Shown: positions 1 to 64,000, numbered from the stretch's first letter. The stretch is 64,000 bases of DNA from Bugula neritina (GCA_964035545.1 OZ037772.1:3749538-3813537), one strand, 5' to 3'. Translations and numbers: made by a program. Notes: generated by a model not told the origin, from the sequence alone.

Positions 1-692
1 AAAAGTTTCAATAGCTTATAAAAGGGGAGACAACAGACGTGCCTCACCTGCCTGCCACAGACGTGTGTCACTTGCAGTAAATGGTAAATAGTATTATAAT
101 GAGTGGTAATGAGGGATGAGCTCCATTACATATGAATGTTATTAATTACATTTAATTTGGTTTTCACAAGGTATAAATAGAAGTTTAAAAATTGTACTCC
201 TGGGGTCCAACTATGTGGGGCAATTTTAACATTGGCTAATTTTCTTTGTTCTCAGCAGTGATTACTAGTGGATACAATACTGCAATGAATTATTCTGAAC
301 TTGTTTATAATTAAATACAATTGGTATGGTAGAACAAGTGTGAATTCTTTTTAGGATTTAAACTTTGAAATATAATAGATATGCAATTACGAAGAAATTC
401 TAAAACAGATTACATTTCTAGATGTGTCATATATGTTCTACAATTACAGTTTTATACATCAATAACAAATTTATACATATGTAACAAATTACATTCAATT
501 ACTTGAAAAAAATAATTTATCACAGCTAATTACAAATTACAATTTCTCAAACTCTGGTGGTAATGGTTAATAACTGGCAGACTCAAATATCCTGTGTGCA
601 GAAGTTTTTAGGGTTACTGATGATATTTAAAAACATTTTCTATTTGGTTTGTCACATTTCTAATTTTCGTCCCCCATATTTAAGAGCTGAGA

Positions 693-793
<101 letters not shown>

Positions 794-2292
794 CTATAAA
801 CATGCACGTACATAAAGAAAATAACATTCATGCAACTATTAGTAAATACTGTTTAGTATAAGCTTTTACTAATTTTGCTATGGCATGTAGCTGCATTATA
901 ATAAATAGCGAGTTATTATACACTACTAAATGGATTGGTGGAGATCACAAAGCACTTTATAGTCGTTTATGCAAAGTTTTTCTTTCAGTCTAATATATGA
1001 AAGTTATAAAAATTATTTTAAAGAGAACACACACTAACTGAAAGCCATTTGTTTTCAATAAAGTATATCATAGACCTGCATAATTTGTTCAGGAAAGAAG
1101 AGAGAGCCCCAAAGGAAGAGCCACGCCTACCATGTCCAATGAAAACAGACCTGTCATACTAAGTAGCTACAGACCTGCTATACCAAATCAAACTAAAACC
1201 TGTCATATTGCACAAAACTGAACCTGCAGTACTGAGCAAAGAGCAACCAATCAAATATTCCAAGCAAAGAGAAAACAATTCAGCATTGTGAGAAAACCTC
1301 CCCAGGGGGAATCAGCAAACTCTGACAGCTGGTCAAAGTTTTAGCTACAGAAAAGGAAGAATTGCCGAGTATAGTGATTATTCAGTGAAGAAAACCGCAT
1401 GCTTACCTTGTTCTGGTAACCACTACACAACTGTGAAGAGAAAGTGCTGGAAAGCTACACAACTTTGAGAGATTTCTCATACAGACAGCTGTTCTATAAG
1501 AAGTGTTACATAAGAGTTGTGACTATTGACTATTATAGACAGGGTTGTAAGAATGTGGACACAGTTTTAGGATTTCTTATTTTAGGAATCCAATACTTTA
1601 GTTATGTTATGATAGCATTAACTTAGCAGAAGCTTTGGTGGAATTTGATATAATGCTTAATTACTACTCAAAGCAGAATAGTTTAGTATTTTTTTTAAAA
1701 AGAACATAATATTATATTTGTATTTTCTTATAAATAAATGTTTATTATACATGCTGGTCATAAAAGTCAATTCATTATATGGTATACAAAATTACATCTG
1801 TAAATAAACATGTGCATGCTGCAGCTGAAAAATTACAAATAAAATGAGAAGGAAACAAAACGTATTCAACTGGATGAGTCATCAGATGACATTGCTGTAT
1901 AAAATGACGAATTAGGAAAGAGAAAGCCTGTGGAAACAAAGCAACACTGAACTACAATGTGGCTAACAAATACCAGGTCAGCAGAAATAATATCAAAATC
2001 AATAAATAAAATACCAAGAGGTGTGAAATGTCAATATAAGTACACATAGAAAAAATAGGTGATATACAGAATAAAAAGTAACAGTTTAATATTGATAAAG
2101 CTTTTCATTTTCACACAAATATCTTTACAAGGCATTATTGTATATATAACTATTTGTATTAGAAGAGAGAAACAATATAATTTAGTATGCTCACATGGAA
2201 CTATAGAAGGAAATGTCAGCTAGAAGAGGAAGGAAATGGAGGTCAAGGCCAGCACGCAATGTCAAGGTCAACTGGAAGAAAGTAGTTTTAGG

Positions 2293-5200
2293 TCACGACT
2301 TGTCATTCTCAAACATGGCGGCTAGTTTGAGCACACTTTTGAACTAGAAAAGGAAGGAGGCGGGGAGACCACAGAACCCTCTGGGGAGGGAGGTAAAACA
2401 CGCTTCAGCTACAAAGCAAGAGTTGAAAAGAGAAATAATTGAAAAAAGTTGAAATTTTACTCCATTTGATCAAAAATGAACAGATATTATTAAAAAAAAT
2501 TTCCACAGATTTTAAAGCTGCTATTCCAGGACAACTATAGCATATTATAATTATATTATCACCTCATTATATAATAATCATATTACATAATATATTATAT
2601 TGTTTATATGCCACATTATCATTATATTTAATTGTAACCATACTATATTATATATATTATAAATATGGTATATTATTATATTATATACTATCCATGTACA
2701 TGACTTGCACCAAGTAGATGCTAAACGTTACCTTTTCTGTGTTGGCAACTTGGGGCACAACTCTTTTTGGTCGAAGGTCTGAAATAGATGGGGAAGAGAT
2801 GATTCACCGCCCCTAGCAGAGGCGTGATGTCAAGAGAAGAACCCGAGGCTTAGTTACGACAACTTCTTCTTATGGTGTTGGCGGCTTTGAGAAAGATAGC
2901 TCTGTCGTATTCCTTGCCTGAAAACAGGAAACGGGTCATTGTACTTCTATAAACAAAGCATACATGAACTGTATCAGAAGCTCAAACTAACATATGTTAA
3001 TAGTAATGGAAGATATAACAATCTTAATGAGAATTAAAGGCTCTATTAATAGTAATCATTAGATATTTGAATTTGAATTGTGGGAGGCTAACACACTCAC
3101 CCTGAGTAAACATCAGTTTGAACAGAGCACTGAGGTTATCTCCAATACTGTTGAGACTAGCTATAGCCTGGGAGCACATTTCATATTGCAGGCACGGGTC
3201 TATGTCGGTAGGTTTCCTCTTTAGCGTGGCAGTTGCCGGCACCTGCACAACATGAAATAATTACCACCTGCTATCCGTTGACATATGTGAGACCAGTTGC
3301 TAGTGACATCAAATGACAGGTACTTGGTTAGCAAATTTATACAAAGGTGAGAGTTCTACTGTCACTTGATCAAAGCTTCCGACACTCTTTGCCTAGTGTG
3401 ACTCATAAATTATATATGACTTAGGCTAGCAGGTGAGCATGAGCTCATATTATAAGCTATGTAGCTCAAAACTATGCAAGCATCCTACCATAAAGAGACA
3501 CCACTACACCGCACCATTAGTATGAGAGTCTTCATAAGAACTAAAGCTACACTCAAGCCCCACCAGCATGATAGAATATGTCACAGACACTTACTATTGC
3601 ACATATAGTCTATGGATGAGAGGGTTGCAGTCAGCTTCTCTGTAGATGTATGGATACATTGAGCAAGGGCACCTTGGGCACATGCCATGCGCACATCTGT
3701 TGACAGCTGTCAAGTACATGACAGTACATATTGATGCACTGCCTTGTCTATGTTACCCAGCAGTGCCTGCGAACAAATATGGAGATATTACTCAGGAAAT
3801 GAGCAGAATTCTTTTTATTTCAGAGATTTTTACATATTCCTACATTAACAAAGGCATAAATTTTGAACATCTACATAAAATATTGGAGATATCTTAAATT
3901 TTTCTGCACAATCTGTAAATTGAACACTAAAAAAAGTTTCGACCCAACATAAAATGTCAACCATTGAAGAATCTTCTGGCTCTATAAGTTTGTATCATGA
4001 GGATATATTTATTACGATGTAATGTGATTATATGGAGTTGTCACCACAATACAAAATAGTGATAGTTTTGAGCAACAAATCTTATGGAGAAACAGCATCT
4101 TGGGAACATAGGCTTTACACTACTACATTAAAATACACACACATGTATAACAGAAATTGAACAAAATACTTTTATATTCTTATCCTAAAAATTTCAATAT
4201 TTTTTAAGTCAGTTGGGTTCTACCTTTTATATGTACACTGTTCAGTGGAATGCTTGTTTTAAACAAAGAAAGTGTTCTTTACATTCATTAATTTTAGTTG
4301 CTAAGAGAGCTAAAGTTGCAGATAGTTGTTTTCTTTTCAGATAAAACGTGTTGCATATGCACATGAATATGTTCAACTGATGATATCAATTAAAATACAA
4401 ATACCTTGCAACATAAAATAACACAACACCTGCAAAATACTGCTTACAATCGAATTTGCAGCTCAAACTGCAATATTGAGTCTACCCTGTGGCCCCTGTG
4501 GTGTAATGGTAGCACGCTAGCGGGTGGGAAAGTTTTTAATCAAGTTTTGGGTTTGAAATGAAATTAGGACTCACCTGCTGACGCTGCCTTGTAGCTCTCC
4601 AGAATGCTGCCAGCAGAGATTCTACACAACTCACACTGCTGCAGTATGCAGTCAAACACCTTCCTGCTCCCTAAATTGGTTGCTATAAACAGTACAGAGC
4701 TACACGTATGAGATAAGAGTGGACTAACAGAGTAGTCTCTGAGAATATATACGAGGTATATGATCAGAGAGGAGATTATTCCAAAACAGCCGAAACTAGG
4801 TTGGTGTGAAAATAATTCTGAACTAAACTATAAGATTCCTAGGCAGATGCGAGGAGTAGTTAGTGGAACTGTTATAGTGCAGACCATACTTAGCCTTAGT
4901 AGCTAGATTACCTGGTAACCTGCTGATTGAGGGGGGTCAAGGAACTCTTCCAGCTGTCACCTGGGTTGGAGAAGACAGCCAGACACTCATGAGGTGTGTT
5001 ACTGTCAAGTAACTCTCACATGTCGGCTAGTCTCTCCTCAAACTTGGACACAGTGAAGTCTGTGTATCTATTGAGTTGTTTATCCGTTACCTTGACAACC
5101 ATAACATTGTCCACTTCTTCCTGTTCAAATACCTAGAACAGACAGACGCATGGTGTGTAACATAATTACATAAATATTTATAAATGTATATATATAAATA

Positions 5201-7119
5201 AACAAGTGTATGTGAGTGTATGTGTGTGTGTGGTGCGTGAGTGGTCTGTGTGTGCGTGCATGTATCTGTGTGTATTATTGACACAATCAAAGGCAAAATT
5301 CAACCTAAACAATTTTATCAATAGCTGGGTAGAAAGTACGGATCACATAATTTTTGTGAAAAAAAAACTTCTACACACGATAATTGAAAAACTAAAATAG
5401 AAATGCATATTTTTAATATCATCTGGTACATGCTTTAATTATGGCAGACACAAGGCATGCACAGAGAAAGATAATTTCTCAAGTAGATACTGTGGGTAAT
5501 GCTGATGTGGACACTATGAACAATGCAAGTATTATACAGGAGTTGTCTACTCTTTGAAAACAGATAACTTACTGTAAGCATTGACTTGAGTTGACTCAGT
5601 TTATTGCCTTCCCTTATAAGAAGAGCGACCTTATAAAGGTCAGTTTTACCCCGGTCCACAAAAAATAGGAGTAAATTAGACTAACATTATACTGGGTTAT
5701 TTTATCATGTAGTTTCCTTATCATACGTTACAACTTATTGGGATATGGTAGTAGAAAAATATAAAAAAGATATTTTAATTTAGGAGGAAAAACTGAAAAG
5801 TAATCAAAATCGAAGATGAGGTCTAGCCGAATAATAAGAAAATTCTCACAACAAAGTAATTAGCAATGAAGGGTCAGAGGTCAAGCATACACCAAATCTA
5901 GCAAATTTATTATCTTCAACAGCCTCTCAATGAAACCATGCCATGCCTAGTTCACCTCATAGCAACACACCACTGACGGGGTGGGGTGGGGGAAAGCATG
6001 ACTAGCAGAGACTTAGCAATTATAAACTGGAAAAAGCTCTCAAAAACACAATAAAAATAAGCATATAGACAAACTTTACCCTTTCTTCTATAATATATAT
6101 AAATTGAACACATAAATTACAACTGCAGTCAGGAGAACATAACTCTGAAAATAAAACAATGAGTTGTGTAATTCTGTATGTTGATTCCCCAGATACAGCA
6201 GGTGTAGAGCTCAAAGGATTACCAAGTGACTGATATTAATTTTTAATATTGATATAGAATGTAATATTAAGTTTTAAAGGCAGTCATAAAAATAAAAAAG
6301 AAATCAAAATAATGGTGCTGTGATGAATACAGATAATTAAAGCTGAAACTTCTGGACTTTTTAAATCCACACTATGAGAGACTACGCCGCCGTTGCAATC
6401 AACAATTGTAAATAAATGTTGTAAAAACTCATATTTATTTTTTAATCGCTTCCACAACAATGCTGAAGGAGATGAAGACTATCAGTGAAAACAACACAAC
6501 CCTTTCTCTCTTACAGATCTAGATTGAATATAGATTCACCATAATCCATTAGTGGGTATCGAGACATCAAATTACCGACCCCTACTGACTGAAGCTCACC
6601 ACTAGGAACTGAAGCTAGGCTTTTCACAGCCACTTCTTCTTTGCCTCCTTTTAGGTGTTTGAGTCCTGCAGACTGGAGAGGAAGCGCTCGACCGAGGAGA
6701 TGGTAGGTAAAGAGTCCGTCAGCACGGCAATATGTGTGCGCTGCTTTACTTACAACAGAGTGTTTAGAAATATTCCCAGCAAAAACATTTCAATCACTGA
6801 CTGTGTAGTTACAGTGAAAGTATCATAATATAATAATATATTAGTCATCATAACATTGAAGTGTACAATGATCACTAAACATATTATATGCCGAGTGATG
6901 ACCAATGTGTCTGGGAACATTAATAAATACACATCGAATGACCAATATGCTTGGGGAATACTAATGAAGACATGACTGTACACAATAAACAGGCTTACCG
7001 ATCATTCTGGCAAACAGGAAGTCTTTAGGAATGCTGGAGGACTTGTGTTTAGATGAGTCAACACCAGCGGGGTGATTAAAGTGGAAATAGTGATCACCAC
7101 CGATAATAACTCGGTCTCC
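2293..7119 (-). pseudogene. KIF14: KIF14-like kinesin-3 pseudogene fragment (end of FHA domain to C-terminus; no motor domain)
   Basis: Minus-strand exons, mostly with AG/GT ends. 6999-7119 reads GDRVIIGGDHYFHFNHP...PKDFLFA (resembles the KIF14 FHA end GDRVILGGDHYFRFNHP...PKDFEFA). ~6600-6750 has three in-frame stops. 4912-5132 reads KVTDKQLNRYTDFTVSKFEERLADM*ELL...FSNPGDSW (TGA at 5016-5018). Further exons: 4575-4682; 3595-3766 (TGA at 3710-3712); 3101-3242; 2732-2917 (TAA plus frameshift); probable last exon from 2408 downward. Confidence 0.75.
4491..4520 (+). mobile_element. tRNA 5'-half-like fragment (probable SINE head remnant)
   Basis: GGCCCCTGTGGTGTAATGGTAGCACGCTAG looks like an acceptor 5' strand plus D-arm/A box; no T-arm or B box follows. 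Confidence 0.4.
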
Positions 7120-7645
7120 CTACAGACATGATAACAGGAAATGATTCAATATTGAAAATATTACGCTAAACGAGCATAGTAAATAAACTACAAACACTAA
7201 TCTATCAGTTTCATAAACAATTTTATCACCCATATGATTGGATAGAATCAAGTAGAGTTTGTCTCCTAATGCACTTCGCAATTGCTATAAAATCGAAAAT
7301 ACTACGCTGTAGAAATTTAGTAAGTAAATTAGAAATGTTAATTGACAAGTTCTATACACGATTGCATCACACATGTAACTAAAAAAGAATTTAGCATGAG
7401 CAAGTGCATTCCAAAATATCTTACAGGTTATTCTAATACTTAAACCCCACAAGGTTCATATATACAACTAATATACATAGTACTTAAATGTTATGAGGCG
7501 TAACTCAAATAATTCTAACATAGCTGTGTTTTATTACTTTGAGTTACAACAACAGTTGTGCTCAGACTAGACTGCAGATGTGTAAGATCAGTGTGCAGAC
7601 AAAGCATCACAGTAAACATGCCTACTGTCACTGCCTTGACAAAAC

Positions 7646-9886
7646 CATTGAACTATAATCCCCTGGAATGGCCAATGTAAATTTTAAACGTCCAAATATT
7701 TCAGCCATATTGAAGAATTCTTATTTTTGGACACCGCCTACTTTCTAATGTAAAAGTAATGGAAATTACTATACTTTGCAGTATTTATAAAACCTTTGGC
7801 ATCACACCACACAAGTGAATAATTCCAAAATCTACTCTATTTTTATCTGCTGGTAATAAGGATTGGCTATAGCATAAAGAAATAAAGCTGGTAGTTATAA
7901 AAATATTCTTTTTTGAAACAACAAAAGCAAGTTGATATCAAGTAAAAACCTAGTATATAATATAACATCTACTTAAATTTAGCTGCTGGTAATAATTGTT
8001 GGCTATAGAATGGAGAAATGAGGCTAGTTGTTATAAAAATATTTTACTTTAAAACAACAAAAGCAAGTAGATATCAATTAAAAACCTGATATATAATATA
8101 AGTAATATAAATAAAAACTAGAAATAAAAAGTCTATTGACTCTTAAAAAGAACATTTTCATTATTTCTCTGTTGACAGCTCACTTTATGTAAAACAAGTT
8201 TTTTATTTTAGACAAATTGTGTTAAAAAAAATCTTAATATATTTCAACAATGAGGTTGAGTAACGTAGAGTGGTGGTTCTCAATGTCAGTAGAAGTTTCC
8301 ATAGCATGCTTTTCAATGCCAAAAATATCGTATCCACCAATCTTCCCCTTCACTGTAAGAATGATCCTAAAATACCATTCTAATAATTTCAAGTTATCAA
8401 GCCAGTAAAACAATTCAAAAGCTTTTAATCTTTTTAGAAAACACAGGTGTACTCCAAAAACATTCAACTTGCTATGCTGTATGCTGCACAAAATGAAAAT
8501 ACTAATTCTCTCTTAAAAATGACTTGACAATTATTCAAACCTAATTAATTATGGCTGTTAAAACTGTTGTAAACTGGTAGATCTTCATTGCTGGAATTTT
8601 TACTCACATCCGTATTCTGTAGTGTAACCGGTTTCTAAGAAGAATTTTAAAAGTAACTTGCATAACAAATATAATTTTTGGACAACTTTGAAAGAATGCT
8701 AATTTTACACTATAGTTCAGAACTTAATAAAAGTCTAGATAGAGTTGAAACCAACTCTGCTAATGGAACAGCTCCTTCATGCAACCTTCCAATTTGGCCA
8801 GTGGTGTCAATATGCTGAAGATAAAAATGTTCACTGCACAGTTTTGCAGTTTCTGATAGTTCTTCTTAGCGCCTGGACACTTGCCACCATTCCTTACACA
8901 TGCTGAAATCCTTTATTTTGTTAGAGAATCTAAAATAAAAGTATATGAATACTTGAAGCTAAAGCTAAGTAAATTTAGTATACAAACTATTGATTTTTGC
9001 TGCATATTATAATGTTTTTATAAAAAAGCTTTTGCTAAATCTTAATACTAGCCAACTTCTAGTACAATTTTGTGTAAGATCTACTTTGCCTTGGATCATT
9101 TATTTGTCAACAAAACTTAAGCCTTTGGCTATATTTTATTATATACTTATATAGCGTTAGTGTTACAATTAGACTCTAATTCAAGTTGTAGTTCAGTTTT
9201 ATAGCTAAATCTTCAAATTGAAATGACCAAAAGTAAATGGGTAATGGCTATAAAAAGCTAGTCAATTTGAATTACAATAAATTAAGATTTAGATCATCAT
9301 TATGACTCAAACTAAAAGTATAGTCATTACCATATATTCATAAACCATCTTTACCATAATAATTGATACGGATACAATTACTAATAACTATTAGTATTAG
9401 TGTAAGTATTACTATTAGTAATAGTATTAGTATTACTATTACTATTAGTAGAAGTACTAGTATTACTCGAACTAACCTCAACCTGTGAAATGAAGTGTTT
9501 CTCTCTTAGTCTTTGCTATCAACGCGCTGAATTTGAGTAATTGAAGCAATTATAAGCAAAACACTGTGATTCTGATGTTTTTTGGCCTTTCGAAACTGCG
9601 TGATAAGTGTGTTCAGAAGTATCCATTGTTAGTAATGCTTACTATTAGTATTAGTGACAAACCACGACAATTGAAAATTTAACAATGGCGGCAAACTGGT
9701 TAAAATTAAAATACTTCTCGAAAAGAGGCTCCAGTTGACGTGAAAAAATAAACAGGTCACGTGATAAACTGCCCGAAAATCTTCAAAGTGAAACTAGCAA
9801 TCCACCAATATGGCTGCTCTTTGGACGCGAGGTTACATTATAAAGCTACCGGATGTCCTTTCCAGGGTTATAGTTTCAGTTCAGTG
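7646..9886 (-). mobile_element. Decayed THAP-domain DNA transposon (P-element/THAP9-like) with long imperfect terminal inverted repeats
   Basis: Two minus-strand exons give a broken THAP zinc finger: ~9483-9585 (SQCFAYNCFNYSN...SFHR) spliced to ~8750-8929 (FSNKIKDFSMCKEWWQVSRR*EELSETAKLCSEHFYLQHIDTTGQIGRLHEGAVP). The ends share inverted blocks aactataa-ccctggaa, aatgtaa, cgtccaaa and cagccatattg (7646-7713 vs 9806-9886). No TSD found. Confidence 0.65.
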
Positions 9887-10579
9887 GTTGGACCCTAGAA
9901 GTGAAATTGCATGTGATTGACCCCAACCCTGGTTTATTATGGAGCTCATACTTTTATTGTTCAAGGTCTAGATGTGTTCTCCCCCATGTTTTTACTAGAA
10001 GTGAACTTTAATTTGGTAATAAGTTTACAATAAATTGTTGTTTCGCATTGTAGAGCTTATTGTTGCCTGAATATTGTATTGAGAATATTGGCTTAACAAT
10101 ACCAGTGCAGCGATATGATTGACCTGACAATATCAATGCAGCGATGTGATTGGCTTGACAGTATCAGAGTAGTGATGTGATTGGCTACTCTGTTCTGTTC
10201 TGCAGGGCCATGCCTACTTGTATTATGTGTTAATCTTGTTTTGCAGTGAACAGAAAGGAATAATGGGTCCCAAAAGACATCCGGGATCTTACCAAACTTA
10301 TGGAGAGGGAGGGTTCACCCGATGTTGATGGCCTGCCTGGTATATCCGGCAATCCTGGAGGTGCAGGAGAAAGGAGACCACCTGGTTTCCCAGGAGATAC
10401 TGGAGTTCTTGGAGAACCAGGTGATGTTTATGCTCAATTGAGTTTATTCTGTCAAGTTATGTTGGGATCTTTTTCGTTTTCGTTATTTTATGTTTGTTAT
10501 ATGGAAAAGAGGAAAAAACTCTGTCACGGAGCATTTTTGTTTTTTCAGAGAGCTTTGGATTATTTGATTATGGTCTACA

Positions 10580-10730
10580 CAGGGGTGTAGATAGACTAAA
10601 CTAAACAGGGGTGTAGACAGACTAAACTACACAGGGCTGTAGACAGACTAGACTAACCAGTGGTCTAGATGGACTAAACTACATAGGGGTGTAGATGGAC
10701 TAAACTACATAGGGGTGTAGATGGACTAAA
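10580..10730. repeat. ~26-bp tandem repeat (acataggggtgtagatggactaaact), ~6 copies
   Basis: Directly visible tandem units in a collagen intron. Confidence 0.85.
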
Positions 10731-13699
10731 CCTACTACGAACTTATAACTACCTTGCGTCATGACATCTCTATTCTCTCCTATAATTTGACCTTTATTTA
10801 GCGAGCATATTTCAAGTGGGCTATTCTATACTGACCAGTCACACTGTTTACTATAGCAACATAGAAATCAAGTTGAAAACTAGTTGCACCTGTTGTGATG
10901 TTATCACTGGGTGCTTACAGGTAGAGACGGAGTACCTGGACCTGTTCAGATCAGATATCAGAATAAACAAGGAGATCAAGGTCCTGCAGGTAAGAATGAG
11001 GAGTGACTCACTCTTGTTTGTGTATTTCTGTTCTTTTCAGGTATTCTGTAAAATGCTGGGGTTCTCCTCACAGCTAGTCTGCACTAAGGCAGGGAGTAGG
11101 CTGAGTAATCATATTGAATCCCAGCAGTGGTTGTTACTTCAACCGACAGGATTACTATGTATGATAGTTACTCTGACTGGTTTTCATGGATCATTTTTAC
11201 CATACTGTTTGCCACATGATGCATTGTCTGAGTAAAAACAAGGAAACAAAGAAATATATCAAAAATGTTGAAAAATTTTGTGTTCCAGAATTAATAAATG
11301 ACCACTTGTAGTGCATACTGGTGCTGCTTGGCTCATAGGATAAGCCGGACAAGCTGGAGAACCTGGTCTGCATGGCAGAAATGGAAAGATAGAAGAAACT
11401 GGACAAACTGGTATGCCTGGTCCAACTGGCTCAAGGGGATTCACAGGAGAACCCGGATCTGATGGAAGGTAATATTTGTGTTTCATTTTGCCCTATTCAG
11501 CTTCTTGGAACTTTTTATCTCTTTTGTTTTTATAATTTGTTGTCAATTTTCTCAGAGACGGTTTACCTGGAGTACCGGGTGCTGATGGTAGACCTGGGGA
11601 GCAGGGTGATCAAGGACCTCCTGGCCCCATGGGTCCAGTGGGAATCCCCGGTAACCAGGGACCTGAAGGTGCTCAAGGAGACAAGGGTGATAAGGCAGGA
11701 ACATTCTTTATTCAGTTTTCTATTTATTTCAGTTCTCTGGTTTTCCACTAGTCAATCTTTTAGTTGTTTATTTGTTTTAGTTTATTTATGTTGATACTAG
11801 AGTTGCTTCAATGACATCACATCATGTAATATATTACATAACAGTACAGTATAATACACCATAATATAATATGTTATACAATACAATATTGTTACAGAAA
11901 ATATAATTCACTAATATCTCACAGCTAAGTTGTGTCTCCTAAATATATTCATTACTATAGGGGCCAGCTGGACCACAGGGTGCTTCTGGACCAACTGGAT
12001 TGTCCGGGCCAACTGGTCCTCAGGGACCCCACGGAGCTTCTGGGAATTCCCGGCGAACAAGGACCTAAAGGTATGAATGAAGTTGAACCAAACTTTGTCC
12101 TTAGTTATTAGCCATCAACAGAATCTTGACTCTAAGAGTTATCCTACTTGGTAAGAAGGTAAGGCAACTCCTAACTCATGATAATATGAATATCATCTGT
12201 AAGACCCACTGGTTTCCAGGGACCGCAGGGATTCCCCGGAGCTCCCGGTATTGATGGTGAAAGGGGAGATGTTGGACCAGTGGGTATTGCTGGACCACCT
12301 GGGCTACGGGGTGCAGACGGCAAACAAGGAATAACTGGTTCTCCTGGTGCTATGGGTGCTATGGGACCACCTGTACCTGATGGTGCTAAGGTAAACACTT
12401 ACACTGCTAACAGGTTATTGTTACTCACCTTGTTAGTTTAGTGGTATTAAACCAATAGTCTGTATTTCTAGGGTGAACAAGGGAGAGATGGGGAAATGGG
12501 TAGTCCTGGCAGACCTGGACCTCCTGGACTTCCTGGTGAAGCCCCAGTATTTGGTTAGTTATTAGCAAAACCAAGTTATTGTTCATTACTTGTATCTTTT
12601 TCATTCTCTTTCAACTGTGTATTGGTAATATTTTGGGAATTTCATCCATAGCTTGTGATTGAAGCTTTTATTTTATTCTACCATGGGTTATGTTAGGTGC
12701 GCCCCCTATGATGATGAGTGCAATGATGTCCAACGGTAAAGGTGTACAAGCAGATGATGCAGGCGCCAACAATGAGCTCTATAATATGTACCTCAGTGAG
12801 TAATGGCCATGATGTGCTTTGATGTTGCCTGCTTTGTAGTGGAAAGGCCTTTTTGAATGCTGTTTTGGAACTCAAATGACAGACTCGTTTCAAATTGTTT
12901 ATGTTTTTGCAGACAAACAATTTTATAATTAACTGCTAGAAACTATTGTAATAAAAATAGAGACAGCTGTTGTAATGTATTTCTCCTCCTAGCATTGATG
13001 ATTGACATTCTTTCTTGATGAGTCACCTATTTAGTTCGCTTCTTCAGTCAAATGTTGCTACATTCTGACATATTATATAATGCTGATTTTATTGCTGTTA
13101 GCTTACATCACTACTTCCACCTTATTTCTCTAGAAATGTAAGTAAGAGACGGGTCCAAAGACAGCCCTGTTATAGAGACTGTAGAGAACTCTTCACTGAA
13201 AACCCAGAGTTTAAGAGTGGAACTTATTGGGTGAGAGAAGATGCTGATATGTTTCTATTTTCTCTGCTCAGAGGAAATCTGTATCCAAGTCTGATGACTG
13301 AAATTCTGTGAACATGTTTTATATTCTACAATTACTACTCCTGAGGTGTCAATATCATGTCATGTGAAGTTTCCACAGATATTTAATGTTTAAGAATAAG
13401 AGTTTTCCCATGAGTTGCCTGTATTATATAATTCTGTATATTTAACAGCTGAACAGGTTTTAGAAGTTTTATGTGATGTTTGTATTGTGTTAGTGTGAAA
13501 TGGAGAAGTTGTATTCTCTATTGTTTGTTGTCAGGTGGATACAGATGGTGGCTCCATAGCTAATGCTATCCAGGCTTACTGTCGCAAGGAAATGAAGAGC
13601 ACTTGTATCAATGTCAAGACCTCTGAGTTCGCCACCAAATCGTACGTCACCCAGCAGCTAGATAATCAGCCATTTGTTGCTTTAAACACATGGGAACAG

Positions 13700-14007
13700 T
13701 GTTATAGTTTTCAGATTTAGGGTTGATGTGCCACCAAGAGAGTCTATTTAACACTAGAGAAACTTCACCAGTTAAGTCGAGTAGATATCGTTATATTTAA
13801 TACAAGAATACATAATAAAAATCCAATGTACAACAGTAATGATACGCACGTCTATTTAGTTTACAGCACTATCCTCAACTGAGCTAGTAGCGCGAAGCGG
13901 CTACTATTACTTATCAAACAGCTTAGCTAATTGGCTAATACATTGTTCCGGGTCAATACGCAACCCTGCGTATTGTGTTGCTGGTAGCTCCACGAGCCAC
14001 CACAACA
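13700..14007. mobile_element. ~308-bp insertion in a collagen exon, candidate solo LTR
   Basis: Absent from the paralogous exons at 30378 and 32661, which read g(g/a)aacagcactcgtgag continuously. Begins TGTTATAG and ends CACAACA; AACAG occurs at both junctions. Confidence 0.55.
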
Positions 14008-15126
14008 GCACTCGTAAGTGTTTATCTTGTATCAACCATGACTTTCTCAGTATTATTTTAGAATATCCAAAAGTTTTTTTGTTGAGAATTGTCGCTATAG
14101 TAACATATTGGTTTCCTGTATGGATGTTGATAAGTGTTGCTATAGTAACATGTTGGTTTCCTGTATGGATTGTAGTTTGAGTATCTGGCAGAGTTTTCCT
14201 AACTCAACTTTCTTCAAATTCACTCTGAGAGAGCAAACCCAGACTGACAGGCAATAGTCACTGCCAACAGTTTATCAAATAGTCACTAGTTGCTAGTCAC
14301 CAGATACTAGTCCTCTACTATGTTGCTAGTCACTTGATAATCTGAACAATCACAGGCCTTTTTAAAGCTGAGCAAGTTGTTGGTATGACTATTCCATTTG
14401 CTGATTGTAGATGTATAAACTCAGTTGCAGTAGAAGACGCATATGGTAGGAAGAATAATTGTCAGTCATTTTATATACAGCTGGTGAAAAAGAATACACA
14501 GCAACAGATAGCAGGTTCCAATATTCTGTGCTGCAGGATGATTGCAAGGTATGTAAATCTGACCTATATACTGCAAATCTGACCTATAAAGTGTAAATCT
14601 AATTTATATGGTGTAATTTCGATCTGCACTTGAACATGATTGCGATAGTTGCATCTTTTTTCTGTTAATATGCAATATAGCTTGCCTTTGAGTCTTTTTA
14701 ATAACTACTTATGACTTCAACCCAAAAGCCACTTTGAGTGCTGTACGAGTTTAGAGCTCAGACAGAGATTGACACCAAGACCGCCACCCACTTGCCTATT
14801 ATTGACATTGCTCTTGGTGACATCGGGACCACCCACAAAGAGTTTGGGGTTCAGCTAGGGAGGGTGTTATGCCCCTCCCTGTGACTTTATTTATTTAGAA
14901 ACTGTTGTTAATTTAGTAATTCTGTTGGTGCATTTAACAGACGCTAGTTAGACATTCCAGCATAGCAATACATAAATAATGTAAATTTCATAACAAAATC
15001 ACTCAGCCATACGCAACTATCTGATGCGCGTAGCTTGCACTAAGTGAAACAATATTGTAGTCAATAAAATGAATATATAAGTTTATTATTATATCCGAAA
15101 TTGTATCAGTACCAAATATAAATATT

Positions 15127-15163
<37 letters not shown>

Positions 15164-15449
15164 TAATTATCCTTATGCAGCCCAGAGAGAAACTCAGTCA
15201 TCATGAACTTCAATGTAAATAATTTTAATATAAAATAATACATATTATGATATAATATAATATTATATTACTCTTTCGGGATAATCATTCTATTTATACT
15301 AACACCTGTTTATTTGAAGTACTTTAATAAGTTTTACTTTAAATTTATTTCTCAAACCAGCATGTCAGTTAAATATAAAAGTTAAATTACACATACAACA
15401 TATAGACATGTAGTGATATACATTATAATACATATTATGTTGGTGAATT

Positions 15450-16255
15450 GCTATACAGTATATTATGTTATACATTATATTATGTTATACAGTATACTAT
15501 GTTATACAGTATATTATGTTATACAGTATAATATGTTTTACAGTATATTATGTTATACAGTATATTATGTCATACTGTATATTATGTTTTACAGTATATT
15601 ATGGTATACAGTATCTTATGTTATACAGTATATTATGTTATACAGTATACTATGTTATACAGTGTATTATGTTATACAGTATACTATGTTATACAGTATA
15701 TTATGTTATACAGTATACTATGTCATACAGTATATTATGTCATACAGTATATTATGTCATACAGTATACTATGTTATACAGTATACTATGTTATACAGTA
15801 TACAATGTTATACAGTATACTATGTTATACAGTATATTATGTTATACAGTATACTATGTCATACAGTATATTATGTCATACAGTATATTACGTTATACAG
15901 TATATTATGTTATACAGTATATTATGTAATACAGTATACTATGTTATACAGTATATTATGTTATACAGTATATTATGTTATACAGTATATTATGTTATAC
16001 AGTATACTATGTTATACAGTATACTATGTTATACAGTATACAATGTTATACAGTATACTATGTTATACAGTATATTATGTTATACAGTATACTATGTCAT
16101 ACAGTATATTATGTCATACAGTATATTACGTTATACAGTATATTATGTTATACAGTATATTATGTAATACAGTATACTATGTTATACAGTATATTATGTT
16201 ATACAGTATATTATGTCATACAGTATATTATGTTATACAGTGTATAATGTTATAC
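15450..16255. repeat. 17-bp minisatellite (tatacagtatattatgt), ~47 units, copy 1
   Basis: Tandem array with variant units; produces the spurious YSILCYTVYYVIQYIML ORFs. Confidence 0.97.
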
Positions 16256-17631
16256 ATAGACTGGAGTATGATTTATTAATCCAATCAGATCCAAGTATGA
16301 ACTGCGTGTTCCTGTAAAGTACAGCCAATCATAATCCTGTGCCAACTTTAGTGTCTCACAGTTAGTGAACTGCAAGAAAACCAACTCATTCACCACCATG
16401 TCAGTCAAATAATATAATATAAAGTATATTTGTAGCAACAGCTGGGCTGAGGTGAAACTCTACCAGTCTATATTCTTACACGCAGATCACATGCATATTT
16501 AATTAATTTAACATTTTAAAAATAAACTTAAAATCCAAGAATTTAAAATATGAAACAAAATAATGTGTCCTATAAAAATAGCACAGCTTCTTAGAAGCAA
16601 GTATTTTACACTTGAACATGCAGAATTTGTACAGCTTATAATGATGACATTGTTGAATTGATACACACCTCTGATTGGATGTGTTTTACATAATAAAACA
16701 ATTGTTCATCACTTTTATTATTAGTCTAAGGTTGACAATAATTTACACTGTTATAGTTATTGGTTGTAAACTGATTAGTTCATCATTAAGTACTTGTTTG
16801 CTGCTGCCTGGTTTATAACTGCTTATCACAATTTTAATAACAAGGAAATTATCTTCTCTTGTTGTCTCCAGGTTTTACTGTATTTGACAGGTTTCCCTGT
16901 TAATAAAGTAATCTTATACTGATACTGATGACATCCACAAATGCTTGTGTAGGGAACAATTGACTCTTCTCTACAACAGGAAAAGAATTGGTAAGACACG
17001 TACCAATAATATTACATAGCTTATTTTATCAATTTACTTATCCTTAATTTTATTGATTAAAAGTTACTTGCATGTAGGCTGTTTTATAAATTGTTCCTAT
17101 AAGACTAATTTGGGTGTACCTATACAATACTAGGATTACATACGACTGTGGGATTATGCTGGGTACACATTAAATCATAGACAGTGTCAATAGTAGTTAC
17201 GGTAGACTTTGCTCTTGGTGAGTTTGTTGGAAGAATTTACAGTCCAGTTCTTAGTGATGGAAAATTTTAATCTGCAGAGCAACTCTAGTTGAAAAACTGT
17301 CATCTAAAATTTGTTACTTCAAGTACTATACAAATATTATTATTAGCTTGACATTTCTTATCATTAAGGGGTGTTTAGTATAAATATAATACTTGAGATA
17401 AACATTCTCATGTGATATAATGTAACCTAAAGTTATATCATATGACTTGACTATCTCTACTAGAGTTAGGGTGGGTCACCTGACAGCCCACACATCTCCA
17501 TACACTACAACACATACTGTAGGAACACTGGCACAGCTGAGGCTAGGCTGACTAATAAGTATGGAATAGTTGACCCAGCAGTTAGATACTTTGTTATAGA
17601 TACTTTAACTTTCTAGTAGTAGAAATAAAAG

Positions 17632-18036
17632 CAAGAGTGTCCAACCTTTTCAGAGCGAGGGCCACTGCATGAAAGCAATTAATACTTCATGATGAAGGCC
17701 ATATTGGACACGTTAGCTTGCTCTGATGGCCACAGCATCAGTATTTTTAAATTTACTTTATTCCAAATTCCTATAAATCGCTGCACAATAAAGTTGATCC
17801 AATAGTTACTGTTTTATAGCATGTGTATAAATAAGACATTAGAAAGATAGCTTCTCACTCTAATCCATGTATACATGTGAAATATTGTTTTAGTTTTTTG
17901 CCTTTGAGGGCCACATATAAATGTAGGCTGAGAGCCACATAAATGTGGGCTGAGGGCCACATAAATGTAGGCTGGGGGCCACATAAATGTAGGCTGGGGG
18001 CCACTTCCGGCCTGGGCCGCCTGTTGAAAAGCCCTG
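17632..18036. mobile_element. hAT-like MITE with internal 21-bp tandem repeats (ggggccacataaatgtaggct), copy 1
   Basis: Ends caagagtgtccaacctttt...gagggccac and ggccgcctgttgaaaagccctg resemble hAT CAGGG-type termini; TSD not preserved. Confidence 0.5.
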
Positions 18037-18678
18037 CTTTAAACAGTTGGTATGTTAGTATGCCAGTGACCAAAAATTTAATGATCACTCTAGTGTTATT
18101 TTACACTTAATGCAATTCAAATATTGTACATAATAATCTACTATACTCCATTAGTATAGTATAGTAATTGTAACCACCTGCAGGATGGTCACATGACCAC
18201 TGCTACTTCTCAGACAGTTCACTAAATGACAGAATAAGAAGAATGATAGCTGATCAGATGTATAATAACATAGTTTATCAGTTCACTTGAAATCTTAAAT
18301 TATTTTTGTTGAAAGTTAGTTGCTTGCATTTTAAAACTTGTTAATAAAACTATTATAACTATACAATACTAGGTTTATATGTGACTGCAATGGAATATTT
18401 ACAATGAAATTTACAGTCCAGTTCTTCGTGATAGAAATTTTTTATCTGCAGAAGAGCTCTAACTGAAAAACTGTTATCTAAAGTTTGTTACTTAAAGTAC
18501 TATACAAATATTATTAGCAGCTTGACATTTGTTATCATTAAGGGGTGTTTAACATAAATATAATACTTGAGATAAACATTCTCATGTGATATAATGTAAC
18601 CTGAAGTTATATCATATGACTTGACTATCTCTACTAGAGTTAGGGTGGGTCACCTGACAGCCCACACATATCTACACT

Positions 18679-19237
18679 GGTGTCAGGTGATAATGGTACA
18701 ATTGGCAAAATAGGTAAAACTAGCACATTTTCAATATTAAGGTTTGAGGCAGGTTAAGTAGTTAGGAAGGAGTTAAGGTTTGAGAATGAGTTTGGGGTTT
18801 GGGTTTTGAGTTTGTGGTTTACCCTCCTAATTACGCTTAACGTACTGTACGCCATAACAGCAAATTTCAGCCATTCCTGGCATAAGTTGCAGCGTTAATC
18901 AAGCACTGCGTGGCTCAAAAAATCACACCAGGCAGAGTTGATATGGTACTATAAAATTTATAAAATACTTTCCGCTGGTTTGTTTTAATCGCTTATTGTT
19001 GATTTAATTTAATAAATTCAAAAGTTTCAAAGGATTAAAATATCTTTTTCCCCTTGCTTAAATTAAACTCAGCTTAAAAATGTAGATTTCACTAATTACT
19101 AAAGTATGCAAACCAACAATGTAAAAATTAATTGGACAGCTTAAATATTTTTATTATTCAAATTAGTTTGCACAATTATATATTTAATGGACACATATAT
19201 TTAAAGGAGAGGTTTCTTTTTTTAAATACTTTTATCT
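18679..19237. mobile_element. Left half of a TIR DNA transposon (Mutator-like), unit 1
   Basis: Starts ggtgtcaggtgataatgg, an imperfect inverse of ccattattacctaaaatc at 39797-39814 in unit 2. Sequence is shared with 38798-39357. Confidence 0.45.
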
Positions 19238-20539
19238 GCTTTAAACAGTTGGTTATATATTAGTATGCCAGTGACCTAAAATGTAATGGTCACTCTAGTG
19301 TTACTTTACACTTAACACAATTCAAATATTGTATATAATAATCTACTATACTCCATTAGTATAGTATAGTAATTGTAACCACCTGCAGGATGGTCACATG
19401 ACCACTGCTACTTCTCAGACAGTTTACTAAATGACAGAATGAGAAGACTGATGGCTGATCAGATGTATAATAACATAGTTTATCAGTTCACTTGAAGTCT
19501 TAAATTATTTTTGTTGAAAGTTAGTTGCTTGCATTTTAAAACTTGTTAATAAAACTATTATAACTATACAATACTAAGTTTATATGTGACTGCAATGGAA
19601 TATTTACAATGAAATTTACAGTCCAGTTCTTCGTGATGGAAATTTTTTATCTGCAGAAGAGCTCTAACTGAAAAACTGTTATCTAAAGTTTGTTACTTAA
19701 AGTACTATACAAATATTATTAGCAGCTTGACATTTCTTATCATTAAGAGGTGTTTAATATAAATATAATACTTGAGATAAACATTCTCATGTGATATAAT
19801 GTAGCCTGATGATATCATATGACTTGACTATTTCTACTAGAGTTAGGGTGGGTCACCCCACAGCCCACACATACAACTACACTATACACCACATGCTGTA
19901 GGAACACTGGCACAGCTGAGGCTAGGCTGACTAATAGGTATGGAATAGTTGACCCAGCAGTTATATACTTTGTTATAGAAACTCTAACTTTCTAGTATTA
20001 GAATATAAATAATTCTCTAAAGAGTTGGTATATCAAAAAGAAAGTCACTCAACACCAATTAACTTGGTTGTCTCAATCAGAGCTGGTCTCTGTGTAGTTC
20101 AGTTTGTTTTAAAGGATCTCTGAAGCTTCCCCAGTCTTTATGAGCTCTCTTTAGATATATACAATAGTTTGAATACAATACAAAGACAATTATTGTTAAC
20201 ACATGTCAAGTAACAGAACAGGAATAAGGCCTCTCTGATAGTTATTTGAATATCTACAAGAAGTATAACCAAATATACAATAATAACTACATATCTAGAA
20301 ACATGTAGAATATTATACTAGAAGAAATCTCTTGTAACAAAGTATTGTTACATAACTGGAAAATAGAGAAACTATATTTCACAATTCAGAACACAATCTG
20401 CAATCAGCATTCAGTGCTGAAATTAAGCAAAAGCGATGACAGTTCTTATATGAATATAATAATATCATAAATGTAAATAATGATAATGATATTATATTCA
20501 TATACCAAATGTCATTGCAGTTCCCTAAGCCAAGCGTAA

Positions 20540-20660
20540 CTGGTTATTGTATGTCACGTGACTCAACAAATACACGCCCCTTCCGTTGTAACATCATAAC
20601 GTCATTGAACACAGTCATTCACACGTTGACTGAAGAGGACTACACATTGATAACTCGGAG
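20540..20660 (+). promoter_or_regulatory. Putative TRIM copy 1 promoter and non-coding first exon
   Basis: Local CpG enrichment, palindromic E-box gtcacgtgac (20553-20562), cacgcccc GC-box-like motif, Inr-like tcattc, and a donor GAG|gttagt at 20660. The next strong acceptor (22077) lies 23 nt before the ATG. Conserved in unit 2. Confidence 0.45.
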
Positions 20661-22100
20661 GTTAGTATAACATTTATAGACTTAGTTTATCAATAGTCGG
20701 CAATCAGTATAAGTATTACATTTACTACATTACTATAACTATTAGAATTAGATTCAGTGTTGCAATCAGTTTTAATACCACGCTCGCTACCATCATCATT
20801 AAATTTATTTAAAATGATTATCTTAACAAGTTATACTTATAGTAGGTTTATTAATATTATTATTTATAACCAGTGAGTCACTTATCTTTACTTTGTGAAT
20901 TCATGATTGTAAAATTATCATACTTATAATATTTATTGCGAATTTTTAAATTCATGTGACACTTACTCAATTTGAATATCAGAATATCTTACCACTGGCA
21001 CTAGTCAGTTATTAATGACGGTGCATAGTGATCACTGCATGTGATACATTGTCATACCCTGCACATTCCCATGCACTGCCCTTCTGTATTCATTGTGAAT
21101 AGCATATTTAGTTGGCTTATATTATTTTACTCAGCTTTGATTATACAACTAACATGTACTGCACTGCTCTAATTTATGTAACAACACTAGTTGCTGCTAT
21201 CTTTACCTCTAAATTTATATCATTTAAAAAACTAACATAGTTACATGATAGGTATTAAAATTAAAGTTACATAATTGGAATTGACTATTCTATAGATTAC
21301 TGAGAATATAAGGTTAGCCGCATTTATATGATGTTGTAGACATAAAATATGAGGTTAGTGTTAATAAATCATTTGCTAGGTAAGAGTGTAGAATAAATAA
21401 TTGGCTAGAGATGAGTGTAGAAGCTGCCAACTCATGAAACAACTACACCTGACCTAACAGAAGCACAAACATGTTAAATTAGTTTGTTTCACACCACCAT
21501 AGTTTCTATTAGATGATTAGAATAGCAAACTAGCAATTGATGGCTTTTTCCCTGGCTGGTGGAAGAGTGACTCTAAGTAACATATTAAATCATGCATCAC
21601 TAACACTGCAGAAATGTTAAAATGAGTTTTGTCATGTAGATTATCAAGGAAACAAAGAATTTCCAACACCCAGCACAAAATATTTCATAGAACTATGTTT
21701 TCTCAAACTGCTATGTTCCCCCTGTTTAGTTTCTCACTCATGCTATACACTCCTTGTTCATAGTACACCCTGGGAAGGAACAAAGTCTATCGTATGCTCA
21801 AGTGTAGACTCTGTCCCAGTAGTGTGTCAAAATACTCAGTTAGAAACACATTATTATTGGGAGTTCATGAAGTCTCCAGCTTACGTAAGCAGCTGAGCCC
21901 AATTCTGCTGTTTGTTCATGAAATTAATACATAACTCACCGGTATTCATGTTTCACTTCTACTCTACATATTGATGGTCTGGTTATGACTTAGAACTTAA
22001 TAGGCCAGTCTTTGGTTGGGAAACCTTCACAGATGTAGTGTAAAATATTATGCTAAGAGTATGTGTATCTTTTACAGGATTACCTTATTATATAACCAAG

Positions 22101-25100
22101 ATGGCAGAATCCAGAGTTGTGAAAAGAAGACTAAACAATTCATATCGCTGTGGGTACTGCTCGCAGTACTTCAACAAACTTGAAGATCCCAGAACTCTGC
22201 CCTGTCTGCATGTGTACTGCATGAGATGTTTGAAGACTGACATCGGTGGTAGGAAGAATCATATCAGATGTGCTTATTGTAGGTGAGTTACAGTACATAA
22301 CACTATATATCATGTCATAGGCTTGCATATGATTTTCTCACTATCATCTAGGAGTTGTCTGATCTGTGTCTATGAAAAGCAAACAATACTGTATATTCTA
22401 TGTGAACTCTGGTTACTAACTTGTGGAGTGTGTGGATATCTTCTCATTAGGTAGAGAAAATATCTGTTATGTAGATTACATCATCGGCTGTCCTCTCTTG
22501 TTGAATTGTGGTGCTGTTGGATGTCATGGGAATGGGGTTGTCTCCTCATTATATTATTTTGTTCTCATACAGTACAGACTTGTTAAAGCAGTCATTCCCA
22601 ACCTTTTTCATACCATTCCAACTCTCATACATGTTTACTGTTGATTCCCCTCCCTTTTGACAATCGGAAATTTTTATGAGTGACAAAATGATAATATAGA
22701 TTACAATGCAATATTTTTCCATTACATTTAAATACAATATTATAGTTATTTCTGATAATCATATTATGCATGTGTAAAACACAGAGCAGTTCAATTAATG
22801 ATATTATGGCTGCAGCTGATGACATTGTAGGCTACCAGCTTGCTTTCAAACCTCCCACCCCAACCCTTAAACCCCAACCCCAATATTGTAATTAAAAACA
22901 CATTCATGTAGAAGTAGACTGAGATGGCAGAACTGGTTAAATAGATAAGCTAAGATGAAGGCTTATAGATATACATGTGCATGTAACTTGCAAGGGCTCA
23001 AAAGTCTTCAACAAACTGCTTGAAATTTTTGAAATCAAAATCTCAGCTCTCCCTAAAAAGCCCAAATTCCCTCTTAGAAGAATCCCCAAGGTGGGGAACC
23101 ACTGTGTTGGATTGACTTGTGTTTACTATCTTCTTTCCTGCAATTAGAAATATGTATGATGTTGTCATGACAACAGAGTTGCTGTGGCACAAAGTACAGT
23201 TTACTAGTATGTAGTGATTGTGTAGTGAGAGTGGAGTGTCTGGATATTGTCCATGGTTATGTGTAATCTGTAAGGAGTAGAATTATATTATTTTAATATA
23301 ATGTTGAGGTACTTTTATAATGGCAGTTTGCTCAATAGCTTTAGTTCTAATGCGATAGACTCATAGCTCTGGAGTCTAGCAGCTGCTACTATTACCACTA
23401 TAGCTGTTCAAAATTCGACCAACATCCAGGCTGCCAAAGTGTAATAGCCATTGACAAGGCCAAGCAGTCACTGGGAAATTATTTGACTGAAGAGCAGGTC
23501 TTAGGACAATTAGTAGTCAGTCCCTTAGACAGGAAACAGTGATTCTGTGACCTATTTAGTTAAATCCAATGCTGAAATTTTGATAGATTATTAGATAGCC
23601 ATCACAATTGTATTTGGTAGTGAGTTGTACTATATATTATTATGGGGTGTCAATCAGTGTGTAATATAATCTGTGAATTGAGTGTCTCCTTTAGCTTTGA
23701 TGAGTTGATTACTTCTTCTACCATCAGTCAGTTGTATTGAGTCATGAATAGTGTTGAGGATTTGGGCCTATATTATGCCACCCCCCCCCCCCTCTGACTT
23801 AGACTGTGACCCAACCTGCTGCACATACATAGTAGTACTACACTGAAGATAGTTAACATGTGTATATATCATATACATATATATATGTATATATCATATA
23901 CATATATATATATAACATATATATATATACATGCATATATCATCCTACTAGTAATGGATTACTAAGTACAAGTTATCCTATGACTCACTCTTCTTATGCT
24001 AGCTGCACGAGATAGACAACTCACACGTGACACGCACTCACAGTGCACTAGCTCTTGACATATTGCCAAGGGTGATGAAATGACAGTTTCGCACCACTCC
24101 TAGCAGTTAGAGTGGCAGGGAATAGTTGTAGTATGTTGTAGTATTGGCTCCTCAGAATTCACCCCTCAGTAATTAGCTGCATTACACAAAATTGCAACAA
24201 TAGTGAATAATTATTGACAATGTGGCCTCCACTCAGTAGTTAACTAGTAATTTGTCTTGTCATTTTACAATACAAGTTACAGTTGAGTCTATTTGTTGAG
24301 TAGCAGTTCTCTGTCATGAGTGACTATTTTCCAGCATATTAAGTACATAATATAGTCAAGTGTGTTTGTGTGATAGCCTGTGGTCTATATAATGAATGTG
24401 TGTTGATGAGTTATGAGTATTTATTTGAGTATTTGTCAAAGACATAGCTGTGTGTGTGGATGGAGTATTTCATTACTTGAGATATACTAAACACAGCTAA
24501 CACAGGTAACATACTGATTGCTATATATTGTAGGAAAGATCACTATGACATCACAGATCCCACAACACTACCAGTAGCTCAGCATGGAGACCCCTTAGAA
24601 TACAAGTCTCCACCCAAACCTGCACCCATTCCCTGCGATGTGTGTAAAGGTGGAACTGAAGCTGCTGTGTTTTGTCTTGATAGTCAAAAGAAATTGTGTC
24701 AGCAGCATCAAGAAGTGAGTCTTTCTTATATAATTTCTCAAAATTAGTTACTAAACCAGTTCTGGTTTGTATGTAGAATATTATTGAAAAGAAATGTTGA
24801 GTCTGTGTGACTTTTTATACTAAACACACAGTTTCACAGTGCAGTGAGTCAACTATGACAGACTTGTTGGTGAAAATACAACCAACTAAACTGTTGACCT
24901 TTATTATACAGAATCACAGAGAGCTGATGGGAGATAGACATCAGTTTATTGACATTGAGGTCTACAGAGCTTCTCCCCAAAGATATACTATAACTGAATG
25001 TGAACATCATAAAGAGGAACAGCTGACAGAAGTGTGTTCCAAGTGTCACCAGATATTCTGTATGAGATGTGATATGAGGACTGGCTGTAAGGATAAGACA

Positions 25101-28100
25101 GGTAATTACTTGCTGTTTCTATTTCTGTAGGAAGAAACTGAGAAATATTACAAGAACCTGTTATTTATTATTTTATTATTAAAGTGAGTTATGTAACAGT
25201 AAAAGAGGAAGTAAGTTTGTCAGCATTAAGGTTTGTGTGAGACAGAAGTGGATAGTGCAGGAGTTTATATTCTCACTGTTATGTTGAATATTTAGTATAT
25301 TTCATCCTTCAAGTGTCTGTTCCCTTGATAAGATGGTATAGGCATAGCTTTAACTCAGTGGTGTCCCACCTTCTTCATACCATCCTCCTTTTTATGAATG
25401 TTTTCTATTAAGTTTCCCCCCTTTTAAAAAATTGTAATTTCATTTATAAAGAAAATCTGGGACGGCTTGTTTTCCTAATGGTTCATTGAGTGTAGAAAAA
25501 AGCACTTTGTATTTAACATGAACCAGTGTCTGTCACAACTTCAGTTCAGCTTTGAAAGCATTGATGCTGGTATTAAAAGCAGTGAGTTGATGATTATGCT
25601 TCTTCATTTTAGGTTCAGATTTTTTAGTACAGCAAATATATCTACTAGGTATGAAGTAAATAGTTTATAGAGATCAGTTCGACTGACTGCAAAAACTTGC
25701 TGTTAGTTTTTTCCTTTCAAGAAACTTGTTAACTTCCATTCGCAGCTAGGATAGAGTGAATATTAGAGACATGAATGTAGAAGTAAACTTAGATTGTAAA
25801 ATGTAGTGTGGATAAATAAATGAACTACATAAAATGAAGGAGTTGTAGTTATACATACACAGTACATGTAATCTTGAAACCAAGGCAACAGCTCAAAGAG
25901 CTGGTAACAAACTGTGTGAAACGAAACCCCCTAAAAAGCCCACATTTCCTGCAAGGGAATTCCTCAAAGGTTGGAGCTACTGCTTTAATGTTTTTCAATT
26001 ATGTCATTCCAAGTGCAAGCAGGGAATAATGAGCTAAACATGTGACATCTTTCTAGAATGTTCCTTTGTGTGAATCACTGCTAGAGAAGGTTGAGCTATG
26101 ATTAACTCAGATAGCAATACTTGAGGCAGGGTCTAACTGTTTAGTTATTACATAGTATGTGTATAGTGATACATCATCAACCTGTAGGTACAGGTAGTAG
26201 GTGTAGGATAAGTACAATGTCATATCTAAAAATGCTTTTATAAATAGTGTGATTTTATGTATACAGAGGAGACAGTAGCATCCCATGACTTGGCATCTTT
26301 GAGTGATTTGTCTTGTGAGTTACGAGAAAGTCTGACTAGTGGGATAGAGACTCTGTCTGAGAAAGTTGCAGAGTTGAATGACATCTCAAAGGATGCCTGG
26401 AAAGAACTGAGTAAAATAGAAGATGAAGTGAAGAAGATGGTTGCCAGAGTAAACGCTAAAGCTAATGCTCAGGTATGCTGACATGATGATGTCATTGGAT
26501 GTATTTCTGTTTGGCTGAAATTATGTTATGCATCTGGTCTTTGAGTTTTAATCAGAAATGAATTTCATTTGCCACTAGAATCAACTGACCATTAAAGTAT
26601 TATCATTCTGTGAACAAGTAGCAGTAGTCATTCATCACATGTTACTCAGTGCAGAGGAACCTGTCAATACAGATGACTCACTCATCCTTCTGCAACTGTC
26701 AATCACTCACAGAGAGAGGTTGGCTGTGTGAGTGATTGACAGGTGTCAGGAGGAGGAGACTAGTCACGTGGTGTACTAGCTCTCTGCTGTGTATAGAGTG
26801 TCACGTGACTGAGTCATTGTCCACTCAGTGGGTGATCTGTTATTTTCATTTCAAGTGCAGAGGTTGTGAGGTGCAGATGTGGTTACACTGTGTTACTATT
26901 TATTAGATAGCAGAGATTAGAAAGAGAGCTACAAACCTGAGGCTAGAAATATATGGATATTTGAAGAGCTGCACACAGATAGTGGATAATTATAGAATAG
27001 AGCTGGCCTTGAGTAAGATAATGGGCAGACAGTCTCTGCTGGACACAGTACAACATGCAGTTGATAAGTTCAATGATGCAGGGATTGTGAGAGACTACAA
27101 AGAGATGAGTGAGAAGGTGGAAAAGGCTACAGATATTGGTGTAATAGAGAAGTGTGTACTTCCAGACAGCATCTTGGTACCAACATGTAGGTGGAGTCTA
27201 TAAATAGTAACACTAACTATAAATAACTTTCTGCTTGTAATCATGTGAGTTGCTTTCACTGAATATTTAAATAGTAGAATAAGTAGATAGAGTTTATTTA
27301 TTAGAGATTGAGTTTTGTTCTACTCTCACATTATGAGACATTTCTGCAGTGTTTCAGAGTTTATGATGTATAAGTGAGCTGCTAAACTGTGTTATGCTGA
27401 CTACCTGCTGTCAGTATTAACAAGATATTCTCACTTAGACCTGTGCATCACGTAGCAACTTGTAGTAACTGCAGACTGCTTGTATTTAAACATCTTTTCA
27501 TTTTAAGTATGAAAAGCTGTTCCCACCTCCTCAGGTGATGAGATTCTCAAGTTATAGAATTGTTATTTTGTTGTTGCAGACAGTGAAGACAGTCTGGGAC
27601 TGAAGCTGCTGCAGCCACCATCTTATCTGCAGTCTGATGGACTTCCTGTACGTGACTCGTGTTACACAGTAAACATCTCAGCTGATGGACATCTCATGTG
27701 TCAGACACCAGAAGGTGTAGAAGTAAGAAATAGAGACACTCTGGATACTATCAGCTCAGCGGAGGACACCAATACTACAGAGTGGGGGGAGATACTCCAA
27801 CCTGAAGGGGTGATGGTAGGCAGCTGGTATAACAAGAAGCAGAAAACAGCTGAAGTCTCACTTCTTGATCCGAACTCCTTTGAGAAGACTCGCTCCCTCT
27901 ACAAGCAGCCATTAGATGTACTCCTTTACTATAGAATAGCTCAGCACGACTCACTGCTCTATATTGTAGACTGGAGAGAGAATCAGCTGGTAGTCTGTAA
28001 TCTAGTTGACAATAAAATACAGAAGTTCCCACTTCCTGAGATGAAGATCCCTGACCCTGTATGCATCCTCCCAGACTCAACTCTCCTCATAGGAGACTGG

Positions 28101-29408
28101 ACTGTAGATGGTAAAGTGAGAAGATATAAAGTGGAGAACACAACTCTCTCTCTAATGTGGGAGTTTCCTCACATCTCACGGCCATCTGGTATTTCCTTTG
28201 ATCCAACATCTGAACTGATTCACATCTGTACAAGGGAAGGACCTCTCCTCATCCTCTCACTTGAAGGTAAATACTCTGTTTATTATAGTAAGTTTAGTTA
28301 TTTTATATGTAATTATGTTGTAGTAAATAATATATTTTAATAATTAACAGTAAACAACTTCCACTCATAAGATATATTATGACATTGTTAGTATTTATCA
28401 AGTCACTGATGTTATTTTTAGCTAAAAGTTATGTAATAAAGACTGTAACATGCTGATAGTAGATGTTATATTCTTCATCACATGACTTGTAGCTAATAAT
28501 AATATTAGTGAATAATACTGCCTCCCTACAATAAGTTTATTTCCAGCTGCAGTAACATGCAGGATGTAAGCACAGGTAGAAGTGTATATTATACTGTATA
28601 GGTTTAAGGTGTACTCTGTGTAGTGTGCAGTGAGCTCTTAGTAAACTCTCTTATTCAGTCTTCCTTTCCAAGGGTTCACCTGGTAGTGTAGAGGATAGGG
28701 ACTCCATACTGCTGATTGAGTTGGTGCTGCAAGGGGTTCAAACCCACCTATCAGCATGTCTAGTTAGTATACTATGCAAGTGTTTTACAGTAATTTTAGA
28801 GGTGCTCAGTCTAACAACTGTGCAGACTGCCAGCTACACATGAGTTATGAGTTGTAGTTTGACTTCAGTCTAGTGCTGCTATTGTTTCGGTCATCAGATA
28901 ATTTAAATATAAATAATTTGATACTTATTGACTGCCATTGCTGAGACTATTGTAATTTGATGGTGGCTGGTAGAGCAGTGTTTGCTGGTGGGACTCAGGT
29001 GGCTGTGGTTGGTTCTTGTCAAGTATTTTATATGTGATAGTGTTGGAGTAGCTGCAGTGGTATTAGAAGTAGACATGTGGGTATGTTCTTGCTCAGAGCC
29101 ACAGGCTAAGTTTGTGGGTCAAGGTCAATACAGTTGTATAAGGAGACACTATTTTCTGCTGTTTGAATATTTACTTCATGCATGTAACCTGCTTAGTTCC
29201 ATCTTTAAAGACAGTCTGTCTGTTTCTCTCAATACACACCAACTTATACAATATGATGCTATTATTTACAGGTCAACTGGTGCTTACTGTTCCCAGAGAA
29301 AGTCTTGGTGTGAGTAGCCCCCACGTGTGGGACATTGCTGTGTATAACAGAGACACAGTGTTTCTAGCAGGTGGAGATGGACTGAGGAGATACACAATAA
29401 AATACTAA
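22101..29408 (+). CDS. TRIM/RBCC E3 ubiquitin ligase with C-terminal NHL-like beta-propeller, copy 1 (intact, 620 aa)
   Basis: join(22101-22282,24534-24714,24912-25101,26267-26472,26907-27186,27580-28266,29272-29408) = 1863 nt, all GT-AG and phase-compatible, no stops. RING CGYC-x14-CLHVYCMRC-x13-CAYC; B-box1 CDVC..C..LCQQH..H..H; B-box2 CEHH..CSKC..CMRC; helical coiled coil; NHL-like motifs PDPVCILPDSTLLIGD and RPSGISFDPTSELIHIC. Confidence 0.92.
22589..23104. mobile_element. hAT (Charlie/Buster-like) MITE in TRIM intron, copy 1
   Basis: Termini cagtcattcccaacc / ggtggggaaccactg; partial 8-bp TSD tgttaaag/tgttggat. Same subtermini as 25356-25982. Confidence 0.6.
25356..25982 (-). mobile_element. 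Internally deleted hAT (Charlie/Buster-like) element with transposase remnant, copy 1
   Basis: TIRs cagtggtgtcccacct / aggttggagctactg; 8-bp flanks ctttaact/ctttaatg. Minus strand reads YLVDIFAVLKNLNLK (frameshift) INAFKAELKL, resembling the Buster-family YLxDIFxxLNxLNxxLQ...FKxKLxLW segment. Confidence 0.7.
28676..28750 (+). mobile_element. tRNA-derived SINE-like head (Pol III A and B boxes), copy 1
   Basis: A-box-like TAGTGTAGAGG (28684) and B box GGTTCAAACCC (28735); no convincing cloverleaf. Confidence 0.45.
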
Positions 29409-29585
29409 ACTTATCAGCTACAGTTTGCTAATAATTAGCTCAGTGAGGTGCTGAGAGATAAACTGGATAAAATTTGTCATCAACATAATTATATTCATTA
29501 CAATTCATCATTACACACACTCTGTATTTTTAGTTGGATATGAGATGTTTTACTGTATCAAATATATGTTGCTATTTTACTATCT

Positions 29586-29591
29586 AATAAA
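29586..29591 (+). terminator. Polyadenylation signal of TRIM copy 1
   Basis: AATAAA ~180 nt after the stop codon, followed by T/GT-rich sequence; conserved at 50076-50081. Confidence 0.55.
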
Positions 29592-30377
29592 GTTTATTTG
29601 TTAGTGAAAACATAGTCTGTTTTCATGTCTCATTAGCTTAGTTCAAGTTGAGTTCGATTAGTAAAAATAATCTTTACTGGAGCAGTAACTGTAAATGACT
29701 TGTCTGTGGGAGAATTTATTTACTGAATTGACATGCAGGTGCAAGTAACTCCAACATGACTTAGCAAATTTATTCAAACCACACATGATACATAATATAG
29801 ATTCCATTGCTGTGTACAACAGCAACGAGTAGCCAATCAAATTGTTTCTTGTCATGCAATCAGGAATCTGATAAATAATATATAAGTCAATCAACTAGAT
29901 ATAAACACTGTTTTACTGTACACATGAGCTGTCTGTGATGCAGCTGCTTTGTAAAATGTGTGTAATTTGATGAGTTTAGTTCAATTGGTTGCAGTTTAAT
30001 TATGACGTGTTCTCCATTCACCTGGTAGAAACATCAGGAGGTATAATAGAAGACAACTCCTAAGCATGTCCAAAGGCATGCTTTTAGTAAACAATATATT
30101 GCAATGCTACCATCTGATTAGACAACTTAGTTCTCATGCAACAGCTTAGAGCTCCTGTGTATATTGCAACTAGTTACCAAATGGTAATGACAACATTTAC
30201 ATGTAAACTCAACTCTCTTAAAAATAGCCATTATAGTACTATAGTAGGGAGTTTTGCTGATGTGTTTGTATTATTTCTACCTGCAGGGCTGATTACATTA
30301 TAAATTGTTTAATCTTATCTTGGAGTTGTGCCTCCAAATTAATCAAGTAACTTGTATTTTCTATTGTCTGTTGTCAG

Positions 30378-30545
30378 GTGGATCCAGATGGTGGCTCCAT
30401 AGCTAATGCTATCCAGGCTTACTGTGGCAAGGAAATGAAGAGCACTTGTATCAATGCCAAGACCGCGGAGTTTGCCATCAAGTCGTACGTCACCCAGCAG
30501 CTAGATAATCAGCCATTCGTTGCTAAACACATGGGAACAGCACTC
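30378..30545 (+). pseudogene. Orphan third copy of a collagen C-propeptide exon
   Basis: Open 168-nt exon VDPDGGSIANAIQAYCGKEMKSTCINAKTAEFAIKSYVTQQLDNQPFVAKHMGTAL with intact AG/GT, lying upstream of Gly-X-Y exons (out of gene order). Confidence 0.85.
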
Positions 30546-30639
30546 GTGAGTGTTTATCTTGTATCAACCATGACTGTCTTAGTAATAGTAAAGAATATCC
30601 AAGAGTTTTATGTTGAGCATTGTTTCCTTCACATCTATA

Positions 30640-30780
30640 CTATATGCTGGGGTTTTCCACACACCTATGCTATATGCTGTGGTTTCCTTCCCACATATGC
30701 TATATGCTGGGGTTTCCTTCCCACATATGCTATATGCTGGGGTTTCCTTTCCACATATGCTATATGCTGGGGTTTCCCTC
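30640..30780. repeat. 30-bp tandem repeat (tatgctatatgctggggtttccttcccaca), ~4.5 copies, at the duplication junction
   Basis: Visible tandem units; the last unit runs into atgctggggtttccctcacagctagtctg, homologous to 11054-11080. Confidence 0.85.
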
Positions 30781-30807
30781 ACAGCTAGTCTGTCACTTAT
30801 TTTCAGG

Positions 30808-33800
30808 AGCTGTTTATCTGGAGTACTGGGTGCTGATGGTAGACCTGGAGAAGAGGGTGCTTATCATAGACCTGGGGAGCATGGCGATCAAGGACTTCTT
30901 CGCCTCATGGGTATACAGTGGGAATCCCCGGTAACCAGGGACCTGAAGGTGCTCAAGGAGACAAGGGTGATAAGGCAAGGACATTTTTTATTCAGTTTTC
31001 TCTTTATTTTAGTTCTCTGATTTTTCACTAGCCAATCCTTTAGTTGTTTATTTATAGGGGCCAGCTGGGCCACAGGGTTCTTCTGGACCAACTGGATTTT
31101 CTGGACCAGCGAGTCCACGTGGGCCAACTGGTCCTCAAGGACCCCAGGGAGCTGAAGTAATTCCCGGTGAACAAGGACCTAAATGTATGAATTAAGTTGA
31201 ACCAATCTTTGTGCTTAGTTATTGACCATCAACAGAATCTTTGCTCTAAGAGTTATCCTTCTTAGTAGGAAGGTAAGGCAACTCCTAACTCATGATAATA
31301 TGAATATCATCTGCTGTTGAAAGACCCACTGGTTTCCAGGGACTTCAGGGATTCCCCGGAGCTCCTGTTATTGATGGTGAAAGGGGAGATGTCGGACCAG
31401 TTGGTATTGCTGGACCACCCAGGCTACGGGGTTCGGATGGCAAACAAGGAATTACTGGTCCTCCTGGTGCTATGGGTGGTATGGGACCACCTGGACCTGA
31501 TGGTGCTAAGGTAAACACTTACACTGCTAACAGGTTATTGTTACTCATCTTGTTAGTTTAGTGGTAATAAACCAATAGTCTGTATTTCTAGGGTGAACAA
31601 GGGAGAGATGGGGAAATGGGTAGTCCTGGCAGACCTGGACCTCCTGGACTTCCTGGTGAAGCCCCAGTATTTGGTTAGTTATTAGCAAAACCAAGTTATT
31701 GTTCATTACTTGTATCTTTTTCATTCTCTTCCAACTGTGTATTGGTAATATTTTGGGAATTTCATCCATAGCTTGTGATTGAAGCTTTTATTTTATTCTA
31801 CCATGGGTTATGTTAGGTGCTCCCCCTATGATGATGAGTGCAATGATGTCCAACAGTAAAGGTGTACAAGCAGATGATGCAGGCGCCAACAATGAGCTCT
31901 ATAATATGTACCTCAGTGAGTAATGGCCATGATGTGCTTTGATGTTGCCCGATTTGTAGTGGAAAGGGCTTTTTGAATGCTGTTTTGGAACTCAAATGAC
32001 AGACTCGTTTCAAATTGTTTATGTTTTTGCAAACAAACATTTTTATAATTAACTGCTAGAAACTATTGTAATAAAAATAGAGACAGCTGTTATAATGTGT
32101 TTCTCCTCCTAGCATTGATGATTGACATTCTTGTTTGATGAGTCACCTATTTAGTTCGTTTCTCCAGTTAAATGTTGCTACATTCTGACATATTATATAA
32201 TGTTGATTTTATTGCTGTTAGCTTACATCACTACTTCCACCTTATTTCTCTAGAAACAAAAGTAAGAGACGGGTCCAAAGACAGCCCTGTTAGAGACTGT
32301 AGAGAACTCTTCACTGAAAACCCAGAGTTCAAGAGTGGAACTTAATGGGTGAGAGAAGATGCTGATATGTTTCTATTTTCTCTGCTCAGAGGAAATCTGC
32401 ATCCAAGTCTAATGACTGAAATTTTGTGAACATGTTTTACATTCTACAATTACTACTCCTGAGATGTCAATATAATGTCATGTGAAGTTTCCACAGATAT
32501 TTAATGAATTGTTGTTTAGGAAAAAAAGTTTTCCCATGAGTTGCCTGTATTATATAATTCTGTATATTCAACAGCTGAACATGTTTTAGTAGTTTTATTT
32601 GATATTAGCATTATGTTAGTGTGAAATAGAGAAGTTGTATTCTCTATTGTTTGTTGTCAGGTGGATCCAGATGGTGGCTCCATAGCTAATGCTATCCAGG
32701 CTTACTGTCGCAAGGAAATGAAGAGCACTTGCATCAATGCCAAGACCTCTGAGTTTGCCACCAAGTCGTGCGTCACCCAGCAGCTAGATAATCAGCCATT
32801 CGTTGCTAAACACATGGAAACAGCACTCGTGAGTGTTTAACTTGTATCAGCCATGACTTTCTCTGTATTATTTTAAAATATCTAAAAGTTTTTTTGTTGA
32901 GCATTTTCGCTATTGTAACATATTTGTTTATTGTATAAGGATGTTGATAAGTGTTGCTATAGTAACATGTGGGTTTCCTGTATGGATGTTGATAAGTGTT
33001 GCTATAGTAACTTGTAGTTTGTAGTTTGAGTATCAGGCAGAGTTTTCCCAATTCTCAGCTTCCTTCGAATTCACTCTGAGAGAGCAAACCCTGACTTACA
33101 GGTAATAGTCACTGCTAGCAGCTTATCAAATAGTCACTAGTCGCTAGTCACCAGATATTAGTCCTCTACTATGTTGCTAGTCACTTGATAATCTGAACAA
33201 TCACAGGCTTCTTCTTAAGCTGAGCGAGTTGTTGGTATGACTATTCCCTTTGCCGATTGTAGATGTATAAACTCAGTGGCGGTAGAAGACGCATTCGGTA
33301 GGAATAATAAGTCAGTCATTTTATATACAGCTGGTGATAAAGAATACACAGCAACATTTAGCAGGTTCCAATTTTCCGTGCTGCAGAGTGATTGCAAGGT
33401 ATGTAAATCCGACCTATATAGCGTAAATCAGACCTACATACTGTAAATCTGACCTATATACTGTGAATCTGACCTATATACTGTAAATCTGACGTATATA
33501 ATGTAAATCTGACCTATATAGTGTAAATCTAATCTATATAGTGTAAATTCTACCTACATATGAACATGATTGCGATAGTTGCATCTTTTTTTCTATTAAG
33601 ATACAATATAGCTTGCCTTTGAGGCTTTTTAACAACTACTTATGAGTTCAACCCAAAAGCCACTTTGATTTCTGTGCAAGTTTAGAATTTTGAGTTTGCC
33701 CTCTGCCATTTTGTAGTATTCCAAATACCATCAGAAGCTCTGACAGTGATTGAGATTGACACCAAGACCTCCACCCACTTGCCTATTATTGACATTGCTC

Positions 33801-33865
33801 TTGGTGACATCGGGACCACCCACAAAGAGTTTGGGGTTCAGCTTGGAGAAGTCTGCTTTTCATAG
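30808..33865 (+). pseudogene. Fibrillar collagen pseudogene, 3' part, copy 2
   Basis: Same exons as copy 1 from ~11556 onward; private TAA at 32343 (TAT in copy 1). Retains the natural end LPIIDIALGDIGTTHKEFGVQLGEVCFS* (TAG 33863-33865). Confidence 0.9.
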
Positions 33866-34596
33866 ACTCATATCTAACAACAGTGTTATTTGTCTGATTT
33901 GTAAGACTGTCCCTGATTAGATAATTAGTGGCCAATCAGAGAATGCAATCAATGTTTGGTTGGCTGAGACCAGCAGTCTGATTTTTATATAACCTAATTT
34001 TTAAATGAAAGATTTGATTACTCTATAATTAAATTTATCCGAGACTTCCAAGGCAGTGACGGTGATTTTTGTACATATAAATTTGAAGAAGTTTAGCTAT
34101 AGGGTTTATGCTGTTTTTTAATTATTCCACCATAACCTGAGATTGTGAGTAGTGATTCTAGAATGAGATAGGGAGGGTCTTATGCCCCTCCCTGTGATTT
34201 TATATATTTTGAAACTGTTGTTGATTTAGTAATTCTGTTGGTGCTACATTTTTAAATTTATTTAATCCAATCATTTCTTTAATATTACAAAATATATTTT
34301 ACCATACAGCACTACACAACTTATTTCTCAGCTTGTAAATTTCATCATCAAAATTATTACAGTACTAAAGTTGGTCACAGATTTCTGATAAGCTGCAGTT
34401 TTCAGATTTGATTATTTAACCTATTCATCCTGAAATGAGACATTGTTAGTTTAAAATGGAGTGTAACATATATTTTAGTTACTTAGTTCCAACTGTGTTG
34501 ACCATATCAACATTTTAAATTTTACTTTGGCTGCTATGAAGTATAATATAAGCAAATGGCATTAAGTTATTAATATATAATAAGGTTTGCAAAGAC

Positions 34597-34739
34597 TTAA
34601 TATACCAAGCAACTGTGACAAGACATGACAATAACTCCAGCCAATCATACATAGGACTTTGTTCAACTACCTTCAAAACCAGACTCAACAACCATAAAGC
34701 CTCTTTCCTACATGCAGATAAAACCAACAGCACACAACT

Positions 34740-34746
<7 letters not shown>
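34597..34746 (+). mobile_element. Penelope-like retroelement fragment (GIY-YIG endonuclease)
   Basis: LIYQATVTRHDNNSSQSYIGLCSTTFKTRLNNHKASFLHADKTNSTQL: IY...YIG...FKxRxxNH pattern typical of Penelope-like GIY-YIG domains; ends in (TA)n. Confidence 0.7.

Positions 34747-34806
<60 letters not shown>
34745..34806. repeat. (TA)n microsatellite
   Basis: TA run; shorter paralog at ~15127-15163. Confidence 0.95.
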
Positions 34807-34808
<2 letters not shown>

Positions 34809-35107
34809 AGATTGAGATATATATAAATATAATATATATGCGGCCCAGAGAGGAACTCAGTCATCATGAACTCCAATGTCAATAATTTGAATATATTACA
34901 ATAATACATATATAGTATATTATTATTATTCTTTCAGGATAACCATTCTATTTATATTAACACCTGTTTATTTGAAGTAATTTAATAAGTTTTGCTGTAA
35001 ATTTATTTCTCAAACCAGCATGTCAGTTAAATATAAAAGTTAAATTACACACACAACAGATAAACATGCAGTGATATACATTATAAAGCATATCATGTTG
35101 GTGAATT

Positions 35108-36492
35108 GCTATACAGTATATTATGTTATACATTATATTATGTTATACAGTATATTATGTTATACAGTATATTATGTTATACAGTATATTATGTTATACG
35201 TTATATTATGTTATACATTATATTATGTTATACGGTATATTATGTTATACATTATATTATATTATACAGTATATTATGTTATACAGTATATTATGTTATA
35301 CAGTATATTATGTTATACATTATATTATGTTATACAGTATACTATGTTATACAGTATACTATGTTATACAGTATATTATGTTATACAGTATACTATATTA
35401 TACAGTATATTATGTTATACATTATATTATGTTATACAGTATACTATGTTATACAGTATACTATGTTATACAGTATATTATGTTATACGGTATATTATGT
35501 TATACATTATATTATGTTATACGGTATATTATGTTATACATTATATTATGTTATACGGTATATTATGTTATACATTATATTATGTTATACGGTATATTAT
35601 GTCATACATTATATTATGTTATACGGTATATTATGTTATACATTATATTATATTATACAGTATATTATGTTATACAGTATACTATGTTATACAGTATATT
35701 ATGTTATACAGTATATTATGTTATACAGTATATTATGTTATACAGTATATTATGTTATACATTATATTATGTTATACAGTATACTATGTTATACAGTATA
35801 CTATGTTATACAGTATATTATGTTATACAGTATACTATATTATACAGTATATTATGTTATACATTATATTATGTCATACAGTATATTATGTTATACAGTA
35901 TAATGAGTTTTACAGTATATTATGTTATACAGTATATTATGTTATACAGTATACTATGTTATACAGTATATTATGTCATACAGTATATTATGTTTTACAG
36001 TATATTATGGTATACAGTATCTTATGTTATACAGTATATTATGTTATACAGTATACTATGTTATACAGTATACTATGTCATACAGTATATTATGTCATAC
36101 AGTGTACTATGTTATACAGTATACTATGTTATACAGTATACTATGTTATACAGTATACTATGTTATACAGTATATTATGTTATACAGTATACTATGTCAT
36201 ACAGTATATTATGTCATACAGTATATTACGTTATACAGTATATTATGTTATACAGTATATTATGTAATACAGTATACTATGTTATACAGTATATTATGTT
36301 ATACAGTATATTATGTTATACAGTATATTATGTTATACAGTATACTATGTTATACAGTATACTATGTTATACGGTATATTATGTTATACAGTATAATATG
36401 TTATACGGTATATTATGTTATACAGTATAATATGCTATACAGTATACTATGTCATACAGTATACTATGTTATACAGTGTATAATGTTATACA
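35108..36492. repeat. 17-bp minisatellite, ~81 units, copy 2
   Basis: Same unit and flanks as 15450-16255, but longer. Confidence 0.97.
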
Positions 36493-37864
36493 TAGACTGG
36501 AGTATGATTTATTAATCCAATCAGATGCAAGTATGAACTGCGTGTTCCTGTAAAGTTTAGCCAATCATAATCCTGTGCCAACTTTAGTGTCTCACAGTTA
36601 GTGAACTGCAAAAAAACCAACTCATTCACCACCATGTCAGTCAAATAATATAATATAAAGTATATTATGTAGCAACAGCTGGGCTGTGGTGAAACTCTAC
36701 TAGTCTATATTCTTACATGCAGACATGCATATTTAATTAATTTAACATTTTAAAAATGAACTTAAAATCCAAGAATTTAAAATATGAAACAAAATAATGT
36801 GTCCTATAAAAATAGCACAGCTTCTTAGAAGCAAGTATTTTACGCTTGAACATGCAGAATTTGTACAGCTTATAATGGTGACATTGTTGAATTGATACAC
36901 ACCTCTGATTGGATGTGTTTTACATAATAAAACAATTGTTCATCACTTTTATTATTAGTCTAAGGTTGACAATAATTTACACTGTTAGTTATTGGTTGTA
37001 AACTGATTAGTTCATCATTAAGTACTTGTTTGCTGCTGCCTGGTTTATAACTGCTTATCACAATTTTAATAACAAGGAAATTATCTTCTCTTGTTGTCTT
37101 CAGGTGCTACTGTATTTGACAGGTTTCCCTGTTAATAAAGTAATCTTATACTGATACTGATGACATCCACAAATACTTGTGTAGGGGAACAATTGACTCT
37201 TTTCTACAACAGGAAAAGAATTGGTAAGACACGTACTAATAATATTACATAGCTTATTTTATCAATTTACTTATCCTTAATTTTATTGATTAAAAGTTAC
37301 TTGCATGTAGGCTATTTTATAAATTGTTCCTATAAGACTAATTTGGGTGTACCTATACAATACCAGGATTACATACGACTGTGGGATTATGCGGAGTACA
37401 CATTAAATCATAGACAGTGTCAATAGTAGTTACGGTAGACTTTGCTCTTGGTGAGTTTGTTGGAAGAATTTACAGTCCAGTTCTTCGTGATGGAAAATTT
37501 TAATCTGCAGAGCAACTCTTATTGAAAAACTGTTATATAAAGTTTATTACTTCAAATACTATACAAATATTATTAGTAGCTTGACATTTGTTATCATTAA
37601 GGAGTGTTTAATATAAATATAATACTTGAGATAAACATTCTCATGTGATATACTGCAACCTAAAGTTATATCATATGACTTGACTATCTCTACTAGAGTT
37701 AGGGTGGGTCACCTGACAGCCCACACATATCCATACACTACATCACATACTGTAGGAAAACTGGCACAGCTGAGGCTAGGCTGGCTAATAAGTATGGAGT
37801 AGTTGACCCAGCAGTTAGATACTTTGTTATAGAGACTCTAACTTTCTAGTAGTAGAAATAAAAG

Positions 37865-38288
37865 CAAGAGTGTCCAACCTTTTCAGAGCGAGGGCCACTG
37901 CATGAAAGCAATTAATACTTCATGACGAAGGCCATATTGGACACGTTAGCTTGCTCTGATGGCCACAGCATCAGTATTTTTAAATTTACTTTATTCCAAA
38001 TTCCTATAAATCACTACACAATAAAGTTCCAATAGTTACTGTTTTATAGCATGTGTATAAGTAAGACATTAGAAAGATAGCTTCTCACTCTAATCCATGT
38101 ATACATGTGAAATATTGTTTTAGTTTTTTGCCTTTGAGGGCCACATATAAATGTAGGCTGGGGGCCACTTAAATGTAGGCTGGGAGCCACATAAATGTGG
38201 GCTGGGGGCCACATAAATGTAGGCTGGGGGCCACATAAATGTAGGCTGGGGGCCACATCCGGCCTGGGCCGCCTGTTGAAAAGCCCTG
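37865..38288. mobile_element. hAT-like MITE with 21-bp internal repeats, copy 2
   Basis: Paralog of 17632-18036, with one more internal unit. Confidence 0.5.
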
Positions 38289-38797
38289 CTTTAAATAGTT
38301 GGTATGTTAGTATGCCAGTGACCTAAAATTTAATGATCACTCTAGTGTTATTTTACACTTAACACAATTCAAATATTGTACATAATAATATATACTATAC
38401 TCCATTAGTATAGTATAGTAGTTGTCACCACCTGCAGGATGGTCACATGACCACTGCTACTTCTCAGACAGTTCACTAAATGACAGAATGAGAAGAATGA
38501 TGGCTGATCAGATGTATAATAACATAGTTTATCAGTTCACTTGCAGTCTTAAATTATTTTTGTTGAAAGTTAGTTGCTTGCATTTTAAAACTTGTTAATA
38601 AAACTATTATAACTATACAATACTAGGTTTATATGTGACTGCAATGGAATATTTACAATGAAATTTACAGTCCAGTTCTTCGTGATGGAAATTTTTTATC
38701 TGCAGAAGAGCTCTAACTGAAAAACTGTTATCTAAAGTTTGTTACTTAGAGTACTATACAAATATTATTAGCAGCTTGACATTTGTTATCATTAAGG

Positions 38798-39814
38798 GGT
38801 GATAATGGTACAATTGGCAAAATAGGTAAAACTATATAGCACATTTTTAATATTAAGGTTTGAGGCAGGTTAAGTAGTTATAGGAAGGAGTTAAGGTTTG
38901 AGAATGAGGTTCTGAGTTTGGGTTTTGAGTTTGGTGGTTTACCCTCCTAATTACGCTTAACGTACTGTACGCCATAACAGCAAATTTCAGCCACTCCTGG
39001 TATAAGTTGCAGCGTTAATCAAGCACTGCTTGGCTCAAAAAATCACACCAGGCAGAGTTGATATGGTACTATAAAATTTAAAAAATACTTTCCGCTGGTT
39101 TGTTTTAATCGCTTATTGTTGATTTAATTTAATAAATTCAAAAGTTTCAAAGGATCAAAATATCTTTTTCCCCTTGCTTAAATTAAACTCAGCTTAAAAA
39201 TGTAGATTTCACTAATTACTAAAGTATGCAAACCAACAATGTAAAAATTAATTGGACAGCTTAAATATTTTTATTATTCAAATTAGTTTGCACAATTATA
39301 TATTTAATAGACACATATATTTAAAGGAGAGGTTTCTTTTTTTAAATGCTTTTATCTAGTCAAGAACATTATTATCACATTTTTTGAAAATAATGTTGCA
39401 ATAATTTGTGAATAATATTCAAAGGAGTACAAGTTATAACCGCAGACAAGAATTAGCCTTATTATGATTGGTCATAGCTCAACGTCATGTGTTGTACTTT
39501 ATGCCAGTGTGTGACGCATGCTGAACAAACGTAACAGCAGGGCAATTTTATTTTTACCGTTTACCGTAAGGTAAATGTGAATAAGGGGTTAGAGTTGAGG
39601 GTTTGATTTTGGAGTTTAAGAAAACTTATAAATACCAGTAAGCCATTTTTCCTGCTAGGCTTTTTCCATTTGTGCCCTTGATACCAGAACCATTATAACC
39701 TGCGTGCCATTTTACCTGCGTGCCATTTTATTTATGCCATTTTACCTGTGCCATTATTACTTGTGCCATTATTATACCTGTGCCATTTTCCCTCTGCCAT
39801 TATTACCTAAAATC
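38798..39814. mobile_element. TIR DNA transposon (Mutator-like), left tip clipped, unit 2
   Basis: Subterminal tandem tgccatt(t/a)ttacct motifs at 39680-39810; the right end ccattattacctaaaatc is inverted relative to ggtgataatgg at the left. Confidence 0.5.
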
Positions 39815-40719
39815 AACTACATTACATCACATGCTGTAGGAACACTGGCACTTGTTATCTAAAGTTTGTTACTTCAAGTACTATACAAATATTATTATTA
39901 GCTTGACATTTCTTATCCCTAAGGGGTGTTTAATATAAATATAATACTTGAGATAAACATTCTCATGTGATATAATGTAGCCTGAAGTTATATCACATGA
40001 CTTGACTATTTCTACTAGAGTTAGGGTGGGTCACCTGACAGCCCACACATACAACTACACTATACACCACATGCTGTAGGAACACTGGCACAGCTGAGGC
40101 TAGGCTGACTAATAAGTATGGAATAGTTGACCCAGCAGTTAAATACTTTGTTATAGAGACTCTAACTTTCTAGTATTAGAATATAAATATTACTCTAAAG
40201 ATTTGGTATATCAGAGAGCCAGTCACTTAACACCAATTATAAACTTGGTTGTCTCAATCAGAGCTGGTCTCTGTGTATTTCAGTGTGTTTTAAAGGTTCT
40301 CTGAAGCTTCCCCGGTCATTATACGAGCTGCCTTTAAATATATACAATAGTTTTAATACAATACAAAGACAATTATTGTTAACACATGTCAAGTAACAGA
40401 ACAGGAATAAGGCCTCTCTGATAGTTATTTGAATATCTACAAGAAGTATAACTAAATATACAATAATAACTACATATCTAGAAACATGCAGAATATTATA
40501 CTAGAAGAAATCTCTTGTAACAAAGTATTGTTACATAACTGGAAGATAGAGAAACTATATTTCTCAATTCAGAACACAATCTGCAATCAGCATTCAGTGC
40601 TGAAATTAAGCAAAAGCGATGACAGTTGTTATATGAATATAATAATATCATGATGTAAATAATGATAATGATATTATATTCATATACCAAATGTCATTGC
40701 AGTTCCCTAAGCCAAGCGT

Positions 40720-40842
40720 AACTGGGTATTGTAGGTCACGTGACTCTACAGATACACGCCCCTTCCGTTGTAACATTATAACGTCATTGAACACAGTCAT
40801 TCACACGTTGACTGAAGAGGGCTACACACTAATAACTCGGAG
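40720..40842 (+). promoter_or_regulatory. Putative TRIM copy 2 promoter and non-coding first exon
   Basis: Paralog of 20540-20660 with gtcacgtgac, cacgcccc and the GAG|gttagt donor retained. Confidence 0.45.
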
Positions 40843-42830
40843 GTTAGTATAACATTTATAGACCTAGTTTATCAATAGTCGGCAATCAGTATAAGTATTA
40901 CATTTACTACATTGCTATAACTATTAGAACTAGATTCAGTGTTGCAATCAGTTTTAATACCACGCTCGCTACCATCATCATTAAATTTATTTAAAATGAT
41001 TATCTTAACAAGTTATACTTATAGTAGGTTTATTAATATTATTATTTATAACCAGTGAGTCACTTATCTTTACTTTGTGAATTTATGATTGTAACACTGA
41101 ATAGCATTATCATCATTATAATTATAATAATAATTATAATTATGATTGCAAGTTTTTAAATTAATGTTACACTCACTCGATTTGAATATCAGAATATCTT
41201 ACCACTGGCACTAGTCAGTTATTATTGACAGTGCATAGTGATCACTGCAAGTGAGTGCATGTGAGACATTGTCATACCCTGCACATTCCAATGCACTGCC
41301 CTTCTGTATTCATTGTGAATAGCATATTTAGTTGGCTTATATTATTTTACTCAGCTTTGATTAAACAACTAACATGTAGTGCACTGCTCTAATTTATGTA
41401 ACAACACTAGTTGCTGCTATCTTTACCTCTAAATTTATATCATTTAAAAAACTAACATATTTACATGATAGATGATAGGTATTAAAATTAAAGTTACATA
41501 ATTGGAATTGACTATTCTATAGATTACTGAGAATATAAGGTTAGCCGCATTTATATGATGTTGTAGACATAAAATATGAGGTTAGTGTTAACAAATCATT
41601 TGCTAGGTAAGAGTGTAGAATAAATAATTTGCTAGAGATGAGTGTAGAAGCTGCCAACTCATGAAACAACTACACCTGACCTAACAGAAGCATATAAACG
41701 TGTTAAATTAGTTTGTTTCACACCACCATAGTTTCTATTAGATGATTAGAATAGCAAACTAGCAATTGATGGCATGTTTCCTGACAGATGGAAGGGTGAC
41801 TCTAAGTAACAAATTAAATCATGCATCACGAACACTGCAGAAATGTTAAAATGAGTTTTGTCATGTAGATTATTGAGAAAACAAATAATTTCCAACACCC
41901 AGCACAAAATATTTCATAGAACTATGTTTTCTCACACTGCTATGTTCCCCCTGTTTAGTGTCTTACGCATGCTATACACTCCTTGCTATGGAATAGTGCA
42001 AAGTACACCCTGGGAAGGAACAAAGTCTATCCTATGCTCAGGTGTAGACTCTGTCCCAGTAGTGTGTCAAAATACTCAGTTAGAAACACATTATTATTGG
42101 GAGTTCATGAAATATCCAGCTTATATAAGCAGCTGAGTCAAGTTCTGCTGTTTGTTCATAAAATTATTACGTAACTCACTGGTATTCATGTTTCACTTCT
42201 ACTCTACATTTTGATGGTCTGGTTATGACTTAGAACTTAATAGGCCAGTCTTTGGTTGGGAAACCTTCACAGATGTAGTGTAAAATATTATGCTAAGAGT
42301 ATGTGTATCTTTCACAGCACTTCCTTATCATATAACCAAGATGGCAGAATCCAGAGTTGTGAAAAAGAGACTAAACAATTCGTATCGCTGTGGGTACTGC
42401 TCGCAGTACTTCAACAAACTTGAAGATCCCAGAACTCTGCCCTGTCTGCATGTGTACTGCATGAGATGTTTGAAGACTGACATCGGTGGTAGGAAGGATC
42501 ATATCAGATGTGCTTATTGTAGGTGAGTTACAGTACATAACACAATATATCATGTCATAGGCTTGCATATGATTTTCTCACTATCATCTAGGAGTTGTCT
42601 GATCTGTGTCTATGAAAAGCAAACAATACTGTATGTTCTATGTGAACTCTGGTTACTAACTTGTGGAGTGTGTGGATATCTTTTCATTAGGTTAAAAAGA
42701 TATCTGTTATGTAGATTACATCATCAGCTGTCCTCTCTTGTTGAATTGTGGTGCTGTTGGATGTCATGGGATTGGGGTTGTCTCCTCATTATATTATTTT
42801 GTTCTCATACAGTACAAGTACTTGTTAGAG

Positions 42831-43343
42831 CAGTGGTTCTCAACCTTTTTCATACCATTCCCACTTTCATACATGTTTACTGTTGATTCCCCTCCCTTTT
42901 GACAATCGGAAATTTTTATGAGTGACAAAATGATAATATAGATTACAATACAATATTTTTCCATTACATTTAAATACAATATAGTTATTTCTGATAATTA
43001 TATTATGCATGTGTAAAACACAGAGCAGTTCAATTAATGATATTATGGCTGCAGCTGATGACATTGTAGGCTACCAGCTTGCTTTCAAACCTCCCACCCC
43101 AACCCTTAAACCCCAACCCCGAAATTGAAATTAAAAACACATTCATGTAGAAGTAGACTGAGATGGCAGAACTGGTTAAATGGATAAGCTAAGATGAAGG
43201 CTTATAGATATACAGGTACATGTAACTTGCAAGGGCTCAAAAGTCTTCAACAAACTGCTTGAAATTTTTAAAATCAAAATCTCAGCTCTCCCTAAAAAGC
43301 CCAAATTCCCTCTTAGAAGAATCCCCCAGGTTGGGAACCGCTG
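42831..43343. mobile_element. hAT MITE in TRIM intron, copy 2
   Basis: TIRs cagtggttctcaacct / aggttgggaaccgctg. Confidence 0.65.
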
Positions 43344-44300
43344 TGTTGAATTGACTTGTGTTTACTATCTTCTTTCCTGTGTTTACTATTTTCTTTCCTG
43401 TGTTTATAAACATGTATGATTTTGTCATGACAACACAGTTGTAGCACAAAGTATAGTTTACTAGTAAGTAGTGATTGTGTAGTGAGAGTGGAGTGTCTGG
43501 TTATTGTCCATGGTTATGTGTAATCTGTAAGGAGTAGAATTATATTATTTTAATATAATGTTGAGAGAGGTACTTTTATAATGGCAGTTTGCTCAATAGC
43601 TTTAGTTCTAAGGCGATAGACTCATAGCTCTGGAGTCTAGCAGCTGCTACTATTACCACTAGCTGTTCAAAATTCGGGCTGCCAAAGCATAATAGCCATT
43701 GACAAGGCCAAGCAGTCACTGGGAAATTATTTGACTAAAGAGCAGGTCTTATGACAATTAGTAGTCAGTCCCTTAGACAGGAATCAGTGATTCTGTGACC
43801 TATTTAGTTAAATCCAATGCTGAAATTTTGATTGACTATTAGATAGCCATCACAATTTTATTTGGTAGTGAGTTGTACAATATATTATTATGGGGTGTCA
43901 ATCAGTGTCTAATATAGTCTGTGAATTGAGTGTTTACTTTAGCTTAGATGAGTTGATTACTTCTTCTACCATCAGTCAGTTGTATTAAGTGTTACTTTGT
44001 ATTGAGTGAATAGTGTTAAGGATTTGGGCCTATATTATGCCACCCCCCCCCCTCTGACTCAGACTGTGACCCAACCTGCTGCACATACATAGCAGTACTA
44101 CACTGAAGATAGTTAACATGTGCATATATCATCCTACTAGTAATGGATTACTAAGTACAAGTTATCCTATGACTCACTCTTCTTATGCTAGCTGCACGAG
44201 ATAGACAACACTCACACGTGACACGAACTCACAGTGCACTAGCTCTTGACACATTGCCAAGGATGATGAAATGACAGTTTCGCGCCACTCCTAGCAGTTA

Positions 44301-44644
44301 GCCTAGGGCCACACGGTGCGTATTTTCGCATGCGAAAATTGAAATCACAAGTAGCAAAGGTGTCCACTGTAGCGTCAGTGATGCATGATAAATAAAGTTT
44401 TCATTTTTAAATCGCACTCGCTTTCAATAAAACGCAATTTACTGGAATGTAGCACTAAAATAAAGAAGTTGGGCTCGCTGAATAACTATCAGCCAATTAG
44501 GTGACGACGACGGAGACGATTCGCACTTGCGTTGAGAATGCAGAGCGACAAGTGCAAAGGTTTTCTCAACACGCACAGTGGACACCTTTGCTACTTGTGA
44601 TTTCAATTTTCGCATGCGAAAATACGCACAGTGTGGCCCTAGGC
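44301..44644. mobile_element. PIF/Harbinger-like MITE, 344 bp, recent insertion
   Basis: 70-bp TIRs with one mismatch (gcctagggccacac...gtgtggccctaggc); TTA duplicated at 44298-44300 and 44645-44647; empty site cctagcagTTAgagtggc at ~24100-24117 in unit 1. Confidence 0.9.
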
Positions 44645-45895
44645 TTAGAGTGGCAGGGAATAGTTGTAGTATGTTGTAGTATTGGCTCTTCAGAATTCAC
44701 CCCTCAGTAACTAGTTGCATTGCACAAACTTGCAACAATAGTGAATAATTATTGACAATATGGCCTCCACTCAGTAGTTAACTAGTAATTTATCTATCAT
44801 TTTACTCTACAAGTTACAGTTGAGTCTATTTGTTAAGTAGCAGTTCTTTGTCATGAGTGACTATTTTCCAGCATATTAAGTACATAATATAGTCAAGTGT
44901 GTTTGTGTGATAGCCTGTGGTCTATATAATGAATGTGTGTTGATGAGTGATGAGTATTTATTTGAGTATTTGTCAGGGACATAGCTGTGTGTGTGGATGG
45001 AATATTTCATTACTTGAGATATACTAAACACAGCTAACACAGGTAACATACTGATTGCTATATATTGTAGGAAAGATCACTATGACATCACAGATCCCAC
45101 AACACTACCAGTAGCTCAGCATGGAGACCCCTTAGAATACAAGTCTCCACCCAAACCTGCACCCATTCCTTGCGATGTGTGTAAAGGTGGAACACAAGCT
45201 GCTGTGTTTTGTCTTGAGAGTCAAAAAAAATTGTGTCAGCAGCATCAAGAAGTGAGTCTTTCTTATGTCATTTCTCAAGATTAGTTACTAAACCAGTTCT
45301 TGTTTGTATGTAGAATATTATTGAAAAGAAATGTTGAGTCTGTGTGACTTTTTATACTAAACACACAGTTTCACAGTGCAGTGAGTCAACTATGACAGAC
45401 TTGTTGGTGAAAATACAACCAACTAAACTGTTGACCTTTATTATACAGAATCACAGAGAGCTGATGGGAGATAGACATCAGTTTATTGACATTGAGGTCT
45501 ACAGAGCTTCTCCCCAAAGATATACTATAACTGAATGTGAACATCATAAACAGGAACAGCTGACAGAAGTGTGTTCCAAGTGTCACCAGATATTCTGTAT
45601 GAGATGTGACATGAGGACTGGCTGTAATGATAAGCCAGGTATTTACTTGCTGTTTCTATTTCTGTAGAAAGAAACTGAGAAATATTACAAGAACCTGTTA
45701 TTTAATATTTTATTATTAAAGTGAGTTATGTAACAGTAAAAGAGGAAGTCAGTTTGTCAGCATTAAGGTTTGTGTGAGACAGAAGTGGATAGTGCAGGAG
45801 TTTATATTCTCACTGTTATGCTGAATATATTTTAGTATATCTCATCCTTCAAGTGTCTGTTCCCTTGATAAGATGGTATAGGCATAGCTTTAACT

Positions 45896-46544
45896 CAGTG
45901 GTGTCTCACCTTTTTCATACCATCCTCCTTTTTATGATTATTTTCTATTAAGTTTCCGCCTTTTTGATAAAATTGTAATTTCATTTATAAAGAAAATCTT
46001 GGACAGGTTGTTTTCCTAATAATTCATTGAGTGTAGAAAAAAGCACTTTGTATTTGACATGGACCAGTGTCTGCCACAGCTTCAGTTCAGCTTTGAAAGC
46101 ATTGATGCTGGTATTAAAAGCAGTGAGTTGATAATTATACTCATTCATTTTAGGTTCAAAGTTTTTAGTACAGCAAATATAACTACTAGGTATGCAGTAA
46201 ATAGTTTGTGGCGATCAGTTCTACTGACTGCAAAAACTTCCTGTTGGTTTTTACTTTCAATAAACCTTTTAGCCTCCATTCGTAGTAGGAGGGGTAGCAG
46301 CTAGAGTAGAGTGAATATTAGACACATGGATGTAGAAGTAAACTTAGATTGTAGAGTGTAATGTGGATAAATAAATGAACTACATAAAATGAAGGAGTTA
46401 TAATTATACATATTCATGTAACCTGGAACACAAGGCAAGAGCTCAAAAAGCTGGTAACAAACTCTGTGAAATTTTAGAAATGAAAACCCCTAAAAAACTC
46501 AAATTTCCTGTGAAGGGGAATTTCCCCAAGGTTGAGAGCAACTG
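45896..46544 (-). mobile_element. Internally deleted hAT element with transposase remnant, copy 2
   Basis: TIRs cagtggtgtctcacct / aggttgagagcaactg; 8-bp TSD ctttaact/ctttaatt; minus strand AYLVVIFAVLKTLNLK...INAFKAELKLW. Confidence 0.7.
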
Positions 46545-49175
46545 CTTTAATTTTTTCAACTATTTCATTCCAAGTGCAGTGATTAATGAGCTAACCTGTG
46601 AAATATTTCTAGTCCAACCAACTGTCTAGTTATCACATAGTATGTGTATAGTGATACACCATCAACCTGTAGGTACAGGTAGTAGGTGTAAAATAAGTAC
46701 AATGTCATTTCTATAATAACGTTTTTATAAATAGTGTGATTTTATGTATACAGAGGAGACAGTAGCATTCCATGACTTGGCATCTTTGAGTGATTTGTCT
46801 TGTGAGTTACGAGAAAGTCTGACTGGTGGAATAGAGACTCTGTCTGAGAAAGTTGCAGAGTTGAATGACATCTCAAAGGATGCCTGGAAAGAACTGAGTA
46901 AAATAGAAGATGAAGTGAAGAAGATGGTTGCCAGAGTAAACGCTGTAGCTGACGCTCAGGTATGCTGACATGGTGATGTCATGTAATGTATTTCTGTTTG
47001 TCTGAAATTGGAATTTGCATCTGGTCTTTGAGTTGTAATCAGAAATGAATTTTATTTGCCACTAGAATTAACTGGCCATTAAAGTATTATCATTCTGTGT
47101 AAAAGTAGCAGTAGTCATTCATCACATGTTACTCAGTGCAGAGGAACCTGTCAATACAGATGACTCACTCATCCTTCTGCAACTGTCAATCACTCACACA
47201 GAGAGGTTGGCTGTCTGAGTGATTGACAGGTGTCAGGAGGAGGAGGAGGAGGAGACTAGTCACGTGATGTACTAGCTCTCTGCTGTGTATAGAGTGTCAC
47301 GTGACTGAGTCATTGTCCACTCAGTGGGTGATCTGTCTCTTTCATTTCAAGTGCAGAGGTTGTGAGGTGCAGATGTGGTTACACTGTGTTACTATTTATT
47401 AGATAGAAGAGATTAGAAAGAGAGCTACAAACCTGAGGCTAGAAATATATGGATATTTGAAGAGCTGCACACAGATAGTGGATAATTATAGAATAGAGCT
47501 GGCCTTGAGTAAGACAATGGGCAGACAGTCTCTGCTGGACACAGTACAACATGCAGTTGATAAGTTCAATGATGCAGGGATTGTGAGAGACTACAAAGAG
47601 ATGAGTGAGAAGATGGAAAAGGCTACAGATATTGGTGTAATAGAGAAGTGTGTACTTCCAGACAGCATCTTGGTACCAACATGTAGGTGGAGTCTATAAA
47701 TAGTAACACTAACTATAAATAACTTTCTGCTTGTAATCATGTGAGTTGCTTTCACTGGATATTTAAATAGTAGAATAAGTAGATAGAGTTTGTTTATCAG
47801 AGAATTGAGTTTTGTTCTACTCTCACATTATGAGACATTCCTGCAGTGTTTCAGAGTTAATGATGTATAAGTGAGCTGCTAAACTGTGTTATGCTGACTA
47901 CCTGCTGTCAGTATTAACAAGATATTCTCACTTAGACCTGTGCATCACGTAGCAACTTGTAGTAACTACAGACTGATTGTATTTAAAATATCTTTTAATT
48001 TCAAGTTTGAAAAGCTGTTCCCACCTCCTCAGGTGATGAGATTCTCAAATTATAGAATTGTTATTTTGTTGTTGCAGACAGTGAAGACAGTCTGGGACTG
48101 AAGCTGCTGCAGCCACCATCTTCTCTACAGTCTGATGGACTTCCTGTACGTGACTCGTGTGGCACAGTAAACATCTCAGCTGATGGACATGTGATGTGTC
48201 GGACACGAGAAGGTGTAAAAGTAATAAATAGAGACACTCTGGATACTATCAGCTCAGTGAAACACACCAACACTACACTGCGGGGATAGATAATCCAACC
48301 TGAAGGGGTGATGGTTGGCAGCTGGTGTAACGAAGAGGAGGAAACATTTGAAGTCTCACTTCTTGATCCGAACTCCTTGGAGAAGACTCGCTCTCTCTAC
48401 AAGCATTCAATAGATGTACCCTTCCTTTACTATAGAATAGCTCAGCACGACTCACTGCTCTATATTGTAGACAGGAGGGAGAAACAGCTGGTAGTCTGTA
48501 ATCTAGTTGACAATAAAATACAGAAGTTCCCACTTCCTGAGATGAAGTACCCTCTACCTGTATGCATCCTCCCAGACTCAACTCTCCTCATAGGAGACTT
48601 CACTGTAGATGGTAAAGTGAGAAGATATAAAGTAGAGAACACAACTCTCTCTCTAATGTGGGAGTTCCCTCGCATCTCACATCCATCTGGTATTTCCTTT
48701 GATCCAACATCTGAACTGATTCACATCTGTACACTGAGTGGACCTCTCCTCATCCTCTCACTTGAAGGTAAATACTCTGCTTATTATAGTAAGTTTACTT
48801 ATTTTATATATAATTATGTTGCAGTAAATAATATATTTTAATTATTAACAGTAAACAACTTCCACTCTTAAGATATATTATGATATTGTTAGTATTTATC
48901 AAGTCACTGATGTTATTTTCAGCTAAAAGTTATGTAATAAAGACTGTAACATGCTGATAGTAGATGTTATATTCTTCATCACATGACTTGTAGCTAATAA
49001 TAATATTAGTGAATAATACTGCCTCCCTACAATAAGTTTATTTCCAGCTGCAGTAACATGCAGGATGTAAGCACAGGTAAAAGTGTATATTATATTGTAT
49101 AGGTTTAAGGTGTACTCTGTGTAGTGTGCAGTGAGCTCTTAGTAAACTCTCTATTCAGTCTTCCTTTCCAAGAGT

Positions 49176-49250
49176 TCACCTGGTAGTGTAGAGGATAGGG
49201 ACTCCACACTGCTGAGTGAGTTGGTGCTGCAAGGGGTTCAAACCCACCTA
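49176..49250 (+). mobile_element. tRNA-derived SINE-like head, copy 2
   Basis: Paralog of 28676-28750. Confidence 0.45.
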
Positions 49251-50606
49251 TCAGCGTGTCTAGTTAGTATACTATGCAAGTGTTTTACAGTAGTTTTAGA
49301 GGTGCTCAGTCTAACAACTGTACAGACTGCCAGCTACACATGAGTTATGAGTTGTAGTTTGACTTCAGTCTAGTGCTGCTATTGTTTTAGTCATCAGATA
49401 ATATAAATATGAATAATTTGATACTTTTTGACTGCCATTACTGAGACTATTGTAATTTGATGATGGCTGGTAGAGCAGTGTTTGCTGGTGGGACTCAGGT
49501 GGCTGTGGTTGGTTCTTGTCAAGTATTTAATATGTGATAATGTTGGAGTAGCTGCAGTGGTATTAGAAGTAGACATGTGGGTGTGTTCTTGCTCAGAGCC
49601 ACAGGCTAAGTTTGTGGGTCAAGGTCAATATTGTATAATGAGACACTATTTTCTATTTGAGTATTTACTTCATGCATGTAACCTGCTTAGCTCCATCTTT
49701 AAAGACAGTCTGTCTGTTTCTCTCAATACACACCAAGTGATACAATATGATGCTATTATTTACAGGTCAACTGGTGCTTACTGTTCCCAGAGAAAGTCTT
49801 GGTGTGAGTGACTGGGTGAATGACATTGCTGTGTATAACAGAGACACAGTGTTTCTAGCATGTTTAGATGGTCTGAGGAGATACACAATAAAATACTAAA
49901 CTTATCAGCTACAGTTTACTAATAATCAGCTCAGTGAGGTGCTGAGAGATGAATTGGATAATATTTGTCATCAACATAATTATTTCATCACAATTCATCA
50001 ATACACACACTCTGTATTTATAGTTGGATATGAGATGTTTTACTGTATCAAATATATGTTGCTATTTTACCATCTAATAAAGTTTATTTGTTAGTGAAAA
50101 CATAGTCTGTTTTCATGTCTCATTAGCTTTAGTTCAAGTTGAGTTTGGTTAGTAAAAATAATCTTTACTGGAGCAGTAACTGTAAATGACTTGTCTGCGG
50201 GAGAATTTATTCACTGAATTGACATGCAGGTGCAAGTAACTCCAACATGACTAAGTAAATTTATTACAACCATTCAAAATAATATACATTCCACTGCTGT
50301 GTACAACAGCATTGAGTAGCCAATCAAATTGTTTCTTGTCACGCAATCAGGAATCTGATAAATAATATATAAGGCAATCAGCTAGATATAAACACTGTAT
50401 TACTCTTCACATGAGCTGTCTGTGATGCAGCTGCTTTGTAAACTGTGTGTAATTTGATGAGTTTAGTTCAATTGGTTGCAGTTTAATTATGACATGTTCC
50501 CCATTCACCTGGTAGAAATACCTTGTGTGCACAGACAAGTTGTAATGACTAACAGAAACTTTTTCAGTAGGTTCCAGTTCATCTTGAATATAGTACAGCT
50601 TGTTGT

Positions 50607-50903
50607 CATTTGGTCTCCATAGTATTGATGGTACACTACCTTGTTTGGCCTCAATAGTATTGATGGTAGACTACCTTGTTTGGCCTCAATAATATTGATA
50701 GTATACTACCTTGTTTGGCCTCAATAGTATTGATGGTAGACTACCTTGTTTAGCCTCACTAGTATTGATGGTAGACTACCTTGTCTGGCCTTAATATTAT
50801 AGATGGTACATTACCTTGTTTGGCCTCAATAGTATTGGTGGTAGACTACCTTGTTTGGCCTTAATAGCATTGATGGTACACTACCTTGTTTGGCCTCAAT
50901 AGT
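50607..50903. repeat. 35-bp minisatellite (agtattgatggtacactaccttgtttggcctcaat), ~8 copies
   Basis: Period 35 (units start at 50621, 50656, ...); ~90 bp beyond the end of duplication unit 2. Confidence 0.93.
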
Positions 50904-52267
50904 CTTGCTAACAGCACAACTTACAAGATTCAACTAATTTAACTTGTTGAGATTTACATGAATATAATACATATGAAATGTGAAAATAGCATTAAAAGTC
51001 AAGCAAGGAATTCACATGTTGACACAATTATATACTTTCACTTGAAGGTAAGCTTGATGAACCAATATGAACTGCTCACAGAGTTTACTGTGTAGGATTT
51101 GCACCTAGAATATTTAGTTACATCAGAGCTAAGTGAAAAATCTAACAGTTGATTTATTCTGTTGAAAGTTAATGTGTTGAGTATTGATCTTATTACCCAA
51201 CTTCACCCTTTTTACTGTAGAGTTTGTTGATGTAAGTTCACTTAATTAAACTATCCTCATGCAAGGGGTGGGGGTGGAATATTATTGTGAATTTATGCTT
51301 TACTTGTTATTATAGGGTCTATTTAGGCAAAGCTATTTCACCAGGTTTGTGATCGCTAACACTTTATTCTATTTATTTCAAGATACTAATAAAACTGTAC
51401 AACTATCAAAAACACGTTCCATAATAAAAGAGAGAATATACAAGACTTTACAATAACAATTCCAAGTGCTCTCTGCCTGCTAGTTAAATAGACTAGGGCC
51501 CACTACAAGTATTCAGCTCCGCCTACTACTAATTATTAACAGTCACTGATTGGCCATCACGATGGCACCATCACACTAGTTGATCTGCATGCTGCAAAAT
51601 GCATCATGTCCTCTAGTTGAAGTGTGTGCATGGAGTTATCATTTCGATATAATAACATAATATACAAAATCTCTGCAATATGCCATCTGGGATATCTGTA
51701 TGAGAAACTTAACCAATCAACTAGCAGCATCTTCACTATTCAATGAAATTATCAAACTATATTATTTAACTGTAACATTATCCTAGTGAAACCTCTTATC
51801 TGTTCCTCCTATTCACTAATCATCAAATTATTCTCCTCTACCAAATCAATACATTGTGCAGACTCCATATTTAATCACCTCTACATACAGTTTATATTCC
51901 AGCTATCAGAGTCATGATTCTACATCACATGAATGTTCTCTACTTTAACAAGAGAATAGCCAACTATAAAAACCTGCTATAGCACACAATATAGCAACCT
52001 GTTATAACATGACACACAGTACATCAATATTCATTCACTACACAAAATATCTCAATACACATAACAACTGGAGCTGCTGAAGTTCAATGGCTTATACAAG
52101 TTGAATTGAACAAAACACTACGTTGTTCTTCAGCATATCAACTAGTATGAGTAGTGTGGAGAGATCTTTTATATATATAAAAACTTGTGTTTGAAGGAAA
52201 TATTAAATTATATTATTCCTCTTAGCATCACATGTAGCATGAATATCAACTTATAGTTAATGAGTTA

Positions 52268-52415
52268 CTAGAAGTTTCTTTGTAACGGAAACCAGTCCGG
52301 GTTCCCCTGCAGTTCCATCTTAACGAGTCTGGCCTGAGCTGAGGTCACCGCATGATGACATCATTCACTAGGTTCTTCTTGGTGTCTGGAAATTTTCCAC
52401 CAGTTACTCCAGTGA
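52268..52415 (-). pseudogene. Possible orphan terminal exon of an unidentified gene
   Basis: Acceptor ttttcag, then HWSNWWKISRHQEEPSE*CHHAVTSAQARLVKMELQGNPDWFPLQRNF*; more GC-rich than its surroundings; not ValRS-like. Confidence 0.3.
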
Positions 52416-52677
52416 CTGAAAATGAAGTACTAATACCAGTGACTCGGTCTCAAACTTACTTACTGAGTCATTGTGATTATTAGTTGATGACTTAATGTTA
52501 TAGTTAGCTTATAGTCCTACTGACACTAATAGCTAATGTGCCATTCAGTCTCATCTTCATTCTCAGTAATTGTAATACTGATATTAAGACTAACTAACGC
52601 CTAATGCTAAGTTCAACTACTAATTATTACACTACTACTACTAGAAGTAGTGGTGGTGGTGATGGCGGTAGCGGTAG

Positions 52678-52767
52678 CAGTAGTAATGGGAGTACTAGTA
52701 GTAGTAGTAGTACTAGTAGTAGTACTAGTAGTAGTAGTAGTACTAGTAGTAGTAGTAGTAGTAGTAC

Positions 52768-52802
<35 letters not shown>

Positions 52803-52854
52803 CTAGTAGTAGTAGTAGTAGTAGTAGTAGTACTAGTAGTAGTAGTAGTAGTAC

Positions 52855-52895
<41 letters not shown>
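52678..52895. repeat. (AGT)n/(ACT) trinucleotide microsatellite
   Basis: ~70 AGT triplets interrupted by ACT; source of the poly-S/T/V ORFs. Confidence 0.97.
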
Positions 52896-52992
52896 TGACA
52901 GCGCTTCTTCATAGGATCTGCCAGTCACCCAGTAGTTGTTGTCACTAAACTATGTAAAATATATAGAGGTCAAGAGGTCACCAGACTATCAC

Positions 52993-53155
52993 CGGCTTTC
53001 CATGTACCGATCTCAGATCGATCTCAGCGAGATCGATCCATGGAAAGACGCCAAAGATCGATCTCCGTCGATCTGAGCTGGTCGGTCTGTGGAGCTCGAA
53101 CTCAGATCAATCTCATGTCAATAAGACCATGGAAAGACACCAGATCGATCTGAGA
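52993..53155. mobile_element. Palindromic GATC-rich segment, probable MITE end
   Basis: ctttccatg...catggaaag inverted pairs and repeated agatcgatct palindromes in a ValRS intron; second end and TSD not found. Confidence 0.45.
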
Positions 53156-53438
53156 AGTAGAAAAAGACTGCGTGATACAATGTTGTCTGCTAATAAAAAT
53201 GATAACTTATTGATAATTACTAAGCAAAGTATTAAATAATCATGATAGCCGCCTTTTCAGATGCCAAAACTTTGACTTTCAGTACAATGATTAAGAAAAC
53301 TCAATTATATGCAGAAGAAGGTAAAAAAATGGGAGAATTTAAATTGAGTTCAAATGACTATATTAAAACTCAGTTTCATTAGCTATTTCCTTTGTAATTT
53401 TAAGCCTAACAGTCCTGTAAGTTTATTAATAATCTGCA

Positions 53439-53657
53439 AGGGCCACACCCACTCCCGAAAGGGCCACACCCACTCCAGAAAGGGCAACACCCACTCAAGA
53501 AAGGGCCACACCTACTCAAGAAAAGGCCACACCCACTCCAGAAAGGGCCACACCCACTCCAGAAAGGGCCACACTTACTCCAGAAAGGGTCACACCCACT
53601 CCAGAAAGGGCCACACCCACTTCAGAAAGGGCCACACCCACTTCAGAAATGGCCACA
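53439..53657. repeat. 21-bp minisatellite (aagggccacacccactccaga), ~10 copies
   Basis: Visible tandem units; explains the KGHTHSR ORF. Confidence 0.93.
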
Positions 53658-53942
53658 TTAGAGGGAATTCATAGTTTATCAACATAAACATAGTCTGTGC
53701 TAAATATTAGGTCTGTGCTAAACCCACTTGCTTTCTGTAAATAACACAAGACAAAATGAAGAATGACTCATACCTCAGCCTTAGGTTGCCCCTGGATCTG
53801 CACAAAGTAGGCCGGTATTCTGTGCCCCCACCATAGCTGTCTGGAGATACACCAGTCCCTGGAGTTCCTCAGCCATTTGTACCAAGTGACTGTGTGATAG
53901 TCTGGTATGATCTTTAGCTTGCCTGATTCTACTACCTGCAGT

Positions 53943-54512
53943 ATACATACTATACTATAGATATACTATACTATATATATATACTATGCTATAGATATAC
54001 TATGCTATAGATATACTATACTATAGATATACTATACTATAGATATACTATGCTATAGATATACTATGCTATAGATATACTATACTATAGATATACTATA
54101 CAGTACTAATATATATACTACACAGTACCAATATATTATACTATACAGTACTAATATATTATATACTATACACAGTACTAATATATTATATACTATACAG
54201 TACTAATATATTATATACTATACACAGTACTAATATATTATATACTATACAGTACTAATATATATACTACACAGTACATTATATTATACTATACAGTACT
54301 AATATATTATATACTATACACAGTACTAATATATTATATACTATACAGTACTAATATATATACTACACAGTACTAATATATATACTATACAGTACTAATA
54401 TATATACTATACACAGTACTAATATATATACTATACAGTACTAACATATTATATACTATACAGTACTAACATATATACTATACACAGTACTAATATATTA
54501 TATACTATACAT
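53943..54512. repeat. Compound AT-rich tandem repeat (tactatagatatac then cagtactaatatattatatactata types)
   Basis: Fills almost the whole intron between two ValRS exons. Confidence 0.9.
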
Positions 54513-56179
54513 AATATATAATACAAGTACCTCTACAGCCTTGGCTGCCATATCGTCACATGCCACATATCACTGTGGTTTGGGTATCGGCTCAATGATA
54601 TCTTTAGATCGACTATAACACAAGAGAACACGTTGTGGAGGTCATTGTTAAAAGACAGACTCACCTAGTAACAGTTCAACTCAACAGCATTGTAAAATAT
54701 AGTGGATATGTTAATGGAGCTATTCTTTAGGAGAACAAGAGAGGACAACTTCTATTACATCGAGATCTGCAGCTGTGAGTCATTTTACTTAATTTAATAC
54801 ACAAAGCTATATACCTCTAGCTTTTAGCTATTGTTCACAGTTGAGCTGCTAATTCAACATTTTAATGTAAGAAACTATACACAATAGCAGCTAAACTGTG
54901 AAAATAGCTAAGAACCAGATATATGGTGTGTACTAAACTAAGTAAAATGACTCACAAGTAAACATGACTAGAAAAAGTTCAGGATCTAACTGGACGTGTA
55001 TGAAGAAAATGTAGAAATCTATCAAGTTGGGATAAGATTGTAGAGAGAAGACGACTCACCTACATACAGGAACTAGCATAGGGTTGTCTTCCTTTCCTTT
55101 GTATGGCCTCAAGTCTTCCAGCCTTTTATGAACACCTGCACATAAAACTTACACAGAGTATAAATTGCTAATAGGCTCACACCTGTCACCTGCTTACAAA
55201 TGTCACCTGCTCACACCTGTCACCTGTACACACCTGTCACCTGTACACAAATGGTATTAAACCACTAAAACCTATGTAGATCAATATTTTCTTGCTATTA
55301 AGTTGACTAATTGTGAAACAGCCAAAATAGGAAAATAAGACCTTGTAGTGCAGTGAGCAAGGCAAGTTCAAGCCATACAACTTTAGCATGTTGCAGAAGA
55401 AAGACTTGCTTCATTTTGGTAAATAACTATAAGTAATATTGGGAGTTACGCCACTTATGAGTAACAACATGGAGTTGTGTTTCTTTTCATAAACGCAAAA
55501 AGGTAAAAGTTACTTGTTCCTTCGAGGTAGCATATATAATGCAAGAAAGAACCATCTCAACTTAGAAATATGTCACACAATTAGGAGTTATGCCACCTCC
55601 TTGTCAGAAACACGGAATACTAGATTCACACACCTTTTCATTTCCACAAACTCGCCGGAGTCTCCACATCGTCAATGATTGTGAGGAAGGGGAGTTTGTG
55701 TCAGAGGCCAACGTCGTAATCCTTGGGATCATGTGAGGGGGTTATCTTCACCGCCCCTATCAACAATTAGATGGGAAATGAGAAGCTCTGAGGCTATGAA
55801 TATTACAAACAGTACTCGTTGCTATATGAATAGACTCCAATTTAGTTCTCCCTCCGTATCTCAGTAAGCTGAGGGACCTGAAACCTTAATTCATGACACA
55901 GTAGAATTCTTACTATAGTAGAATACCATATTTAACACACGGATCTGTTAATTTAAACTAATTTGTCCCAATACACATAACATAAGCCACAAAACAAAGG
56001 ACCAAGCCATTCTCATGACCTGTGGTATTTCATGAGAACTAGAAACATAAGATATAGTGGAAGCACTGCCCCAAACAAAACAAATCAAATGAAATGATAG
56101 TTTAGTGATGGAAATAATTAGTTAATAGTCTTTGAAAATAGTTGGGCCAGTCAACTTCTGAAATTACCACGTAAGAAAC

Positions 56180-58324
56180 ACAACAGGCTATGAATATACA
56201 GGACAACAGGCTATGAATATACAGGACAACAGGCTATGAATATACAGGACAACGGGCTATGAATATACAGGACAACAGGCTATGAATATACAGGACAACA
56301 GGCTATGAATATACAGGACAACAGGCTATGAATATACAGGACAACAGGCTATGAATATACAGGACAACAGGCTATGAATATACAGGACAACAGGCTATGA
56401 ATATACAGGACAACAGGCTATGAATATACAGGACAACAGGCTATGAATATACAGGACAACAGGCTATGAATATACAGGACAACAGGCTATGAATATACAG
56501 GACAACAGGCTATGAATATACAAGACAACAGGCTATGAATATACAGGACAACAGGCTATGAATATACGGGACAACAGGCTATGAATATACAGGACAACAG
56601 GCTATGAATATACAGGACAACAGGCTATGAATATACAGGACAACAGGCTATGAATATACAGGACAACAGGCTATGAATATACAGGACAACAGGCTATGAA
56701 TATACAGGACAACAGGCTATGAATATACAGGACAACAGGCTATGAATATACAGGACAACAGGCTATGAATATATAGGACAACAGGCTATGAATATACAGG
56801 ACAACAGGCTATGAATATACAGGACAACAGGCTATGAATATACAGGACAACAGGCTATGAATATACAAGACAACAGGCTATGAATATACAGGACAACAGG
56901 CTATGAATATACAGGACAACAGGCTATGAATATACAGGACAACAGGCTATGAATATACAGGACAACAGGCTATGAATATACAGGACAACAGGCTATGAAT
57001 ATACAGGACAACAGGCTATGAATATACAGGACAACAGGCTATGAATATACAGGACAACAGGCTATGAATATACAGGACAACAGGCTATGAATATACAGGA
57101 CAACAGGCTATGAATATACAGGACAACAGGCTATGAATATACAGGACAACAGGCTATGAATATACAGGACAACAGGCTATGAATATACAGGACAACAGGC
57201 TATGAATATACAGGACAACAGGCTATGAATATACAGGACAACAGGCTATGAATATACAGGACAACAGGCTATGAATATATAGGACAACAGGCTATGAATA
57301 TACAGGACAACAGGCTATGAATATACAGGACAACAGGCTATGAATATACAGGACAACAGGCTATGAATATACAGGACAACAGGCTATGAATATACAGGAC
57401 AACAGGCTATGAATATACAGGACAACAGGCTATGGATATACAGGACAACAGGCTATGAATATACAGGACAACAGGCTATGAATATACAGGACAACAGACT
57501 ATGAATATACAGGACAACAGGCTATGAATATACAGGACAACAGGCTATGAATGTACAGGAAACAGGCTATGAATATAGAGGACAACAAGCTATGAATATA
57601 CAGGACAACAGGCTATGAATATACAGGACAACAGGCTATGAATATACAGGACAACAGGCTATGAATATACAGGACAACAGGCTATGAATATACAGGACAA
57701 CAGGCTATGAATATACAAGACAACAGGCTATGAATATACAGGACAACAGGCTATGAATATACAGGACAACAGGCTATGAATATACAGGACAACGGGCTAT
57801 GAATATACAGGACAACAGGCTATGAATATACAGGACAACAAGCTATGAATATACAGGACAACAGGCTATGAATATACAGGACAACAGGCTATGAATATAC
57901 AGGACAACAGGCTATGAATATACAGGACAACAGGCTATGAATATACAGGACAACAGGCTATGAATATACAGGACAACAGGCTATGAATATACAGGATAAC
58001 AGGCTATGAATATATAGGACAACAGGCTATGAATATACAGGACAACAGGCTATGAATATACAGGACAACAGGCTATGAATATACAGGACTACAAGCTATG
58101 AATATACAGGACAACAGGCTATGAATATACAAGACAACAGGCTATGAATATACAGGACAACAGGCTATGAATATACAGGACAACAGGCTATGAATATACA
58201 GGACAACAGACTATGAATATACAAGACAACAGGCTATGAATATACAGGATAACAGGCTATGAATATACAGGACAACAGACTATGAATATACAAGACAACA
58301 GGCTATGAATATACAGGACAACAG
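56180..58324. repeat. 23-bp minisatellite (acaacaggctatgaatatacagg), ~93 near-identical copies
   Basis: Head-to-tail units with rare point variants and no spacers. Confidence 0.98.
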
Positions 58325-61300
58325 AGAACTCACAAAACCAAGATGGAGGACCTTATGATTAGTGTTTTACTTTAAGGACTTTATGCAGAGTTGTTGCCCC
58401 CTGATCAGGAAACGGCGGTAGGTGGAGGTAGGTGCAGTAATGGAAAAATTGAGGAAAACATGTGTTCTAGATTAGAAATATAGCACAAGAAGTTATTTTC
58501 TTGAAACTTCAACCCGCACCTTAAACCAAAATGCAATAATAAAATTAAAGAACTTAGGCTATCTCAAGTTCTCCACTACTGCTCCTAAGTGAGAAAGTGA
58601 GAATAGTTGAGAATAGGGAGTTGAGAGAATACTGGAGTTATTTCAACTGGCAGCAAGAGTCAGCCATTATTACGTTGATAAGCAACAAAGCTATTAGTGA
58701 CATTGATGTCTGCTAACCCAACATAGTTTCTAATCTAGTTGTGGCCACAATGATCTCTTCGTCAGAGTCTTCTACTTTATATGCAAAGGAAAGGAGAACT
58801 CCGAACTCCACCTTCTCCTTGTAGCCCGGCACAGAGAGCATAGTCCTTCCTGTCAACTCTACTTTGTCTACCTGCAATCAGTGATACAACTCTCTCAGAC
58901 TATACAGGTCAAAGGTTAAACTGTAGTGTGTGCTTCTGAGTCACTGCGTTCTCATTCTTTTCTATTAGTTCACATTGTGTGAAAGGAAAGGAAGCTCTTA
59001 CGTATGAATTTGTGGTTGTGGTCTCATTGTTACCAAACATTGCATGAGAAATCCATTCGCATAATGCAAAAGCTTAGAAACATTATGATGGATTTTTCAT
59101 TGGATGTTCGGGAGGAGGTCAATCGAACTAAACCGCAACCACAGATCCGTTCGTATTCATTCTAAGATATCAGAGATGGCAGAGTTGAGAGTACAGGACC
59201 AGTTGACCAGTCGGTTAGCTCTGTAGATCACACCTTTCTCGTGCATTCTGATAAACGCTTCGTTCACTGCTTTCACAGATTTCTAATAAACAAGTATATA
59301 TGAGTCACGTGTAAAGTGTAAACTGATTGGAAACAAGGCTTCATGATTAACCAATCATAGAGAGGATAACACACTGAGTCAGTAAATAGCCGACACGGCA
59401 TATAGACTCCACTACTCAAACATAATATATGTATAGAGAGGATAACTCCTCACCTCATCCATAGTGAACGTAGCTCTGTCCCAGTCATAAGACCCGCCCA
59501 CTTTCCTCAACTGATGGTAGATTCTGTCTCCTTTTCCATAGAAATTATATAATAATACTGACCAATCGTTGTGCTGCAAAACTTAGTTATATTAGCAATT
59601 TAAATAATGAGACCAATGATAGAGTGTGATGAAGTAAACCTATATTTAACTTTTTGTATATTCAATTATATATATTAATTTTATCAAATTATCATATATA
59701 TTATATATTATCTTATATCAAACTGTAGCAACTGCACACCAATAAGATAAAATAAAACTCAAACCCAAATACTAAGTCGCTATGAAATGCATTTTCAAGA
59801 TAAAATATTCCCTTACTGGTTCTTCCAGTCCCACACTCGTCTCACAAACTCATCTCGTCCCAAATCGTGTCGAGTTTTATTCTCTTCTCTAGCGAGTTTT
59901 TTCTCGACGACAACTTGAGTGGCTATTCCTGCGTGGTCACATCCGGGTACAAACAGTGTCACCTTCCCATTCATCCGGTGCCTGACAATACAACAGAACT
60001 GACACCTGCAGACACTTGATAATGCAAACATATCAGACACCTGCAGATATTCCGGAAAGGTGCTGAGAGAAATATCTGTGGTTGAAACAACATCAATATA
60101 ATAGATGAATGACTTATGCCAACCGGTACTTAACACAAATTTTATCAGCATTCAAAAAAGAATCAACAGGGGGAAGTTCATAGCCTGTCTGTGGAATATC
60201 TCAAAGTGAGTTGGCAAGATGCCGAAATGTCATGTAGTCACCACCAGAGGAATGGTGTCTACTGTTACATGCTATAAGCTACATACACCACCAGTTTAGT
60301 GACTAGGTAAGTACGGAGTTGTCTCATCTATATGAATGAACATCTCACCACCGAACTATCGCATCCTCAACCGCTCCCGTGAGGGCGTGTCCTAGGTGAA
60401 GAGCCCCGGTCACATTAGGGGGAGGGATCATGATGATAAACTTCTCTTCAGGTGTGAGTTTCAGCACATCTCTACCTGTTACAAAGCAACCAATCACATC
60501 TCTCTCGGTTACAAAGTAAAAAGCAACCAATCACAGTACCTGTTACAACAGAGTAACAAATCACACCTCTACGTGTTAGAAGTAACCAATCACACATTAT
60601 AGACTTTACTATGATGAGAAGTGTACCTTTGAGATTATACTCAGGTTTGAAGAATCCTTCCTTCTCCCACCAAGAGTACCAGGCAGCTTCCACATAGGAC
60701 GGGGAGTAAGAATCAGGCATGGGACACGTCGTGTCTAGAATAACAGAAAACTATAAAGTATAGGGGAGCAGCTGTGGTCTAGGGGTTAGAGGGTTTGTCT
60801 AGTGAACACCAAGCCATTGTTTGACAAAGGCCACTGGTGATGTTAAGAAGAGCATCCAGTCATAATTGCTCCTCTGCCACATCTAAATAAGTCCTTAGCC
60901 TGTTTTAACAAAAATCCCTTTCCACCAGGAGTCTCTCCCAAGGATGGTGACTATACACTGATATCTAGATATACTAAGTTGAGACTTGTCTTCTACTGGT
61001 CCATACAGTTCAAATGTGATAAACACATGTATAAATACAATAATCTATTCATAGCCCATAGTCTAACCACCAACAAGGACGAATAAATAAGACGGTGGCC
61101 TGACACTACTACTACAACAACTTATATAACTTATACACAGCAGATTGTTAGGAGTATTTGAATCTGAGGCTATCCAATGTATGAGTAGGGCAGCCCTAAA
61201 TGTAGGATATTGGAATACCATGTCTTATTACTTCAGTCTAAAGCAGTGTTATACCTTCACGATTTTCAGTCAGAAATTCAATTTTGCCGAGTCGCATTTC

Positions 61301-63284
61301 ATTCTAAAAGCCAATCATCAAAATTTTTGTTTTGTACATGCTTAATCAAATAATTTTAGAGTAACAATCAAAGGGAATGATAACTCTTTTAGATATGGGG
61401 TATTCATGTTTATAATTACATCGGCTGTCTTTTTCAATTATCACTTTTATGCTGTCAACTTAATTTATTACGTTTTCAAAGGGCATCAAATAGTGATTAA
61501 GCGAGTTATATTTGAGTATTACAGAGTGAGCTTCCTTATTAATATGATTTCAACAATTTTAAGTAAGACTGCTTACACACATAACTGTGTGTTCACTACC
61601 GAGCAGTGTACACTGATAAATCAGTGCTTCAACTGAAACTTGTAAGTAAAGGAATGAAGAGCTCAATTGAGTATAAAATGTAGAGAATAATTGAACTGAA
61701 CCTTTCTTATGGCCAACTGGTGTGTCCACGACATACGTTACTACTGCCTTCTCCTTTTTCTCTTTCACTTTTTTCTAGAAAAAAAAAATCAAATTTGAAG
61801 AAAATAAAATGGAAATTGTTAGCTACAGATACAGACAACTTCCAGGTAAAAGTACAGCCATACAGTCGCAATACGAATATGTAATTCAAGTAACACTTTC
61901 ATGTAGAAGTACAACCATAAATATGAATAGAAAGTAACACAAATATATACATTTAGGAGCAGTAGTGTAGAAATCGAGATAGCCTAGGTTCGTTAATCTT
62001 ATTATCAAACTTCGGTTTGGGGTTTGGGTTGAAATTCTTACAAAAACACAACTTCTTATGCTACATTTCTAATCTAGAACACAGGCTTTCTCAATTTCTC
62101 CATTACTGCACCTACCTTAGTATATATAGAACCTGTAACTAACTAAACAGACACCTCAGTAGTCGTGGCAGACTCTGCCTTCTGTTTAGCCTGCTTAGCT
62201 TGAAACTTGGCTAGTTTAGCAGCTTTAGCAGCTTCTTTCTTCAACTCTTTCTCAGATTTCACCTTGACCTCGCCAGTTGGCGCATCACCAGAGTTCACTT
62301 ACGACATGTCCGTTTATTGTGAGACTTTCCTTAAAACACAATCAGCCGGCATGGAACTAATAGATATCTCAATACTAAACATACAAACTACTGACCCAGT
62401 ATAGTTATAGACAGATATCTTAATACTAATAATATAAACTAATGGCTCAGTATTGCGTTAGTTATGCGTGGGGGTTCAGTGATAACACGCCTATAAACCA
62501 CACAGTTCAATAATGAAAGACTGTGACTTTTCACGAACAGACATCTCATCTCTGATTCTAATGAAAAATCACGAAATTTTCAGACAAACGATACTGCATT
62601 TCAACTTTGTGACTATCACATGATAATAATCATTGTCATTTGAAAGATTCTGCTAAAATCGAAATGCCAATGTTAATCACAAGGTCAACCATAAATGACT
62701 CAGTCTGATGACTGACGGTTATGCTTAATGATTAATTAGTAATATGAATAGATTGCAAGTGATCAGCATGATGATGGTGATTATTGCTTTTCACCATCAA
62801 AGGTCAAACTTTGTAATTGCAGCTTGAAATGTAAAATTAAAATATTACTTTTATTTAATTAAAAGAGTATAACTTACTATCATAACAACATTCAACTTTA
62901 TGTAGTCATTATGAACATGATAATGGTTTACCTTTTACTTTAGATGATAATTATACTATTCACGATTATCATTATGTCTACCATTATGATTATCTCAACT
63001 TTAACTTATCAATTACGATAATTAACCATTTATTTTCAATGATTAAAACTTAAATCATTGAATGAACACTAAAAGTAATTTAAATTCACACTTTTATTAT
63101 CATAACTATGAAATTAATATTAATAGGCATATTTGATTTTTAGATTACAATAATAATTATCAAATCATGGTATAGAATTAAATATTATAGTTAATATTAT
63201 TATAAATATAATTAATATAATTGTAATTATTGAAACTAAAATAGTAAGTTAAACTAAATGAATTATCGACATGAGTGTGAGTAT

Positions 63285-63672
63285 GAGTAGGCCACAACTA
63301 GAAGGTGCAGCAGCAATTTGAGATCCCCGTTTGCAAAACCTCATCAAAGATATAGAACAGGTGCAAAATAATTCAATCAGATTCATTGCTAAATTGAAAG
63401 GCAGAGACAGTATCACTGTGGCACGTGACAAACTAAACCTAGAATCTGTCCCCGACAGACGCTTCAAGCTGAGGCACAAGTTACTGTTGCGACTTCTATC
63501 TAATGAGGGAAATCAGGCATCTCTAACCAACTCCTATGAACTGATGAACAGTAAAACCTAAAATACTAGGTTTACTAAGGCATCAAGCAGGGACGATCCT
63601 CCAACCATTTTTGCAAAATCAGCAGCCTACTACAGCAGCTTCTTTCCAAAAACAGCCCGAGAGCTTAAGTCT
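63285..63672 (+). mobile_element. 5'-truncated LINE (CR1/L2-group-like) ORF2 C-terminal fragment
   Basis: RPQLEGAAAI*DPRLQNLIKDIEQVQNNSIRFI...SITVARDKLNLESVPDRRFKLRHKLL...YYSSFFPKTAREL matches the RPxLEY..WDP..IExVQ..RF..LxxRR..SFFPxT pattern at the end of LINE ORF2; contains stops. Confidence 0.75.
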
Positions 63673-64000
63673 ATGCTAAATAATTAGTCAATGCACCAGA
63701 GTTGTATATGTGCAACATACTGAAAATACTTGCTAGCCTGTAATCGGCAACTGTAGAGGTGTGCCTCTTGCTACATGCTCTAATGCGTGTAAGAGGTAAG
63801 AGGACTATCAATATGACTATCAATATTAGTAGGAGTACCCAAGTACCAGTAGACATAGTAGCTGTAGAAAGTCTATCCCAATCAGTAACTGTAAGCCGTG
63901 AGGGCTGAGAGTATAACTAGGAATATAAAAAACTATAACTTGAGTATAACTAATTGAAGGTGAGTTAACATAAATTAAAAAATAATAAATATAATTACTA

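Follow-up and report, generated by a model that had tools for sequence, protein, structure and literature searches.

Positively selected, hypervariable loops on a predicted NHL-like propeller in a TRIM gene family of about 100 copies in Bugula neritina

The window, by which we mean the whole stretch of 64,000 nt of Bugula neritina DNA that was analysed, carries two neighbouring copies of one gene of seven exons and 624 codons, whose product is read in the order RING finger, two B-boxes, coiled coil and six-bladed NHL-like propeller. The copies lie in two adjoining repeat units that are 88-97% identical by segment (mostly 92-97%) in self-BLAST, and each unit holds one TRIM gene together with collagen-like exons and a 17-bp satellite (self-BLAST; Tandem Repeats Finder).

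11565-50518, no strand: segmental repeat of two adjoining units, ~11565-30031 and ~30843-50518 (self-BLAST)
22101-22282, plus strand: copy 1 exon 1, start codon and RING finger (Pfam RING matches; GT donor)
24534-24714, plus strand: copy 1 exon 2, linker, then the first half of B-box 1 (paralog-conserved AG/GT borders; weak zf-B_box match, E 0.037)
24840-25101, plus strand: copy 1 exon 3, remainder of B-box 1 and B-box 2 (zf-B_box match below cut-off; conserved borders)
26267-26472, plus strand: copy 1 exon 4, first part of the coiled coil (splice sites and frame conserved; weak coiled-coil-type matches)
26967-27186, plus strand: copy 1 exon 5, second part of the coiled coil (read from the sequence)
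27580-28266, plus strand: copy 1 exon 6, linker and propeller blades 1-5 with ten hypervariable loops (AG/GT borders; AlphaFold2; site models)
29272-29408, plus strand: copy 1 exon 7, blade 6 (two hypervariable loops) and stop codon (blade 6 LRT 108 alone)
42341-42522, plus strand: copy 2 exon 1, RING (projected from pairwise alignment; AG/GT borders retained)
45071-45251, plus strand: copy 2 exon 2 (projected from pairwise alignment)
45377-45638, plus strand: copy 2 exon 3, B-boxes (projected from pairwise alignment)
46754-46959, plus strand: copy 2 exon 4, coiled coil (projected from pairwise alignment)
47463-47682, plus strand: copy 2 exon 5, coiled coil (projected from pairwise alignment)
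48078-48767, plus strand: copy 2 exon 6, blades 1-5, with a premature TAG (AG/GT borders; pairwise alignment)
49766-49899, plus strand: copy 2 exon 7, blade 6 and stop codon (pairwise alignment)

Copy 1 (22101-29408, plus strand) is intact, its frame staying open over all seven coding exons, while copy 2 (42341-49899, plus strand) has a single defect, a premature TAG at 48287-48289 in place of E421. The limits that an earlier note on this DNA had given for exon 6 in both copies hold and coincide with AG/GT borders, and, of the 20 paralogs fetched, 17 keep the seven-exon frame open with canonical splice sites. Exon 5 is the least diverse part of the gene across the family (pi 0.01-0.04); in copy 1, position 26979 is a possible other start, and an alternative donor and acceptor pair at 27190 and 27584 alters one residue. 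RNA-labelled public runs contain a fraction of 0.20-0.27 of the sampled words, which is about the exonic share.

The domains were recognised with differing ease. The RING of exon 1 lies above the Pfam cut-offs for zf-RING_UBOX (31.6 bits; cut-off 25.2) and zf-C3HC4 (24.4 bits; cut-off 21), and its dN/dS among 18 paralogs is 0.03. In a scan done exon by exon, with B-box 1 interrupted by an intron, zf-B_box reached 22.0 bits in exon 3 and 14.6 bits in exon 2, both below the cut-off of 24.1; the Cys/His spacing of the B-boxes is readable in the translation. Exon 4 gave only weak matches to helical families of coiled-coil type (E 0.006-0.03), and the Pfam NHL profile had no match in exon 6 (E up to 1) or exon 7 (E up to 0.1). 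The AlphaFold2 model of exon 6 (pLDDT 87, pTM 0.84) has 19 strands in five blades, and exon 7 is the sixth blade repeat. Links to NHL proteins came from phmmer (NHL-bearing proteins, E 7.5e-8), from a family profile (PknD and Pizza propellers, E 1.5e-4) and from Foldseek (Mei-P26 and NHL-2 NHL domains, TM 0.61-0.64). In the ESM Atlas a cluster of mollusc B-box plus NHL proteins matches best by shape (TM 0.78, with an rmsd of 2.7 A across 208 residues), and the best language-model feature matches are NHL clusters of mollusc B-box plus NHL proteins (0.94). Taken together, the model and these comparisons predict a six-bladed NHL-related fold, and the propeller is NHL-like by remote evidence only. 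The protein has neither a signal peptide nor a membrane segment, and could therefore act only intracellularly.

Exon 6 has 118 matches genome-wide, and at least 76 full-length copies have an identity of 77% or higher; 57 of these 76 lie within 0-4.4 Mb of the same contig and 3 contain stops. The family, which is lineage-restricted, numbers about 100 copies and bears out the earlier suggestion of an expanded TRIM family. Site-level analyses sampled 29-31 of these copies. Among 29 of them, 161 of the 277 codon columns of the propeller are invariant and 21 take 5-10 different residues; some 30 loop residues, distributed over twelve loops with two per blade, are hypervariable between copies. A highly repetitive array with 3-5% intron divergence between copies is hard for assemblers, and chimeric or collapsed copies could give rise to false mosaic differences. 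However, the differences are codon-structured and recur at matching loop positions from blade to blade, the frame is kept in nearly all copies, relatives of exon 6 are present in independent public read sets, and runs of eight studies contain parts of the stretch; we find an assembly artefact barely credible.

The two copies in the window illustrate how this variation is distributed within the gene. The earlier note had counted, by hand, about 14 amino acid and 6 silent differences in the RING/B-box/coiled-coil (RBCC) exons, about 34 replacement codons in exon 6 and about six more in the last exon; we found 14 non-synonymous and 8 synonymous differences over 350 RBCC codons (Nei-Gojobori), 35 replacement codons in exon 6 including one stop and one codon indel, and six in exon 7. 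All of the multi-base codon changes it listed are present (TAC/GGC, GCT/TTT, ATC/TAC, GAC/CTA, TGG/TTC, CGG/CAT and AGG-GAA/CTG-AGT), as are the peptide contrasts (KIPDP/KYPLP, HISRP/RISHP, VDW/VDR, GDW/GDF, CTRE/CTLS, KKQK/EEEE, SPHVWD/DWVND and LAGG/LACL). Exon 6 differs at 56 of 687 bases (Nd 42.3, Sd 12.7 by Nei-Gojobori), compared with 12 of 378 and 32 of 983 in the introns that flank it (44 of 1361 together; Fisher p=3.4e-6), and its dN of 0.074 compares with divergences of 0.031 and 0.035 in those introns. The claim that adjacent introns are more similar than the exon therefore stands for the introns flanking the propeller exon, to which the contrast is limited, but fails for intron 3, which diverges as much as exon 6 (K 0.096). 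Since most differences are states common to other family members, reassorted (22 of 22 and 21 of 22 variable-site states were found again in other copies), the pair is not a simple young duplicate diverging in place.

Key to the interpretation is whether the loops vary under selection. Codon site models gave an M0 omega of 1.66 for the propeller, above the value of 1 or less that would have spoken against the positive selection proposed earlier, while the RBCC exons, taken from the same genes as a control, gave 0.23 (LRT 15). Comparison of M2a with M1a (LRT 851) placed 12% of propeller sites at omega ~13 and 55% at 0.04, with 24 sites in exon 6 having a posterior above 0.95 for the high class. 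Purifying selection acts on the N-terminal ligase scaffold and on the framework of the propeller, and the hypervariable loops have a dN/dS far above 1. Trp and Arg are the commonest residues at the selected sites, where pN is 0.42 compared with a framework pS of 0.052, and changes of 2-3 bases make up 43% of differing codons there as opposed to 5% elsewhere. At the selected codons pS is raised too (0.156), which could reflect extra mutational input besides selection. These models used a fixed tree and purpose-written code, and such tests are known to overstate selection where sequences recombine; this concern is lessened, although not removed, by the intron comparison and by the finding that each of the six blades, at 33-51 codons and on its own tree, is significant alone (LRT 58-137).

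These results also bear on the proposal that relaxed constraint or pseudogene decay, chiefly in the stop-bearing copy 2, explains the replacement excess. Copy 2 is a recently inactivated family member, and besides its premature TAG it carries framework changes in exon 6 (W419R, Y434C, A441F and F451L) that are absent from all other sampled copies. Decay, however, could not lift omega at loop sites to 13 with the strands invariant, and the strong constraint on over half of the propeller sites and the invariant columns argue against it, as do exon 6 being open in 73 of the 76 close copies and the full frame in most paralogs. Nor do the excess changes fall only on the copy 2 branch, framework changes being polarised 9 to copy 1 and 8 to copy 2. 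The decay reading is already largely refuted, and we hold it to be highly improbable.

The selected sites are also structurally ordered. Of those that could be assigned, 22 of 23 fall in alternate loops (Fisher p=1.8e-6), which puts them on one face of the propeller, the face being assigned by strand order in the predicted fold rather than from coordinates. The model thus places all hypervariable loops on the same propeller face, in agreement with the variable face proposed earlier and at odds with residues scattered through the core.

Furthermore, recombination among copies is pervasive, as the suggestion of patchwise gene conversion had anticipated. A PHI permutation test gave p<0.001, 56% of informative site pairs are incompatible, and the nearest relative of each copy switches from segment to segment. 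Three genes (L041, L046 and L049) differ by 0.1-0.2% over ~7.4 kb and by 3.8-5.2% in exon 6, where their differences cluster at variable patches and propeller pS reaches 0.026-0.035, more than 10 times background; for half of the differing patches both alleles were found in other sampled copies. Near-identical genes standing 4-5% apart in propeller exons, with raised synonymous differences, point to short conversion tracts between copies, seemingly retained by diversifying selection, and sequence comparison indicates that such tracts within the propeller exons reassort loop variation among the copies. A neutral version of this process, in which a closed pool of variants is reshuffled by conversion and by repeated hot-spot mutation and the high omega is a recombination artefact, would account for the mosaic relationships, for the synonymous differences imported alongside replacements and for the raised pS at variable codons. 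However, conversion moves variants and creates no excess of replacement over silent change, whole-exon dN is roughly double the divergence of the flanking introns, the RBCC exons of these same genes remain constrained although the genes recombine, every blade is significant on its own tree, and the variable sites are restricted to one structural loop class. In addition, tracts are kept in exons while adjacent introns of near-identical genes stand at 0.2-1.0%, and a neutral process would ignore exon borders. We consider neutral mosaicism improbable.

Comparison with known systems helps to place the family. Canonical TRIM-NHL proteins (Brat, Mei-P26, LIN-41/TRIM71, NHL-2 and TRIM2/3/32) share its predicted domain order, and their RNA-binding face is formed by the D-A and B-C loops, which we take to be the loop class that varies in Bugula. 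They are single-copy, conserved developmental regulators, whereas the Bugula family lacks a Pfam NHL match and a filamin domain, is amplified ~100-fold and has a hypervariable face. The family probably arose within a wider lophotrochozoan group represented by the mollusc B-box plus NHL proteins, its best structural and language-model matches, most of which phmmer fails to link to it because sequence identity is so low. NHL-propeller TRIMs are otherwise regarded as conserved and slowly evolving, the fast-evolving group being SPRY-only. One account describes the two groups in the same way, counting NHL and other non-SPRY TRIMs as conserved (PMC2533329). The teleost multigene subsets (finTRIM/ftr, btr and hltr) form duplicated arrays with detected recombination among copies (PMC3137616). 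Like primate TRIM5alpha and, by prediction, the Bugula family, they combine a constant RING/B-box/coiled-coil scaffold with a C-terminal domain bearing hypervariable, positively selected surface loops, but that domain is a B30.2 (PRY-SPRY) beta-sandwich in place of a six-bladed NHL-like propeller in a bryozoan host. Unlike these vertebrate TRIMs, the Bugula family has no antiviral role that we know of. Diversified TRIM repertoires are known from vertebrates with B30.2 as the variable module; our literature search found no published description of this hypervariable TRIM propeller family.

Outside the TRIMs, the hnwd (HET-D/E/R) WD40 NLRs of Podospora anserina are under diversifying selection at a few interaction-surface positions in each repeat, and their repeats evolve in concert, reshuffled within and between family members (PMC1805685). 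Both systems join an intracellular beta-propeller recognition domain (putative in Bugula) with a diversified surface and sequence exchange. The hnwd family has ~10 genes, a NACHT effector module and WD40 repeats in variable number; the Bugula family has ~100 genes, a putative RING ligase effector and a fixed six-blade domain over two exons, and exchange runs between genes, not between repeats. The F-box and MATH-BTB ubiquitin-ligase adapters of nematodes and plants are likewise large, clustered, lineage-specific E3 substrate-recognition families in which positive selection is limited to the domain that binds the substrate, and pathogen proteins are their proposed targets. They differ in having other folds and belonging to multi-subunit ligases, with neither a propeller nor the twelve-loop pattern.

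A diversified immune-type repertoire may be defined, for working purposes, as a large multigene family with selection confined to the putative ligand-binding surface, and both features are found here. We judge it probable that this lineage-restricted family of cytosolic RING E3 ligases, with its selected loops on one propeller face, is a recognition repertoire. Diversifying selection for new specificities would keep point changes and conversion events that alter loops, such that the array may behave as a germline-encoded repertoire of binding surfaces on one constant ubiquitin-ligase effector. Each copy would most likely bind a different intracellular ligand, either protein or RNA, originating from viruses, other parasites or selfish elements, and the ligand or a signalling partner might then be marked by ubiquitination in the manner of TRIM5 or fish finTRIMs. 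By this analogy, the family would serve as a pathogen or non-self sensor.

The same ligase repertoire might instead be aimed at endogenous or conspecific targets, through allorecognition after colony contact or fusion, transposon control, management of the bacterial symbiont, or gamete or meiotic-drive conflict. The animal is colonial, and canonical TRIM-NHL proteins bind RNA by the top face of the propeller. The closest analogue in evolutionary terms is a family of intracellular propellers that controls fungal allorecognition (PMC1805685). The sequence gives nothing that separates such targets from pathogens, and the protein's confinement to intracellular action weighs against them. Allorecognition loci, furthermore, are usually few and highly allelic, unlike arrays of a hundred paralogs, and on balance we think this alternative rather unlikely. 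If the copies of the recognition repertoire do bind foreign proteins or RNAs, this ~100-fold multiplication of an NHL-like TRIM in an invertebrate of a little-studied phylum, with twelve hypervariable loops on one propeller face, would mean that a germline-encoded repertoire of intracellular receptors was invented independently, and would also offer a natural library in which propeller binding surfaces vary while the scaffold stays fixed. A more ambitious and rather doubtful extension is that the array is served by dedicated diversification, an exon-targeted micro-conversion among the ~100 copies, possibly also somatic, that would provide a colonial lophotrochozoan with anticipatory combinatorial intracellular receptors for pathogens or conspecific non-self; such a system, joining a propeller to a ubiquitin ligase, would form a new class among the variable receptors of animals. 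The family lends itself directly to experiment, offering defined sites and near-identical gene pairs that differ only in loops, in an animal that is common and easily collected.

Comparison of the window with itself identifies two adjoining repeat units (~11565-30031 and ~30843-50518) that share 88-97% identity by segment, mostly 92-97%. Each carries one member of a family of TRIM-type genes combining a RING, two putative B-boxes and a putative coiled coil (RBCC) with a six-bladed NHL-like propeller. By reading the sequence at candidate exon borders we derived a seven-exon model for the first of these paralogs (copy 1, 22101-29408), listed here with the corresponding exons of the second (copy 2, 42341-49899).

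Exons of the two TRIM paralogs in the window
22101-22282, plus strand: copy 1 exon 1, start codon and RING
24534-24714, plus strand: copy 1 exon 2, linker and first half of B-box 1
24840-25101, plus strand: copy 1 exon 3, remainder of B-box 1 and B-box 2
26267-26472, plus strand: copy 1 exon 4, coiled coil part 1
26967-27186, plus strand: copy 1 exon 5, coiled coil part 2
27580-28266, plus strand: copy 1 exon 6, linker and propeller blades 1-5
29272-29408, plus strand: copy 1 exon 7, blade 6 and stop codon
42341-42522, 45071-45251, 45377-45638, 46754-46959, 47463-47682, 48078-48767, 49766-49899: copy 2 exons 1-7

Copy 1 forms an open frame of 624 codons with GT/AG at every exon border, and on projection the same model is open and has canonical splice sites in 17 of 20 fetched paralogs; conservation of frame and splice sites across paralogs strongly supports the predicted gene structure. 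The sole defect of copy 2 is a TAG at 48287-48289. The RING of exon 1 scores above Pfam cut-offs; its final Cys pair sits at the exon end, and it was missed by a strict regular-expression scan and caught by a looser one. Scanned exon by exon, the B-boxes fall just under the Pfam cut-off. A Pfam search of the propeller exons returned no match, NHL included, and we therefore term the domain NHL-like rather than a certified NHL member. A simple repeat occupies 23855-23943, within the first intron of copy 1. Part of the stretch is present in RNA runs labelled "symbiont metagenome"; four further runs (X18-X21, carrying the label of the same organism, of unspecified kind and taken as DNA) contain 0.30-0.43 of the 31-letter words sampled from 22000-29500, a low share that may reflect individuals differing strongly at this locus, or just thin contigs.

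A search of the genome (216,009,554 bases) with exon 6 produced 118 matches, found on contigs C1 to C9. Full-length matches at 77% amino-acid identity or more number 76, with a stop in three; 57 of them fall within the interval from 4 kb to 4.40 Mb on C8, the contig of the window, and the rest are on C2, C3 and C1, while approximately two dozen more diverged copies occur elsewhere in the genome. Beyond it, 1.84 billion representative proteins yielded 28 relatives and no full-length spliced family protein; most of these relatives, including close ones, are exon-sized fragments, and one close exon-sized relative derives from a 2016 read set. Judged by these searches, the family appears almost invisible outside the B. 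neritina genome. Short fragments corresponding to exon 6 residues 31-93 (61-68% identity), each within a small open frame, were also found on C8 outside the window (at 263239, 456614, 739519, 2726007, 3732591 and 3858901); they may be either relics or a small gene of their own with one or two blades.

To characterize variation across the family, whole-gene analyses covered 18 alignable genes and propeller analyses 29-31 copies; the paralog loci L031, L033, L034 and L042, whose 5' exons are unalignable, were excluded from the former, and L013 and L022 from analyses of exon 7. Of the 277 columns in the propeller alignment of 29 copies, 161 show no variation and 21 take between 5 and 10 different residues. 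Family-wide, exon 6 has a dN of 0.074 and a dS of 0.056, with K of 0.031 and 0.035 in the flanking introns, so that replacement divergence, even when taken over the entire exon with its conserved framework, is double the local neutral proxy. Site models were fitted with our own code (a Goldman-Yang type codon likelihood with F3x4, an IQ-TREE tree and one scaling factor).

Site-model results
Propeller, 29 copies: M0 omega 1.66; M2a vs M1a LRT 851; 55% of sites at 0.04, 33% at 1, 12% at 13.2
Propeller, 18 genes: M0 omega 1.65; M2a vs M1a LRT 542; 10% at 15.6
RBCC control, same 18 genes: M0 omega 0.23; M2a vs M1a LRT 15; 2.8% at 4.5

These omega values support the positive selection on the propeller that an earlier note, made from the sequence of the window alone, had proposed. 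Posterior support exceeds 0.95 at 30 propeller sites. Since recombination inflates site-model tests, each blade (33-51 codons) was also run on its own tree, and all six were significant (LRT 58-137, omega 7-33). pN is 0.42 at selected sites and pS is 0.052 in the framework; two- or three-base differences account for 43% of differing codons at selected sites compared with 5% elsewhere, and the commonest residues at these sites are Trp and Arg. The RING, by comparison, has a dN/dS of 0.03.

An AlphaFold2 model of exon 6, built with aligned paralogs and distant hits as input, contains 19 strands forming five four-stranded blades (pLDDT 87.4, pTM 0.84), and exon 7 carries the same motif again as a sixth blade. 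Matches include the NHL domains of Mei-P26 and NHL-2 in a fold search, the PknD and Pizza propellers in a profile search (E 1.5e-4), NHL clusters, mostly mollusc, by language-model features (0.94) and, as best structural match, a mollusc B-box plus NHL cluster (TM 0.78). Loops that follow one another in an up-and-down meander lie on opposite faces. Of the 23 assignable selected sites, 22 lie in or beside even-numbered loops (Fisher p=1.8e-6), and the variable sites would therefore share one face of the propeller, as assigned by topology rather than coordinates, instead of being scattered through its core; to this extent the single variable face suggested previously is upheld. By the usual strand naming the variable loops are D-A and B-C, two per blade and twelve in total, on what we take to be the top face, which binds RNA in Brat and LIN-41.

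Direct comparison of the two copies closely reproduces counts previously made by hand. In the RBCC exons, where ~14 replacement and ~6 silent changes had been reported, we find 14 non-synonymous and 8 synonymous (omega 0.44); exon 6 differs by 42.3 non-synonymous and 12.7 synonymous changes (omega 1.03) and exon 7 by 10.8 and 1.2, altering the amino acid at 35 and 6 codons respectively, and every codon pair and peptide contrast singled out earlier is present. The flanking introns are indeed closer than the exon (12/378 and 32/983 bases against 56/687, p=3.4e-6); intron 3 is as divergent between the copies as exon 6, and the contrast is thus local to the propeller exon. Pseudogene decay, which would place the excess changes on the copy 2 branch only, was considered as a source of this pattern, given that copy 2 bears a stop, carries unique states at a few residues that are otherwise invariant (W419R, Y434C), and is probably a recently disabled family member. 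Decay was rejected, as framework differences are split evenly (derived states number 9 for copy 1 and 8 for copy 2) and variable-site states recur among other copies (22/22 and 21/22).

Copy 1 and copy 2 are not simple sisters; the nearest relative of each copy switches from segment to segment, and over the last exon and 3' flank copy 1 differs by 1.4% from a gene at a distance of 213 kb and by 6.1% from copy 2. A PHI permutation rejects the absence of recombination (p<0.001), with 56% of informative site pairs incompatible. Because three near-identical genes dominated a global threshold of the GENECONV type, permutation values specific to each pair were used in its place.

Three paralogs on C8, L041 (0.50 Mb), L049 (0.78 Mb) and L046 (2.92 Mb), differ at 13-17 of ~7,400 non-propeller bases (0.2%); within the 687 bases of exon 6 they show 26-36 differences, clustered at the variable patches, with 0.2-1.0% in adjacent introns. 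Synonymous divergence of their propellers (0.026-0.035) is more than tenfold above background, shared framework polymorphisms and one silent marker change in step with the variable patches, and other sampled copies contain both alleles of half the patches. Point mutation followed by selection would not raise silent divergence in this way, which points to short tracts imported into the propeller exons from other family copies and, together with the PHI result and the shifting nearest relatives, supports the patchwise gene conversion envisaged in the earlier note. Selection would then keep those conversion events that alter loops, consistent with tracts persisting in exons and hardly in neighbouring introns. 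Outside the propeller exons, these genes, separated by up to 2.4 Mb, share 99.8% identity across ~9 kb including flanks, a similarity that implies either dispersed duplication of very recent date or long conversion tracts inside the array.

With regard to function, the constant RING argues that ligase activity is kept, the variable propeller face that there are many different ligands, and the lack of an evident signal peptide or membrane segment on inspection of the translated sequence that the protein is intracellular. The closest analogues are the B30.2 TRIMs of fish and primates (PMC3137616) and the WD40 NLRs of fungi (PMC1805685). Taken together, these features and analogies lead us to favour reading the TRIM array as a repertoire for the intracellular recognition of viruses or other parasites; live alternatives are reproductive conflict, allorecognition, and control of the symbiont or of transposons. 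A brief look by eye did not reveal exact IRF/NF-kB-type promoter consensus sequences. In the literature searched we found no description of a bryozoan TRIM family, of hypervariable NHL-type TRIM arrays or propellers, or of bivalve TRIM-NHL expansions.

Other features accompany the TRIM genes in the window. Each repeat unit contains one array of a 17-bp satellite, TATACAGTATATTATGT (15452-16256 and 35110-36492; 47 and 81 copies, ~91-92% match), which yields long spurious open frames on the plus strand, and upstream of its TRIM gene one piece of collagen-like Gly-X-Y coding sequence (10300-10590 and ~30843-31053; e.g. GLPGISGNPGGAGERRPPGFPGDTGVLGEPGD), possibly from a short-exon collagen or C1q-like gene co-duplicated with the TRIM gene. 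A 23-bp unit, ACAACAGGCTATGAATATACAGG, is repeated in tandem with great regularity across 56180-58324 (93 copies, 97% match), and the array has a strong AT skew (0.41). Finally, open frames on the minus strand at 59813-60720 bear class I aminoacyl-tRNA synthetase-like motifs, and look like a housekeeping gene within the TRIM array region.
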